Origin: Chrysomallon squamiferum | Lineage: Eukaryota > Animalia > Mollusca | NCBI GenBank assembly: GCA_012295275.1 | Contig: CM022679.1 | Coordinates: 13,702,001 to 13,766,000 of the forward strand | Reading direction: 5' to 3' | DNA: 64,000 nucleotides | Shown here: positions 1 to 64,000 of the stretch, piece by piece | How the letters are laid out: every line of letters begins with the position of its first letter | Position numbering within the stretch: position 1 is the stretch's first letter | Notes under the pieces: model-generated | What the model saw: the letters and a program-made list of their open reading frames with translations, nothing else | Databases searched by the model: none | Told to the model about the DNA's origin: nothing | Made by a program: the position numbers and the translations under genes

Positions 1-188
1 GAAATCGAGTGTCACCTGTAAATTATTAAAAATATTGTATAGAATTAATTATCTGCATACTGTCTGTATAACTAAAGCGATATAAGCGTTCAGTCGTATC
101 ACTTAAATCAGGGGAGAGAGGGTCAGACAGCTATGCAGTGTTTTGTAGGAGGACCAAGATATCAAATGTATTACACACACACACATAC

Positions 189-341
<153 letters not shown>

Positions 342-934
342 AGTTGTATCTTCAGTAATATGATAAAATAATATGATAATTATGAATAAACTATAATAAA
401 ACCACAATATCTAACGATGATGTTAGATCAGGATTGCCATCGGACCGGATAATTGGTGTTCAAGTGTTCAGTTGGTGGGCCTGACTGAAATCCCCCGCGG
501 CGCAAGTGTTGCCGACCCCTGTGTTAATTCATGTTTCCACACACCCATAATATTTCATTTTCCGCCGCCATATTCATTATCATATTGTGTTTTTATGTTG
601 TTTTTTGTTTAGTTCAGTTGTTCACCAAGCGTTAATACTTCATTTGTTAGTAGGCATTATTCATAGGCACAATGGTGAAGCGATGTGTTTTGGGGACATG
701 CAAATCGGATGAACGGTACGAAAGTCGACAACATCTGACATATATACCGTGTCCGAAGCTGAAAACAACGAGAAATATGCGGACGACAACATTCTGAAAA
801 AAGAATGTCTTTTATAAACATGACCATATTTTCAAATAATAATAATAATAATAGACATAGCTGACATTTAGCTATATACGAATTACCTAAATATGAATAA
901 TGTATATGCCCATACACAGCATTGAACAGAAGAA

Positions 935-1135
935 AAGAAGAAAGAAATGTTTTATTTCATGATACACTCAACACTTTTTATTTACGGTTATGTCGTGTCG
1001 GACATACGGTTAAGAACCACACTATATTGAGAGAGGAAACCCGCTGTTGCCACTGTTACTATTTTTGATTAGCAGTACCATCGCACAGATTACATACCAA
1101 TTATAGTGCACTGGTTGGACTAATGGATCCACAGA
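935..1135 (-). mobile_element. Truncated SINE (MetaSINE-like, gastropod-type); second copy about 22862-23078
   Basis: AAGAAATGTTTTATTT...GAGAGAGGAAACCCGCTGTTGCCAC...CCATCCCACAGA...GCATATACCA, duplicated in the window. Resembles the reverse complement of an abundant gastropod SINE recalled from memory, not searched. Confidence 0.55.
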
Positions 1136-1689
1136 CAGTGTTAAAAAAACGAAAAACAGTAATGTGTGTGTGTGTTGCATATGACCAAAATTGGTTTTGA
1201 GGTGAATTCAAACTAAACAGCTTGACGATTTATTGTAAAAGTTCAACTATTACAATTAGTCTTGAAAAGACACGTGTGTCATTTGTTATCTTCTGGTTTG
1301 TTACTTTTCTTTTTTCTTTGCACTGTAATAAACCATGCTTCAATATCAGTTTAATACCAAAATACACTCATCCAGCTTTACAGGAGCAGTTAGCCTCTGA
1401 TAGCTGTTTTGTCACCAAGCAAACCTGAATATGTGGTTTGTGTGTCGAGTCGTTTTTCCGGAAAATTTTTATATCATTGATGTAGCCTTGTCGTCGATGC
1501 AGATATAATGGACTGATAGCTACAGTTTGTTTGACAACATTAAAAAAAAATAATAATACAAAACAAAAAATGAAGAAAATTATTATTTAAGGCCAGATAG
1601 CAGAGACATAAATGGACATAACTGAAAAGTATGCAGAATATATATATAATACTTACGTGTTTATGAGTGTATGTGTGTATATGTATATA

Positions 1690-1878
1690 TATGTTGTTTA
1701 GGATTTTGAATATTCTCTGTGAAATCTACGTCTGACTAGACTCTTCACAGACAACATTCCTGTGGCGCAGGAGGATAAAGTCCAGTCACGACTTCAAACC
1801 TCGTCAGATGCCGCTGATGAGACTCGAACGTATGTCACCCTATCGCTCGCACTACCGTTCGGCCATCAAGACCACCTT
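1690..1878 (-). mobile_element. tRNA-derived SINE (paralogue about 23670-23850)
   Basis: Minus strand carries A-box TGGCCGAACGG and B-box GTTCGAGTC; same family as the elements at 32166 and 47616. Confidence 0.6.
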
Positions 1879-1938
1879 TACATATGTGCGTGTGTATTTA
1901 ACTATAAACACACATATACACACACGCACACACATATA

Positions 1939-2230
1939 CAGGTACCGAACCAATTATCCGGCGTCCTGAAATCCCGAAGGACCAGAAAATCGGAATTTTT
2001 TTTCCGACGCTACCTTTGTAGTTCGCGCGCGTTGACGTTCATTTCACTCGCCGCATTGTTTACGTGTCGAGTCACCACAGTTGTGTATTGTCAATTTTCT
2101 TTATGTTTTTAATATTAAAATGTTTATGCCTAATTATTTACGTATTTAAATGCCTTGGTACCAGAAAATCGGAAAATCCAGAAATTCCGAAGGTATAGGC
2201 CCCAAGGACTTCGGATAATGGATCCGGTAC

Positions 2231-2235
<5 letters not shown>
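1939..2235. mobile_element. MITE with about 30-bp imperfect TIRs
   Basis: CAGGTACCGAACCAATTATCCGGCGTCCT ... AGGACTTCGGATAATGGATCCGGTACTTCTG; the paralogous site at about 23881 reads only CAGGTACTTCT. Confidence 0.75.
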
Positions 2236-2278
<43 letters not shown>

Positions 2279-2297
2279 TTATGTATATATATGTATA

Positions 2298-2333
<36 letters not shown>

Positions 2334-2455
2334 TGTATGTATGTATGTATGTATGTATGTATGTATGTATGTATGTATGTATGTATTTTCGCATAACCAA
2401 ATACACTCTTTAATTGGAATTTAGAGAAATAATAACTGTACAGTTTTATTTTCAG

Positions 2456-4433
2456 AAGTAATCAATATGACACATGGAACAACGTTTAGATGTGTCCACT
2501 ATACATGTGATAAGATAGAAGAGTACTGTGTACCTGAAGACCAGAGGTGCTATTACTGCAAAGACATCAGTGATTTGTGCTTCACAATGCGTTTGGTTTT
2601 CCCTAAACAGTGTACTCATTTCTGTAAAGGTAGGTAGATGTGTATGTATGTATGTGAGTTTGTGTTTCTGCGTGTGTTTAGTTGTATGTATGTGTGTGTG
2701 TGTAGTTGTGTGTATGTCTGTGTATGTGTCCTTTGTGTGTTAGTATCCGCATGTATGTTTTTGAATATTTATGCATGAGTATGTGTATAAAGGTTTCTGT
2801 TAAGAAATATTTTTGCTATGTGTATGTTTTAAAATGTTTCTATAAGGCAGGTCTTTCTAGGCTAGATGATATTATATTTTATAACACTACTGTCACAATT
2901 TTTATGTTTTATTATTTGACAAATAAATAAATAAACAGATAAACCACGAAACAAACAATTAAACAAACAAATAAATAGGTAAGTAAATAAATAAATAAAC
3001 AGGCAAACAAACAAACACAGAGATTTTCACTGTTTACAAGTTTTTTGTTTTTAATCTCATTTTGTACGGAGTAACAACTTTTCTCTGTGCTTATTTCACA
3101 GATTATGTTTGTTTTTTTGTTTTTATTCCAGCTTTCCTTGATAATCAGGCAAAGACAGGTAAAGCTTTTTATTATTACAGCCAAAAAATTATAAATGTTT
3201 GTGTGTGTATATCTAAGATTATGTGTGTGTGTTTGTGTGTGTCTATATAGCTACGTATGTTTATGTGGATATATGTGTGTATGAATGCATGTATGTCTCT
3301 GTGTGTATATATATATATATATATGTACGTTTGTGTGTGTGTGTGTTTAAGAATTAAAAAACACAGGCATAGGAATGTTTTCATTAAAAAAAACATTTTC
3401 TAATTTTATCTCAAGGGATTCAAGTTGACTTAAAGTTGATCATGTAATATATATTATAGTGGTGCATTGGTCCTTTGGCTATATATTTGGCTATGAGAGT
3501 GTGTGTGAGCGTCTGTGTGTGTGTTTATTAGAGGTTTCTAATTAAAAAAGTTTTTGCTATGTGTATGTATTGAAATATGTCTATAAAGCAGGTCTTTCTA
3601 GGCAAGATGATACTATATTTTATAACAGTACTGTAATATTTGTATTATGTGTTTCGTTATTTGATAAATAAATAAATAAATAAATAAATAAACAAATAAA
3701 TAGACAAACAAACAAATAAACAAATAAATAAATAAACGTTTGTGTTTTTGATCTCAGTTTATACACAGTAACAATTTTTCTCTATGTTTATTTCACCAGA
3801 TTATATTTATTTTGTTTGTTTTTGTTTCAGATTTCCTTGGCAGTCAAATAACAGAAAGTAAGGCTTATTATTACTACAGTCATGAAATAATAAATGCTTG
3901 TGTACGCATATCTGTGCTTATATGTATGTATGTATGTATGTATTACGGCAGTGTTTGTGTATGTATGTATATATAGTATGTGTGTGTGGATATGTGTATG
4001 TATGAATGTATGTATATATTTTATGGCAGTGAATATGTGTGTGTGTTTGTGTGTTTGTATATATGTATGTGTGTATGTATGTATATATGTATATGTGTGT
4101 ATGTATGTATATATGTATGTGTGTGTGTATATGTGTGTATATGTATATGTACTAAGGCAGCAGTCGAGTTTGCTTGATAACAGTGGCAAAATTTATAGTT
4201 TTTTCTAAATGTGATTTTACAAAGTTACTTTGATTGTATTTCAGATCTTCCACAGAATAACGAGGTCCTTTCTACAGCACTTTCCATAGCATGTCTAATA
4301 GCAGTAGTATTATTATCAGCTGCAGCTGTACTGGTTTTCCTAAAATGGAGAAGACTGAGTAAGAACAAACATGAACACGGTGTTGAAAAAGTTGAAGAAC
4401 AAACAGAACTAATGAAAACAGGAAAAACAGCAG
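2456..4433 (+). CDS. Single-CRD TNF-receptor-like (Grindelwald/BCMA-like) gene copy A; exons 2456-2629, 3132-3158, 3831-3857, 4245-4433; tail exon missing
   Basis: All exons are AG/GT-flanked, phase 1 and multiples of 3. From ATG 2467: MTHGTTFRCVHYTCDKIEEYCVPEDQRCYYCKDISDLCFTMRLVFPKQCTHFCK-AFLDNQAKT-DFLGSQITE-NLPQNNEVLSTALSIACLIAVVLLSAAAVLVFLKWRRLSKNK... Similarity to paralogues stops at about 4469. Confidence 0.75.
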
Positions 4434-6242
4434 GTGAGTTATACAGCTATTTTTAAGTTAGCAAAGTCTCTTATTTCAGAGTCTAAAGTGTTTTTCAGTG
4501 TAGAAAATTGATGTTTAGGGCATATATTTTGAGAAACTGCCAGGTGACAACTTCTCATCCTTGAGCAGTTTGTGCTAGGAGGCAAAATCCAAGATGGCCA
4601 TCAGCAAATCTATTTTCCTCATATCTTCATAACTAGACTGGATAGAAGCATGAACAAAAGATTGTTTTAATGTTTTGAGGCATGAATAATTTAATGCAGC
4701 TATGACTTGTTGTTGTTGCAATAAAACAAAAAGAACTAAAGATGGCAACACAAAAGGATGAAGATATGGCTGTTTTAAGTCTGTGTTGGTCTTTTAATAA
4801 AGGCTAATAAGGTATAGGCTACTAACTAATAGGTAAATAAAAATAATTAATTATTGAATTGTCCAAACAACAGTCTACAATTATAATTATGACATCAAAT
4901 TATTGTCAGAATTCTACTCTAAAAAGACTGCATAAAAGAAGTCTGAAAATATTTTGGTGTCCATTTTCTACAATGGTGTACTTTCTTAAAAACTGTACTG
5001 CCTCAACAGTTAAATCATTTAAGTCCATTCTAACTTTAAAACATAAAAGTTACAAATTTATATGTATTTTCTATATACTTATTGTTGTTGTTGTTGTTGT
5101 TGTTATTCTTCTTCTTATTATTATTATTATTAAGAAAATGTAATATTTCTCTGATGTGCAGATTATTATATTTATTTATTTATAAAATAATAAGCGACAC
5201 TGAGTGTTTTGTGAAATGATGAGCATTGTAACCTCTGATTCTGCCTAAATCACAACTGTGTCGGAAAGTTCATAATCGGATTTTAATTTTTGAAAATTGG
5301 CATCTAAGTTTTTTAAATGAAATTTGTTATTTATGTATATATTCCAATTTATTTTATTTTGATGAACCATCTACATCTCCTACCAAATTATTTTAGTATT
5401 TTTATTTTTTATTTTTATAATTTATATTTAAATTTATTCATAGCATACAACATAGGAAATGCTTTTATAAACAGTTGTATTATACTGTATGGATATATAA
5501 TTTTTCTTCAGATTCAAATTGGTAAATTAAACAATATATAATTTAATGATACGTAAACATTTTCTTAGTTTGTACAACACCCTTAGTAAGAGGAAAGAAA
5601 TAAGAAATTAAATAAGAACTATCTAATTATATAAAAATTTAATTAAGTAATTAAGTGTCTAAAAAGACAAACAAATATATTATTTTTTAAAATTTTGTTG
5701 TTAAAACAAGTAAGAAATGCATGTTGATACATTTTATTAATTAGTTATAAAATAAATAATAATAATTATTATTCAGTTGTTGTTTTTATTATTATTATTA
5801 GATATTTGTTGTATTCAAAGTACTTTGGATATTTATTATTTAACATGAAAAAAGAAACTACAGTAATGTTTAAGTTAACTGAAAATTCATAGAAAAAAAA
5901 ATAAACAAATAATAAAATCAAGAAATTAAAGTTACATATTAAATGAAAAAATAAATAAATACATAAACAAATAAATAATTAAACAGAAAAATAAATAAAT
6001 AAATATTTTACAGGCATTTCACGGTGTCATATACTTTGAACAAAACTTTGGTAGGAATGATTCCTCAACAAGTAATCTTAAAATATTATTTCATAATAAA
6101 TTTAAATAAAATAATACCTAAAATGCAGTGACACTGAGTGATGATATCCCCATCTGAACATGGCTAATATGGAAAACTCGTACCTGAAATTGTATGTAAT
6201 TAAGTGTGTCTACAGGAGAGGCCAGGGCTGCATGGGATACGT

Positions 6243-9065
6243 TTTGATCACACTCCACCAACATGTGGCACATTGTCAGAGGACACTGACAGTGTTCACA
6301 CTGAGGTGGACAGTCCTTCTTCAGGATAAATGAATGGATCAAACAAGTATAACCGATGCGAGACTCACACAAGATCATCTCATCCTTCAGGCACTGCCTG
6401 TAAGAGGACTGCAAACTCCCAGGACTGGCTTCAAAGAATAAAGTTTGTTCACGATCACACTGTTTCAACCATCCTACCAATTTGAAAAAATATAATTGTG
6501 AATTTGATGTTTTGCAGACATGCAACTTGCCAGGGCAATAGGGCAATCATTTCTAGGCTGAGTTGGACCCATACCAGGCTTTAGAATAGCAATTACAATT
6601 GCTTTCCTCCAATCAGAAGGAAAGTTACCAGAAATCCAGATTTTATTGAAAATGTTTAGAAGCAAGAGAGAAGAGCTGGGTAAATGTTTAAGTGACTGAT
6701 AGTGCATTTCATCTGGGCCTACTGAAGTGTCATAAGCTCTACGTAGAGCATTCTGCAATTCTTCTATGGAGAAAGGCATATTGTATACTTCAGCATTATC
6801 AGATGAAAACTGCTTTTCAGTTTTATTAGGTTCAGATGCGAAATCATCTGTACTGAAAGAAGAGGAAGAATTACGAGAAAAGTTATCTGCCAATACATTA
6901 GCAATGTCACAGATTTGACTGACATTTGGGAATTTATATTGGTAATATATTTCCTCAAAGACTATGTCGGATGTTGCTGCATGCCTTAGCCCTCGCAATA
7001 CAATAAGCATCCAGGTTGCCCTTAGTTATCTCGTTTGAACCTTTCCAAGGCCCTGTTGCACTCTTTGATTACATCTTTGCAAGAATCAGTAAACCAAGGT
7101 TTATTGAAATTTGGTATTGCCGAAGTCTTAGGTATAGCCACTTCTGCAATGTCCTTCAAGATGGAAGTAAACAAGGAAATGGGATCACCAGCATCTGTAA
7201 AGGCAGACAAGTGCTGCATAGATGTTAGAATTCATCCCAATTTGCCCTCATCAGCTTCCATCTTTGAACCGTTTCAAGAGAAGGTGGTCCATCATAATAC
7301 TCCGAGAAAATGAGAAAATGGTTACTACCAAAAGGATTGGGACCAACCTTCTAGGAGAAATCAAGACTAATGGATATAAAGGGTTAAATCTATTGAAGTG
7401 AAGGTACCTCTTGCAGAATGAAAATGTGTGGCTTTTATCGTTAAAAAGAATCAAATCATTTTTAAGAATTAAGTCTTCCAATTATTGACCTCTATTATTA
7501 ACCTCTTCACATCCCCACAGTTGACCACTGAAATCTCCCATCAGAATAAAAGGAGATGGGAGTTGGTCGATGAGTACTTGGAAGTCTTGAGACTTAAAAT
7601 TGAAATGATTGTGAGGAGGTAAATAAATTGAACATACAGTTATAGTTTTATGACTTGTGTCTTTAACAGCCACAGTCTGTAAGATGGTATTTAATGTAAG
7701 TATGCTCTGGGGACATATTCTCATTAACAAGAATAGGAACACACCCAGGTACTCTATGTTCAGTTTCCTGAAATTTGTGGTAGAGATGAAATCGCCAACA
7801 GTAATAGGATTAGTGTCTTTAAAGAAAGTCATGAAGATGTACTGCAAGGGGATTATGTTTAACGATTAAAAGGATCAACTGATCAAAATTGGGTCTAAGC
7901 ACATGGCAATTCCATTGAATGACTGAATTAGTCATTAGTAGGTAGTATGGGGTTTTACTTTTCTTTGGCAATTTTCAAAGTTTTCGATGATTATCTGACA
8001 TATCCATCAGATCATCCATATCAGGCAACATTCTGTAAGGATTATTGATCTGAATCAGTTGTTTTTCAGATTTCTTTAATCTTTCTGAAGAAGAATCACA
8101 ACTCTGGGTTTTTTTGTTTCTTTTCCAGAATGAGGCTTGCTTAAACCTGGAAGATGAGCCTCTTGAACAATTTTTAGAATCCAAAGAATTCCATGTTTTT
8201 GCTTTAGGATTCTTTCTTTGTTTTTTCAGTATCAGAAATATTTTAAAATTGATCTACACCATTTGACCATGATAAGTCAGCACATGATTTACTGAATATT
8301 GAAGAAGACTCAGGCTCAGGGAATGAGTTTTCTTTCCACTTTAATAGGCTGTAGCATTTTTTCCAGTTTCCACCGTGAGCATTTTCACAGTATGCAAAGT
8401 GTTTTCCTCCACAATTGACATATCTTGCTTTCATGGTCAAACTGACCACACTGAGTATATGTCAATCTGTTATGACATGTATTTTTTGTCCATGTCCATA
8501 TTTGTCACATTTAAAACATTGTAGAACAGCAACATACAATTAGATCTTGAAGAGTGGACACATTAAATGTCAGAATAAAGGTATGTGTTGGTACTTGTGA
8601 CTAGATCTTCGCAAAATTCTTCCTAATATCTTCCAGATCCCTGACCAAATCACTCCTTTTGATTCAGTGTTGTGTGTGGACCAACTATAATAAATTTGCC
8701 ATTTAAGTAAATTTTTGGAATGATTCTCTGTTGAGCATTCTACCACCAATGAATCATTCCTTGGTTTCTTAGCATTTTTAGGCTCACTGGCCAAGCCTTG
8801 GAGCCCCTTATGTATCATAAAAGGTGATAGTTTTTTCAAGGCTTGATCATCAGCAGACACAATGAGAAACGTCAGCCAGGTTTTAGAAGAAATAAATTTT
8901 GATTTCTTCACAATATTTGTAGTCTCTTCATCAGAAGATGATGATCCAATAACCACAGTGTGGACTCTTTTCAGTGTTCCATCAGTCATAACTGAGTAAT
9001 TTAAGTTCATCAACCATGACGCCACCAGACACCGAGTCCAAAAAGAGGAACCACCCCCTAGAGCA
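6243..9065 (-). mobile_element. Degenerate non-LTR retrotransposon (I/Nimb-like LINE) with RT/RNaseH core deleted
   Basis: ORF1 remnants (LKKLSPFMIHKGLQGLASEPKNAKK; knuckles CFKCDKYGH, VNCGGKH); APE endonuclease (QWNCHVLRPNFDQL, TVCSIYLPP, PFILMGDF); pre-RT (GPDEMHYQSLKHLP...FPSDWRKAIVIAILKPG...PIALASC); C-terminal CEHCQCPLTMCHMLVEC. Many frameshifts; ends approximate. Confidence 0.9.
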
Positions 9066-10766
9066 ATTATATAGATCTTCAGTATACCCATCCTTTTCCA
9101 CAACTGACAAATTTTCATGACATTTATGTCCATGGTCAAAAATTTATTCCTTCTCACTGGTGCCCATCTATTCCCCAGTGACAACGGAAATGAATTCACA
9201 GCAGAACTAAAATTGTGTGACTCAGGCTGGTTATCATCCATGATTTGAGTTTACATAAAGTGTTACATTAAGATTCAAGTGGTGTGGTATTACAGATAGC
9301 ACTTTAGTCATTTTATATAATGCCTGGTCATGATTTTCAGTTATTTTGTTAAGTGGCTGGAATTTTCAACTATTTTGTTAAGTGGCTGGAATTTTCAACT
9401 ATTTTGTTTATTTCGTGGTTGTGTCTGACTCATTTGTTTGAGCATTTGCATAATGACTGATTTCAAAGATTGATTGTAATATACATACAATCAAATCATA
9501 CTCAAGATAAAAAAATAAAATGGGTTAACTAATATTCAGTGACATCCGAGGGGCTTTTATTTTTTAATTTTTAATTATTAGTATTATATATATATATATA
9601 TATATTTGTTTTTAAATTTATTATTATTATTTTTTGTTTATTCAAACAACGGTATGTAAAATTAAAAAGAATTCAAAAATTGCAAAAAATAGATTTTAAT
9701 GCATTAAGTACATCGAATGATAAAAGTGGAAAAAGACAAAAACCTGTTATAGCCAAAGATAAAATATATTTCAAAACTAAATAAAGAGTAATAATTGGCC
9801 AAAGAAACTTGTTCTCAACTCCTTTACAAAAATGTTAGTATTTATGATATTTTGCAGAATGTTTGTATTCCTGGCAAAGTGGGGAAATGTCAGTGAAAGA
9901 GGGCGAGATCCAACAGCACATCACAACATGAGGAACTCTGCTGCCACTGGCAGGGAAATATCGGCAATGAAGACGTGACTCCATATATAATTCAAATCAG
10001 CCTGTGATTAAGAACAGCACTGCCTTTGGTGCGGAAATATTGGCAGATGAAGACATGTCTCCATGTGCAGGTGATGTCAGCCCAGTTACTGTAGGATGGA
10101 AGAGGATGAGTCACCCTTTTCTAGGTGTTGTCTGCCAGATGGAAAAGTTCTGCTTTCTTTGTTGAGAATAAGTCATTTTGTCTCTTTGCTTCTACAAAAA
10201 TTCAATTATGTATTTGTGTTACAGTTTGCAATTTTTAAAATACCACTTTGTTTGTTTTTTCAATGAAATGAGTAATTCTAAATTTCATTACATAAAATGA
10301 ATTATGGTCAAACCTCTTTATAACATCCCCTGGTTTGATGCTATCCCTGTTTTCTGTCCTGACAATGACTGACCACCAGTTTTCTGAATACGTAAAAAAC
10401 ATGCAATCTGGTACTGATTCCTTGATATTAAGAATGACAATATCAGCAGTTTAAATGGTTCAATGATTTGTTTTTTCTGACTTGGCAGCTTATCTAAATA
10501 CAGCAGTTTATATCTCAGCCTTTTTTTATGTTATTTTCTAAGAGAAGTGGACAAAGCACTGTACATTTTTGGGTCAGTATTGAAATAATTCATAACATCA
10601 GAAAAGGTATTGTACCACCCAAAGTCACTTTAATGCCAAAACAATATTAACACCAGGCTTTATAATAGAAATAATTTCACTTTAACTAGACTGCTACCTG
10701 AAAAATAAACTTGACTTTAAACAAAATGTTTAGTTTTATGCTGTACAGTAAACAATTTCACCTGAA

Positions 10767-13700
10767 CTAAACGTAAGGGTTTCTCATGAAACCCCTACTT
10801 GACAGCGTTTTGGTTCTTCTCGACCGACGATACTTGTAAGTGTCGTTGAGCATTTCGGGAGGCGGTGGTGGTGGTGATGTGCGAAGTCGTTTCTGCTAAA
10901 ATGTTTAACAATTGATTATTTTACTAATGTTTGCTGTTATAGCATTTCTTTACAGTAGTAATACAGCATGAACATGAGAGAAAAAACAACAAACCTATTT
11001 GCATACTGTCTTATTCTTACTGAACTTTTTGCATATTAGTTACATATTTGAGAAACAAAATCAAAGTTGACAAAACATTTATTTTATCTATAGGATGATT
11101 ACATTATTTTACTATTAATGAAATGACATACTCCCTTTGTGACAATATAATAACTTAAAAAAATGATAGCTGTACCTTTCTTTTTCTTTGGGTTCTCTCT
11201 GGAAAGAAAATAAATTACAAAACATTTCTTTAATGAGTTTCTGCTAACAGTGCAGTCTACCTTATCTAACACAGATCTACAATAAAAGGCAGTCTAACAA
11301 AACAAGCAATGTTTGGTTTCTACACATTTTCACCTGAGTAAACAACATAATGGAAACCTAACAAAACCAGAATCTGTCTATTCTGAAAACTGGATTTTCT
11401 TTCTTTCATTTCTTTTCTCGTTTTAGATTTACATCATCTGATAATAATTCTCATTTTTCAAACTATTCTGAACCATTAGTTTTTCTTAAAATAAAATATG
11501 TAGTAATACCAAAATAATATTTACTTTCACTGCTTTTTTTCGTGTCCTTTAATGTGTCTTCTGAAAATACAGAATGTTATATTTAATGTTTATAATTAAT
11601 ACTGTAAAGTTAGATTCAAAGGAAAATTTATATTAAAACTGTTATTATTATTTGGAAAGATAAATTCAATTAAGGAGATTTTCTTTCAATTTTTCAATTA
11701 TTTGTCATTTTTGTCCTAGAAGAAAACAAAAATGATCATATAAAGTATCACAGATCTTATTTAGCAATATGACCATGCAAAGAATTACTTGAATGAGTTT
11801 CTAAAAATATAATATTGATTTGTCTTTTAAGATAATTCACAAGAAATCATTTTAGAGGTAATACAGTCTGATAAAGGCTGGTGCCTGTATTAAACCTAGC
11901 ATCATCATTACCATCATGATCATTATTTTTGTTATTGTTGTTGTTGACGTTTTAAGTGATTTATACTGTGTATACTGAAGTTAACCAAATCATCAAACTT
12001 TATACTTTAAAGGATGGAAGCCAGTTGCTCCCTTAGGCTAGACAAATGAGTAGTGCAGAGACGAAGTATTTACTTCAGTAAGCTTAAGTCCATTTTCAGG
12101 GAGTCACATTTCCTTTGGTTTAGTATTAAAGCTACAGAGCTCCACTTTTTATTCAGTTAAATTATTTTGTTTGGCCTGAAGAAGGTTTGTAAATTCTTAT
12201 ACTCATACTTAATATTCTGCAGTTATGGAGTCCAGTGTGTTGTTACTTCAGCAATGGTGGGGGATGATGGTCACAAAGCTATTGCACTGTGCCTAGTGAC
12301 TTAGTTTGACTTAATCCTGCTGTTGGTAATACTCTGTAACTGACCATCACACTGACATTTCTTTATAAAAACTACGCTTTGTAGTACCAGAACAAAATTT
12401 CAGAATGTTTTTTAAAAAATAAACTCTTTAAAAAGAATTCATAAAATATAATTAAAAATATATATTTACTTTTTTGGGGACGACCTCGTTTAGGTTGTTC
12501 TGAAAAACAGTAATGTTAAAATTAATATAAATGAAATATATTATTATTAATTTTCATCCTAATTATCATATCACTGGGAAATTTCTTACGCTAAGATGTC
12601 TGTCAAGTCTAATACTAATAGGAATAGGAATAAGCATAAACATAATAAGTATAATAATAATAATAATAAATCATTCACACTTGTCAATTCGGAAAATATA
12701 AATGAAATGAGGATCAAATATTAAAAGTCTCTAAAACATTTATACAGAAGTTTGAACGTTAATTTCACTGAAATCTAAGTTGATCAGACAAACACTTCCT
12801 GTTATTTTGTTCAGGCATATTATGTTCTATATATATATATAGTTACAGTAAGAAAAAAGTCATTTTTATTACATGTGTAGATGTAACAAGCACTAAAAAT
12901 AATTTACATAGTGAAATGCACAATTATGAATTAAAAAAGAACATGAACCAAAAATCATGACACAGTAATACAAATTGCCAACTGAAAAACAAAATATGAA
13001 ATATTTGCTAAGGTAGAATGGCAAAGTATATTTTTTGAGAATATGGCAGGCTGTTCACATGCAATCAGTACATGATAAAACTGGCTGTGAAGGTTTATTA
13101 CCAAACTGAAGACAGCAAGGGAGTCATCTGGCACACTTAAACATGTTGTTACACATTACAAATGGTCAGAAGAAAAAATATGACCACAGGCCTTGAAATT
13201 TAACTTCAAATACTTGCTCCTATAAATAAAGGATTCAGATCTGGTTAAATGCCACAAGGCCATTTACATCCAGTTTTTATTTAACAGTTTACCTACAACA
13301 AACTCTTATTTTTTATTCTGCATTTATGGAGTTTCAGTGTTGTCACTTAAGCAGTGGGGTATCTGAGAAGTTTTGCCCTAATCCTCAACTTGGTAACAGT
13401 CTAAAAACTACCCAAACCTAACACATCGATACTTCTTTATAAGAAATCCACTGACATTTTAAGATATTTAATTTTTTTTGAAAACAACATATAAATTTCT
13501 TTTCTTTCTTTCTTTTTATCATTTATTTAAAAAAAAGAAAAAGTAGAGGAGTGACAGAGAAAGAAATGATAAACAATAAAAAAGACAGTCTTCTTTAAAA
13601 ACCTTTAATGAAGTATAATAATCAAAAATATTTACTCACCCTTTCTTGGTCTTCCCCTTTTTCTGCCACTACGATTTTCTGAAAATCAGTAAATGAGTGA

Positions 13701-13975
13701 TGTTAATATTAAATATATAATCTGAGATGGTCTGCTAATTACCATATTTCCTGGGGACTGTCTTATGCTGCAATTTAACTGGGTTTCACTGTTTCAAGTG
13801 TTTTCTGTTATGTCCGACGTTTGTAGAAATGACACTGGTTTCCCAACAAAAACAAAAATAGCACTTTTGTCACTATCAGCATCTATTCAACATCGATTTC
13901 AGTACCCGTGGTTTGTATTTACATACCTCTTGTTTCTGTCAACCATACCTCTGTGGGATTGACAGATTGTGATAC
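10767..13975 (-). CDS. Small basic two-AT-hook protein built from micro-exons: 13975-13927, 13678-13640, 12499-12470, 11560-11525, 11198-11176, 10895-10767; start exon uncertain
   Basis: Six AG/GT-flanked exons join in phase: VSQSVNPTEVWLTETR-ENRSGRKRGRPRK-EQPKRGRPQK-KDTLKDTKKSSE-KRTQRKRK-QKRLRTSPPPPPPEMLNDTYKYRRSRRTKTLSSRGFMRNPYV*; two RGRP cores. Confidence 0.65.
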
Positions 13976-14403
13976 CTATATAGTGTAGTATTTTATATAA
14001 CATAGTATATTATTAAAATGAAAATTCATTACAGTTTTGACCATCGCAAGTTCCCGAAAGCATCCACAGATTAAGTGAAAACTTTAAACGCTTTTGAATA
14101 TAAAATTATTACTGAAATCCTTCAGTAACCATAATACGATGTTTTCCGATAATGTTAATTTTCTTTCCGAAAGAGGTAATAAACATTCAGATGTTTGAAA
14201 TAAAAAACTTACAAAATGAAATCGTTGCAAAAAAGAAAACGTGGATCCGAATGGTTCGTAAGCATGCATTTTCTTGCCATTTTATTTTTCGACTATTTAA
14301 TGACAGTGATTATGTGCGACAGAGGTTGGTAAAATATTAGATGCTGACAACAAGAACGAACACTGCACAGATGGGAATGCAAGAGGCTTTCAAAACGTAA
14401 CAT

Positions 14404-14439
<36 letters not shown>

Positions 14440-14879
14440 ATCTAAATATTCCACTACTTTGTAAATAAAATAAGTTATAATAAGTGATATTTTAGATATA
14501 TGAATATTTAAATAAATAAATAAATAAATATAACTTTATAGAACATTTAACCTAACATTTGAATACATTTTTTCACAACTTTCTAGAATTAAAGAAATAT
14601 AAAATGAAATGTAAAATTTATTGATATCGTCAAAAACTAAATAGTTTGTGAATTATTAGGGCATACACTTAAATATCAATAGGTATGATTACGGCATGAT
14701 GATTTTAAGTTCTAAATTAAATTACTGTTTGTTTTGTTTTTGTTTTGTTTTTTATTAATTCCTTTTGTTTGGATAAATTATTTACTTCCCAGTCTTATTT
14801 CTTAAGTGTTTTTGTTTCCATTTTCTTTTCTGATCAAATTATATATTACAACTATACGCTTACTCGTGGGAGCCATATC

Positions 14880-15000
14880 TGATTGTTAAAACAATTGATC
14901 AGTTGTCTAACCATGACAACAGCGTTTCGATTGGTTTAAACTAATGACGTTGACATGAACCACATCGCGCATTGTCGTCAAACTACGCAAAACACATCTT
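14880..15000. promoter_or_regulatory. Candidate promoter upstream of the AT-hook gene
   Basis: Within about 50 bp: RFX half-site-like CCATGACAAC (14911-14920), ATTGG (14930-14934), TGACGT (14945-14950). Short motifs only. Confidence 0.3.
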
Positions 15001-15788
15001 TCAGCGGAAAGCGATTTTAAAAGCGTTAACTCAGCTTCTTTCACGCTTCACCCTATTACAAGTACTTTTTCTTTTAACTAATTCAATTCTTTGGTATGGA
15101 TTAAACTGAATTTCTAATATTCATAAACATATATTATAATTTCTGATTAAGATAAATTCATAATGGCCGAAAACAAATTGATTAGTTCAGACACATTCAG
15201 TGTTCTCTTCAACATATAAAAAGATACTGTTAACAAACTGGAAAACAATAATAGAGACTAACTGCATCAAAACGTTTATTTTATAATATGTTGGTTTTTG
15301 TCGGTCGTTTTCGGCACCATATTTCTGTGTTCTTTCAATTTTGATATTAAATGTGATCATCTGTAAACAGAATGTCTCAGGAGAGAGTTACTTGGGGGGG
15401 GGGGGCTTCCCAGTTGCACAGTCGTCCATACCCGGCTAAAAAAACAACAAAACAAAAACAACTGATGGCCACGTTTATGAATCTTCTAGTGCCCTCATTC
15501 ATGTATAACGCCTGAGAAACAGCAACCAGTATCAGTGGAAACTCGACTGTTTCCTTTCCTTAAGAAATCGCTGTTAATGGAAGAATGAGTGACTGTTATA
15601 TTGCTGAATTAGTTATTTATAATATTCTTGTCGTATTCTCTTACAGAAGCAAGCCATTTTTCTTTTCTTTCATTCTTTTTTCGTTTTGTTTTTTAATAGA
15701 TAGATGAAATTGATGTAAAATTGTTTATTGGTTGGTTGTTTTGTAACGGAAAGGAAATGTTTATGAATTAGAAATGACCAGTTTAAAA

Positions 15789-15789
<1 letters not shown>

Positions 15790-15834
<45 letters not shown>

Positions 15835-15902
15835 GTAACAGTAATTATAATAATAATAATAAGAAGAATACGAATAATAATAATAACAATAATAATAATA
15901 AT
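15790..15902. repeat. (AAT)n microsatellite
   Basis: Imperfect AAT run; explains the poly-N and poly-Y ORFs. Confidence 0.9.
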
Positions 15903-17589
15903 GTTGATGATGATGAGAAGGACAATAATGAAAAAGTAACAAATCTGCAACAAATGAGCAGTGAATGCTTATTCTGCTTTCGATTGATGTTACATAATCG
16001 ATTTAGGAACAATGCGCTCCGCCTCTAAATGTTAGAAAGAAACCAGATGTATGCACAGGCCAAGTTTATTATATACAGAAGTAATCAGGTATTGCGGTAG
16101 ACCAGCTTTTTCTACGAAATGGGAATTATACGAACTGGGAATTCTAACAAATGGGAAGACACCTTGCAGATTACTGCCATGTCAAGAGGAACCTTTGCTG
16201 TAGGCGTATGTCAGACTGCGGGCACAGTGAGGTTAAACCTGTGACAACACAAGTGTAAACTATTAAAGCGTACCTGTGGGTCTGATAAATTGTGTGATAA
16301 AATTCTTAATACTTATACTAATGTTTTGATACGCGAATGGTCTTTAATAGCAAAGTTTAAAAAAAATAATGATAATAATAATAATAATAATAATATATGG
16401 CGGACTAATAGCATTTTTTTTTTGTTTTGTTGTTGATATAACTCATTACAAATTAACACTGGACTGCAAAAACGTAACTTGGAAGTATAAAGAATATATT
16501 TATAATACATTTTTCTAATCAGCAAAGAGAGATTATAATTTCTATAAACTACATGTAAAGGAAATCATTAATTAATAAATTAAAAAGACAAAACAAAACA
16601 ACAGAAGAAGAAGAGAAATAATATTTAAAGTAAAAAATAAATAATGGAAGTGATGATGGCAGTAGCATCAGTAATAGTAGTGGTAGTTGTAGTAGTAGTA
16701 GCAATAGTAGTAATGAACTTCATCAACAAAACCTGAGAATTGTGAGCAAACAATTCAAATCTATCTATGTATGTATGTATGTATGTATGTATGAATGTAT
16801 GTATGTATGTATCTATCTATCTATCTATCTGTCTGTCTATCTATCTATGTATCTATCTATCTATGAAAAAGCAATCGGTGATATTATAGTCTCTCAAGCC
16901 TCCCATAAGTTTGTTAACGACATAATTATTTTCCTCCTCTAATTTCTTATCCAGCCTCTGTTTTAAAAATAGAAATCGAAAACCAAAATTTATATCCGAA
17001 AATTGAGCGATATAGGACATATTATTATATTCTGCTTTATAAACATATTTCTATTTACTTTTGAATCATTTTATTATTTATTTTTTATTTTTATTTTTAT
17101 TTTTATTTAATTTAATTTTATTTAATTTTATTTTAAATCATAAGAAAATGTGTAATCATATGTAATCAATGTTACCTGTCCCGTAGCTGTATTTGCAGAT
17201 GCAATGACAGGCTTTCTTTTCCTTCTTTCTTTCTTTCTTTCTTTCTTATTTATTTATTTGTTATTTTTATTGTAACATTTTGTAATGTTTTTAGATGTTT
17301 ATTATTATTATTATTGTTATTATTGCAATATTTTATTTATTTATATATTTTTAATTTAACAATTTTGATATAAAACCATCATATGTTAACTTATGTTCAT
17401 GTACTGAATATTTTACAAAGCAATATCGCTATGCCATTATTTTATAATTAAAACAAGAGAAAAAGGGGAGAGAGAAAAAAAGGCTTCTTGAATGCTTCGT
17501 CTTTATTTTATGTACTTTGGGATTAACTTGAAGAAGCAATAATAATAATAATTAAACTTTAAAAAATTAATAATAATAATAACAAATTA

Positions 17590-20500
17590 AAATAGAGTCA
17601 TATAATTTCCGGTATGGATTTACTATTAATTTGGAAATTCCTTTTTCTTAACATATACCGTATGAAATTTGCTTAATTTGTTTTTGTCTGTATATTGTTC
17701 TTATATTATTATATTACCGTATTAAATAAACGTTATGTGTCTTAAGTTTAATGTTTTGGTAAATTTGAGTGTTTTTGTTTAGATTCGCGATTTCACAGAC
17801 TTTTGTATTAACTCTATCGCTCTATGAAATCGAGTGCCACCTGTAAATTATTAAAAATATTGTATAGAATTAATTAGCTGCATACTTTCTGTAAAATCTG
17901 TCTACGAAATATGAACGTTGTCAGAATGTCTAAGGTAAATAATGACACGGCAAAATAACTTTTTCTATATTTTCGAAAGAAATTAAAAAAATACAACAAA
18001 TAAAATAATAAATAAATAAATAAATAAATAAAAAAAAAAAAATAAACTAAAATAAAGACGTGCAATTTCCGGTACGGATTTACTTTTAATTTGGAGAATA
18101 GAACTATTTATATCGCTTACGCGACACGTGATTATTTTGTCTGAATAAAGCTGAATACACGTCATTTCCCGCTTGAAACCTTGCCTCTACGTACTATTAA
18201 GTTATTCTGTGTTCAACTATAAGATCGCGACAGCCCCTTCTGAATCAATTTCCATCAAGGTAAGAATACCTTTTACAATTCACCTATAACTATACCCAAC
18301 CTAGTCTATATTTTTTTTATTCCTTCCTTTTTTCTTAACATATACCGTATGAAATTTGTTTAATTTTTTTTTGTCTGTATGTTGTTTATATATATTATTA
18401 CATTACCGTATTAACTTTAGATGTTTATGTGTTCAGAAAAGTTTAATGTTTTGGCTTGAAATTTGAGGGTTAATATTTAGATTAAATTATTTCCAGACTA
18501 TTTTGTATTAACTCTATTGCTCTGTGAAATCGAGTGTCACCTGTAAATTATTAAAACATATTGTATAGAATTATTTACCAGCATAACTGTCTGTATGAAA
18601 TTTGTTTAATTTGTTACGAAATATGAACGTTGTGAGAATATCTAAGGTAAAAAAATGACATGTTCTTAAAAATAACGTTTTGTATATTTTTCGAAAGAAA
18701 TTAAAAAAATAATAATAATAAAATTAAAAACAATAAAAAATAAATAAATAAATAATATTAATAATAATAATACATAAATTAATAAATTAAATAAACAATA
18801 ATAAAATATGCAAAATAAAAAATATTTTTTTAAAATAAAAAATTGTAACTGAATATATTAAATAAATAAATTGGTCGCTTATCATGATCTTTAATAGTGT
18901 ACTATTGTTTCTTTGTAATTAAATAACTTCAATATAATGATGTAAATAAAAAAAAACCATATATTATATTATTTTTATATATTATTAAATAAATAAAGGA
19001 TAGCTTATCAAATGATAAAACAGTAGGGGATTACAGTTTCTTTTATTTTCCAAAAGACCAACAATGGATTAACATTTTACATTATATTACAAAATGGGAG
19101 ATGGAATCAGCATATTCTGTTGCAGTTTACTGCCATGTCAAGAGGAACATTTGCTTTAGGCGTATGTCTGACTGCGGGCACAGTGAGGTTAAACCTGTAA
19201 CAACACAAATGTTAACTATTAAAGCGTACCTGTGGGTCTGATAACTGGTTTGATAAAATTATTTTTACTTATATTATTCTTTTGATAGGCGAACGGTGTT
19301 TTATATCAAAGTTTAACAATAATAATAATAATAATAATAATCATAATAATCATAATAATAATAATAATAATAGAAAAGATAAAGAAAAAAGAGATGGAAG
19401 TGAAACTAATAATAATTATCTTTCGATCAACTTTTTACGATGTGAGAATAAGGAAACATTTGTCAGTGTCAGTCCTTGTTTGCGAATCAACCTGTAAGTC
19501 TATTATTAGTCCACCCACTGCTCCACTAGGTGCGTATCTAGAATTTGAAGGAGATACATGTATCTTTGATATCAGATTTCTAGCTAATTTTTGCTTCCCA
19601 TTATGTTATTAAATATTTAATATGCATTACAAAAATAATCTTACTTTCAAGGATTGTTATAGAAATATAAATTTATTCAAAGCAAATAAAATTTGTATCA
19701 CTAGATCTCTTATATTATTTTTTCACCCACCTTTAGTAAACATCCTTTACAAGAGCTTTGTATATAACTACAGAAATTGATGAAACTAAAAATATACTAA
19801 AACAGCGGATAAAGGAGAAGAGATATCAAGTTATTATTAACTTATTGTTTTAGGCAACTTCTCTTCAGTAAAAACAATATAAAACAATACATCTGAACGC
19901 CGCCATTTTAACTAATCACAGCTGATGTAGTAACATCATCGCGTATATGGCGGACTAATAGCAGTTAGTATCTTTCCTCTTTTGTTCATATACTTCGTTA
20001 CAAATTAACACTGGACTGTAAAAACGTAACTTGGAAGTATAAAGAATATATTTATGTAATTACCAAAGATAGATTATAGTTTCTATAAACTACATGTAAA
20101 GGAAATCATTAATTAATAAACTAAAAAGACAAAACAACAACAACAACAACAGAAGAATAAGAGTAATAATATTTAAAATAAAAAATAAATAATTTAAGTG
20201 ATGATGGCAGCAGCATCAGTAATAGTAGTGGTAGTGGTAGTTGTAGTAGTAGTAGCAATAGTAGTAAGGAACTTCATCAACAAAACCTGAGAATTATGAG
20301 CAAACAATTCAAATCTATCTATCTATCTATCATCTATCTATGAAAAAGCAATATTATATTCTGTTTCATAAACATATTTTTATTTTATTTTGAATCATTT
20401 TTCTTTTTTTTAATTTAATTTAATTTAATTTAACTTTTTTATTATTATTATTTTATTTTGAGTCATATGAAAATGTGTAATCATATGTAATCAATGTTAT

Positions 20501-22048
20501 CTGTCCCGTAGCTGTATTTGCAGATGCAATTACTGGCTTTCTTTTCCTTCTTTCTTTCTTTCTTATTTTTTTCTTATTTTTATTGTAACTTTTTGTAATG
20601 TTTTTAGATGTCTATTATTATTATTGTTATTATTGCAATATTTTATTTATTATATAATATTTTTAATTATAATTTTGACATAAAACCATCATTTGTTAAC
20701 TTATGCTCATGTACTGAATATCTTACAAAGTAATATCTATATGCCATTATTTTATAATTAAAGCAAAAAAAAAATGTATTAATAGTTCGTAATGTTTCGT
20801 AATGTCTTTATTTTATGTACTTTGTGATTAACGCGACACGTGATTATTTTGTCTGAATAAAGCTGAACACACGTCATTTCCCGCTTGAAACCTTGCCTCT
20901 ACGTACTATTAACTGATTCTTTGAGACGAAAGTGAACACAAAAGGAAATAATTACAGGAAAGCAAATCATCCAGGTAAGTAAAATTACTAAACTTTAATG
21001 TATTGGTAAATTTTAGGGTTAGTATTTAGATTCGCGATTTCCCAGACTTTTGTATTTTCCGGACTTGTGTTAACTCTATTGCTCTGTGAAATCGAGTGTC
21101 ACCTGTAAAGTATTAAAATTACTGTATAGAAGTAGTTACCTGCAGACTGTCTGTATAATCTATGTATTAAATATGAACGTTGTGAGAATATCTAAATTAA
21201 ATAATGACATGGCAAAATAACGTTTTCTATATTTTCAAAAGAAAAAAAAAAAATAATAATAAAAAAAAAAAAAAAAAAAAAAAAACAAAAACAAATAAAT
21301 AAACAAATAAATAAATAAATAAAAAAATAAAAATAAAATAAAATAAAGACGTGCAATTTCCGGTATGGATTTACTTTTAATTTGGAAAATAGAACTATTT
21401 ATATCGCTTACGCGACACGTGATTATTTTGTCTGAATAAAGCTGAAGACACGTCATTTCCCGCTTGAAACCTTGCGTCTACGTACTATTAACTTATTCTA
21501 TGTTCAACTATACGATTGCGGCAGTCCTATCTCAATCCAATTTCCATCAAGATAAGAATACATTTTACAATTCATTCATAACTTTACCAAACGTAGTCTA
21601 CATTTTTGTTCCGTTCCTTTTTCTTAACATATACCGTATGAAATTTGTTTAATTTGTTTTTGTCTGTATATTGTTCGTAGATTGTTATATTACCGTATTA
21701 AATAAATGTTATGTGTTCTAAAGTTTAATGTTTTGGTAAATTTGAGGGTTAATATTTAGATTCGCGATTTCCCAGACTTTTGTATTAACTCTATTGCTCT
21801 AAGAAATCGAGTGTCGCCTGTAAATTATTAAAAAATATTGTATAGAATTAATTACCTGCATACTGTCTGTATAATCTGTCTACGAAATATGAACGTTGTG
21901 AGAATATCTAAGGTAAATAATGACATGGGAAAATAACGTTTTGTATATTTTCGAAAGAAATAAAAAAATAAAATAAAATAAAATAAAATAAAATAAAAAT
22001 ACAAATACAAAGAAATAAATATATAAATAAAAAAGCAATAATAAATAG

Positions 22049-22094
<46 letters not shown>

Positions 22095-22680
22095 ATACAT
22101 ACATACATACATACATACATACATACATACATACATACATACATACATACATAAATAAGTTAAATAAACAATAATAAAATATGTAAATAAAAAATATGTT
22201 TATAAATATAAAAAAGGAATAAAAAATAAAAATTATAGTTTGCGACATGGATTTATTTTTAACATGGAAATTCCGAACTGTTTATATCTCTTAAACGAAA
22301 CGTGATTTAAGGTTAATCTGTCATTTCCGATATGAAACCTTGCCTCTAGGTACTTTTTAGTTATTCTGTGTTCAGCTACACGATCACGCAGCCCTCTGCT
22401 AATCCACTTTCCATCAAGGTAAGAGTACATTTTACAATTCACCCACAACTATACCCAACGCACTCTACATTTTTCTTCTGTTCCTTTTTCTTATACCGTA
22501 TGAAATTTCTTTAATTTGTTTTTGTCTGTATAATGTTTTTAGATTATTATATTACCGTATTAAATAAATGTTATGTTTTCTTAAGTTTAATGTTTTGGTA
22601 AATTTGAGGGTTAATATTTAGATTCGCGATTTCTCAGACTTTTGTATTAACTCTATTGCTCTATGAAATCGAGTGTCACC
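17590..22680 (+). repeat. Reiterated ~0.7-kb module (GAAATCGAGTGTCACCTGTAAATTATT...)
   Basis: Copies near 1, 17827, 18527, 21088, 21803, 22666; inverted copies near 37170, 49930, 54400. Always upstream of, and co-oriented with, a receptor copy or a paralogous position. Confidence 0.8.
19021..19190 (+). pseudogene. Orphan copy of the receptor leader segment without CRD (also about 16145-16235 + and 36500-36690 -)
   Basis: Aligns to the sequence just 5' of the CRD in copies C and D (AAAATGGGAGA...GGAACATTTGCT.TAGGCGTA), then diverges. Confidence 0.6.
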
Positions 22681-23952
22681 AACAAGCTGAAAACAACGAG
22701 AAAAATGCGGACCATAACATTCTGCAAAAAGAAGGTCTTTTATAAACATGACCATGTTTTCAAATAATAATAATACTAATAGACATAGCTGACATTTAGC
22801 TATATTCGAATTACCTATATATGAATAATATATATGCCCATACACAGCATTGAACAGAAAAAATGAAGAAGGAAATGTTTTATTTCATGACACACTCAAC
22901 ACTTTTTATTTACGGTTATGTGGTGTCGGACATACGGTTAAGGACCACATTATATTGAGAGAGGAAACCCGCTGTTGCCACTTCATGGGCTACTATTTTT
23001 GATTCGCAGTACCATCCCACAGATAGAGTAGCATATACCAATTATAGTGCACTGGTTGGACTAATGGATCCACAGACAGTGTTAAAAAAACGAAAAACAG
23101 TAATGTGTGTGTGTTGCATATGTCCAAAATTGGTTTTGAGGTGAATTCAAACTAAACAGCTGGACGATTTATTGTAAAAGTTCAACTATTACAAATAGTC
23201 ATGAAAAGACACGTGTGTTATTTCTTATATTCTGGTTTGTTACTTTTCTTTTTTCTTTGCACTGTAATAAACCATGCTGCAATATCAGTTAATACCAAAA
23301 TACACTCATCCAGTTTTACAGGAGCAGTCAGCCTCTGATAGTTGTTTCGTCACCAAGCAAACTTGAATATGTGGTTTGTGTGTCGAGTCGTTTTTCATCA
23401 TGGAACACCAGCATCTCGCATTCACTTTCGGTTAATTTTTGTCGGACATTTTTGTTATCATTGATGTAGCCTTGTCGTCGATGCAGATATAATGGACTGA
23501 TAGCTACAGTTTGTTTGACAACATTAAAAAATAATAATAATAAAAAACAAAAATGAAGAAAATTATTATTTAAGGCAAGATAGCAGAGACATAAATGGAC
23601 ATAACTGAAAAGTATGCAGAATATATATATAATATGTGTTTATGAGTGTATGTGTGTATGTACATATATATGTTGTTTAGGATTTTGAATATTCTCTGTG
23701 AAATCTACGTCTGAATAGACTCTTCACAGACAATATTCGGGAACGCTGTGGTGCAGGAGGGTAAAATCCAGTCACGACTTCAAACCCTCGTCAGATGCCG
23801 CACATATGACACCCTGTCGCTCGCACTACTGTTCGGTCATCAAGACCACCTTTATACACACACACACACACGCACATATACAGGTACTTCTATGTGTGTG
23901 TGTGTGTGTGTCTATATATATATATGTGTACGTATGTATGTATGTATGTATG

Positions 23953-23987
<35 letters not shown>

Positions 23988-24064
23988 GTATGTATTTTTG
24001 CATAACCAAATACACTCTTTAATTGGAATTTAGAGAAATAATAACAGTACAGTTTTATTTTCAG

Positions 24065-25424
24065 ACGTAGACAAGATGACCACTGGAACAACGTATAGAT
24101 GTGGCAACGATGTATGTGATGAGATAGAACATTATTGTGTACGTGAAGATGAGAGGTGCTATTACTGCAAAGACATCAGTGATTTGTGCTTCACAACGCG
24201 TTTGGATTTCCCTAAACAGTGTACTCGTTTCTGTAAAAGTAGGTAGATGTGTATGTATGTATGTATGTGAGTTTGTGTTTGTGTGTGTGTTTAATTGTAT
24301 GTATGTGTGTGTGTTTAGTTGCATGTATGTTTGTGTGTGTTTCTGTATGCAGTTGTGTGTATTTGTCCTTTGTGTGTTAGTATCCGCATGTATGTTTTTG
24401 AATATTTATGCATGAGTATGTGTATAAAGATTTCTAATAAGAAATATTTTTGCTATGTGTATGTTTTAAAATGTTTCTATAAAGCAGGTCTTTCTAGGCT
24501 AGATGATACTATATTTTATAACAGTACTGTAACATTTTTATTATGTCTTGTTATTTTACAAATAAACAATAAATAAATAAGCAGATAAACAAACAAACAA
24601 ATAAATAAATAAACACACAGATCTTCACAAAGTTAGTTACAACTTTTGTTTTTGATCTCATTTTGTACAGAGTAACAACTTTTCTGTGTGCTTATTTCAC
24701 AGATTTTATTTGTTTTCTGTTTTGGTTTCAGATTTCCTTGATAATCAGACAAAAAAAGGTAAAGCTTTTTATTATAGCCACAAAATAATGAATGTTTGTG
24801 TATATCTGTGTGTGTGTATGTGTTTGTGAATGTGTATTTGTCTGCATATGTGTACGAGTATATATGTATGTGTGTATCTTTGTATGTTCACTATGTATGT
24901 ATGTATGCATGTATATATTATGCAGTGTATGTGTATGTACGTTGGAATGTATGTATAGTATGTATGTATGTGTGTGTATGTATGTTTATAGGTATGTGTG
25001 TTTGCATATATATTTGTGTATGTAGGTATTTATGCATAGTATATATATATGTGTGTGTGTATATATATATATATATAACACTACTGTCACAATTTTTATG
25101 TGTTTCATTATTTGAAAAATAAATAAATAAATAAATAAACAGGCAAACCACGAAACAAACAATTAAACAAACAAATAAATAGGTAAGTAAATAAATAAAT
25201 AAACAGGCAAACAAACAAACACAGAGATTTTCACTGTTTACAAGTTTTTTGTTTTTAATCTCATTTTGTACAGAGTAAGAACTTTTCTCTGTGCTTATTT
25301 CACAGATTATATTTGTATTTTGGTTTTGTTTCAGCTTTCATTTCTAATCAGACAAAGACAGGTAAAGCGTTTTATTATTACAGCTAAAAAATTATAAATG
25401 TTTGTGAGTGTATATCTAAGATTA

Positions 25425-25462
<38 letters not shown>

Positions 25463-25754
25463 TACATAGCTACGTATATTTATGTGGATATATGTGTGTA
25501 TGAATGCATGTATGCATGTATATACAGACGCACACACACTCTCTCTCTCTCATATATAGCCAAAGGACCAATGCACCCTATAATATATATTACATGATCA
25601 ACTTTAAGTCAACTTGAATCCGTGTTTAAGAATTAAAAAACACAGGCATAGGAATGTTTTCATTAAAAAAAACTTAAAGTTGATCATGTAATATATATTA
25701 TAGGGTGCATTGGTCCTTTTGCTATATATTTGTGCATGAGAGAGAGAGAGAGAG

Positions 25755-25805
<51 letters not shown>

Positions 25806-26928
25806 ATTAGAGGTTTCTAATTAAAAATGTTTTTGCTATGTGTATGTTTTAAAATGTGTCTATAAAGCAGGTCTTTCTAGGCAAGATGATGCTATATTTT
25901 ATAACAGTACGGTAATGTTTTTATTATGTGTTTCGTTATTTGATAAATAAATAAATAAAAAATAAATAAATAAACAGACAAACAATCAAATAAACAAATA
26001 AATAAATAAACGTTTGTGTTTTTGATCTCAGTTTATACACAGTAACAATTTTTCTCTGTGTTTATTTCACCAGATTATATTTTTTTTTGTTGTTTTTGTT
26101 TCAGATTTCCTTGGCAGTCAAATAACAGAAAGTAAGGCTTATTATTACTACAGCCATGAAATAATAAATGCTCGTGTATGCATATCTGTGCTTATGTGTA
26201 TGTATGTATGTATGTATGTATGTATATATGTATGTATTACGGCAGTGTTTGTGTATGTATGAATGTATGTATATATTTTATGGCAGTGAATGTGTATGTG
26301 TGTTTGTGTGTGTGTTTGTATATATGTATGTGTGTATGTTTGTATATATGTATGTATGTGTGTTTGTATATATGTATGTGTGTGTGTTTGTATATATGTA
26401 TGTATGTGTGTTTGTATATATGTATGTGTGTGTGTTTGTATATATGTATGTGTGTATGTTTGTATATATGTATGTGTGTGTGTTTGTATATATGTATGTG
26501 TGTGTGTTTGTATATATGTATGTGTGTATGTTTGTATATATGTATGTGTGTGTGTTTGTATATATGTATGTGTGTATGTTTGTATATATGTATGTGTGTG
26601 TGTTTGTATATATATATATGTGTGTATGTTTGTATATGTATATGTACTAAGGCAGCAGTCGAGTTTGCTTGATAAAAATGGCTAAATTTATAGTTTTTTC
26701 TAAAGGTGATGTTACAAAGTTACTTTGATTGTATTTCAGATCTTCCAGAGGATAACAAAGTCCTTTATATAGCACTTTTCATAGCATGTCTAATAGCAGT
26801 AGTAGTATTATCATTTGCAACTGTACAGTTTTTCCTAAAATGGAGAAAACTGAGTAAGAACAAACATGAACACGATGTTGAAAGAAATGAAGAACAAACA
26901 GAACTAATGAAAAAAGAAAAAACAGCAG
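24065..26928 (+). CDS. TNFR-like gene copy B; exons 24065-24238, 24732-24758, 25335-25361, 26105-26131, 26740-26928; tail exon not seen before the gap
   Basis: From ATG 24076: MTTGTTYRCGNDVCDEIEHYCVREDERCYYCKDISDLCFTTRLDFPKQCTRFCK-NFLDNQTKK-AFISNQTKT-DFLGSQITE-NLPEDNKVLYIALFIACLIAVVVLSFATVQFFLKWRKLSKNK...; all splice sites canonical. Confidence 0.78.
26310..26640. repeat. 24-bp minisatellite (GTTTGTATATATGTATGTGTGTRT)n, about 12 units
   Basis: Visible tandem periodicity in the intron before the TM exon of copy B. Confidence 0.85.
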
Positions 26929-27637
26929 GTGAGTTATAGATCTATTTTTCCAGTTATCAAAGTCTGAAAAAACACTCACACACACAAACAAACAACACTG
27001 CACGTTTCAGTTCAGATTAATTTCAAATTCTGTCAAACTACATAAATTTGTTGTTGCGTGCCAGTCAATGGTCAAAATGCACTGTGTATTCTTTCAATAT
27101 TTTATTTGTTTCTTCTAACCAATTTTTACTAATAAAGAATGGATGCTGTTGTTGCAGAAGTAACATACGAACTCTGACATCTCCTTGCTTTCTAAATGTC
27201 TGTATGACTGGATATCTACCTGCGTGTGTGTGTGTGTGTGTGTGCGTGCGTGCGTGCGTGTGTGTGTGTATGGAGAGATATGTATTACGACTGTTATGAA
27301 AATGATTTTGTCTATTTGTACGATTTCCCAAATGTTTGAGTCTATTGTATGATTTCTCATTACTCATTTGTATTTAAGTGTATTTAATTAATGTTGCTGC
27401 TTTTTTATTACCTGCCAAAGTCTGTCATTGTTTGACTGTGAGAAGCATCCTTGAGAATAGTTTGATCCTATTAGCATGTTAATTTTGTCACTCACTCACT
27501 CATGCATGCATCATTCACTAACCCATCCATTGACTTACTTACTCTCATACATATACATGAGAGTGAGTAAGTCATTATATATATTTAGATATATATATAT
27601 ATATATATCTTTACACACACACACACACACACACACA

Positions 27638-27837
27638 NNNNNNNNNNNNNNNNNNNNNNNNNNNNNNNNNNNNNNNNNNNNNNNNNNNNNNNNNNNNNNN
27701 NNNNNNNNNNNNNNNNNNNNNNNNNNNNNNNNNNNNNNNNNNNNNNNNNNNNNNNNNNNNNNNNNNNNNNNNNNNNNNNNNNNNNNNNNNNNNNNNNNNN
27801 NNNNNNNNNNNNNNNNNNNNNNNNNNNNNNNNNNNNN
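27638..27837. other. Assembly gap (200 N)
   Basis: N run; receptor gene orientation flips across it. Confidence 0.99.
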
Positions 27838-28379
27838 AGTAGTATATTAGTTGTGTTAGAACATGTACATCACAATGTGAGCGTCATAATGACATGACCT
27901 TATTTTTGTTCTGTATTGTGTTTATTTTTGTTTATAAATGTTTACCATTTGTTATTGACATTGTTTACATGTAATTTTGCATATTTGGTTCAGTAAAAAA
28001 ATAATTGTCCTATACACACTCAATATTCATGTACATTATAAAACAATCTTAAACTAATGTCTCAGACACATTATCTAGAATAACAGTAAAAAATCATACT
28101 TCTAACCTCCCTAAATATCATAATGTTAGCTACTTTGTATTAAATGATTATATTATCTACAAGTTTCTTTATCTTTTGAATTTCGTAAAAGTTATTTCGT
28201 AAATGTTATCTATCCTGTACGCTAATCTATTAGATTAAGTAAGCAGTCTGATGGAAAAACATGATATCGAAGCAAACATATATCAACGTAATAAAATAAA
28301 ATAAAAAGTGGTTATCCAAGGAGATTTTTTTAATGTGGCTTGTTTCACTATTAAAACCAAAACTGAGCTTAAATGAATT

Positions 28380-29090
28380 AAAAAATAAAATAAAATAAAA
28401 TAAAATAATGTAAAATAAAATAAAACAAAACAAAGCAAAATAAATAAATAAATAAATAAATAAATAAAATGAAATATATAAAGAAATCAATCAATGAATC
28501 AATAAATCAATAAATAAAATAAATAAATAAATAAATAAAATAAAACAAAATAAATATATAAACAAATAGAAATAAAATAAAATAAAGTAAAATCAAATCA
28601 AATTAAATTAAAAATTAAATTAATACATAAATAAAATAAAATAAAATAAATAAGGAAACAAACAAATTAATTAATTAATAAATTAATAGATAAATAAATA
28701 ATAAAATAAATCGATAAAGTGAAATAAAAAATAAAATAAAATAAATAAATTTTAAAAATAAAATAAATTCAAAAAATAAAATAAAATAAAATTAAATTAA
28801 ATAAATAAATATAATTCAATAAAATAAAATAAATATATAAAAACTGAAATAAAATGCAATGAAATGAAAAAGTAAATAAATAAAATTAAATAAAATAAAG
28901 AAATAAATAAATATATAAAATTAAATAAAATGAATAGCAAATAATTAAATTAAATTAAAAAAAAAGAAATATAAAAGAAAAGAAAGAAAATAATTTTTTT
29001 AAATATAAAATAAAATAAAAGAAATATAAAAAAATAAAAGAAATTTAAAAAAAAATAAAAGAAATTAAATTAAATAAAATAAATAAGAAA
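28380..29090. repeat. A-rich low-complexity tract (AAAT/AAAAT)
   Basis: About 700 bp nearly devoid of C/G; much shorter at the paralogous site near 44640. Confidence 0.85.
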
Positions 29091-29112
29091 TTTCTTTTTT
29101 TGCTTTTACCGT

Positions 29113-32037
29113 TTATGAATACAGTTTTTCAGCTTTTTCCCCTTCTTTATCATCGGCTGGAATCACTGTTTTCAGTTCATTTGGAAGACCAGATCCATTT
29201 GGAATATGTTTGTTCTTATTATGTATGGTAACCACTATATCATCATCATGAACAGCAATGGTCTTGTCAGCAGTGTTTCTGTTTCTGTTTCTGGAATTCT
29301 GTCCAACAGGATGATCTTGATCTGTTTCACTTATTTCCTGACTCAACACACTTCCAGAACTTCTTCTGTAGAGATGTCTATTAGCATCAACATCCTCTCC
29401 TTCTTCTTCATCACTGCTGCAGTGGATATTCCCGTTGAGAACTGCCTGACACAAAGTTGTTGTATCTGTGTCCCCAGCTCCATCTCCTGCCTCTGTCTGT
29501 GATTCAGCACACACGTTCTGCAACACCATCTTGTTCTCTAGAAAAATTAAAACTGAATATACTCATATCTTTTATTAGTCACTTGTGTAACTCCACGAGA
29601 AAAAAACAACAACAACCAAATAAATAAATAAATAAATTTAAAAAATAAAATAAAATAAATAAATAAATAATAAAAAGAAAATGAAATAAACTTTGTTAAA
29701 AATATAAGAATATACTAGTAAGGAATTACTGTTTCATTGTACAACTCATACAAATTACATTTCATCTACAAATTTTACATAGCATTAATGTTATTCTCAT
29801 AATTACTCTGAAATTCATGAAATAGCATAAGTCAGAAATTGCTATGAACTGAACAAAAATTAATATTTTACAGCAGCGAGACAGCAAGACATTAAAGAAA
29901 ATATTTTACACAAAATAAGTTTGTTTGTTCAAATTAACATTAATGATCTTCATTTCACCTTAATGTAGGGCTTTACTTTGACGGTATGAGCAAGTGTATC
30001 TCCTATGATATATATATATATATTTTTTTTTTGGAATGACAACTAATCTTTGCTAATGATAAAGTATGACAATAAAGATGTACTATCACGAAACTGGATG
30101 AGTATTGTAATTTTCTGCCTTTATTTGCACCAGTGATGACGACATCATTTTGTTTGATGAGGAGACTTGTCTATACCCAAATTAGCATGGATTCATACTT
30201 TATAGGTTGTTTGTATGGAGAAGACCAATATGATTCAGTAATTATTATTTCCTGCATTTATGTATGTATATATACATGTGCGTATATATATATATACATG
30301 TGCGAGTGAGTAAGTCAATGGATGGGTTAGTGAGTGATGTATGCATGAGTGAGGGAGTAAAAAAAGTAAACATTAATAGGATCAAGCTATTCTCAAGGAT
30401 CCTTGTTCACAGTCACACAATGACAGACTTTGGAAAGTACTAAAAAAGCAGGAACATTAATTAAATACATTTAAATACAAACTATGAGTAATGGGAAATC
30501 ATACACCAGACTCAGACATTTGGAAAATCTTACAAATAGACTCAAACATTTGGGAAATTATACAAACAGATAAAAACATTTTCATAACAGTCGCTTTGAT
30601 TTACAAGTTTAATTCGTTCCGAGACAGAGCTCGTAACTCTATTTGCTCATATATCAAATCAGTTTTCCCAACTGAAATTAATTGAAATACCATTAATCCG
30701 TTCTAAATCCCACCAAAACCACCCCATTTGTTTGTTTTGTTTTGTTTGTTTGTTTTGTTTTGTTTGTTTGTTTTTATATTTTTGTAACTTGTTTTTAAAT
30801 AAGAAAAATGTATTTATAAATAACAAATACAGTATAAAAACAAAATAAAAGAGAATGTAACGAAAGAAACTAGTTTTGTAAAGTGTATTTATCTTGGAGA
30901 TCAGACAAATTATTTTAAAGCCTTTGGCTGGAATTACAGCCTTTATCGACTCCTTCAGCTTCAGTATGAAGACATATCTAGAAGTACTACGCTCGTACTG
31001 CCTAGCCAAGTCGACTACATGCACACACCTTTCTCATGGTTTTCTATGAATTCAAGCTTTAATTCAATGGACATCATCACCTTCTTCTTCTCAGCAATGT
31101 CGTTTGCATTTTGCACTCACTGTCTTAGGATCGATGGTCAGGAAAAAGAAATTTGACAAAATACTGCACAAAACCCGAGGACAACACCACAGAGATGCTT
31201 CCACGGCGAGTAACCACGGAAAGTAAACGAGTGAGACGCGGGATGCTGGTTGGGTGTTATATTGTTCGTTGCGCCAACTGTATTTTGACTGAATTTGAAA
31301 TTAATCTGAACTGAAACATGTGCAGTGTTGTTTGTTTGTGTGTGTGCCTGTGTCTGTGTGTGGTGTGCATAAATCTGTGTGTGTGTGTGTGTGTGTGTGT
31401 GAGCGTGTTTTCAGAATTTGATAACTGTAAAAATAGCTGTATAACTCACCTGCTGTTTTTCCTGTTTCCATTAGTTCTGTTTGTTCTTCAACGTTTTCAA
31501 CACCGTGTTCATGTTTGTTCTTACTCAGTCTTCTCCATTTTATGATAACCAGTACAGCTGCAGCTGATAATAATACTACTGCTATTAGACATGCTATGAA
31601 AAATGCTGTAACAACAAATTTATGTATTTTGATAGAATTTGAAATTAATCTGAACTGAAACAGGTGCAGTGTTGTGTTTGTGTGTGTGTATGTGCGTGGT
31701 GTACATATATATATGTATGTGTGTGTGTGTGTTTGTTCTTCAACGTTTTCAACATCGTGTTCATGTTTGTTCTTACTCAGTCTTCTCCATTTTAGGAAAA
31801 CCAGTACACCTGCAGCTGATAATACTACTACTGCTATTAGACATGCTATGAAAAATGTTGTATAAAGGACCTCGTTATTCTGTGGAAGATCTGAAATACA
31901 ATCAAAGTAACTTTGTAACATCACCTTTAGAAAATACTATAAATTTAGCCACTGTTATAAAGCAAACTCGACTGCTGCCTTAGTACATATACGTATACAT
32001 ACATACATACATACATACATACACACACATACACACA

Positions 32038-32069
<32 letters not shown>

Positions 32070-32107
32070 CACACATACACACATACATACACACATACAT
32101 ACATACA

Positions 32108-32141
<34 letters not shown>

Positions 32142-33154
32142 CATTCATATATCCTCATATATACAGGGTTGTTTGATGTCCGAATGGTAACGTCGTCTCC
32201 CTTCGGAGTGCGAGCGAATGGGTGTCATACGTTCGAGTCTCGTCAGTGGCATCTGACGGGGTTTGTGAGGTCGAGATTGGACTTTATTGGTCGAGATTGT
32301 ACCAGTGTGTTCCCGAATATTGTCTATGTGCAAAGTCTATTCAGATGTACATAAGACACTGAATATTCAAAATCCTAAACTACATACATACATACATACA
32401 TACATACAAAATACATAATACATACAAATACACATAATACATACAAATATACACATACGCACAGATATGCATACACAAGCATTTATTATTTCTTGATTGT
32501 AGTAATAATAAGCCTTACTTTCTGTTATTTGACTGCCAAGGAAATCTGAAACAAAAACAAACAAAAAAATATAATCTGGTGAAATAAACACAGAGAAAAA
32601 TTGTTACTGTGTATAAACTGAGATCAAAAACACAAACGTTTATTTATTTATTTGTTTATTTGATTGTTTGTCTGTTTATTTATTTATTTTTTATTTATTT
32701 TTTTATTTATTTATCAAATAACGAAACACATAATAAAAATATTACAGTACTGTTATAAAATATAGTATCATTTTGCCTAGAAAGACCTGCTTTATAGAAA
32801 CATTTTAAAACATACAAATAGTAAAAATATTTTTAATTAGAAACCTTTATAAAACTAATAAACACACACTCTCTCTCTCTCTCTCTCTCTCAAAGGACCA
32901 ATCTCTACATGATCTTTCTATTTTTCTCTCTCTCTCTCTCTGTTTTTTCTCTCTCTCTCTCTCATAACAAACGTACATATAAAATATATAATATATATAG
33001 CCAAAGAATTAAAAACACAGGCCTATAATATACATTACATGATCAACTTTAAGTCAACTTGAATCTCCCTGAGATTAAACCAATGAAAATGTTTTTTTAA
33101 TGAAAAAACTCCTATGCCTGTGTTTTTTAATTTTAAACACACACCACACAAATA

Positions 33155-33192
<38 letters not shown>

Positions 33193-34123
33193 TACATGCA
33201 TTCATACATACATATAACCACATAAACATATGTAGATATATAGACACACACACACGCACACACACACATAAGATTAGCTATACACACACAAACATTTATA
33301 AGTTTTGGGCTGTAATAATAAAAAGTTTTACCTGTCTTTGGGTGATTATCAAGGAAAGCTGAAACAAAAACAAAATAAAAATAAAATCTCTGAAATAAGC
33401 ACAGAGAAAAGTTGTTACTCTGTACAAAATGAGATTAAAAACCAAAAACTCTGTGTTTGTTTGTTTGCCTGTTTATTTATTTATTTACTTACCTATTTAT
33501 TTGTTTGTTTAATTGTTTGTTTCGTGGTTTGCCTGTTTATTTATTTATTTGTCAAATAATAAGACTCATAAAAAATGTGACAGTAGTGTTATAAAATATA
33601 GTATCATCTAGCCTAGAAAGAACTGCATTATAGAAATATTTTAAAACATACACATAGCAAAAACATTTCTTATTAGAAATCTTTATACACATACTCATGC
33701 ATAAATATTCAAAAACATACATGCGGATACTAACACACAAAGGACACACCCACACACATACATACAACAAAACACATACACACAACTGCATACAGAAACA
33801 CACACAAACATACATGCAACTGAACACACACACACACATCTACCTACCTTTACAGAAACGAGTACACTGTTTAGGGAAATTCAAACGCATTGTGAAGCAC
33901 AAATCACTGATGTCTTTGCAGTAATAGCACCTGTTGTCTTCAGGAACATAATACTGTTCTAGCTCATCACATTTTTCAGGGTCAAATCCAAACGTTTTTC
34001 CAGCTGTCATCTTGTCTCTGTCTGTTGGAAGGCTGGCAACTCGACTTTGACATATGGCTACAGAAAATGCTCCTAATAACAGGACAGACATCAGCAACCG
34101 ATTCTGTCTTCCATTTTGATGGA
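29113..34123 (-). CDS. TNFR-like gene copy C; exons 34123-33848, 33358-33332, 32545-32519, 31890-31450 (doubled TM), 29537-29113
   Basis: Open throughout, 387 aa from ATG 34091: MSVLLLGAFSVAICQS...MTAGKTFGFDPEKCDELEQYYVPEDNRCYYCKDISDLCFTMRLNFPKQCTRFCK-AFLDNHPKT-DFLGSQITE-TM x2-ENKMVLQNVCAE...AEKLYS*. Confidence 0.75.
30590..31280 (-). mobile_element. Non-autonomous pogo/Tigger derivative in the last intron of copy C
   Basis: Frameshifted CENP-B/psq-type HTH N-terminus: DPKTVSAK...AEKKKVMMSIELKLEFIENHEKGV/HVVDLARQYERSTSRYVFILKLKESIKAVIPAKGFKII; TA|CAG end; absent from copies B and E. Confidence 0.8.
32166..32400 (+). mobile_element. tRNA-derived SINE with (TACA)n tail
   Basis: A-box-like TGTCCGAATGG, B-box GTTCGAGTC, microsatellite tail; same site as the 47616 copy in gene D. 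Confidence 0.65.
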
Positions 34124-34262
34124 CTGGAAAATGTTAGTTCATTGTTGGTCTTTGGGGAAATAAATATTCTATAATCCCCTACTGTTTTTTCATTTTGCTA
34201 TCACTTATTTATTTTTATCATTCTTTCTGTATTTATTTATTTACTTATTAATTAATTTATTA

Positions 34263-34327
<65 letters not shown>

Positions 34328-36352
34328 ATTTATTGATTTTTTCTATTTTTAAAAAGTTTCTTTAGAAAACATAGAAAATATTATTTTGCCGTGTCATTAT
34401 TTACCCTAGATATTAATTGTAAAATTTACTCTTATCTTGACGGAATAAATTAATAATACCTGGAGGCATGTCGGTAGTGACGGTATTTTCAGATTTATCT
34501 AAAAAGAAAAGAATCACATGTCTCGTAAGTGATATAAATTTCTAAGTTAAAAATAAATCCATATCGCAAATTATAATTTTTATCTTTTACATTTTTTTTT
34601 AATAGATATTAATTATTATTATTATTTCTATATTTTATTTCTTTATATCTTTATTTATATTACTTAATTATTATATATATATATATATATATATATCTCA
34701 TAAGTTCTGTAAATTAATCACAAAGTATAAAAAATTCAAAAAGCAGTCAAAAAGCTTGTTTTTTTTATCCTGTTTTTTTTTTACCGTTTCTTATTAATTA
34801 TAAAATAATATCATAGAGATATTATTTTGCAACATATTCAGTACATGAGCATAAGTTAACAAATGATGGTTTTAGAAAATTGTTAAATTAAAAATATACT
34901 ATAAATAAATAGATAAATAAAATATTGCAATAATAGCAATAATAATAATAAACATCTAAAAAAAAAATAAAAAATATAGGAAGAAAGAAATAAAGAAAAG
35001 AAAATACAGCTTCGGGGCAGATAACTTTGATTACTCATATGTACATTTTCATATAATTTGAATAAAATAAAATAAATTAAAATTAAAATTAAAATTAAAT
35101 AAAATTAAAATATATAACAAAATGATTCAAAATAAAATAAAAATATGTTAACAAAATAAAATATAATAATCTGTCCTATACTGCTCAATTTTTCGTCATA
35201 AATTTTGGTTTTCCATTTGTATTTTTAAAATAGAGCCTGGATAAGAAATTAGAGGAGGAAAATAGTTATGTCGTTAACAAACTTATGGGAGGGTTGAGAG
35301 ACTATAGTATCACCGATTTTCCTGTATAACATGCAATATTGCTTTCTCATAGATAGATAGATAGATAGATTTGAATTGTTTGCTCACAATTCTCATTTTT
35401 TGTTGATGAAGTTCATTACTACTGTTGCTGCTACTACTATAACTACCACTACCACTACTTTTACTGATGCTGCTGCCATCATCACTTCCATTATTTATTT
35501 TTTACTTTAAATATTATTACTCTTATTCTTCTTCTGTTGTTGTTGTTGTTGTTTTCTTTTCTTTTATTAATTAATTAATGATTTCCTTTACATGTAGTTT
35601 ATAGAAATTATAATCTATCTTTGGTGATTAGAAAAATGTAGTATAAATATATTCTTTTTACTTCCATGTTACGTTTTTGCAGTCCAGTGTTAATTTGTAA
35701 CGAAGTATATGAACAAAAGAGGAAAGATACTAACTGCTATTAGTCCGCCATATACGCGATGTTGTTACTACATCAGCTGTGATTAGTTAAAATGGCGGCG
35801 TTCAGATGTATTGTTTTATATTGTTTTTACTGAAGAGAAGTTGCCTAAAACAATAAGTTAATAATAACTTGATATCTCTTCTCCTTTATCCGCTGTTTTA
35901 GTATATTTTTAGTTTCATCAATTTCTGTAGTTATATACAAAGCTCTTGTAAAGGATGTTTACTAAAGGTGGGTGAAAAAATAATATAAGAGATCTAGTGA
36001 TACAAATTTTATTTGAATAAATTAATATTTCTATAACAATCCTTGAAAGTAAGATTATTTTTGTAATGCATATTAAATATTTAATAACATAAATGGGAAG
36101 CAAAAATTAGCTAGAAATCTGACATCAAAGATACATGTATCTCCTTCAAATTCTAGATACGCACCTAGTGGAGCAGTGGGTGGACTAATAATAGACTTAC
36201 AGGTTGATTCGCAAACAAGGACTGACACTGACAAACGTTTCCTTATTCTTACATCGTAAAAAGTTGATCGAAAGATAATTATTATTAGTTTCACTTCCAT
36301 CTCTTTTTTCTTTATCTTTTCTATTATTATTATTATTATTATGATTATTATG

Positions 36353-36388
<36 letters not shown>

Positions 36389-37547
36389 GTTAAACTTTGG
36401 TATAAAACACCGTTCGCCTATCAAAACAGTAATATAAGTATTAAGATTTTTATCAAACCAGTTATCAGACCCACAGGTAAGCTTTAATAGTTTACACTTG
36501 TGTTCTTACAGGTTTAACCTCACTGTGCCCGCAGTCTGACCTACGCCTACAGCAAATGTTCCTCTTGACATGGCAGTAAACTGCAACAGAATATGCTGAT
36601 TCCATCTCCCATTCTGTTGGACTGTAAAATGTTAATGCATTGTTGGTCTTTTGGAAAATAAACTATACTGTAATCCCCTACTGTTTTATCATTTGCTATC
36701 CTTGACTGCTTAAGTAATATATAACAATAGGTTCGGGCATAGTGAGGTAACCCCATACGTCATTGTACGAAATAAGAGATTACAAAGAAACAATACACTA
36801 TTAAAGATCATGATAAGCGACCAATTTATTTATTTAATATATTCAGTACAATTTATATTTATAAAATATATTTTTTATTTACATATTTTATTATTGTTTA
36901 TTTAATTTATTAATTTATGTATTATTATTATTAATATTATTTATTTATTTATTTTTTTGTTCATTTATTTTTATTTGTATTTTTATTTTTATTATTATTT
37001 TATTTATTTTTTCAATTTTTTAAATTTCTATCGAAAATATACAAAACGTTATTTTGCCATGTCATTATTTACCTTAGATACTCTCACAACGTTCATATTT
37101 CGTGGACACATTATACAGACAGTATGCAGGTAATTAATTCTATACAATATTTTTAATAATTTACAGGTGACACTCGATTTCGTAGACCAACAGAGTTAAC
37201 AAAAAAGTCTGGGAAATCGCGAATCTAAATATTAACCCTCAAATTTACCAAAACATTAAACTTTAGAACACATAACATCTATTTAATACGGTAATAAAAT
37301 AATCTAAGAAAAATATACAGAGAAAAACAAATTAAACAAATTTCATACGGTATATGTTAAGAAAAAGGAAGGAATGAAAATGTAGACGAGGTTGGGTATA
37401 GCTATGGGTGAATTGTAAATTGTATTCTTACCTTGATGGAAATTGGATTGAGAGAGGGCTGCCGCGATCGTATAGTTGAACACAGAATAACTTAGTAGTA
37501 TGTAGAGGCAAGGTTTCAAGCGGGAAATTTTTTAACACACACACACG

Positions 37548-37587
<40 letters not shown>

Positions 37588-37905
37588 AAAAAAGAAGCAA
37601 TTTGACTTACTTGGATGTGTACTTATTTGCTTTTCTGTAATTATTTCTTTTAGTGTTGACTTTCGAATCCAGGAATCAGTTAAAATGAAAAGTATTCCGA
37701 GGAATATTTGAATATTTCCTCGACAGGATAACTTAAGAGTGTATACGTAGAGCCAAGATTTCAACACGGAAATTACGGCTTGTTCAGATTTATCTGTCGC
37801 GTAGAAGATATAAATAGATCGGAATTTCCAAGTTAAAAATCAATCCATACCGGAAATTATAAATAAAAAAAAAAAAAAAAAAAAAACAATGTTTAATAAA
37901 TGTTA

Positions 37906-37949
<44 letters not shown>

Positions 37950-38382
37950 GCTACATTTTATTTATTTGTTTATTTATTTACATTACTTTTTAAATTATAT
38001 ATATATATATTATAAGTACTTCAAGTTAACCAAAAAATATATAAAATAAAGATATTACGAACTATTAAAAAAGCTCCCTTATCACCGATATTGTTGTCCT
38101 GTATAACATGCAGTATTGCTTTTTCATTGATAGATAGATAAATAGACAGACAGACAGATAGAGAGACAGATAAATAGATTTGAATTGTTTGCTCACAATT
38201 CTCAGTTTCTGCTGATGAACTTGTTGTTGCCGTTGTTTTCTTTTTCATTACTACTACTGCTACTACTACTAAAATCAATACTACAACTACTACTATTACT
38301 ACCACTACCACTGTTATTACTACTACTACCACCGTCACTTCCATTATTTATCTGCTTATTTATTTATTTATTTATTCTATAG

Positions 38383-38508
38383 GATGCTCCTTTAATGGCA
38401 AATGCTATGATGAAGAAGCAAGTCGGTCATACAGCTGCTCGAAATTCACGTGCACTAACCACAGCAACAAAACACATTTTCAGTGGAAAAGTCAGACTGT
38501 TAGCAAAG
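38383..38508 (+). CDS. 126-nt phase-1 exon, 4-Cys VWC/FnI-like module (divergent copy)
   Basis: tatag|...|gtaaga; GCSFNGKCYDEEASRSYSCSKFTCTNHSNKTHFQWKSQTVSK. Confidence 0.6.
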
Positions 38509-39160
38509 GTAAGAGAGTTGATAGAATTTCAGATTGTTAGCAAACGTAAGAAAGTTGATAGAATTTCAGACTGTTAGCAAACGTAAGAAAGTTGATAGAA
38601 TTTCAGACTGTTAGCAAACGTAAGAAAGTTGATAGAATTTCAGACTGTTAGCAAACGTAAGAAAGTTGATAGAATTTCAGACTGTTAGCAAACGTAAGAA
38701 AGTTGATAGAATTTCAGGTTCTTAACAAAAATAAAAGAGTTGATAGAATTTCATATTGCTAGCAAAGATAAGACAGTCGATAGAATTTCAGATTGTTAGC
38801 AAAGGTAAGAGTCGATAGAATTTCAGATTGTTAGCAAAGATAAGAGTCGACAGAATTTCAGATTGTTAACAAAGATAAGAGTCGACAGAATTTCAGATTG
38901 TTAGCAAAGATAAGAGAGTAGATATAATTTTATATTGTTAGCAAAGATAAGAAAGTCGATATAATTTCAGTTTGTTTGAAAAGATAAGAAAGTCGATAGA
39001 ATTTCTGATTGTTAACAAAGATAAGAGAGTTGACAGAATTTCAGATTGTTAACAAAGATAAGAAAGTTGACAGAATTTCAGATTGTTAACAAAGATAAGA
39101 AAGTTGACAGAATTTCAGATTGTTAGCAAAGGTTAGAGAATCGATAGAATTTCAGATTGT
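38494..39160 (+). repeat. 35-37-bp minisatellite, about 18 units
   Basis: Unit ATTGTTAGCAAAGGTAAGAGAGTTGATAGAATTTCAG, starting inside the exon 3' end. Confidence 0.95.
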
Positions 39161-40041
39161 TGTTTCAGTTATTAATTCAGCGCTGTTTAATTCTAATTTT
39201 TCTATCATAATATAAACACTTTTTTTTTTTCTTCTCAATGACCGAAGTTTTGGAAGTTATTTTCAGCATTAAGATCTTGGATGCTATCAGTTTTTCACAA
39301 ATAAATGTTAGTGTATCGGTAAATGTTAGTGTCTAGTATGAATGCTATCAGTGTTTCACAATGCAAATTTTATAATTCTATCAATTTTTATCAGTTTAAA
39401 TGCTATAAATATTTTCAGTTTTTCACAGTGTAAATGTTATGAATGTTATCAGGTTTCAAGTGGGAAATAACGGTATGTTCAGATTTGATCTAAAAGGAAA
39501 TTCACGTGTCACATAAGCGATATAAATAGTTTGGAATTTTCAAGTTAAAAAATAAACCCATATCGGAAGTTATAATTTTTAAAATTATTTTTAAATACTG
39601 TTATTACAAATTTATTATTTATGTGTTGATGTTTTTTTCTAAATTACCCGCACGCTCGCACGCACGCACGCACACACACATATGTAATTATTTGGTTTTC
39701 TGTAACTATTTCGTTTCGACTCAAATTTTAAATATTTATAATGGAAGAGTTTGAGAAAGGTGGTTAATAACTCATTTTGATTAATATTGTTATTATAGTG
39801 TTTGTTTGATTGTTTCAAGATGATAAACGTTTAAAACTCACAAAATATATTCAAAAAACAAATAAATTTTTATATCAGAATAAATATGTGTGTTGTTCAT
39901 AAATAAAACATTTAAGAAAATTGTTTTTATATTTTATGAAACATAGTGAAAGAAGATAAAATACAAAACAAAATAAAAGCTTGTAAAATAATACATTTTT
40001 ATTATAATAATAATTTAATTTTCACAATTCTTCATATGTTA

Positions 40042-40099
<58 letters not shown>

Positions 40100-43000
40100 T
40101 TATTTAGTTTATAAGTATTACGACTTGATTAACATTATACATCTATTTAAAAGGTGAAAAATGAAAAATAAAAAATTACGTTTTTCTGTATATATCTTAA
40201 GAACCTTAGGCTATATAAAACATTCATAAAAATAAAAACAAATACATATAAGTATGTATATATGTAAGTATTTTAGATATACATATATTGTTTAAATCTG
40301 TATTTGGAAGTGTAAGAAAATGGTTATTAATAACATTTTGTTTAATATTGTTGTTATGTTATTTTCCACATTGTATATATTCGACGTTCGACCGCTGATT
40401 ATATAATATAATCGTTTAAATTATTTGTGAAATAATTATATTAATTATTCTATGATCGTATACATATTTTTCAATCGTTTTGTAATTAATAATCATGATA
40501 TAATCATCATTATAATTGAGCTGCTTGCATGATGCATTTAAATTTGATTTTCTTTTTGTCGACGTGAACAACTATTCAAACGTTATTTATTATTATTAGA
40601 CAAAAGACTAAAGCAAACACGAACAATATCACAATACTACAACAATGATTACAACAATAACAACAGCAATAAAAAAAAACATGAACTATATCACAAAAGA
40701 AGAATTAAATATCTCAAGGTTTTGATCTTTTCGTGTACTTTAGCGGTCAAACAGCCCAAGATACATACCACCTACCAAAACTATCCCTGGGGTTAAAGAG
40801 TGCTACACTGTATACGCCTAGAATATATTCTGGCTGTTCCCACAGAACCAATTTATAAAAAAGCTAAACATTCTCAAAGTTCAAGATCTTTTTACACTTC
40901 AAGAATTAAAATTATGTTACAAACTATAACACAGTATGGATCAGACATACATTTTTTGTAAACATCCGAACATTTATATGTATTATTTTTATTTGTTTTA
41001 CTGAGCTTTTCATTCAATGCAAATGGATATGCTGATTTAGCAAATAAATTATCTAAACCATTTTCTTGTTTATTGATAAATGATCTAACAAAACTTATAA
41101 TTATATCTAAATGCTTGTTAGTGTTGTAATATGTTTGTTACAACACTGAAGTTATCCAAGTCATTCTCAAGATCCTATATGAATTGTGTGTGGCCTAAAC
41201 TGACTGTATCATGTCGTTCATGTTATCTTCTTTGAGTATAATGGACATTTAAATAGGGACCAACTTATGAGTAATACAAGAGCGTATAATCTGTAAGCCA
41301 AAATATTCCCCAGAATATAAAGAGCTATTTTACACCATGGGGTAGACCAAGAATAGTTTGGCGAGGATTTAATCTCGTCTGTTTCACTGGTATCTGATGA
41401 TATCATCATACAAACTTGATTTAGATGGTGCCGGTGTAAAATAATATTTGTTCCCCCAGGTCATAAAGACCAGGAGTTTGTTAATTCTCACCGTCATAAT
41501 CAGGTTCAAACAAGTGACTTGGGTCCTGACATTTTGACACAGTTCTTGTAACACATTAAATTAAAAGACTGAGGCAGAAATGCAACAAGTTTCTAAAAGA
41601 GGACCTTCATAGGCCTGAAATAGGATTATCGATAATAAAAAATTATCAGTGATAAATGGATTGAGGGATGAATGTTTTCACCTTAATTTTAAAAGATGGG
41701 AGTCGTGATCAAGTACCCAGAGAAATGTATCCCCCAGTTATTTCTTCACACCTCAGCAATTTTAAATGTGGTGTTTAGTCAGAAGTATACCTGAAAAATT
41801 AATAACGGTGTGTTGCAACAAATATTCGTAAGGGGAACAAATATTTCCATATATTTATTTGTTCTTAGGGAAAACAAACATTCGTTCAAGGGTGGAATAA
41901 ATCTTTTTGGGGAATAAATATTCTCTGACACCGGCATCAAACATTTTTGAAAAGGACCTGTGAAAAAAGGGCTAAGAATTCCTTACCTAAATTACTTACC
42001 ATTTCTGGCTATCATTTTATACATGCTAAAAACTAACGGACATAATAACATAAAAATCAGTAATAATCTCATTCGCATCCCAAAAGGATCTCTCTCCATG
42101 TTTGGAATGAATTCATGAACACCCTTGCAGTCAACCCTCGACGTAATTATTACTGAAGCATACGTTACATATCGAAAATAATAATAATCTAGTGATCTGT
42201 AGCTTGTAAAGAAGAAGAAGAAAACAAATGTTTGCTTTTTTTGGTATGATTTGTTACACTATTATAACAGTGAAATTTTTGTATCCTCTATTATTTGTTT
42301 TCTAATTCTGCATAAATTAGTTACAAATTAATCGTATGCTAAATAAGTCAGACATTTTATCTAGAACAGCAGTAGTATATTAGTTCTATTAGAACATATA
42401 CATAATAATGTGAGTGTCATTATTTTCCTTTTGTATTGTATTTACCTTTGTTTATATATTTTACCATTGGTATTCGACATTGTTTACATATGTAAATTTG
42501 CATATTTGGTTCATTAACTAAATAATTGTGCTACGGACACTCAGTATTCATGTACATTATAAAACAATCTTAAACAAATAACTTAGACACATTATCTTGA
42601 ATAACAGTAAAAAATCATACTTGTAACCTCCCTAAATATCGTATATTAAATACTCTGTATTAAATGGTGATATCATCTTGCTGATTAAGTTTCTTTATCT
42701 TTTGAAGTTTGTAAATGTTATTAATCTGGCATTTTTTCTTCACAATAATCTATTACATTAAGCAAGCGGTCTCATATAAAAACATGATATCGAAGCAAAC
42801 ATATATCAAGGTAATAAAATCAAATGAAAAGTAGTTATAAAAAGAGATTCTTTTTTATCTGGCATCTTACACTACTAAAGCCAAAACTAAAGAACACAAT
42901 ATTCCTCGGAATATAAAGAGCTATTTTACACCATAGGGCAGATCCAAGAATAGTCTGGTGAGGATTTAATCTTGTCTGTTTCACTGGTATCTGATGATAT

Positions 43001-43813
43001 CATCGTACAAAACTTAATTTAGATGGTGCTGGTGTAAAAGAATATTTGTGATCTCATTCATAGGCCTGCAATAGGGTTATCAATAATAAAAAATGATCAA
43101 TGGATTTAGGGATGAATGTTTTCACCTTCATTTTAAAAAAGGAAAATCCCTGTTTTCAAGATGGGAGTAGTGATCAAGTATCCAGACAAAAGTATCCCCC
43201 AGTTATTTCTTCACACATCTACAATTATAATTGTGTTTGTATGAATCTCTATTTGCAGTGGTGTTTAGTCAGTTTTAATTGGTACCCACAGTATAAAGTA
43301 ATTACAACAAATAGAATTCAGAACTATACTTGAAAAAATAATAAAGGTGTGGGGAAACAAATATTCATAAGGGGAATACAAACATTCTTTCCAAGTGGAA
43401 TAACTGTTTTGGGGGAACAAATATTGTTTGACACCGGCATTAAAAATTATTTGAAAAGGAGTTGTGAAAGAAAAGTCTAAGAATTCCTGCTTTAAATTAC
43501 TTAGCATTTGTTTCTGGCTATCGTTTTATAAATGCTAAAAACATGCTGACATAATAACATATATATCAATAATAAGACATTTGGATCCTAAGAAGAATTC
43601 CTTCTATGTTTGGAATGAATTCATGTACACTCTTACAGTGAACCTTCGACATAATTATTACTGAAGCATACATTACATATCAATAAAGGCAAACACTTCA
43701 AAACAAAATATTAATATATCTGTAATAATTACACATATAGCACAAACAAAACTGAAATGTCTACAATAATCAAATATGTTAATACTAAGTTAATTCTACT
43801 GTTGTTCTATCAG

Positions 43814-43930
43814 CTTGCGGCGATGGTTATGGACACTGTACTGAAGTAGGAAAAACAATCAAGAAAGGATGTATGGAACTGAAGTGTCTCAGGGAAATTT
43901 CTAAATGTGGCCTTGTTCCATTTAAAGGAG
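43814..43930 (+). CDS. 117-nt phase-1 exon, second Cys-rich module of the same type
   Basis: atcag|...|gtgagt; ACGDGYGHCTEVGKTIKKGCMELKCLREISKCGLVPFKG; C..G.C...G......C....C spacing parallels the 126-nt exon. Confidence 0.6.
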
Positions 43931-44845
43931 GTGAGTATTTCAGTTTATATAATTACCTCTCATTAAAAAAAAAAAACAACAATAAATAAAAAAAACACCT
44001 AGTTATCTGTACTTGTGAAGAAGAAGAAGAAAAAAACCAAATATTTTTTGGTATGGTTTGTTACCCTATTATAACAGTAAAATGTTTGTATCTAGAACAA
44101 CAGTAGTATATTAGTTGTGTTAGAACATGTACATTATAATGTGAGCGTCATAATGATATGACCTTATTTTCGTTCTGTATTGTGTTTACCTTTGTTTATA
44201 AATGTTTACCATTTGTTATTTAACATTGTTTACATGCAATTTTGCATATCTGGTTCAGTAAATAAATAGTTGTCCTATACACACTCAGTAGTCATGTACA
44301 TTATAAAACAATCTTAAACTAATGTCTCAGACACATTATCTAGAATAATAGTAAAAAATCATACTTCTAACCTCCCTAAATATCATATGTTAGCTACTTT
44401 GTATTAAATGATTATATCATCTACAAGTTTCTTTAGCTTTTGAATTTCGTAACAGTTATTTCGTAAATGTTATCTATCCTGTACGCTAATCTATTAGATT
44501 AAGTAAGGAGTCTGATGGAAAAACATGATATCGAAGCAAACATATATCAACGTAATAAAATCAAATAAAAAGTAGTTATCCAAGGAGATTTTTTTAATGT
44601 GGTTTGTTTCACTATTAAAACCAAAACTGAGCTTAAATAAAGAAATATAAAAGAAAAGAAAGAAAATAATTTTTTAAAATATAAAATAAGATAAAACAAA
44701 TATAAAAAAATAAAAGAAATTAAATTAAATTAAAAAAATAAGAAATTTCTTTTTTTGCTTTTACCGTTTATAAATACAGTTTTTCAGCCTTTTCCCATTC
44801 TTTGTCTTCGGCTATAATCACTGTTTTTAGTTTATTTGGAAGACC

Positions 44846-46954
44846 TTATCCATTAGGAATATGTTTGTTCTTATTACGTATGATAATCACTATATCATCA
44901 TCATGAACAGCAATGGTCTGGTCAGCAGTGTTTCTGTTTCTGGAATTCTGTCCAACAGGAAGATCTTCATCTGTTTCACTTATTTCCTGACTCAACACAC
45001 TTCCAGGACTTCTTCTGTAGAGATGTCTGTTAGCATCAACATCCTCTCCTTGTTTTTCATCACTGCTGCAGTGGATGTTCCCGTTGGGGACTGCCTGACA
45101 CAAAGTTGTTGTATCTGTGTCCCCAGCTCCATCTCCTGCCTCAGTCTGAGATTCAGAACACACGTTCTGCAACACCATCTTGTTCTCTAGAAATATTAAA
45201 ACTGAATATACTCATATCTTTTATTAGTCACTTGTGTAACTCCATGAGAAAAAAACAACAACAACCAAATAAATAAATAAATAAATTTAAAAAATAAAAT
45301 AAAATAAATAAATAAATAATAAAAAGAAAATGAAATAAACTTTGTTAAAAATATAAGAATATACTAGTAAGAAATTACTGTTTCATTGTACAACTCATAC
45401 AAATTACATTTCATCTACAAATTTTACATAGCATTAATGTTATTCTCATAATTACTCTGAAATTCATGAAATAGCATAAGTCAGAAATTGCTATGAACTG
45501 AACAAAAATTTATATTTTACAGCAGCGAGACAGCAAGACATTAAAGAAAATATTTTACACAAAATAAGTTTGTTTGTTCAAATTAACATTAGTGATCTTC
45601 ATTTCACCTTAATGTAGGGCTTTACTTTGACGGTATGATATATATATATATATATTTTTTTGGAATGACAACTAATCTTTGCTAATGATAATGTATGACA
45701 ATAAAGATGTACTATCACGAAACTGGATGAGTATTGTAATTTTCTGCCTTTATTTGCATCAGTGATGACGACATCATTTTGTTTGATGAGGAGACTTGTC
45801 TATACCCAAATTAGCATGGATTCATACTTTATAGGTTGTTTGTATGGAGAAGACCAATATGATTCAGTAATTATTATTTCCTGCATTTATGTATGTATAT
45901 ATAGATGTGCGTATATATATATGCGAGTGAGTAAGTCAGAGGATGGGTTAGTGAGTGATGTATGCATGAGTGAGGGAGTGAAAAAAGTAAACATTAATAG
46001 GATCAAGCTATTCTCAAGGATCCTTGTTCACAGGCATGACAGACTTTGGAAAGTACTAAAAAAGCAGGAACATTAATTAAATACATTTAAATACAAACTA
46101 TGAGTAATGGGAAATCATACACCAGACTCAGACATTTGGAAAATCTTACAAATAGACTCAAACATTTGGGAAATTATACAAACAGATAAAAATATTTTCA
46201 TAACAGTCGCTTTGACTTACGAGTTTAATTCGTTCCGAGACAGAGCTCGTAACTCTATTTGCTCATATATCAAATCAGTTTTCCCAACTGAAATTAATTG
46301 AAATACCATTAATCCGTTCTAAATCCCACCAAAACCACCCCATTTGTTTGTTTTGTTTTCTTTGTTTGTTTTTATATTTTTGTAATTTGTTTTTAAATAA
46401 GAAAAATGTATTTATAAATAACAAATACTCTATAAAAACAAAATAAAAGAGAATGTAACGAAAGAAACTAGTTTTGTAAAGTGTATTTATCTTGGAGATC
46501 AGACAAATTATTTTAAAGCCTTTGGCTGGAATTACAGCCTTTATCGACTCCTTCAGCTTCAGTATGAAGACATATCTAGAAGTATTACGCTCATACTGCC
46601 TAGCCAAGTCGACTACATGCACACACCTTTCTCATGGTTTTCTATGAATTCAAGCTTTAATTCAATGGACATCGTCACCTTCTTCTTCTCAGCAATGTCC
46701 TTTGCATTTTGCACTCACTTTCTTAGGATCGATGGTCAGAAAAAAGAAATTTGGCAAAATGCTGCACAAAACCCGAGGACAACACCACAGAGATGCTTCC
46801 GCGGCGAGTAACCACGGGAAGTAAACGAGTGAGACGCGGGATGCTGGCTGGGTGTTATATTGTTCGTTGCGCCAACTGTATTTTGACTGAATTTGAAACT
46901 AATCTGAACTGAAACATGTGCAGTGTTGTTTGTTTGTGTGTGTGGTGTGCATAA

Positions 46955-46991
<37 letters not shown>

Positions 46992-48508
46992 CGTGTTTTC
47001 AGAATTTGATAACTGGAAAAATAGCTGTATAACTCACCTGCTGTTTTTCCTGTTTCAATTAGTTCTGTTTGTTCTTCAACTTTTTCCATGACGTGTTCAT
47101 GTTTGTTCTTACTCAGTCTTCTCCATTTTAGGCAAACCAGTACAGCTGCAGCTGATAATACTGCTACTGTTGTTAGACATGCTATGGAAAATGCTGTATA
47201 AAGGACCTCGTTATGTTGTGGAAGATCTGAAATACAATCAGAGTAACTTTGTAACATCACCTTTAGAAAAAACTATAAATTTATCCATTTTTATCAAGGA
47301 AACTCGACTGCTCCCTTTGTACATATACATACATACACACATATATACACACAAATACATATATACACACACACACAAACACACATACACTTTCACTGCC
47401 ATAAAGTATATACATACATTCATACATACACATCCACACTCACGCATTCATACTATACATATATAAATAATCACGAAAACATATATACCAGCAGACATAC
47501 AAACAAACAAACATACATACATACATACATACATACATACATACATACATACATACATGCATACATGCATACATACATACATACATGCATGCATTCATAT
47601 ATCCTCATATATACAGGGTTGTTTGATGGCCGAACGGTAACATCGTCAGCATTCGGAGTGCGAGCGAATGGGTGCCATACGTTCGAGTCTCATCAACGAC
47701 ATCTGACGGGTTTGTGAGGTCGTGATTGCACTTTATCCTCCTGTGCCACAGCGTTCCTGAATGTTGTCTATGTGCAAAGTCTATTCAGACGTACATAAGA
47801 CACTGAATATTCAAAATCCTAAACTACATACATACAAACATACATAATACACACAAATATATATACGTACGTGCATGCATACATACATACATACACATAC
47901 GCACAGATATGCATACACAAGCATTTATTATTTCATGACTGTAGTAATAATAAGCCTTACTTTCTGTTATTTGATTGCCAACGAAATCTGAAACAAAAGC
48001 AAGAAATAAATATAATCTGGTGAAATAAACACAGAGAAAATTTGTTACTGTGTATAAAATGAGATCAAAAACACAAAAGTTGTAGCTGTAACTTTGTGAA
48101 GATCTGTGTGTTTATTTATTTATTTATTTGTTTATTTGATTGTTTTTCTGTTTATTTATTTATCAAATAACGAGACACATAATAAAAATGTTACAGTACT
48201 GTTGTAAAATATAGTATCATTTAACCCAGAAACACCTGCTTTATAGAAACATTTTAAAACATACAAATAGCAAACATATTTTTAATTAGAAACCTTTATA
48301 ACTAATAAACACACACACACACACACACGTACACACACACACTCATTCACAAATATATAGCCAAAGGACCAAAGCACCCTATAATATACATTACATGATC
48401 AACTTTAAGTCAACTTGAATCCCCTGAGATTAAATTAGAAAATGTTTTTTTTTAATGAAAACATTCCTATGTCTGTGTTTTTTATTTCTTAAACACACAC
48501 ACACACAA

Positions 48509-48556
<48 letters not shown>

Positions 48557-49434
48557 GTACATGCATTCATACATACATATAACCACATAAACATATGTAG
48601 ATATATAGACACACACACACACACACACACACAAGATTAGATATACACACAAAAACATTTATAAGTTTTGGGCTGTAATAATAATAAGATTTACCTGTCT
48701 TTGGGTGATTATCAAGGAAAGCTGAAACAAAAACAAAATAAAAATAAAATCTCTGAAATAAGCACAAAGAAAAGTTGTTACTCTGTACAAAATGAGATTA
48801 AAAACTAAAAACTTGTAACAGTGAAAATCTCTGTGTTTATTTGTTCGTTTGTTTGTCTGTTTATTCATTTATTTACTAACTCTCTTATTTATTTATTTAT
48901 TTATTTGTTTGTTTGTTTAATTGTTTGTTTCGTGATTTGTCTGTTTATTTATTTATTTATTTGTCAAATAATAAGACACATAAATAAAATGTGACATTAG
49001 TGTTATAAAATATAGTATCATTTAGCCTAGAAAGACCTGCATTATAGAAACATTTAAAAACATAAAAATACCAAAAATATTTCTTATTAGAAGCTTTTAT
49101 ACACATACTCATGCATAAATATTCAAAAACATACATGCGGATACTAACAGACAAAGGACACATACACAGACATACACACAACTACACACAGCTACACACA
49201 CACACACACACACACAAACTCGCATACATACATACATACATACATACATACATACATACACAGCTACCTACCTTCACAGAAAGGAGTACACTGTTCAGGG
49301 AAATCCAAACGCATTGTCAAGCACGAATCACTGATGTCTTTGCAGTAATAGCACCTGTCATCTTCAGGTACACAATACTGTTCTATCTCATCACATACAT
49401 CGTGGCCACATCTAAACGTTGTTTCAGTTGCCAT
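44846..49434 (-). CDS. TNFR-like gene copy D; exons 49434(ATG)-49272, 48721-48695, 47987-47961, 47226-47038, 45186-44846; 248 aa, no signal peptide
   Basis: MATETTFRCGHDVCDEIEQYCVPEDDRCYYCKDISDSCLTMRLDFPEQCTPFCE-AFLDNHPKT-DFVGNQITE-NLPQHNEVLYTAFSIACLTTVAVLSAAAVLVCLKWRR...-ENKMVLQNVCSE...HIPNG*; the tail stops 27 codons earlier than in C. Confidence 0.78.
46204..46878 (-). mobile_element. pogo/Tigger derivative, paralogous to 30590-31280
   Basis: DPKKVSAK...HVVDLARQYERNTSRYVFILKLKESIKAVIPAKG. Confidence 0.8.
47616..47835 (+). mobile_element. tRNA-derived SINE
   Basis: Consensus Pol III A-box TGGCCGAACGG and B-box GTTCGAGTC, followed by non-tRNA body and tail. Confidence 0.7.
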
Positions 49435-49610
49435 CTTGTCTATTTCATACGCCTACAGCAAAAGCTCCTCCGGACAGGAAAGAAATCTATAACAGAATAT
49501 GCTGAACAGGTCTCCCATTTTGTTGGACTGGAAAATGTTAGTCCATTGTTGGAGGTTTGGGGAAAATAAACTATACTGTAATTCCCTACTGTTTTATCAT
49601 TTGCTATATT

Positions 49611-49726
<116 letters not shown>

Positions 49727-50911
49727 TGATATACTGATTTACTGATTTATTTTTATTTCTATTTTTATTTTTATTTTTTTACAGCATCGTTACAAGATAT
49801 AGAAAATATTATTTTGCCGTGTGATCATTTACCCTAGATATTCTCACAATGTTCATATTTCATATATAGAGTATACAGACAGTCTGCAGGTAATTAATTC
49901 TACACAATAATTTTAATAATTTATAGGTGACAGTCGATTTCATAGAGCAATAGGATTAACATCGGTCCAGAAAATACAAAAGTCTGGGAATTCGCGAATC
50001 TAAATATTAACCCTAAAATATACAAAAACATTAAAGTTAGTACACGTAACACATACAAAACACAGAGATATAATAATCTAAGAACAATATAAAGAAAAAA
50101 ACAAATTAAACAAATTTCATACGGTATATGTTAAGAAAAAGGAAGAGGAGAAAAATGTAGACTACGTTGGGTAAAGTTATGAGTGAATTGTAAAATGTAT
50201 TCTTACCTTGATGGAAATTGGATTGAGAGAGGACTGCAGCGATCGTATAATTGAACACAGAATAAGTTAATAGTACGTAGAGGCAAGGTTTCAAGCGGGA
50301 AATGACGTGTGTTCAGATTTATTCAGACAAAATAATCACGTGTCACGTAAGTGATATAAATAGTTCGGAATTTCCAAGTTAAAAATAAATCCATATCGGA
50401 TTTAAAAATTATATTTTATTAAGCTCATACACAGACAAGAAAAAAAAGAAAAAAAAAAAGAAGCAATTTGACTTACTTGAATGTGTACATATTTGCTTTT
50501 CTGTAATTATTTCTTTTAGTGTTGACTTTCGACTCAAAGAATCAGTTAAACTGAAGAGAATTCCGAGGAATATTTGAATATTTCCTCAACAAAGTAACTT
50601 AAAAGTACATAACTAGAGCCAAGGTTTCGAGACGGAAATTACGGCATGTTCAGATTTATCTGTCGCGTAGGAGATATAAATAGTTCGGAATTTTTTTTAA
50701 TAAATGTTAATTATTATTATTATTAAATTAAAACTATAATATAAATAATGATAAATAAATGAAATATTGCAAAAATAACAATAATAATAATAAACATCTA
50801 ATAAAAATGTACATAAGTTACAATTAAAAAATTATATCTAAATAATAATAATGAGAAGAAGAAGAAGAAAAAGAAGAAGAAGAACGAAAGAAAGAAAGAA
50901 AGAAAGAAGGA

Positions 50912-50943
<32 letters not shown>

Positions 50944-51465
50944 AAAGCTAGTAATCGCTTCTGCAAATACAGCTTCGGGACAGAAAACATTGATTATACA
51001 TATGTACAGTTTCATATGATTTAAAATAAATTCAAATCAGAATTAAAATTAAAATTAAAATATATTATAAAATGAATCAAAATAAAATATAATAATTTTA
51101 GGACATAAATTTTGGTTTTCCTTTTCTATTTTTTAAAACAGAACCTGGATAAGAAATTAAAGGAGGAAAATAATTATGTCGTTAACAAAGTTTTGCGAGG
51201 GTTGAGTGACACATTATCACCGATATTGTTGTCCTGTATAACATGCAGTATTGCTTTTTCATTGATAGATAGATACATAGATAGATTTGAATTGTTTGCT
51301 CACAATTCTGAGTTTCTGCTGATGAACTTGTTGTTGCCGTTGTTTTCTTTTTCATTACTACTACTGCTACTACTACTAAAATCAGTACTACTACAACTAC
51401 TACTTTTACTACCACTACCACTATCATTACTACTACTACCACCATCACTTCCATTGTTTATCTGC

Positions 51466-51500
<35 letters not shown>

Positions 51501-51520
51501 CTTACTTATTTATTTTATAG

Positions 51521-51646
51521 GATGCTCCTTTAATGGCAAATGCTATGGTGAAGGAGCATATTGGTCATACAGCTGCTCGAAATTCACGTGCATTAACAAC
51601 AGCAACAAAACACATTTTCAGTGGAAAAGTCAGACTGTTAGCAAAG
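51521..51646 (+). CDS. 126-nt phase-1 exon, VWC/FnI-like module
   Basis: GCSFNGKCYGEGAYWSYSCSKFTCINNSNKTHFQWKSQTVSK; fits the C.FNG..Y..G..W...C....C pattern; canonical splice sites. Confidence 0.7.
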
Positions 51647-53086
51647 GTAAGAGAGTTGTTAGCAAAGATAAGAGAATCGATAGAATTTCAGACTGTTAGC
51701 AAAGATAAGAGAATCGATAGAATTTCAGGCTGTTAGCAAAGGTAAGAAAGTCGATAGAATTTTAGATCGTTTACAAAGATAAGAGTTGATAGAATTTCAG
51801 ACTGTTAGCAAAGGTAAGAGAGTTGATAGAATTTCAGATTGTTAGCAAAGGTAAGAAAGCTGATAGAATTTCAGACTGTTAGCAAAGATAAGAGAGTTGA
51901 TAGAATTTCAGATTGTTAGCAAAGATAAGAGTTGATAGAATTTCAGATTGTTAGCAAAGGTAAGAAAGTCGATAGAATTTCAGGCTGTTAGCAAAGGTAA
52001 GAAAGCTGATAGAATTTCAGACTGTTAGCAAAGATAAGAGAGTTGATAGAATTTCAGATTGTTAGCAAAGGTAAGAAAGTCGATAGAATTTCAGGCTGTT
52101 AGCAAAGGTAAGAAAGTCGATAGAATTTTAGATCGTTTACAAAGATAAGAGTTGATAGAATTTCAGATTGTTAGCAAAGGTAAGAGAGTTGATAGAATTT
52201 CAGATTGTTAGCAAAGGTAAGAAAGCTGATAGAATTTCAGACTGTTAGCAAAGATAAGAGAGTTGATAGAATTTCAGATTGTTAGCAAAGATAAGAGTTG
52301 ATATAATTTCAGATTGTTAGCAAAGGTAAGAAAGTCGATAGAATTTCAGGCTGTTAGCAAAGGTAAGAAAGCTGATAGAATTTCAGACTGTTAGCAAAGA
52401 TAAGAGAGTTGATAGAATTTCAGATTGTTAGCAAAGATAAGAGTTGATAGAATTTCAGATTGTTAGCAAAGGTAAGAAAGTCGATAGAATTTCAGGCTGT
52501 TAGCAAAGGTAAGAAAGTCGATAGAATTTTAGATCGTTTACAAAGATAAGAGTTGATAGAATTTCAGATTGTTAGCAAAGGTAAGAGAGTTGATAGAATT
52601 TCAGATTGTTAGCAAAGGTAAGAAAGTCGATAGAATTTCAGATTGTTTACAAAGATAAGAGTTGATAGAATTTCAGATTGTTAGCAAAGGTAAGAGAGTT
52701 GATAGAATTTCAGATTGTTAGCAAAAGTAAGAGAGTTGATAGAATTTCAGATTGTTAGCAAAGGTAAGAGAGTCGATAGAATTTCAGATTGTTTACAAAC
52801 ATAAGAGTTGATAGAATTTCAGACTGTTAGCAAAGGTAAGAAAGTCGATAGAATTTCAGATTGTTTACAAAGGTAAGAGTTGATAGAATTTCAGATTGTT
52901 AACAAAGGTAAGAGAGTTGATAGAATTTCAGATTTTTCGCAAAGGTAAGAAAGTCGATAGAATTTCAGGCTGTTAGCAAAGATAAGAAAGTCGATAGAAT
53001 TTCAGATTGTTTACAAAGGTAAGAGAGTCGGTAGAATTTCTGATTGTTAGCAAAGGTAAGAAAGTCGATAGAATTTCAGATTGTTA
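51632..53086 (+). repeat. 35-37-bp minisatellite, about 40 units, with higher-order blocks
   Basis: Same unit as 38494; the variant TTTTAGATCGTTTAC recurs at about 51761, 52126 and 52527. Confidence 0.95.
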
Positions 53087-53822
53087 TCAATGTTTCACAA
53101 TGAAAATTTTATAACGCTATCAATTTTTCACAGTTTAGATGCTATAAATATTTTCAGTTTTTCACAGTGTAAACGTTATGAATGTTATCAGGTTTCAAGT
53201 GGGAAATGACGGTATGTTCAGATTTGATCTAAAAGGAAATTCACGTGTCACATAAGCGATATAAATAGTTTGGAATTTTCAAGTTAAAAAATAAACCCAT
53301 ATCGGAAGTTATAATTTTAAAAATTATTTTTTTAATTTTTTATCGTTAGAAAATCTGGTAGTCCGCAGTAAATACTAGTATTACAATTTTATTATTTACG
53401 TGTTGTTGTTTTTTCCAAATTACACACACGCACGCACGTACGCACTCACACACACACATGTATGTACTTATTTCCTTTTCTGTAATTATTATTGTCATCT
53501 CAAATTTTAAATATTTATAATGGAAGTGTTTGAAAAAGGTAGTTAATAACTCATTTTGATTAATATTGTTATTATAGTGTTTGTTTGATTGTTTCAAGAT
53601 GATAAACGTTTAAAACTCACAAAATATATTCAAAAAACAAATAAATTTTTATATCAAAATAAATATGTGTGTTGTTCATAAATAAAACATTTAAGAAAAT
53701 TGTTTTTATATTTTATGAAACATAGTGAAAGAAGATAAAATACAAAACAAAATAAAAGCTTGTAAAATAATATATTTTTATTATAATAATAATTTAAACT
53801 GTAACTGAAGAAGTAATAACAA

Positions 53823-54022
53823 NNNNNNNNNNNNNNNNNNNNNNNNNNNNNNNNNNNNNNNNNNNNNNNNNNNNNNNNNNNNNNNNNNNNNNNNNNNNNN
53901 NNNNNNNNNNNNNNNNNNNNNNNNNNNNNNNNNNNNNNNNNNNNNNNNNNNNNNNNNNNNNNNNNNNNNNNNNNNNNNNNNNNNNNNNNNNNNNNNNNNN
54001 NNNNNNNNNNNNNNNNNNNNNN
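53823..54022. other. Assembly gap (200 N)
   Basis: N run between near-identical blocks. Confidence 0.99.
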
Positions 54023-55790
54023 GGTTTCAAGTTGAAAATGACGTGTGTTCAGCTTTATTCAGACAAAATAACCACGTTTCGCGTAAGCGATATAAATAGT
54101 TCTATTTCCCAAATTAAAAGTAAATCCATACCGGAAATTTATAGTTTTTATTTTAGTTTATTTTTATTTTTATATATTTATTTATTCGTTGTTTGTTTTG
54201 TTTTTTTGTTTTTTTTTGGTGTTTTTTTGTATTTTATTATTATTATTTTTAATTTCTTTCGAAAATATAGAAAACGTTATTTTCCCATTCCGTCATTTAC
54301 CTTAGATATTCTCACAACGTTCAAATTTCGTAGACACATTATACAGACAGTATGCAGGTAATTAATTCTATACAATATTTTTAATAATTTACAGGTGACA
54401 CTCGATTTCATAGAGCGATAGAGTTAATACAAAAGTCTGGGAAATCGTGAATCTAAATATTAACCCTCAAATTTACCAAAACATTAAACTTAAGAACACA
54501 CATTGCATCTATTTAATACGGTAATATAATAATGTGAGAACAATATACAGATGAAAACAAATTAAAGGTTTCAAGCGGGATGTTTTTTAACACACACACA
54601 CACGAACAAACAAAAAAAGCAATTTGACTTATTTGAATGTGTACTTAATTTCTTTTCTGTAATTATTTCTTTTTGTGTTCACTTTCGACTCAAAGAATCA
54701 GTTAAACTGAAAAATATTCCCAGAAATATTTGAATACACCCTCAACAGGATAACTTAAGAGTACATACGTAGAGCCAAGCTTTCGACTCAAAGAATCAGT
54801 TAAACTGAAAAGTATTTCGAGGAATATTTGAATATTTCCTCAACAGAGTAACTTAACAGTGTATTCGTAGTGCCAAGGTTTCGAGACGGAAATTACGGCT
54901 TGTTCAGATTTATCTGTCACGTAGGAGATATAAATAGATCGGAATTTCCAAGTTAAAAATCAATCTATATCGGAAATTATAAATTAAAAAAAAAAAAATG
55001 TTTAATAAATGTTAATTATTATTATTATTAAATTAAAACTATAATATAAATAATGATAAATTAATGAAATTATGCAAAAATAACAATAACAATAATAAAC
55101 ATCTAATAAAAATTTACAAAAGTTACAATTATAAATTTATATCTAAATAATAATAATGAGAAAAAGAAGAAGAAGAACAAAAGAAAGAAAGAAAAGCTAG
55201 TAATCGCTTCAGCAAATACAGCTTATGGACAGAAAACATTGATTACACATATGTACATTTTCATATGATTTAAAATAAATTAAAATCAAAATTAAAATAT
55301 ATTATAAAATGAATCAAAATAAAATAAAAAGTATGTTTATAAAATAAAATATAATAATTTTAGGACATAAATTTTGGTTTTCCTTTTCTATTTTTTAAAA
55401 CAGAACCTGGATAAGAAATTAAAGGAGGAAAATAATTATGTCGTTAACAAAGTTTTGCGAGGGTTGAATGACACATTATCACCGATATTGTTGTCCTGTA
55501 TAACATGCAGTATTGCTTTTTCATTGATAGATAGATTTGAATTGTTTGCTCACAATTCTGAGTTTCTGCTGATGAAATTGTTGTTGCCGTTGTTTTCTTT
55601 TTCAATACTACTACTGCTACTACTACTAAAATCAATACTACTACAACTACTACCATTACTACCACTACCACTGCCACTATCATTACTACTACTACCACCA
55701 TCTCTTCCATTGTTTATCTGCTTATTTTTTTTAAATTTAAAAAAAAAAAAAAAAAAAAAATATTTACTTACTTATTTATTTATTTTACAG

Positions 55791-55916
55791 GATGTTCCTT
55801 TAATGGCAAATGCTATGGTGAAGGAGCATATTGGTCATACAGCTGTTCGAAATTCACATGCATTAACAACAGCAACAAAACACATTTTCAGTGGAAAAGT
55901 CAGACTGTTAGCAAAG
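55791..55916 (+). CDS. 126-nt phase-1 exon, VWC/FnI-like module (protein identical to the 51521 copy)
   Basis: Three nucleotide differences from 51521-51646, all synonymous (TGC/TGT twice, ACG/ACA). Confidence 0.7.
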
Positions 55917-57377
55917 GTAAGAGAGCTGATAGAATTTCAGATTGTTAGCAAAGATAAGAAAGTTGACAGAATTTCAGACTGTTAGCAAAGATAAGAAAGT
56001 TGACAGAATTTCAGATTGTTAACAAAGGTAAGAGAGTTGATAGAATTTCAGATTGTTAACAAAGATAAGAGTCGGTAGAATTTCAGATTGCTAACAAAGA
56101 TAAGAGAGTTGATAAAATTTCAGACTGTTAACAAAGATAAGAGAGTCGATAGAATTTCAGACTGTTAGCAAAGGTAAGAGAGTCTGTAGAGTTTCAGATT
56201 GTTAACACAGATAAGAGAGTTGATAGAATTTCAGATTGTTAACAAAGGTAAGAGAGTCAGTAGAATTTCAGACTGTTAGCAAAGGTAAGAGAGTCTGTAG
56301 AGTTTCAGATTGTTAACAAAGATAAGAGAGTTGATAGAATTTCAGATTGTTAACAAAGATAAGAGAGTTGATAGAATTTCAGACTGCTAACAAAGGTAAG
56401 AGAGTCGATAGAATTTCAGATTGTTAACAAAGGTAAGAGAGTTGATAGAATTTCAGATTGTTAACAAAGATAAGAGTCGGTAGAATTTCAGATTGCTAAC
56501 AAAGATAAGAGAGTTGATAAAATTTCAGACTGTTAACAAAGATAAGAGAGTCGATAGAATTTCAGACTGCTAACAAAGATAAGAGAGTCGATAGAATTTC
56601 AGACTGTTAGCAAAGGTAAGAGAGTCTGTAGAGTTTCAGATTGTTAACACAGATAAGAGAGTTGATAGAATTTCAGATTGTTAACAAAGGTAAGAGAGTC
56701 TGTAGAGTTTCAGATTGTTAACAAAGATAAGAGAGTTGATAGAATTTCAGACTGTTAACAAAGATAAGAGAGTTGATAGAATTTCAGACTGCTAACAAAG
56801 GTAAGAGAGTCGATAGAATTTCAGATTGTTAACAAAGGTAAGAGAGTCAGTAGAATTTCAGATTGTTAGCAAAGATAAGAGAGTCGATAGAATTTCAGAT
56901 TGTTAACAAAGATAAGAGAGTCAGTAGAATTTCAGATTGTTAACAAAGATAAGAGTCGACAGAATTTCAGATTGTTAGCAAAGATAAGAGTCGACAGAAT
57001 TTCAGATTGTTAGCAAAGATAAGAGTCGACAGAATTTCATATTGTTAGCAAAGATAAGAGAGTCGATAGAATTTCAGATTGTTAACAAAGATAAGAGTCG
57101 ACAGAATTTCAGATTGTTAGCAAAGATAAGAGAGTAGATATAATTTTATATTGTTAGCAAAGATAAGAAAGTCGATATAATTTCAGTTTGTTAGAAAAGA
57201 TAAGAAAGTCGATAGAATTTCTGATTGTTTGCAAAGATAAGAAAGTTGACAGCATTTCAGATTGTTAGCAAAGATAAGAAAGTTGACAGCATTTCTGATT
57301 GTTAGCAAAGGTAAGAGAGTCGATAGAATTTCAGATTGTTAGCAAAGGTAAGAGAGTCGATAGAATTTCAGATTGTT
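55902..57377 (+). repeat. 35-37-bp minisatellite, about 40 units
   Basis: Same unit; GTTAACAAAG variant predominates. Confidence 0.95.
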
Positions 57378-58294
57378 GTTTCAGTTATTAATTCAGCGCT
57401 CTTTAATTCTAATTTTTCTATCATAATATAAACACTTTTTTTTTTCTTCTCAATGAGCAAAGTTTTGGAAGTTATTTTCAGCATTAAGATCTTGGATGCT
57501 ATCAGTTTTTCACAAATAAATGTTAGTGTATCGGTAAATGTTAGTGTATAGTATGAATGATATCAGTGTTTCACAATGCAAATTTTATAATTCTATCAAT
57601 TTTTCACAGTTTAGATGCTATAAATATTTTCAATGTTTCACAGTGTAAATGTTATGAATGTTATCAGGTTTCAAGTGGGAAATGACGGTATGTTCAGATT
57701 TGATCTAAAAGGAAATTCACGTGTCACATAAGCGATATAAATAGTTTGGAATTTTCAAGTTAAAAAATAAACCCATATCGGAAGTTATAATTTTTTAAAT
57801 TATTTTTTTAATTTTTTATCGTTAGAAAATCTGGTAGTCCGCAGTAAATACTAGTATTACAAGTTTATTATTTACGTGTTGTTGTTTTTTCCAAATGACA
57901 CACACGCACGCACGTACGCACTCACACACACACGTATGTACTTATTTCCTTTTCTGTAATTATTACTGTCATCTCAAATTTTAAATATTTATAATGGAAG
58001 TGTTTGAAAAAGGTAGTTAATAACTCATTTTGATTAATATTGTTATTATAGTGTTTGTTTGATTGTTTCAAGATGATAAACGTTTAAAACTCACAAAATA
58101 TATTCAAAAAACAAATACATTTTTATATCAAAATAAATATGTGTGTTGTTCATAAATAAAACATTTAAGAAAATTGTTTTTATATTTTATGAAACATAGT
58201 GAAAGAAGATAAAATACAAAACAAAATAAAAGCTTGTAAAATAATATATTTTTATTATAATAATAATTTAATTTTCACAATTCTTCATATGTTA

Positions 58295-58358
<64 letters not shown>

Positions 58359-60424
58359 TAGTTTATAAGTATTACGACTTGATTAACATTATACATCTAT
58401 TTAAAAGGTGAAAAATAAAAAATTACATTTTTCTGTATATATCATAAGAACCTTAGGCTGTATAAAACATTCATAAAAATAAAAACAAATACATATAAGT
58501 ATGTATATATGTAAGTATTTTAGATATACATATATTGTTTAAATCTGTATTTGGAAGTGTAAGAAAATGGTTATTAATAACATTTTGTTTAATATTGTTG
58601 TTATGTTACTTCCACATTGTATATATTCGACGTTCGACCGCTGATTATATAATATAATCGTTTAAATTATTTGTGAAATAATTATATTAATTATTTTATG
58701 ATCGTATATATATTTTTCAATCGTTTTGTAATTTATAATCATGATATAATCATCATTATAATTGAGCTGCTTGCAAGATGCATTTAAATTTGATTTTCTT
58801 TTTGTTGACGTGCATAACTATTCAAACGTTATTTATTATTATTAGAAAAAAGACTAAAGCAAACACGAACAATGTTACAATACTACAACAATTATTACAA
58901 CAATAACAACAGCAATAAAAAAAACATGAACTATATCACAAAAGAGGAATTAAATATCTCAAGTTTTTTATCTGTTCGTGTACTTTAGCGGTCAAACAGC
59001 CCAAGATACATACCACCTGTCCAGACTATCCCTGGAGTGCTACACTGTTTACACCTAGAGTATATTCTGGCTGTTCCCACAGAACCAATTTATAAAAAAG
59101 CTAAATATTCTGAAAGTTCAAGATCTTTTTACACTTCAAGAATTAAAATTATGTCACAAATTATAACACAGTATGGATCAGACATACATTGTATGTAAAC
59201 ATCCGAACATTTACATGTATTATTTTTATTTGTTTTACTGAGCTTTTCATTCAATGCAAATGGATATGCTGATTTAGCAAATAAATTATCTAAACCATTT
59301 TCTTGTTTATTGATAAATGATCTAACAAAACTTATAATTATATCTAAACGCTTGTTAGTGTTGTAATATGTTTGTTACAACGGTGAAGTGATCCGAGTCG
59401 TTCTCAAGATCCTATATGAATTGTGTGTGGTCTGAACTGACTTTATCATGTCATTCACGTTATCTTCTTTGAGTATAATGGACATTTAAATAGGGACCAA
59501 CTTATGAATAATACAAGAGCGTATAATCTGTAAGCCAAAATATTCCCCGGAATATAAAGAGCTATTTTACACCATGGGGTAGACCAAGAATAGTCTGGCG
59601 AGGATTTAATCTCGTCTGTTTCACTGGTATCTGATGATATCATCATACAAACTTAATTTAGAGGGTGCCGGTGTAAAATAATATTTGTTCCCCCAGGTCA
59701 TAAAGAACAGGAGTTTGTTAATTCTCACCGTCATAATCATTGGTGTAAATCAAAATGAAGGGTCTCATCAGTGGATTTACTTCAGCACTTCAGGTTGAAA
59801 CAAGAGACTTGGGTCCTGACATTTTGACGAAAGTGTGTTGTTGTAGCACTTTAATTTAAAATATTGAGGCACAAATGCAACACGTTTCTAAAAGAGGACA
59901 TTCATAGGCCTGCAATAGCGTTATCGATAATAAAAAATTATCAGTGGATTTAGGGATGAATGTTTTTACCTTCCTTTTCAAAAAAGAAAATTCCTGTTTT
60001 CAAGATGTGAATAGTGATCAAGTACCCAGCCAAATGTATCCCCCAGTTATTTCTTCACACATCTACAATTATAATTGTGTACATATCAATAAAGGCAAAC
60101 ACTTCAAAACAAAATATTAATATATCTATGATAATTATACATACACAACAAAGAAAACTAATATGTCTACAATATTTAAATATGTTAATAATAAGTTAAT
60201 TCTACTGTTTTCTCCCCATTATTTGGAATGAATTCATGTACACTGTTACAGTGAACACTACATAATTATTACTGAAACATACGTTACATACTGATAAAGT
60301 CAAACACTTCAAAGCAAAATAGTAATATATCTATAATAATTATACATACTCAACAAACAAAACTAATATGTCTACAATAATCAAATATGTTAATACTAAG
60401 TTAATTCTACTGTTGTTCTGTCAG

Positions 60425-60527
60425 CTTCCACTGGACACTGTACTGAAGTAGGAAAAACAAGAAAAGATGTATGGAACTGAAGTATATCAGGAAATTTCGA
60501 AATGTGCCCTTGTTCCATTTAAAGGAG
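60425..60527 (+). pseudogene. Frameshifted copy of the 43814-43930 exon
   Basis: 103 nt instead of 117, several indels, donor weakened to gttggc. Confidence 0.7.
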
Positions 60528-61162
60528 GTTGGCGTTTCTATTTATATAATTACCTCTCATTAAATAATAAATAAAAAACTAGTTATCTGTACTTGTGAAG
60601 AAGAAGAAACAAAAAATATTTTTTGGTATGGTTTGTTACACTATTTTAACAGGTAAATGTTTGTATCCTCTATTATTTGTTTTCTAATTCTGCATAAATT
60701 AGTTACATTCATTACAAATTATTAATCTTATACTAAATATGTCGATCATTTTATCTAGAACAACAGTAGTATATTAATTGTGTTAGAACATGTACATAAT
60801 AATTTTTGAGTTTCCTTTTTATGTTGACCTTTTTTTTTTTTTAAATAAAATAAAATTAAATAAATAAATAAATTTGTTTATATATTTTACCATTGGTATT
60901 CAACATTGTTTTTTTTTTACAAATTTCATGCATCTTTTCATATTTGATTCATTAACTAAATAATTGTGGAATACAGTTATATACACTCAGTATTCATGTA
61001 CATTATAAAACAGTCTTAAACAAATAACTCAAACACATTATCTGGAATAACAATAAAAAATCATACTTCTAAAACTCCATAAATAAACATTATTTAAATA
61101 TAAAAAATATATATCAAATGGTGACATCATCTACCTGATTATATTTCTTTATCTTATGACTT

Positions 61163-63118
61163 TCATAAATAGCGTAAGTCAGAAATTGTTATAAACTGAA
61201 CAAAAATGAATATTTTACAGCAATGACACACGTTCTGGAACACAGTCTTGTTCTCTAGAAAAATTAAAACTGAATATACTCATATCTTTTATTAGTCACT
61301 TAATATAACTCCATGAGAGAGAAAAAAATAAAAAATAGAAAGTAAGAAAATGAAATAAACGTTGTTAAAAATATAAAAATATACTACTAAGAAATTACTG
61401 TTTCATTGTACAACTCATACCAATCACATTTCATCTACAAATTTTAGATAGCATTAATATTATTGTCACAATTATTCTGAAATTCATGTAATAGCATAAG
61501 TCAGAAATTGTTATGAACTGAACAAAAATTAATATTTTACAGCAGCGACACAGCAAGACATTAAAGAAAATATTTTACACAAATTAATTTTGTTTGTTCA
61601 AATTAACATTAGTGATCTTCATTTGACCTTAATGTAGGGCTTTACTTTGACAGTATGAACAAATGGCAAAACTACATTCAGTGTATGTCCTAAAATAATA
61701 GGTTGTTGTTTTGTTTTTGTTTGTTTTTATTTGTTTATATATATATATATAAATGACAAGGATCAGTACTGTAATGTTCCCCTTTATTTGCATCAATGGT
61801 GATGACATTTCGTTTGATGAGGACTGATTTGTTGTAAGTTGTTAGAAAAAGATTTGGACTCATACCATCAAGGTTGTTTGTACGGATAAGACCAATATGA
61901 TTCAAGAATTATTATTTCGTGCATTTATTTATGCATCTGTATGTGTGTTTATATACATGTGCGAGTGAGTAAGTTAATGGATGTGTGCATGAGTGAGTCA
62001 GTGAAAAAAAATAAAATATTAATAGGATCAAGCTATCCTAAAGGATGCTTGTCACAGTGAAAAAAAGCAGCAGCATTCATTAAAGACATTTATATAAAAA
62101 CAGTGAGTAATGGGAATTCAATTCACACAAATAGACTCAAATGTTTTTATAACAGTCATACATGCATTTGCAAAGGCAGGAAATGTCAGCGTTCATATGT
62201 TACTCCTGGAGCAACAGCATCATATTATGTACATTCTTTATTATTAGGAAAAACTGGTTAGAAGAAACAAATAAAATACTGAAAGAATACACAGTGCATT
62301 TCGACGACTGACTGACTCAAAACAACAAATTTATATTCTTTGACAGAACTGTAAACTAATCTGAATTGAAACATATGCAGTGTTGTGTGAGTGGATTTGT
62401 GTTTACGTGTGTGAGTGTATTTTTTCAATTTGGTTAACTGGAAATATACATCTGTCAACTCACCTATTTTGTCTTTTTTCGTTAGTTCTGTTTGTTCTTG
62501 ATTTTGCTCAACACCATCTTTGTTTTTGTTTTTACGTCGTATGCTCCACAGTAGGAAAAATATTTGATCTGCAACTGATGATACTATTACTATTGCTAGT
62601 ATTACTAATACTACTAGTATTGCTAGTAATACTATTGTATCATAAAGGTCTTCCTGAATCTGGTAGAGATCTGAAATAAAACCAAAGTTTTGTAACAAGC
62701 ACCCATAAAAACAACTATGAATTCAGCCATTTTTATAAAGCAAACCAGACTACTGCCATAATACATATACATACACACATTCATACAAACATACATACAT
62801 ACAAACATACATACACACACATACATACATACTATACATACATACATACATGAACATACATAGATTCATATATATATATATATATATAAATAATATATAT
62901 ATATATATATACACACACAAATACACACAAACATACATATATACATACATACATACATACATGCAAAGACACACACATACATATATCCTCATACACATAT
63001 TCAGACAAATACACATTCACAAACACATACACACACACACACAGATATACACAAACATTAATTATTTTGTGGCTGTAATAAAAAGCTTTACCTTTTTTTG
63101 CCTGATTATCAAGGAAAT
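61163..63118 (-). CDS. TNFR-like gene copy E (3' part); exons 63118-63092, 62670-62464, 61254-61163; CRD exon presumably beyond the window
   Basis: DFLDNQAKK-DLYQIQEDLYDTIVLLAILVVLVILAIVIVSSVADQIFFLLWSIRRKNKNK...DKIG-ENKTVFQNVC then unrelated sequence to TGA. Confidence 0.68.
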
Positions 63119-63439
63119 CTGAAACCAAAACAGAAAACAAATATAATCTGTGAAATAAGCACACAGAAAAGTTGTTACTCTGTATAAAATGAGATCAAAA
63201 ACAAAAGCTGTAACTAACTTTGTAAACATCTATGTGTTTATTTATTTATTTGTTTGTTTGTTTATCTGTTTATTCATTTATTATTTATTTGTCAAATAAT
63301 AAGACACATAATAAAAATGTTACACTACTGTTGTAAAATATAGTATCATCTAGCCTAGAAAGGCCTGCTTTATAGAAACATTTTAAAACATACAAATAGC
63401 AAAAACATTTCTTCTTATTAGAAACCTTTATAATTAATG

Positions 63440-63515
<76 letters not shown>

Positions 63516-63757
63516 TCACAAAGGATCAAAGCACACTGTAATATACATTACAAGGAAACTTTAAACTCGAATGATTATTTATTTTAATAAAAACATTCCT
63601 TTGACAGTGCGTTTTATAAGTCTTAAACAACACAGATATACACACACATACACACAGACACACACAAACATATATATATACATACATACATGCATATCCA
63701 CATAAACATAAATACATACACACACACAGAGACATACATACATACATAAATACATAC

Positions 63758-63822
<65 letters not shown>

Positions 63823-64000
63823 CGTACTTGCATATCAACATAAACATACATAAATATGTAGAGACACAAACACATATAAACACACATACATATATACGTA
63901 CATGTATACATACATGCATATATCCATATAAACATACATAGATATACACACATACATACACACACTCACAATATATACGCACAAATATACAAACACAAAC

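What the first reader, a model, noticed from the sequence alone, without database searches (positions are those of the whole stretch)
3132..26131. Receptor stalk built from tandem-duplicated 27-nt micro-exons with copy-number variation
Seen: ten 27-nt, phase-1, AG/GT-flanked micro-exons across the cluster (2 in A, C and D; 3 in B; at least 1 in E). Each sits in a duplicated 600-800-bp intron unit with shared flanks (GTAACAACTTTTCTCTGTGCTTATTTCACAGATT...). Each encodes 9 aa of the form (A/D/N)F(L/I/V)x(N/S)(Q/H)xxx, and none has a stop or indel. The first two units of B carry NQT glycosylation sequons. Inference: stalk length and glycosylation or shedding can change in 9-aa steps, by duplication and by frame-preserving exon skipping.
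Basis: partly seen in the sequence, partly recalled or inferred. Interest (0 to 1): 0.72.

Follow-up and report, generated by a model that had tools for sequence, protein, structure and literature searches.

The report
Snail receptor stalk of duplicated micro-exons
Five neighbouring snail genes for likely TNF-type receptors carry tiny duplicated exons, at least two of which are spliced into one message, and each would lengthen the stalk between the predicted binding domain and the membrane by nine amino acids, likely tuning how the receptor is displayed or clipped off.

Summary
All ten 27-nt AG/GT exons exist (five lie on the minus strand, outside the given coordinates), all are phase 1-1, and every combination tested in genes A-D stays in frame. 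Contigs of one RNA run splice them: one has exactly 54 nt between the cysteine-rich (CRD) and membrane exons, and another points to a three-exon chain. No direct CRD-to-membrane joint was seen among 6 contigs. The genes encode single-CRD membrane proteins resembling BCMA, Fn14 and Grindelwald (weak, consistent fold hits), probably without a signal peptide. In the vent snail Gigantopelta aegis, database isoforms of a homologue differ by one 9-residue segment at this position, the footprint of one skippable exon. The copies form three classes older than the gene duplications. Not shown: skipping in this species, copy-number differences between individuals, any effect on glycosylation or shedding. 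Sequons occur in 2 of 10 copies, and absence of stops is uninformative. Stalk micro-exons that tune shedding or glycosylation are known (CADM1, CD46); the amplified cassette in an invertebrate TNFR-like family is a new variant.

The parts
2456..2629 (+). Gene A CRD exon (8 Cys; conserved Met at 2467)
3132..3158 (+). Micro-exon A1, class beta
3831..3857 (+). Micro-exon A2, class gamma
4245..4433 (+). Gene A membrane exon; no tail exon found downstream in the window
24065..24238 (+). Gene B CRD exon (conserved Met at 24076)
24732..24758 (+). Micro-exon B1, class alpha, with N-Q-T sequon; the extra unit of gene B
25335..25361 (+). Micro-exon B2, class beta, with N-Q-T sequon; its unit starts at a (TA)n tract near 25070 and lacks the far upstream block
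26105..26131 (+). Micro-exon B3, class gamma; this exon type is spliced to the membrane exon in RNA contigs
   Evidence: joint 26131 to 26740, GT..AG
26740..26928 (+). Gene B membrane exon; an RNA contig with 1 substitution and a 3-nt insertion runs on into a tail exon
   Evidence: record 29 and loose end at 26928
29113..29537 (-). Gene C cytoplasmic tail exon (140 residues)
31450..31890 (-). Gene C membrane exon with an internal in-frame duplication (two hydrophobic segments)
32519..32545 (-). Micro-exon C2, class gamma, identical to A2 and B3
33332..33358 (-). Micro-exon C1, class beta
33848..34010 (-). Gene C CRD coding part from the conserved Met; Cys1 and Cys3 both lost
44768..45186 (-). 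Gene D tail exon with an in-frame stop about 27 codons before the end
47038..47226 (-). Gene D membrane exon
47961..47987 (-). Micro-exon D2: gamma exon behind an alpha-type upstream flank (mosaic unit)
48695..48721 (-). Micro-exon D1, class beta, identical to C1
49272..49434 (-). Gene D CRD coding part from the conserved Met
61219..61254 (-). Gene E tail exon remnant; only the start resembles the tails of C and D
62464..62670 (-). Gene E membrane exon (most diverged)
63092..63118 (-). Micro-exon E1, class alpha, directly before the membrane exon; the upstream intron resembles sequence found after other micro-exons, so another copy probably lies beyond the window

Best explanation
These are real, frame-keeping 27-nt exons that are spliced in series between the cysteine-rich and membrane exons of a gastropod family of likely TNF-receptor-like proteins, and they likely descend from one ancestral skippable exon that was copied with its intron flanks, so that each copy would add nine residues of stalk. 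Shown: exon anatomy, in-series inclusion of two copies in an RNA contig, three copy classes shared across genes, 2 or 3 copies per complete gene. Inferred: the three classes arose before genes A-D duplicated; unequal exchange between the near-identical, microsatellite-bounded units then added or removed whole units; the first copy extends the last CRD helix and the others act as spacer; the ectodomain would measure about 61-66, 70-75, 79-84 or 88 residues with 0, 1, 2 or 3 copies. Untested: skipping in this species (about 0.6 likely) and a selected effect of length on ligand display or cleavage (about 0.35).
For: Splicing (RNA run X5, 6 contigs laid on gene B): joint 26131 to 26740 with GT..AG ends; joint between two micro-exons in 2 contigs; record 26 has CRD letters 1-82 and membrane-exon letters from 139, leaving 54 nt after the last 2 CRD bases. 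A loose end upstream of a micro-exon resembles the 3' end of a further beta-type exon rather than intron (compared by eye), and depth arithmetic fits three contigs carrying the gamma exon. Ancestry: G. aegis LOC121379917 isoforms X1 and X3 have ten residues where X2 has one Gly, the pattern expected from skipping a phase-1 27-nt exon; LOC121378842 has a segment of the same size. Classes: alpha, beta and gamma each form one side of a supported branch (97/95, 97/96, 100/100) and cut across genes. Exchange: D2 has a gamma exon behind an upstream flank nearest to B1 (0.90, against at most 0.73 to gamma units); B2 starts at a (TA)n tract; 27-78% of the 200 nt sampled downstream of each exon is TG/TA repeat. 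Helix: the model of isoform X1 has a helix over residues 57-70, covering segment residues 65-70, with block pLDDT 79. Lengths: hydropathy scan.
Against: RNA evidence is one run and 6 contigs, at 85% likeness; contigs of paralogues and alleles cannot be told apart, the micro-exons seen are not identical to B1 or B2, and one contig is intronic. No skipped form was seen in this species. The G. aegis isoforms are predicted database models; I saw neither their exon structure nor their read support. No sign of purifying selection on the peptides: within classes 9 amino-acid-changing against 0 silent differences in four comparisons, and pN is close to or above pS in all 6 CRD and all 3 membrane-exon comparisons. 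Several genes look damaged (D early stop, A no tail found, E tail cut). Abalone homologues have a longer stalk whose exon structure I could not check.
Confidence: 0.62

Rival explanations
1. Tolerated by-product: the exons are real, but their number has no selected function. A symmetric exon in a repeat-rich, recently duplicated cluster is copied and lost freely because the frame survives.
For: No excess of silent change in the micro-exons within classes or in the flanking coding exons; absence of stops is expected half the time under neutrality; lesions in D, A and E; sequons in only 2 of 10 copies.
Against: The gamma exon is identical in A, B and C and always lies next to the membrane exon in A-D; all 10 copies keep both splice sites; a segment of the same size persists in two G. 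aegis paralogues.
Confidence: 0.3
2. Cleavage switch: the proteins lack a signal peptide like BCMA, and the number of included copies moves the ectodomain across the roughly 75-residue limit for direct gamma-secretase cleavage, so short forms are released as decoys and long forms stay on the cell.
For: All 13 homologue sequences have a Met 3-6 residues before the first F-x-C motif, and none of the 11 annotated ones has a strong hydrophobic stretch before it (best 9-residue hydropathy at most 1.76). Predicted ectodomains are 61-75 residues with 0-1 copy and 79-88 with 2-3. A review states that type III proteins with ectodomains under 75 residues are cut as full-length proteins (PMC13507816, passages).
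Against: No cleavage data. Both G. aegis isoforms (74 and 65 residues) fall under the limit. Gene C has an in-frame hydrophobic upstream stretch (2.58), and 2 of the 13 homologue records (unnamed gene calls) do too. The limit comes from mammalian enzymes. Membrane-segment starts are uncertain by about 5 residues.
Confidence: 0.12
3. Mutually exclusive (Dscam-like) exon choice: one copy is picked per message to vary stalk sequence rather than length.
For: Tandem homologous exons of equal length; beta and gamma exons differ at 45% of sites against 14-25% in their flanks.
Against: Record 26 holds two copies in series and a further contig points to three; the introns between copies are 576-786 nt.
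Confidence: 0.04
4. The 27-mers are pseudo-exons inside duplicated intron units, or an assembly artefact.
For: The scaffold has two N gaps and many repeats; the flanks are as conserved as, or more conserved than, the 27-mers.
Against: Spliced joints with GT..AG ends in RNA contigs; a matching segment in homologous proteins.
Confidence: 0.02

Closest known systems
CADM1 stalk exons 8/9 (PMC5385562, abstract and outline seen)
   Same: A very short in-frame alternative exon (33 bp) in the juxtamembrane stalk; there it decides shedding, together with glycans
   Different: Ig-family adhesion molecule with O-glycans and a demonstrated effect; here a single-CRD protein, tandem duplicated copies that vary between paralogues, N-sequons in 2 of 10 copies, effect untested
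CD46 (MCP) STP exons (PMC2118878, abstract seen)
   Same: Short alternatively spliced stalk segments (STP-B, 15 residues) change stalk length and glycosylation
   Different: Ser/Thr/Pro-rich O-glycosylated spacer in one gene; here 9-residue units, not STP-rich, first one predicted helical, spread over five paralogues
Single-CRD TNF receptors BCMA, TACI, BAFF-R, Fn14
   Same: Short N-terminal CRD close to one membrane segment; 8 of the top 10 Foldseek rows for the homologue model are BCMA or TACI; Atlas feature hits are Fn14, TACI, BCMA and BAFF-R; likely no signal peptide
   Different: All scores are below significance (best E 0.34; best feature score 0.88); 8 Cys; ligand unknown; no Pfam TNFR hit
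Drosophila Grindelwald (PMC8024323, passages seen)
   Same: Eight Cys, N-terminal hairpin followed by helical module; top hit for the gene-B CRD model in both searches (E 3.6; Z 3.2, rmsd 3.7, 44 aligned)
   Different: Cys spacing C-x2-C-x6-C instead of C-x2-C-x3-C; the Grindelwald glycan (Asn63) is inside the CRD, here the sequons are in the stalk; Eiger binding is shown there, nothing here
Gigantopelta aegis LOC121379917 / LOC121378842 and Haliotis LOC124254650, LOC124254643, LOC124114668 (uncharacterized)
   Same: Same Cys frame (x10 or x8 in the last long gap), Met before the CRD, Asp right after the last Cys+1, one membrane segment; 49-54% identity of the window CRDs to LOC121379917 X1
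   Different: G. aegis has one 9-residue segment, present or absent by isoform; Haliotis has a longer stalk with an N-x-S sequon and isoforms that differ only at the N-terminus

Membership tests
Symmetric coding micro-exons | Very short exon with canonical splice sites and length divisible by 3 | tested here: met
   10 of 10 are 27 nt with CAG/GT and phase 1-1
Symmetric coding micro-exons | Included in spliced RNA | tested here: met
   Joints and the 54-nt insert in run X5; shown for exon types, not for each of the 10 copies
Alternatively spliced stalk cassette (CADM1/CD46 type) | Both included and skipped forms from one gene | tested here: inconclusive
   No skipped joint among 6 contigs of one run; both forms exist as predicted isoforms of a G. 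aegis homologue
Alternatively spliced stalk cassette (CADM1/CD46 type) | Inclusion changes glycosylation or shedding | not testable with these tools
   Only sequon presence was checked: 2 of 10 copies
Mutually exclusive tandem exons (Dscam type) | One copy per message | tested here: not met
   Two copies in series in record 26
Single-CRD TNF receptors (BCMA/TACI/BAFF-R/Fn14/Grindelwald type) | CRD fold: disulfide hairpin plus helical module | tested here: inconclusive
   Models show strands then helices; the best hits are these receptors, but with E 0.34-6.5 and Z 2.1-3.2
Single-CRD TNF receptors (BCMA/TACI/BAFF-R/Fn14/Grindelwald type) | One membrane segment shortly after the CRD | tested here: met
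   Hydropathy 2.4-3.0 over 21 residues in A-D; C has a second, duplicated segment
Single-CRD TNF receptors (BCMA/TACI/BAFF-R/Fn14/Grindelwald type) | Binds a trimeric TNF-family ligand | not tested
Single-CRD TNF receptors (BCMA/TACI/BAFF-R/Fn14/Grindelwald type) | Cytoplasmic TRAF-binding motif | tested here: inconclusive
   Recalled consensus patterns give one loose match in C, none in the tail of D, and one among 13 homologues
Grindelwald-like receptors as described in bioRxiv 10.1101/2024.07.27.603686 | CXXCXXXC signature in the CRD | tested here: not met
   Spacing is C-x2-C-x6-C in A-D and in the four homologues whose spacing was computed; not filed as a Grindelwald orthologue
Type III (signal-less) membrane proteins | No cleaved signal peptide | tested here: inconclusive
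   Met at the CRD start in 13 of 13 homologue sequences and in A-D; no strong hydrophobic leader in the 11 annotated ones; but C and 2 unnamed gene calls have one; 5' ends not seen in RNA

The most novel reading that the evidence does not exclude
A snail family of signal-less, BCMA-like TNF receptors uses a 9-residue micro-exon ruler, set both by exon skipping and by gain and loss of whole exon units, to move the ectodomain across the length limit for direct gamma-secretase release, producing membrane-bound and decoy receptors from one cluster.
Probability: 0.12. Interest if true: 0.72.

Novelty: new variant of a known kind. Interest (0 to 1): 0.42.

Why it matters
It is a clear case of a protein spacer built by repeated duplication of one micro-exon, with a likely single-copy, skippable ancestor visible in a related snail, so the steps from one exon to a variable array can be traced. 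It also flags a family of unannotated gastropod single-CRD receptors that Pfam misses. If stalk length controls release, it would give a natural 9-residue ladder for testing how ectodomain length governs shedding in an invertebrate immune-type receptor. Without that result it is an interesting piece of gene anatomy with known functional precedents.

Tried and rejected
No whole genome is held for this window, so family size and the genes' missing ends could not be checked. The run search listed 7 runs, none on record as an RNA holder of the stretch. X1 and X2 gave only short, low-identity matches to T-rich flanks and were ignored; X4 has unspliced intron cover and many variants but no contig long enough to show unit number. 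Runs X3, X6 and X7 were never laid, so skipping was examined in one run only. Pfam: no relevant family for 8 exon translations. PDB sequence search: nothing at E 0.01 or better. Word-indexed searches for longer proteins with the B CRD and the C tail found nothing, which is weak evidence of absence. The Atlas gave no usable hit for the isolated CRD. The wide fold search with the full homologue model returned only long helices. P0004 (1262 aa, 1 of 5 hits) was dropped as a spurious match to a repetitive protein. Positive selection on the micro-exons: beta and gamma exons differ more than their flanks (12 of 27 against 44 of 251, Fisher p 0.004, one underlying event), but pS (0.6) exceeds pN (0.37-0.42) on about 5 silent sites, so constrained or homogenised flanks explain it equally well. 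The extra AG 29-31 nt upstream of each exon is not a conserved in-frame acceptor: the offset is a multiple of 3 in 2 of 10. Earlier findings: two look-ups, nothing. Literature: no paper held all terms; searches listed nothing on this family by title or abstract start (listings only).
Full report
Observation. The window is AT-rich animal DNA with five related genes: A and B on the plus strand, C, D and E on the minus strand. Five of them lie outside the stated coordinates. All have CAG acceptors, 75-85% pyrimidine tracts and GTAA donors, and their spacing within genes is 603-813 nt. CRD exons end in phase 1 and membrane exons start in phase 1; all 20 include/skip combinations tested for A-D are open. 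N-Q-T sequons occur in B1 and B2 only. The lack of stops carries little weight: a neutral simulation with the minimum 18 substitutions met a stop in 50% of runs.

The exons are spliced. Four runs were laid on gene B at 85% likeness. Run X5, on record as RNA, gave 6 contigs. It shows a joint from the last micro-exon to the membrane exon with GT..AG ends, a joint between two micro-exons in 2 contigs, and splices from the membrane exon into the tail exon. In record 26 the CRD and membrane parts are separated by 54 nt after the last two CRD bases, which is two copies. A second contig has 15 loose letters before a micro-exon that look like the end of another beta-type exon, not intron (compared by eye); depth arithmetic fits three contigs carrying the gamma exon. 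I read this as a chain of at least three copies, which is an inference. No direct CRD-to-membrane joint appeared. Limits: one run, few contigs, paralogues and alleles mixed, one intronic contig. No further run was laid, so skipping in this species remains open.

What the genes are. Pfam and the PDB sequence search found nothing relevant. A profile of the four CRDs against 1.84 billion representatives gave 5 hits, 4 of them real homologues: Gigantopelta aegis LOC121379917 and LOC121378842, a Haliotis rubra protein and an unnamed gene call. A second search added further Haliotis proteins. The window is therefore most likely from a gastropod nearer to G. aegis than to abalones (inference from identity). 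Cys spacing is 4-6-6-2-6-10-3. Fold searches are weak but consistent: Grindelwald ranks first for the gene-B model (E 3.6; Z 3.2); for the better homologue model all top 10 rows are BCMA, Grindelwald or TACI (E 0.34-1.9); Atlas feature hits are Fn14, TACI, BCMA and BAFF-R, at best 0.88, which the tool rates as a lead only. The CXXCXXXC signature described for Grindelwald-like receptors (bioRxiv 10.1101/2024.07.27.603686; abstract and passages; supplements not available) is not met, so I do not file these as Grindelwald orthologues. They most likely work like single-CRD TNF receptors; ligand binding is untested. A Met sits 3-6 residues before the first F-x-C motif in 13 of 13 homologue sequences, and the 11 annotated ones have no strong hydrophobic leader, which suggests signal-less type III topology. 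Gene C and two unnamed gene calls have a hydrophobic upstream stretch, which argues the other way.

Origin of the array. G. aegis LOC121379917 isoforms X1 and X3 have ten residues after the CRD where X2 has a single Gly. That is the pattern expected if a 27-nt phase-1 exon is skipped: the split codons would read Asp and Cys when included and Gly when not. These are predicted models and I did not see their exons. LOC121378842 has a segment of the same size. The ancestral state is thus likely one skippable exon. In the window the copies fall into three supported classes, alpha (B1, E1), beta (A1, B2, C1, D1) and gamma (A2, B3, C2, D2), which cut across genes, so unit duplication likely preceded the duplications of A-D. 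Signs of later exchange are the mosaic D2 unit, the truncated B2 unit starting at a (TA)n tract, and TG/TA repeats downstream of every exon. Silent change is at least as high as replacement change between classes, so this does not show positive selection, and nothing shows purifying selection on the peptides.

How it likely works. The model of the G. aegis isoform with the segment has a helix over residues 57-70 that runs through the first six segment residues, so the first copy is predicted to extend the last CRD helix, with further copies as spacer. Predicted ectodomains are 61-66, 70-75, 79-84 and 88 residues for 0-3 copies. A review states that type III proteins with ectodomains under 75 residues are cut directly by gamma-secretase (PMC13507816, passages). 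That limit falls between one and two copies, which makes a cleavage switch testable, but both G. aegis isoforms lie under it and there are no cleavage data; I give it 0.12. A neutral history is a serious rival (0.3), given the lesions in D, A and E. Mutually exclusive choice and pseudo-exons are contradicted.

Comparison and novelty. Short stalk exons that set shedding or glycosylation are known: the 33-bp CADM1 exon (PMC5385562, abstract) and the CD46 STP segment (PMC2118878, abstract; PMC4469999, passages). Glycosylation of Grindelwald itself is discussed in PMC8024323 (passages). Searches combining micro-exon, stalk and receptor terms returned no paper, and the listings showed nothing on this family; the library lacks most subscription papers. 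The amplified, class-structured micro-exon cassette in an invertebrate TNFR-like cluster is a new variant of a known kind. Interest 0.42.

Noticed in passing
window 33849-34010 (-): Gene C has lost Cys1 and Cys3 of the CRD together. If the hairpin has intercalated disulfides as described for Grindelwald, these two would be partners, which hints at selection on the C protein.
   Followed up: partly
window 31450-31890 (-): The membrane exon of C carries an internal duplication that stays in frame and encodes two hydrophobic segments; an AG before the second copy could serve as an in-frame alternative acceptor.
   Followed up: no
window 26854 (+): RNA record 26 leaves the membrane exon at an internal GTAAGA site and joins the tail exon, which would drop 25 cytoplasmic codons in frame; an alternative donor or a paralogue difference.
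   Followed up: partly
window 16100-16400, 19050-19350 (+); 34048-34202, 36355-36700, 49446-49630 (-): Repeated copies of a candidate upstream exon. In D it abuts the CRD exon start with the first intron apparently deleted; in C it gives an in-frame hydrophobic 27-residue leader.
   Followed up: partly
window 10795-10895 and 13640-13678 (-): Exons of an unrelated gene between A and B; the 39-nt exon encodes a K-R-G-R-P-R-K motif, which I recall as an AT-hook.
   Followed up: no
window 38492-39161, 51656-53090, 55900-57377: Three arrays of a 37-bp satellite (18, 39 and 40 copies) inside larger duplicated blocks between the genes.
   Followed up: no
window 6000-9250: A more GC-rich stretch in the intron after the membrane exon of A that looks like a decayed mobile element; no tail exon of A was found beyond it.
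   Followed up: no
29-31 nt upstream of each micro-exon: A second acceptor-like AG with its own pyrimidine tract is conserved in all 10 units but not in frame; it may be a relic or a splicing element.
   Followed up: partly
Haliotis proteins P0005, P0009-P0014: All 7 abalone homologue sequences carry an N-x-S sequon in the stalk just after the CRD, so stalk glycosylation may be old in the family.
   Followed up: no
window 27638-27837 and 53823-54022: Two 200-N gaps; the tail exon of B probably lies in the first.
   Followed up: no

What the first reader, a model, noticed from the sequence alone, without database searches (positions are those of the whole stretch)
33848..34010. Paired loss of Cys1 and Cys3 turns an 8-Cys Grindelwald-type CRD into a 6-Cys BCMA/TACI-type CRD
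Seen: copy C has GFDPEKC...EQYY where A, B and D have RCxxxxC...E.YC, so exactly two cysteines are replaced (C to F, C to Y) and the other six are kept. Knowledge: BCMA disulfides are 1-2, 3-5, 4-6, which map to C2-C4, C5-C7, C6-C8 here and leave C1-C3 as a pair. Inference: compensatory loss of one disulfide indicates selection on a folded protein and shows a route between the insect-type and vertebrate-type CRDs within one locus.
Basis: partly seen in the sequence, partly recalled or inferred. Interest (0 to 1): 0.8.

Follow-up and report, generated by a model that had tools for sequence, protein, structure and literature searches.

The report
Snail TNF receptor drops one disulfide
One copy in an expanded family of likely TNF-receptor genes, probably of a snail, has lost two of its eight cysteines, which likely formed one disulfide, leaving a domain predicted to fold like the human B-cell receptors BCMA and TACI; this is likely a recent convergence rather than the historical route between insect and vertebrate receptors.

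Summary
Confirmed: copy C has Cys1 TGT>TTT and Cys3 TGT>TAT; six cysteines remain. It belongs to a multi-copy family of single-CRD membrane proteins whose named relatives are gastropod (Gigantopelta, Haliotis). C is the only copy in the window with an unbroken frame to its natural stop. The change is not an assembly error: Cys3>Tyr recurs in 3 of 4 runs, and a second six-cysteine version, 12% diverged, exists. C1-C3 pairing is inferred from spacing identical to Grindelwald's X2 module; no disulfide was read directly. The AlphaFold model of C is closest to TACI/BCMA (rmsd 1.9-2.2 A, E above 1) and far from Grindelwald (4.8 A). So the eight-cysteine copies are Grindelwald-like only in their N-terminal half. 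Evidence for compensatory selection is weak: C's changes pile up in the N-half (16 of 17), and chance gives an exact disulfide pair 5-10% of the time. Lone Cys2 losses occur in two relatives. No RNA covers the domain, the DxL motif is absent, and no ligand is known. Verdict: a real, probably tolerated, convergent variant; a useful natural mutant pair, not a demonstrated route between insect and vertebrate receptors.

The parts
33848..34010 (-). Copy C, coding part of the CRD exon (ATG at 34010; six cysteines); phase-1 GT donor after 33848; AG acceptor 11 bases upstream of the ATG at the place homologous to A and B
33984..33986 (-). Cys1 codon changed to Phe (TGT>TTT)
   Evidence: same letter in one contig each of X2 and X5
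33948..33950 (-). Cys3 codon changed to Tyr (TGT>TAT)
   Evidence: one contig each in X2, X5, X4, none in X3
34011..34091 (-). In-frame upstream extension with its own ATG and a hydrophobic, signal-peptide-like start (best 9-residue hydropathy 2.58); lies in repeated DNA, use unknown
33332..33358 (-). Copy C 27-base stalk micro-exon 1 (AG/GT, phase 1-1)
   Evidence: a Gigantopelta relative has a 9-residue alternative insert at this place
32519..32545 (-). Copy C 27-base stalk micro-exon 2
31450..31890 (-). Copy C transmembrane exon, partly duplicated in tandem; open frame from the first acceptor (two helices, 360 aa product) and from a second AG at 31605 (one helix, 265 aa product)
29113..29537 (-). 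Copy C cytoplasmic exon, open to its stop; low complexity, no death domain seen, one weak TRAF-like SxEE match
2467..4433 (+). Copy A: 8-Cys CRD exon 2467-2629, micro-exons 3132-3158 and 3831-3857, TM exon 4245-4433; no cytoplasmic exon found in the window
24076..26928 (+). Copy B: 8-Cys CRD exon 24076-24238, three micro-exons, TM exon 26740-26928; runs into an N gap at 27638
44768..49434 (-). Copy D: 8-Cys CRD exon 49434-49272, two micro-exons, TM exon 47226-47038, cytoplasmic exon 45186-44768 with a premature stop at codon 249
61226..63130 (-). Copy E: micro-exon near 63120, diverged TM exon near 62450-62670, short remnant of the cytoplasmic exon; no CRD exon inside the window

Best explanation
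Copy C is an uninterrupted member of a multi-copy family of likely TNF-receptor genes, probably of a gastropod, that has lost Cys1 and Cys3, which likely formed one disulfide, and is predicted to keep a three-disulfide fold like BCMA and TACI. How it would work: translation starts at the Met just before the domain (no signal peptide, N-terminus outside, as in type III receptors); a beta-hairpin and two helices would bind a trimeric TNF-family ligand through the hairpin tip; a short micro-exon stalk and one helix lead to a disordered tail. C1-C3 only ties the N-terminal arm to the hairpin, so it is likely dispensable: one cysteine was lost in a fast-changing N-terminal half, and the freed partner followed, by selection against a free thiol or by relaxed constraint. 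The new Tyr would fill the first hairpin strand where BCMA and TACI also carry an aromatic residue (recalled). The likeness to BCMA/TACI in cysteine number is then a recent convergence on a shared ancestral fold. Shown: sequence, exon structure, recurrence in runs, relatives. Inferred: disulfides, topology, expression, ligand binding, selection.
For: Open frame with canonical splice sites across five exons. Recurs in 3 of 4 runs from three studies; a second six-cysteine version differs at 12 of 98 letters. 6 of 6 contigs covering both positions have both or neither cysteine. Spacing C1..C4 of 19 residues, C4-x2-C5, invariant Tyr at Grindelwald's Phe46 and invariant Arg at Arg53; X2 disulfides are intercalated (PMC8024323 passages and section 8). 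Model pLDDT 68, hairpin 19-22/27-30 plus helices 31-39 and 47-52; top Foldseek and VIA hits are TACI and BCMA. An abalone relative's nearest Atlas clusters are TACI, BCMA and grindelwald. A, B, D keep 24 of 24 cysteines, P 0.034 under neutrality; Cys2-Tyr-Cys3 codons carry 2 of 29 amino-acid variants against 6.2 expected, P 0.038. A Met lies 5-8 residues before Cys1 in 10 of 10 database relatives examined.
Against: No disulfide was read from coordinates; the tools return none. Foldseek E-values are 1.2 or worse and VIA Z is about 3; Atlas feature scores are under 0.9 and copy C itself got no usable hit. Chance gives an exact pair in 5-10% of simulations. dN is equal to or above dS in all 6 CRD pairs and pN/pS is 0.77/0.95 among run variants. 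The only RNA run laid touched 34100-34164, not the domain. The TM exon of C is partly duplicated, and the long splice form would invert the tail. Lone Cys2 losses exist: P0003 and one X4 contig. Considering cysteines alone, 2 variants against 4.1 expected is not significant, P 0.20.
Confidence: 0.55

Rival explanations
1. Copy C is a decaying or neutrally drifting duplicate. Its N-terminal half simply accumulated many changes, two of which hit cysteines, and that they form a pair is chance.
For: 16 of 17 private changes lie in the N-half, which holds only Cys1-3; P(C1+C3) 0.09 under that pattern. dN/dS near or above 1. Neighbours are broken or incomplete (D premature stop; A without tail), and frameshifted relatives occur in the runs. 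No RNA evidence.
Against: Frame and splice sites are intact over 265 codons; the five C-half cysteines region has only 1 private change; a second six-cysteine version persists at 12% divergence, ungapped over 98 letters and with Cys2 intact.
Confidence: 0.25
2. The disulfides are not as inferred: for example Cys3 bonds Cys4 across the hairpin and Cys1 bonds Cys2, or the C-terminal pairs are nested as in Grindelwald and Fn14. In the first case C has two free cysteines that must re-pair; in the second it is Fn14-like rather than BCMA-like.
For: Grindelwald's C-terminal module is nested and C2 modules also occur in Fn14; Cys5-to-Cys7 distance in abalone relatives equals Grindelwald's 16 residues. 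Cys3 and Cys4 sit on opposite hairpin strands in both models.
Against: Exact X2 spacing in the N-half. The model superposes on TACI/BCMA at 1.9-2.2 A and on Grindelwald at 4.7-4.8 A, about the 4.4-5.2 A that separates Grindelwald from BCMA and TACI (supplement passage).
Confidence: 0.12
3. The N-terminal half of C was brought in as a block by gene conversion or recombination from an older, diverged six-cysteine paralog; the cysteine losses happened elsewhere and earlier.
For: C differs from A, B, D by 21-26% in the N-half, 4-7% in the C-half and mostly 5-10% in the following intron; the upstream DNA is 12-17% from D; dS is 0 in the C-half of all 6 pairs; the second six-cysteine version has a different 5' junction.
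Against: Both cysteine codons differ from TGT by one base, as expected of descent from this same family; all named relatives but one keep eight cysteines. It changes when the loss happened, not what it is.
Confidence: 0.08

Closest known systems
Drosophila Grindelwald (PDB 6zsy, 6zt0; PMC8024323)
   Same: Single CRD of beta-hairpin plus helices; eight cysteines in A, B, D; N-terminal module spacing, core aromatic and Arg before Cys4 coincide; no DxL motif in either.
   Different: C-terminal spacing x6, x8-10, x3 versus x3, x11, x3; no CxxCxxxC signature; no signal peptide in relatives (Grindelwald's ectodomain begins at residue 30); copy C has six cysteines; model rmsd 4.7-4.8 A.
Human BCMA (TNFRSF17) and TACI CRD2 (TNFRSF13B)
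   Same: Six cysteines in one domain; best structural matches of the C model (rmsd 1.9-2.4 A over 35-38 residues); local sequence likeness of the last helix to TACI (E 1.8); probable type III topology.
   Different: No DxL motif at the hairpin tip; six residues between Cys5 and Cys6; Pfam TACI-CRD2 and BCMA models not reached; extra N-terminal arm; no evidence of BAFF or APRIL binding; not orthologous on present evidence.
Uncharacterized gastropod proteins XP_041364531.1, XP_041363116.1 (Gigantopelta aegis), XP_046544447.1, XP_046544443.1, XP_046331305.2, XP_067661421.1, XP_071088954.1 (Haliotis)
   Same: Same CRD (36-57% identity to copy B), short stalk, one helix, low-complexity tail, Met just before Cys1.
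   Different: All keep eight cysteines; two to few copies per species found, against dozens of depth-equivalents here.
Invertebrate grnd homologues surveyed in bioRxiv 10.1101/2024.07.27.603686
   Same: Single-CRD receptors in molluscs and annelids, with lineage-specific expansion (12 in Capitella).
   Different: That survey defines them by CXXCXXXC; in the abstract, results section and searched passages it names neither BCMA nor TACI nor a loss of cysteine pairs.

Membership tests
Grindelwald | Eight cysteines in one CRD | tested here: not met
   Copy C has six; A, B, D have eight
Grindelwald | N-terminal X2 module: residues 35-54, Phe46 core, Cys57 three residues after Cys54 | tested here: met
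   C1..C4 19 residues, invariant Tyr and Arg at offsets of Phe46 and Arg53; met in spacing, with two cysteines replaced in C
Grindelwald | C-terminal C2 module C-x3-C-x11-C-x3-C (CXXCXXXC signature) | tested here: not met
   Spacing is x6, x8-10, x3 in all copies and relatives (definition)
Grindelwald | Nested C-terminal disulfides | tested here: inconclusive
   No coordinates; model lies 4.7-4.8 A from Grindelwald
Grindelwald | Binds an Eiger/TNF trimer; Traf2 and Veli sites in the tail | not testable with these tools
   No ligand of this organism in hand; motif scan gave one weak SxEE in C's tail
BCMA/TACI (TNFRSF17/13B) | Six-cysteine ligand-binding CRD | tested here: met
   model ends map to BCMA 7-41 and TACI 69-105
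BCMA/TACI (TNFRSF17/13B) | Disulfides 1-2, 3-5, 4-6 (recalled; not found in search) | tested here: inconclusive
   Best fold matches but E 1.2 or worse and Z 2.7-3.2
BCMA/TACI (TNFRSF17/13B) | [quoted passage not shown] | tested here: not met
   Tip reads VPEDNR in C; motif defined
BCMA/TACI (TNFRSF17/13B) | Type III membrane protein, no signal peptide | tested here: inconclusive
   Named relatives have short, mostly polar and variable N-termini and a Met 5-8 residues before Cys1 (definition), but C has an optional hydrophobic in-frame extension and every copy keeps a phase-1 acceptor
BCMA/TACI (TNFRSF17/13B) | Pfam PF09305 or PF09257 above curated cut-off | tested here: not met
   None for A-D; PF09305 E 0.073 in 1 of 9 aligned members
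BCMA/TACI (TNFRSF17/13B) | Binds BAFF or APRIL | not testable with these tools
   No assay possible
Fn14 (TNFRSF12A) | Six-cysteine CRD with nested C2 module | tested here: inconclusive
   Would follow if C-terminal pairs are nested; connectivity not readable here

The most novel reading that the evidence does not exclude
This gastropod family is a living structural intermediate: a Grindelwald-type X2 hairpin joined to a BCMA/TACI-type C-terminal module on a signal-less type III receptor. BCMA and TACI then descend from such an eight-cysteine bilaterian ancestor by loss of the C1-C3 bond, and copy C has replayed that step with two point mutations while the ligand-contacting hairpin diversifies across dozens of paralogs.
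Probability: 0.25. Interest if true: 0.68.

Novelty: new variant of a known kind. Interest (0 to 1): 0.42.

Why it matters
Single-CRD TNF receptors of insects (Grindelwald) and vertebrates (BCMA, TACI, Fn14, BAFF-R) share a topology but superpose poorly, and their relationship is unsettled. A family that mixes the two, and a natural pair of paralogs that differ by one predicted disulfide, makes the question testable at the bench: fold, map and ligand-test the eight- and six-cysteine domains. The large, fast-changing expansion also points to immune-type receptor diversification in an unstudied mollusc family. Paired loss of cysteines is in itself a common event in disulfide-rich families (recalled), which caps the surprise.

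Tried and rejected
Assembly error: rejected. Own-genome search: no genome held. Pfam and PDB sequence searches of single copies: nothing meaningful; profile A4 against PDB gave only chance poxvirus polymerase hits, E 0.85 or worse. First homologue search with the four copies: 0 of 94 candidates; the last search added no new relatives. P0004 dropped as a chance hit (1262 aa, repetitive, no cysteine pattern). Model of eight-cysteine copy D from a 4-row alignment had pLDDT 53 and was not used for fold search. Fn14 and BAFF-R were not listed in either fold search, which does not exclude them. Atlas search with copy C gave no usable hit. RNA run X9 did not cover the domain, which is no evidence of silence. 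One search listed variants only for 49360-49404, so it tests Cys2 and Cys3 only; one search hid 26 variant rows and 117 pieces. I first read the upstream region as a fused signal exon broken in D; relatives without signal peptides made the Met before Cys1 the likelier start. No complex was predicted, as no ligand of this organism was in hand. Two papers on Fn14 disulfides were not held. Searches for BCMA disulfide numbering and for concerted cysteine loss gave nothing usable. Earlier findings of this scan: none.

Full report
Observation. The window is AT-rich, microsatellite-laden eukaryotic DNA. It holds four copies of a 54-codon cysteine-rich exon: A (+2467), B (+24076), C (-34010) and D (-49434). 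Copy C has TTT at the first cysteine codon and TAT at the third; the other six are kept.

Gene structure. Each CRD exon ends in a phase-1 donor and is followed by two or three 27-base micro-exons and a transmembrane exon; C and D also have a cytoplasmic exon. Joined in a script, C gives an open frame of 265 residues (or 360 through its partly duplicated TM exon). D has a premature stop at codon 249; A and B have no tail exon in the window; a fifth copy, E, is cut by the window's end. C is thus the only copy of five with a complete unbroken frame here. Splicing is predicted, not observed.

Relatives. A profile of the four copies found 5 proteins among 1.84 billion representatives, of which 4 are true relatives and 1 was dropped as chance. 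Further searches and cluster look-ups gave uncharacterized proteins of Gigantopelta aegis and four Haliotis species and two unnamed ENA proteins. The organism is therefore probably a gastropod (inference). Of 10 database relatives examined, 9 have eight cysteines and 1 (P0003) lacks Cys2 alone; the three further Haliotis proteins also have eight. All 10 have a Met 5-8 residues before Cys1; Haliotis rufescens isoforms differ in their short N-termini and none looks like a signal peptide. BCMA, TACI, BAFF-R and XEDAR are the type III exceptions among TNF receptors (PMC6001812, passages).

Is the change real and shared? Nine of 11 listed runs hold the stretch, all of one coded organism. With C as reference, X2 has a contig matching C over 33915-34230 with 2 other letters; X5 has a contig that carries both changes but differs at 12 of 98 letters and has another 5' junction. 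From the depth sums, 6 contigs cover Cys1 in X2 and X5: 2 lack both cysteines, 4 keep both, none lacks one (X1 and X9 had no cover there; contigs too unlike C are clipped, and 26 variant rows were hidden). With D as reference, Cys3>Tyr appears in one contig each of X2 (72 of 1998 depth), X5 (23 of 420) and X4 (6.6 of 128), and not in X3 (0 of 328); a silent change in the same codon appears in all four runs; Cys2>Ser appears in one X4 contig that by its depth also carries a one-base deletion (only Cys2 and Cys3 fell in the listed range). The two six-cysteine versions share several private letters, so they most likely record one event. The one RNA run laid did not reach the domain.

Which disulfide? 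In Grindelwald the module 35-54 has two intercalated disulfides and the C-terminal module C57-x3-C61-x11-C73-x3-C77 is nested (PMC8024323, passages). Here C1 to C4 spans the same 19 residues, C5 follows after two, and the invariant Tyr and Arg fall on Phe46 and Arg53, with the hairpin tip 49-53 being the ligand contact there (section 8 part 1). So C1-C3 and C2-C4 are likely. The C-terminal spacing differs (x6, x8-10, x3). The AlphaFold model of C (11 rows, pLDDT 68) has a hairpin and C-terminal helices. Foldseek ranks TACI and BCMA first (rmsd 1.9-2.2 A, E 1.2) and Grindelwald 16th (4.8 A); no match reached E 0.001. VIA finds 4 of 48,161 chains at Z 2 or more, three of them BCMA or TACI, aligning model 13-53 to BCMA 7-41. 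Grindelwald itself lies 4.4-5.2 A from BCMA and TACI (supplement passage; one supplementary file was not readable and the alignment figures could not be seen). An eight-cysteine abalone relative also scores nearest to TACI and BCMA clusters, with a grindelwald cluster at similar TM. The family thus looks like a Grindelwald-type N-half on a BCMA/TACI-like C-half, before any cysteine loss. All these scores are weak and no disulfide was read from coordinates. BCMA's 1-2, 3-5, 4-6 pattern is recalled; one search did not find it in print.

Selection. C has 17 private base changes, 16 in the N-half (P 0.0001); A, B and D together have 19 of 27 there (P 0.03). Under neutral placement, exactly one disulfide pair is lost in 4.7% or 9.6% of simulations. 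That A, B and D keep all 24 cysteines has P 0.034. Among 36 variants from the runs, 29 change a residue (pN 0.77, pS 0.95); the Cys2, Tyr and Cys3 codons carry 2 against 6.2 expected (P 0.038), the two cysteines alone 2 against 4.1 (P 0.20). Pairwise dN is equal to or above dS. The N-half is 21-26% diverged against mostly 5-10% in the next intron, which fits diversifying selection on the ligand-binding hairpin or a recombination break inside the exon. So the scaffold is weakly conserved in the family and the paired loss is compatible with compensation, but does not prove it.

Mechanism. Most likely C is a tolerated receptor variant: the C1-C3 bond only tethers the N-terminal arm, its loss leaves a three-disulfide domain of BCMA/TACI build, and the hairpin presents a changed surface to a TNF-family ligand (0.55). 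Rivals are neutral decay (0.25), other disulfide pairings (0.12) and import of an older block by conversion (0.08).

Comparison and novelty. It works like a single-CRD TNF receptor but fails defining tests for both Grindelwald (eight cysteines, C2 spacing) and BCMA/TACI (DxL motif, Pfam cut-off). Grnd-like receptors and their expansions in molluscs and annelids are already reported (bioRxiv 10.1101/2024.07.27.603686: abstract, results section and passages), and the Atlas holds a mollusc cluster with partial TACI/BCMA annotation. I found no account of this family or of a six-cysteine variant in searches (listings; PMC7674686, PMC6684607 and PMC3648529 seen as passages), which cover open-access papers only. 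Verdict: new variant of a known kind, interest 0.42. The claim of a route between insect and vertebrate domains holds only as a demonstration that two point mutations could suffice.

Noticed in passing
window 38350-38500, 51490-51660, 55760-55930 and 43770-43950, 60360-60560 (+): Exon-like cysteine-containing segments of a second repeated gene family on the opposite strand, interleaved between copies C, D and E; not identified.
   Followed up: no
window 38492-39161, 51630-53090, 55900-57377: Minisatellite of about 37 bases that begins at the splice donor of the + strand exon above, in three arrays of different length.
   Followed up: no
window 6100-9300 (-): Decayed LINE-like element with endonuclease- and reverse-transcriptase-like fragments (recognised from recalled motifs), downstream of copy A's TM exon, where its tail exon would be expected.
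   Followed up: no
window 19010-19170 (+) and 36540-36700 (-): Repeated segments similar to the DNA upstream of the CRD exons of C and D but not followed by a CRD; highly multi-copy in the runs; A and B have unrelated upstream DNA, so the CRD module has been joined to different 5' sequences.
   Followed up: partly
window 33332-33358, 32519-32545 and equivalents in A, B, D, E: The stalk is built from two or three tandem 27-base micro-exons, which would let stalk length vary by duplication or skipping; a Gigantopelta relative has isoforms with and without a 9-residue insert there.
   Followed up: partly
window 31450-31890 (-): Partial tandem duplication of the TM exon in copy C stays in frame through the intervening microsatellite, so a two-helix form is possible.
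   Followed up: partly
window 33905-33930 and 49340-49400 in runs X2, X5: Summed contig depth at the conserved core is about 2,400-2,700 in X2 against 72 for the copy C contig, which suggests tens of paralogs, though summed depth is not a copy number; four of six distinct indel events among laid contigs keep the frame.
   Followed up: partly
window 27638-27837 and 53823-54022: Two 200-base N gaps; the first cuts copy B before its cytoplasmic exon.
   Followed up: no
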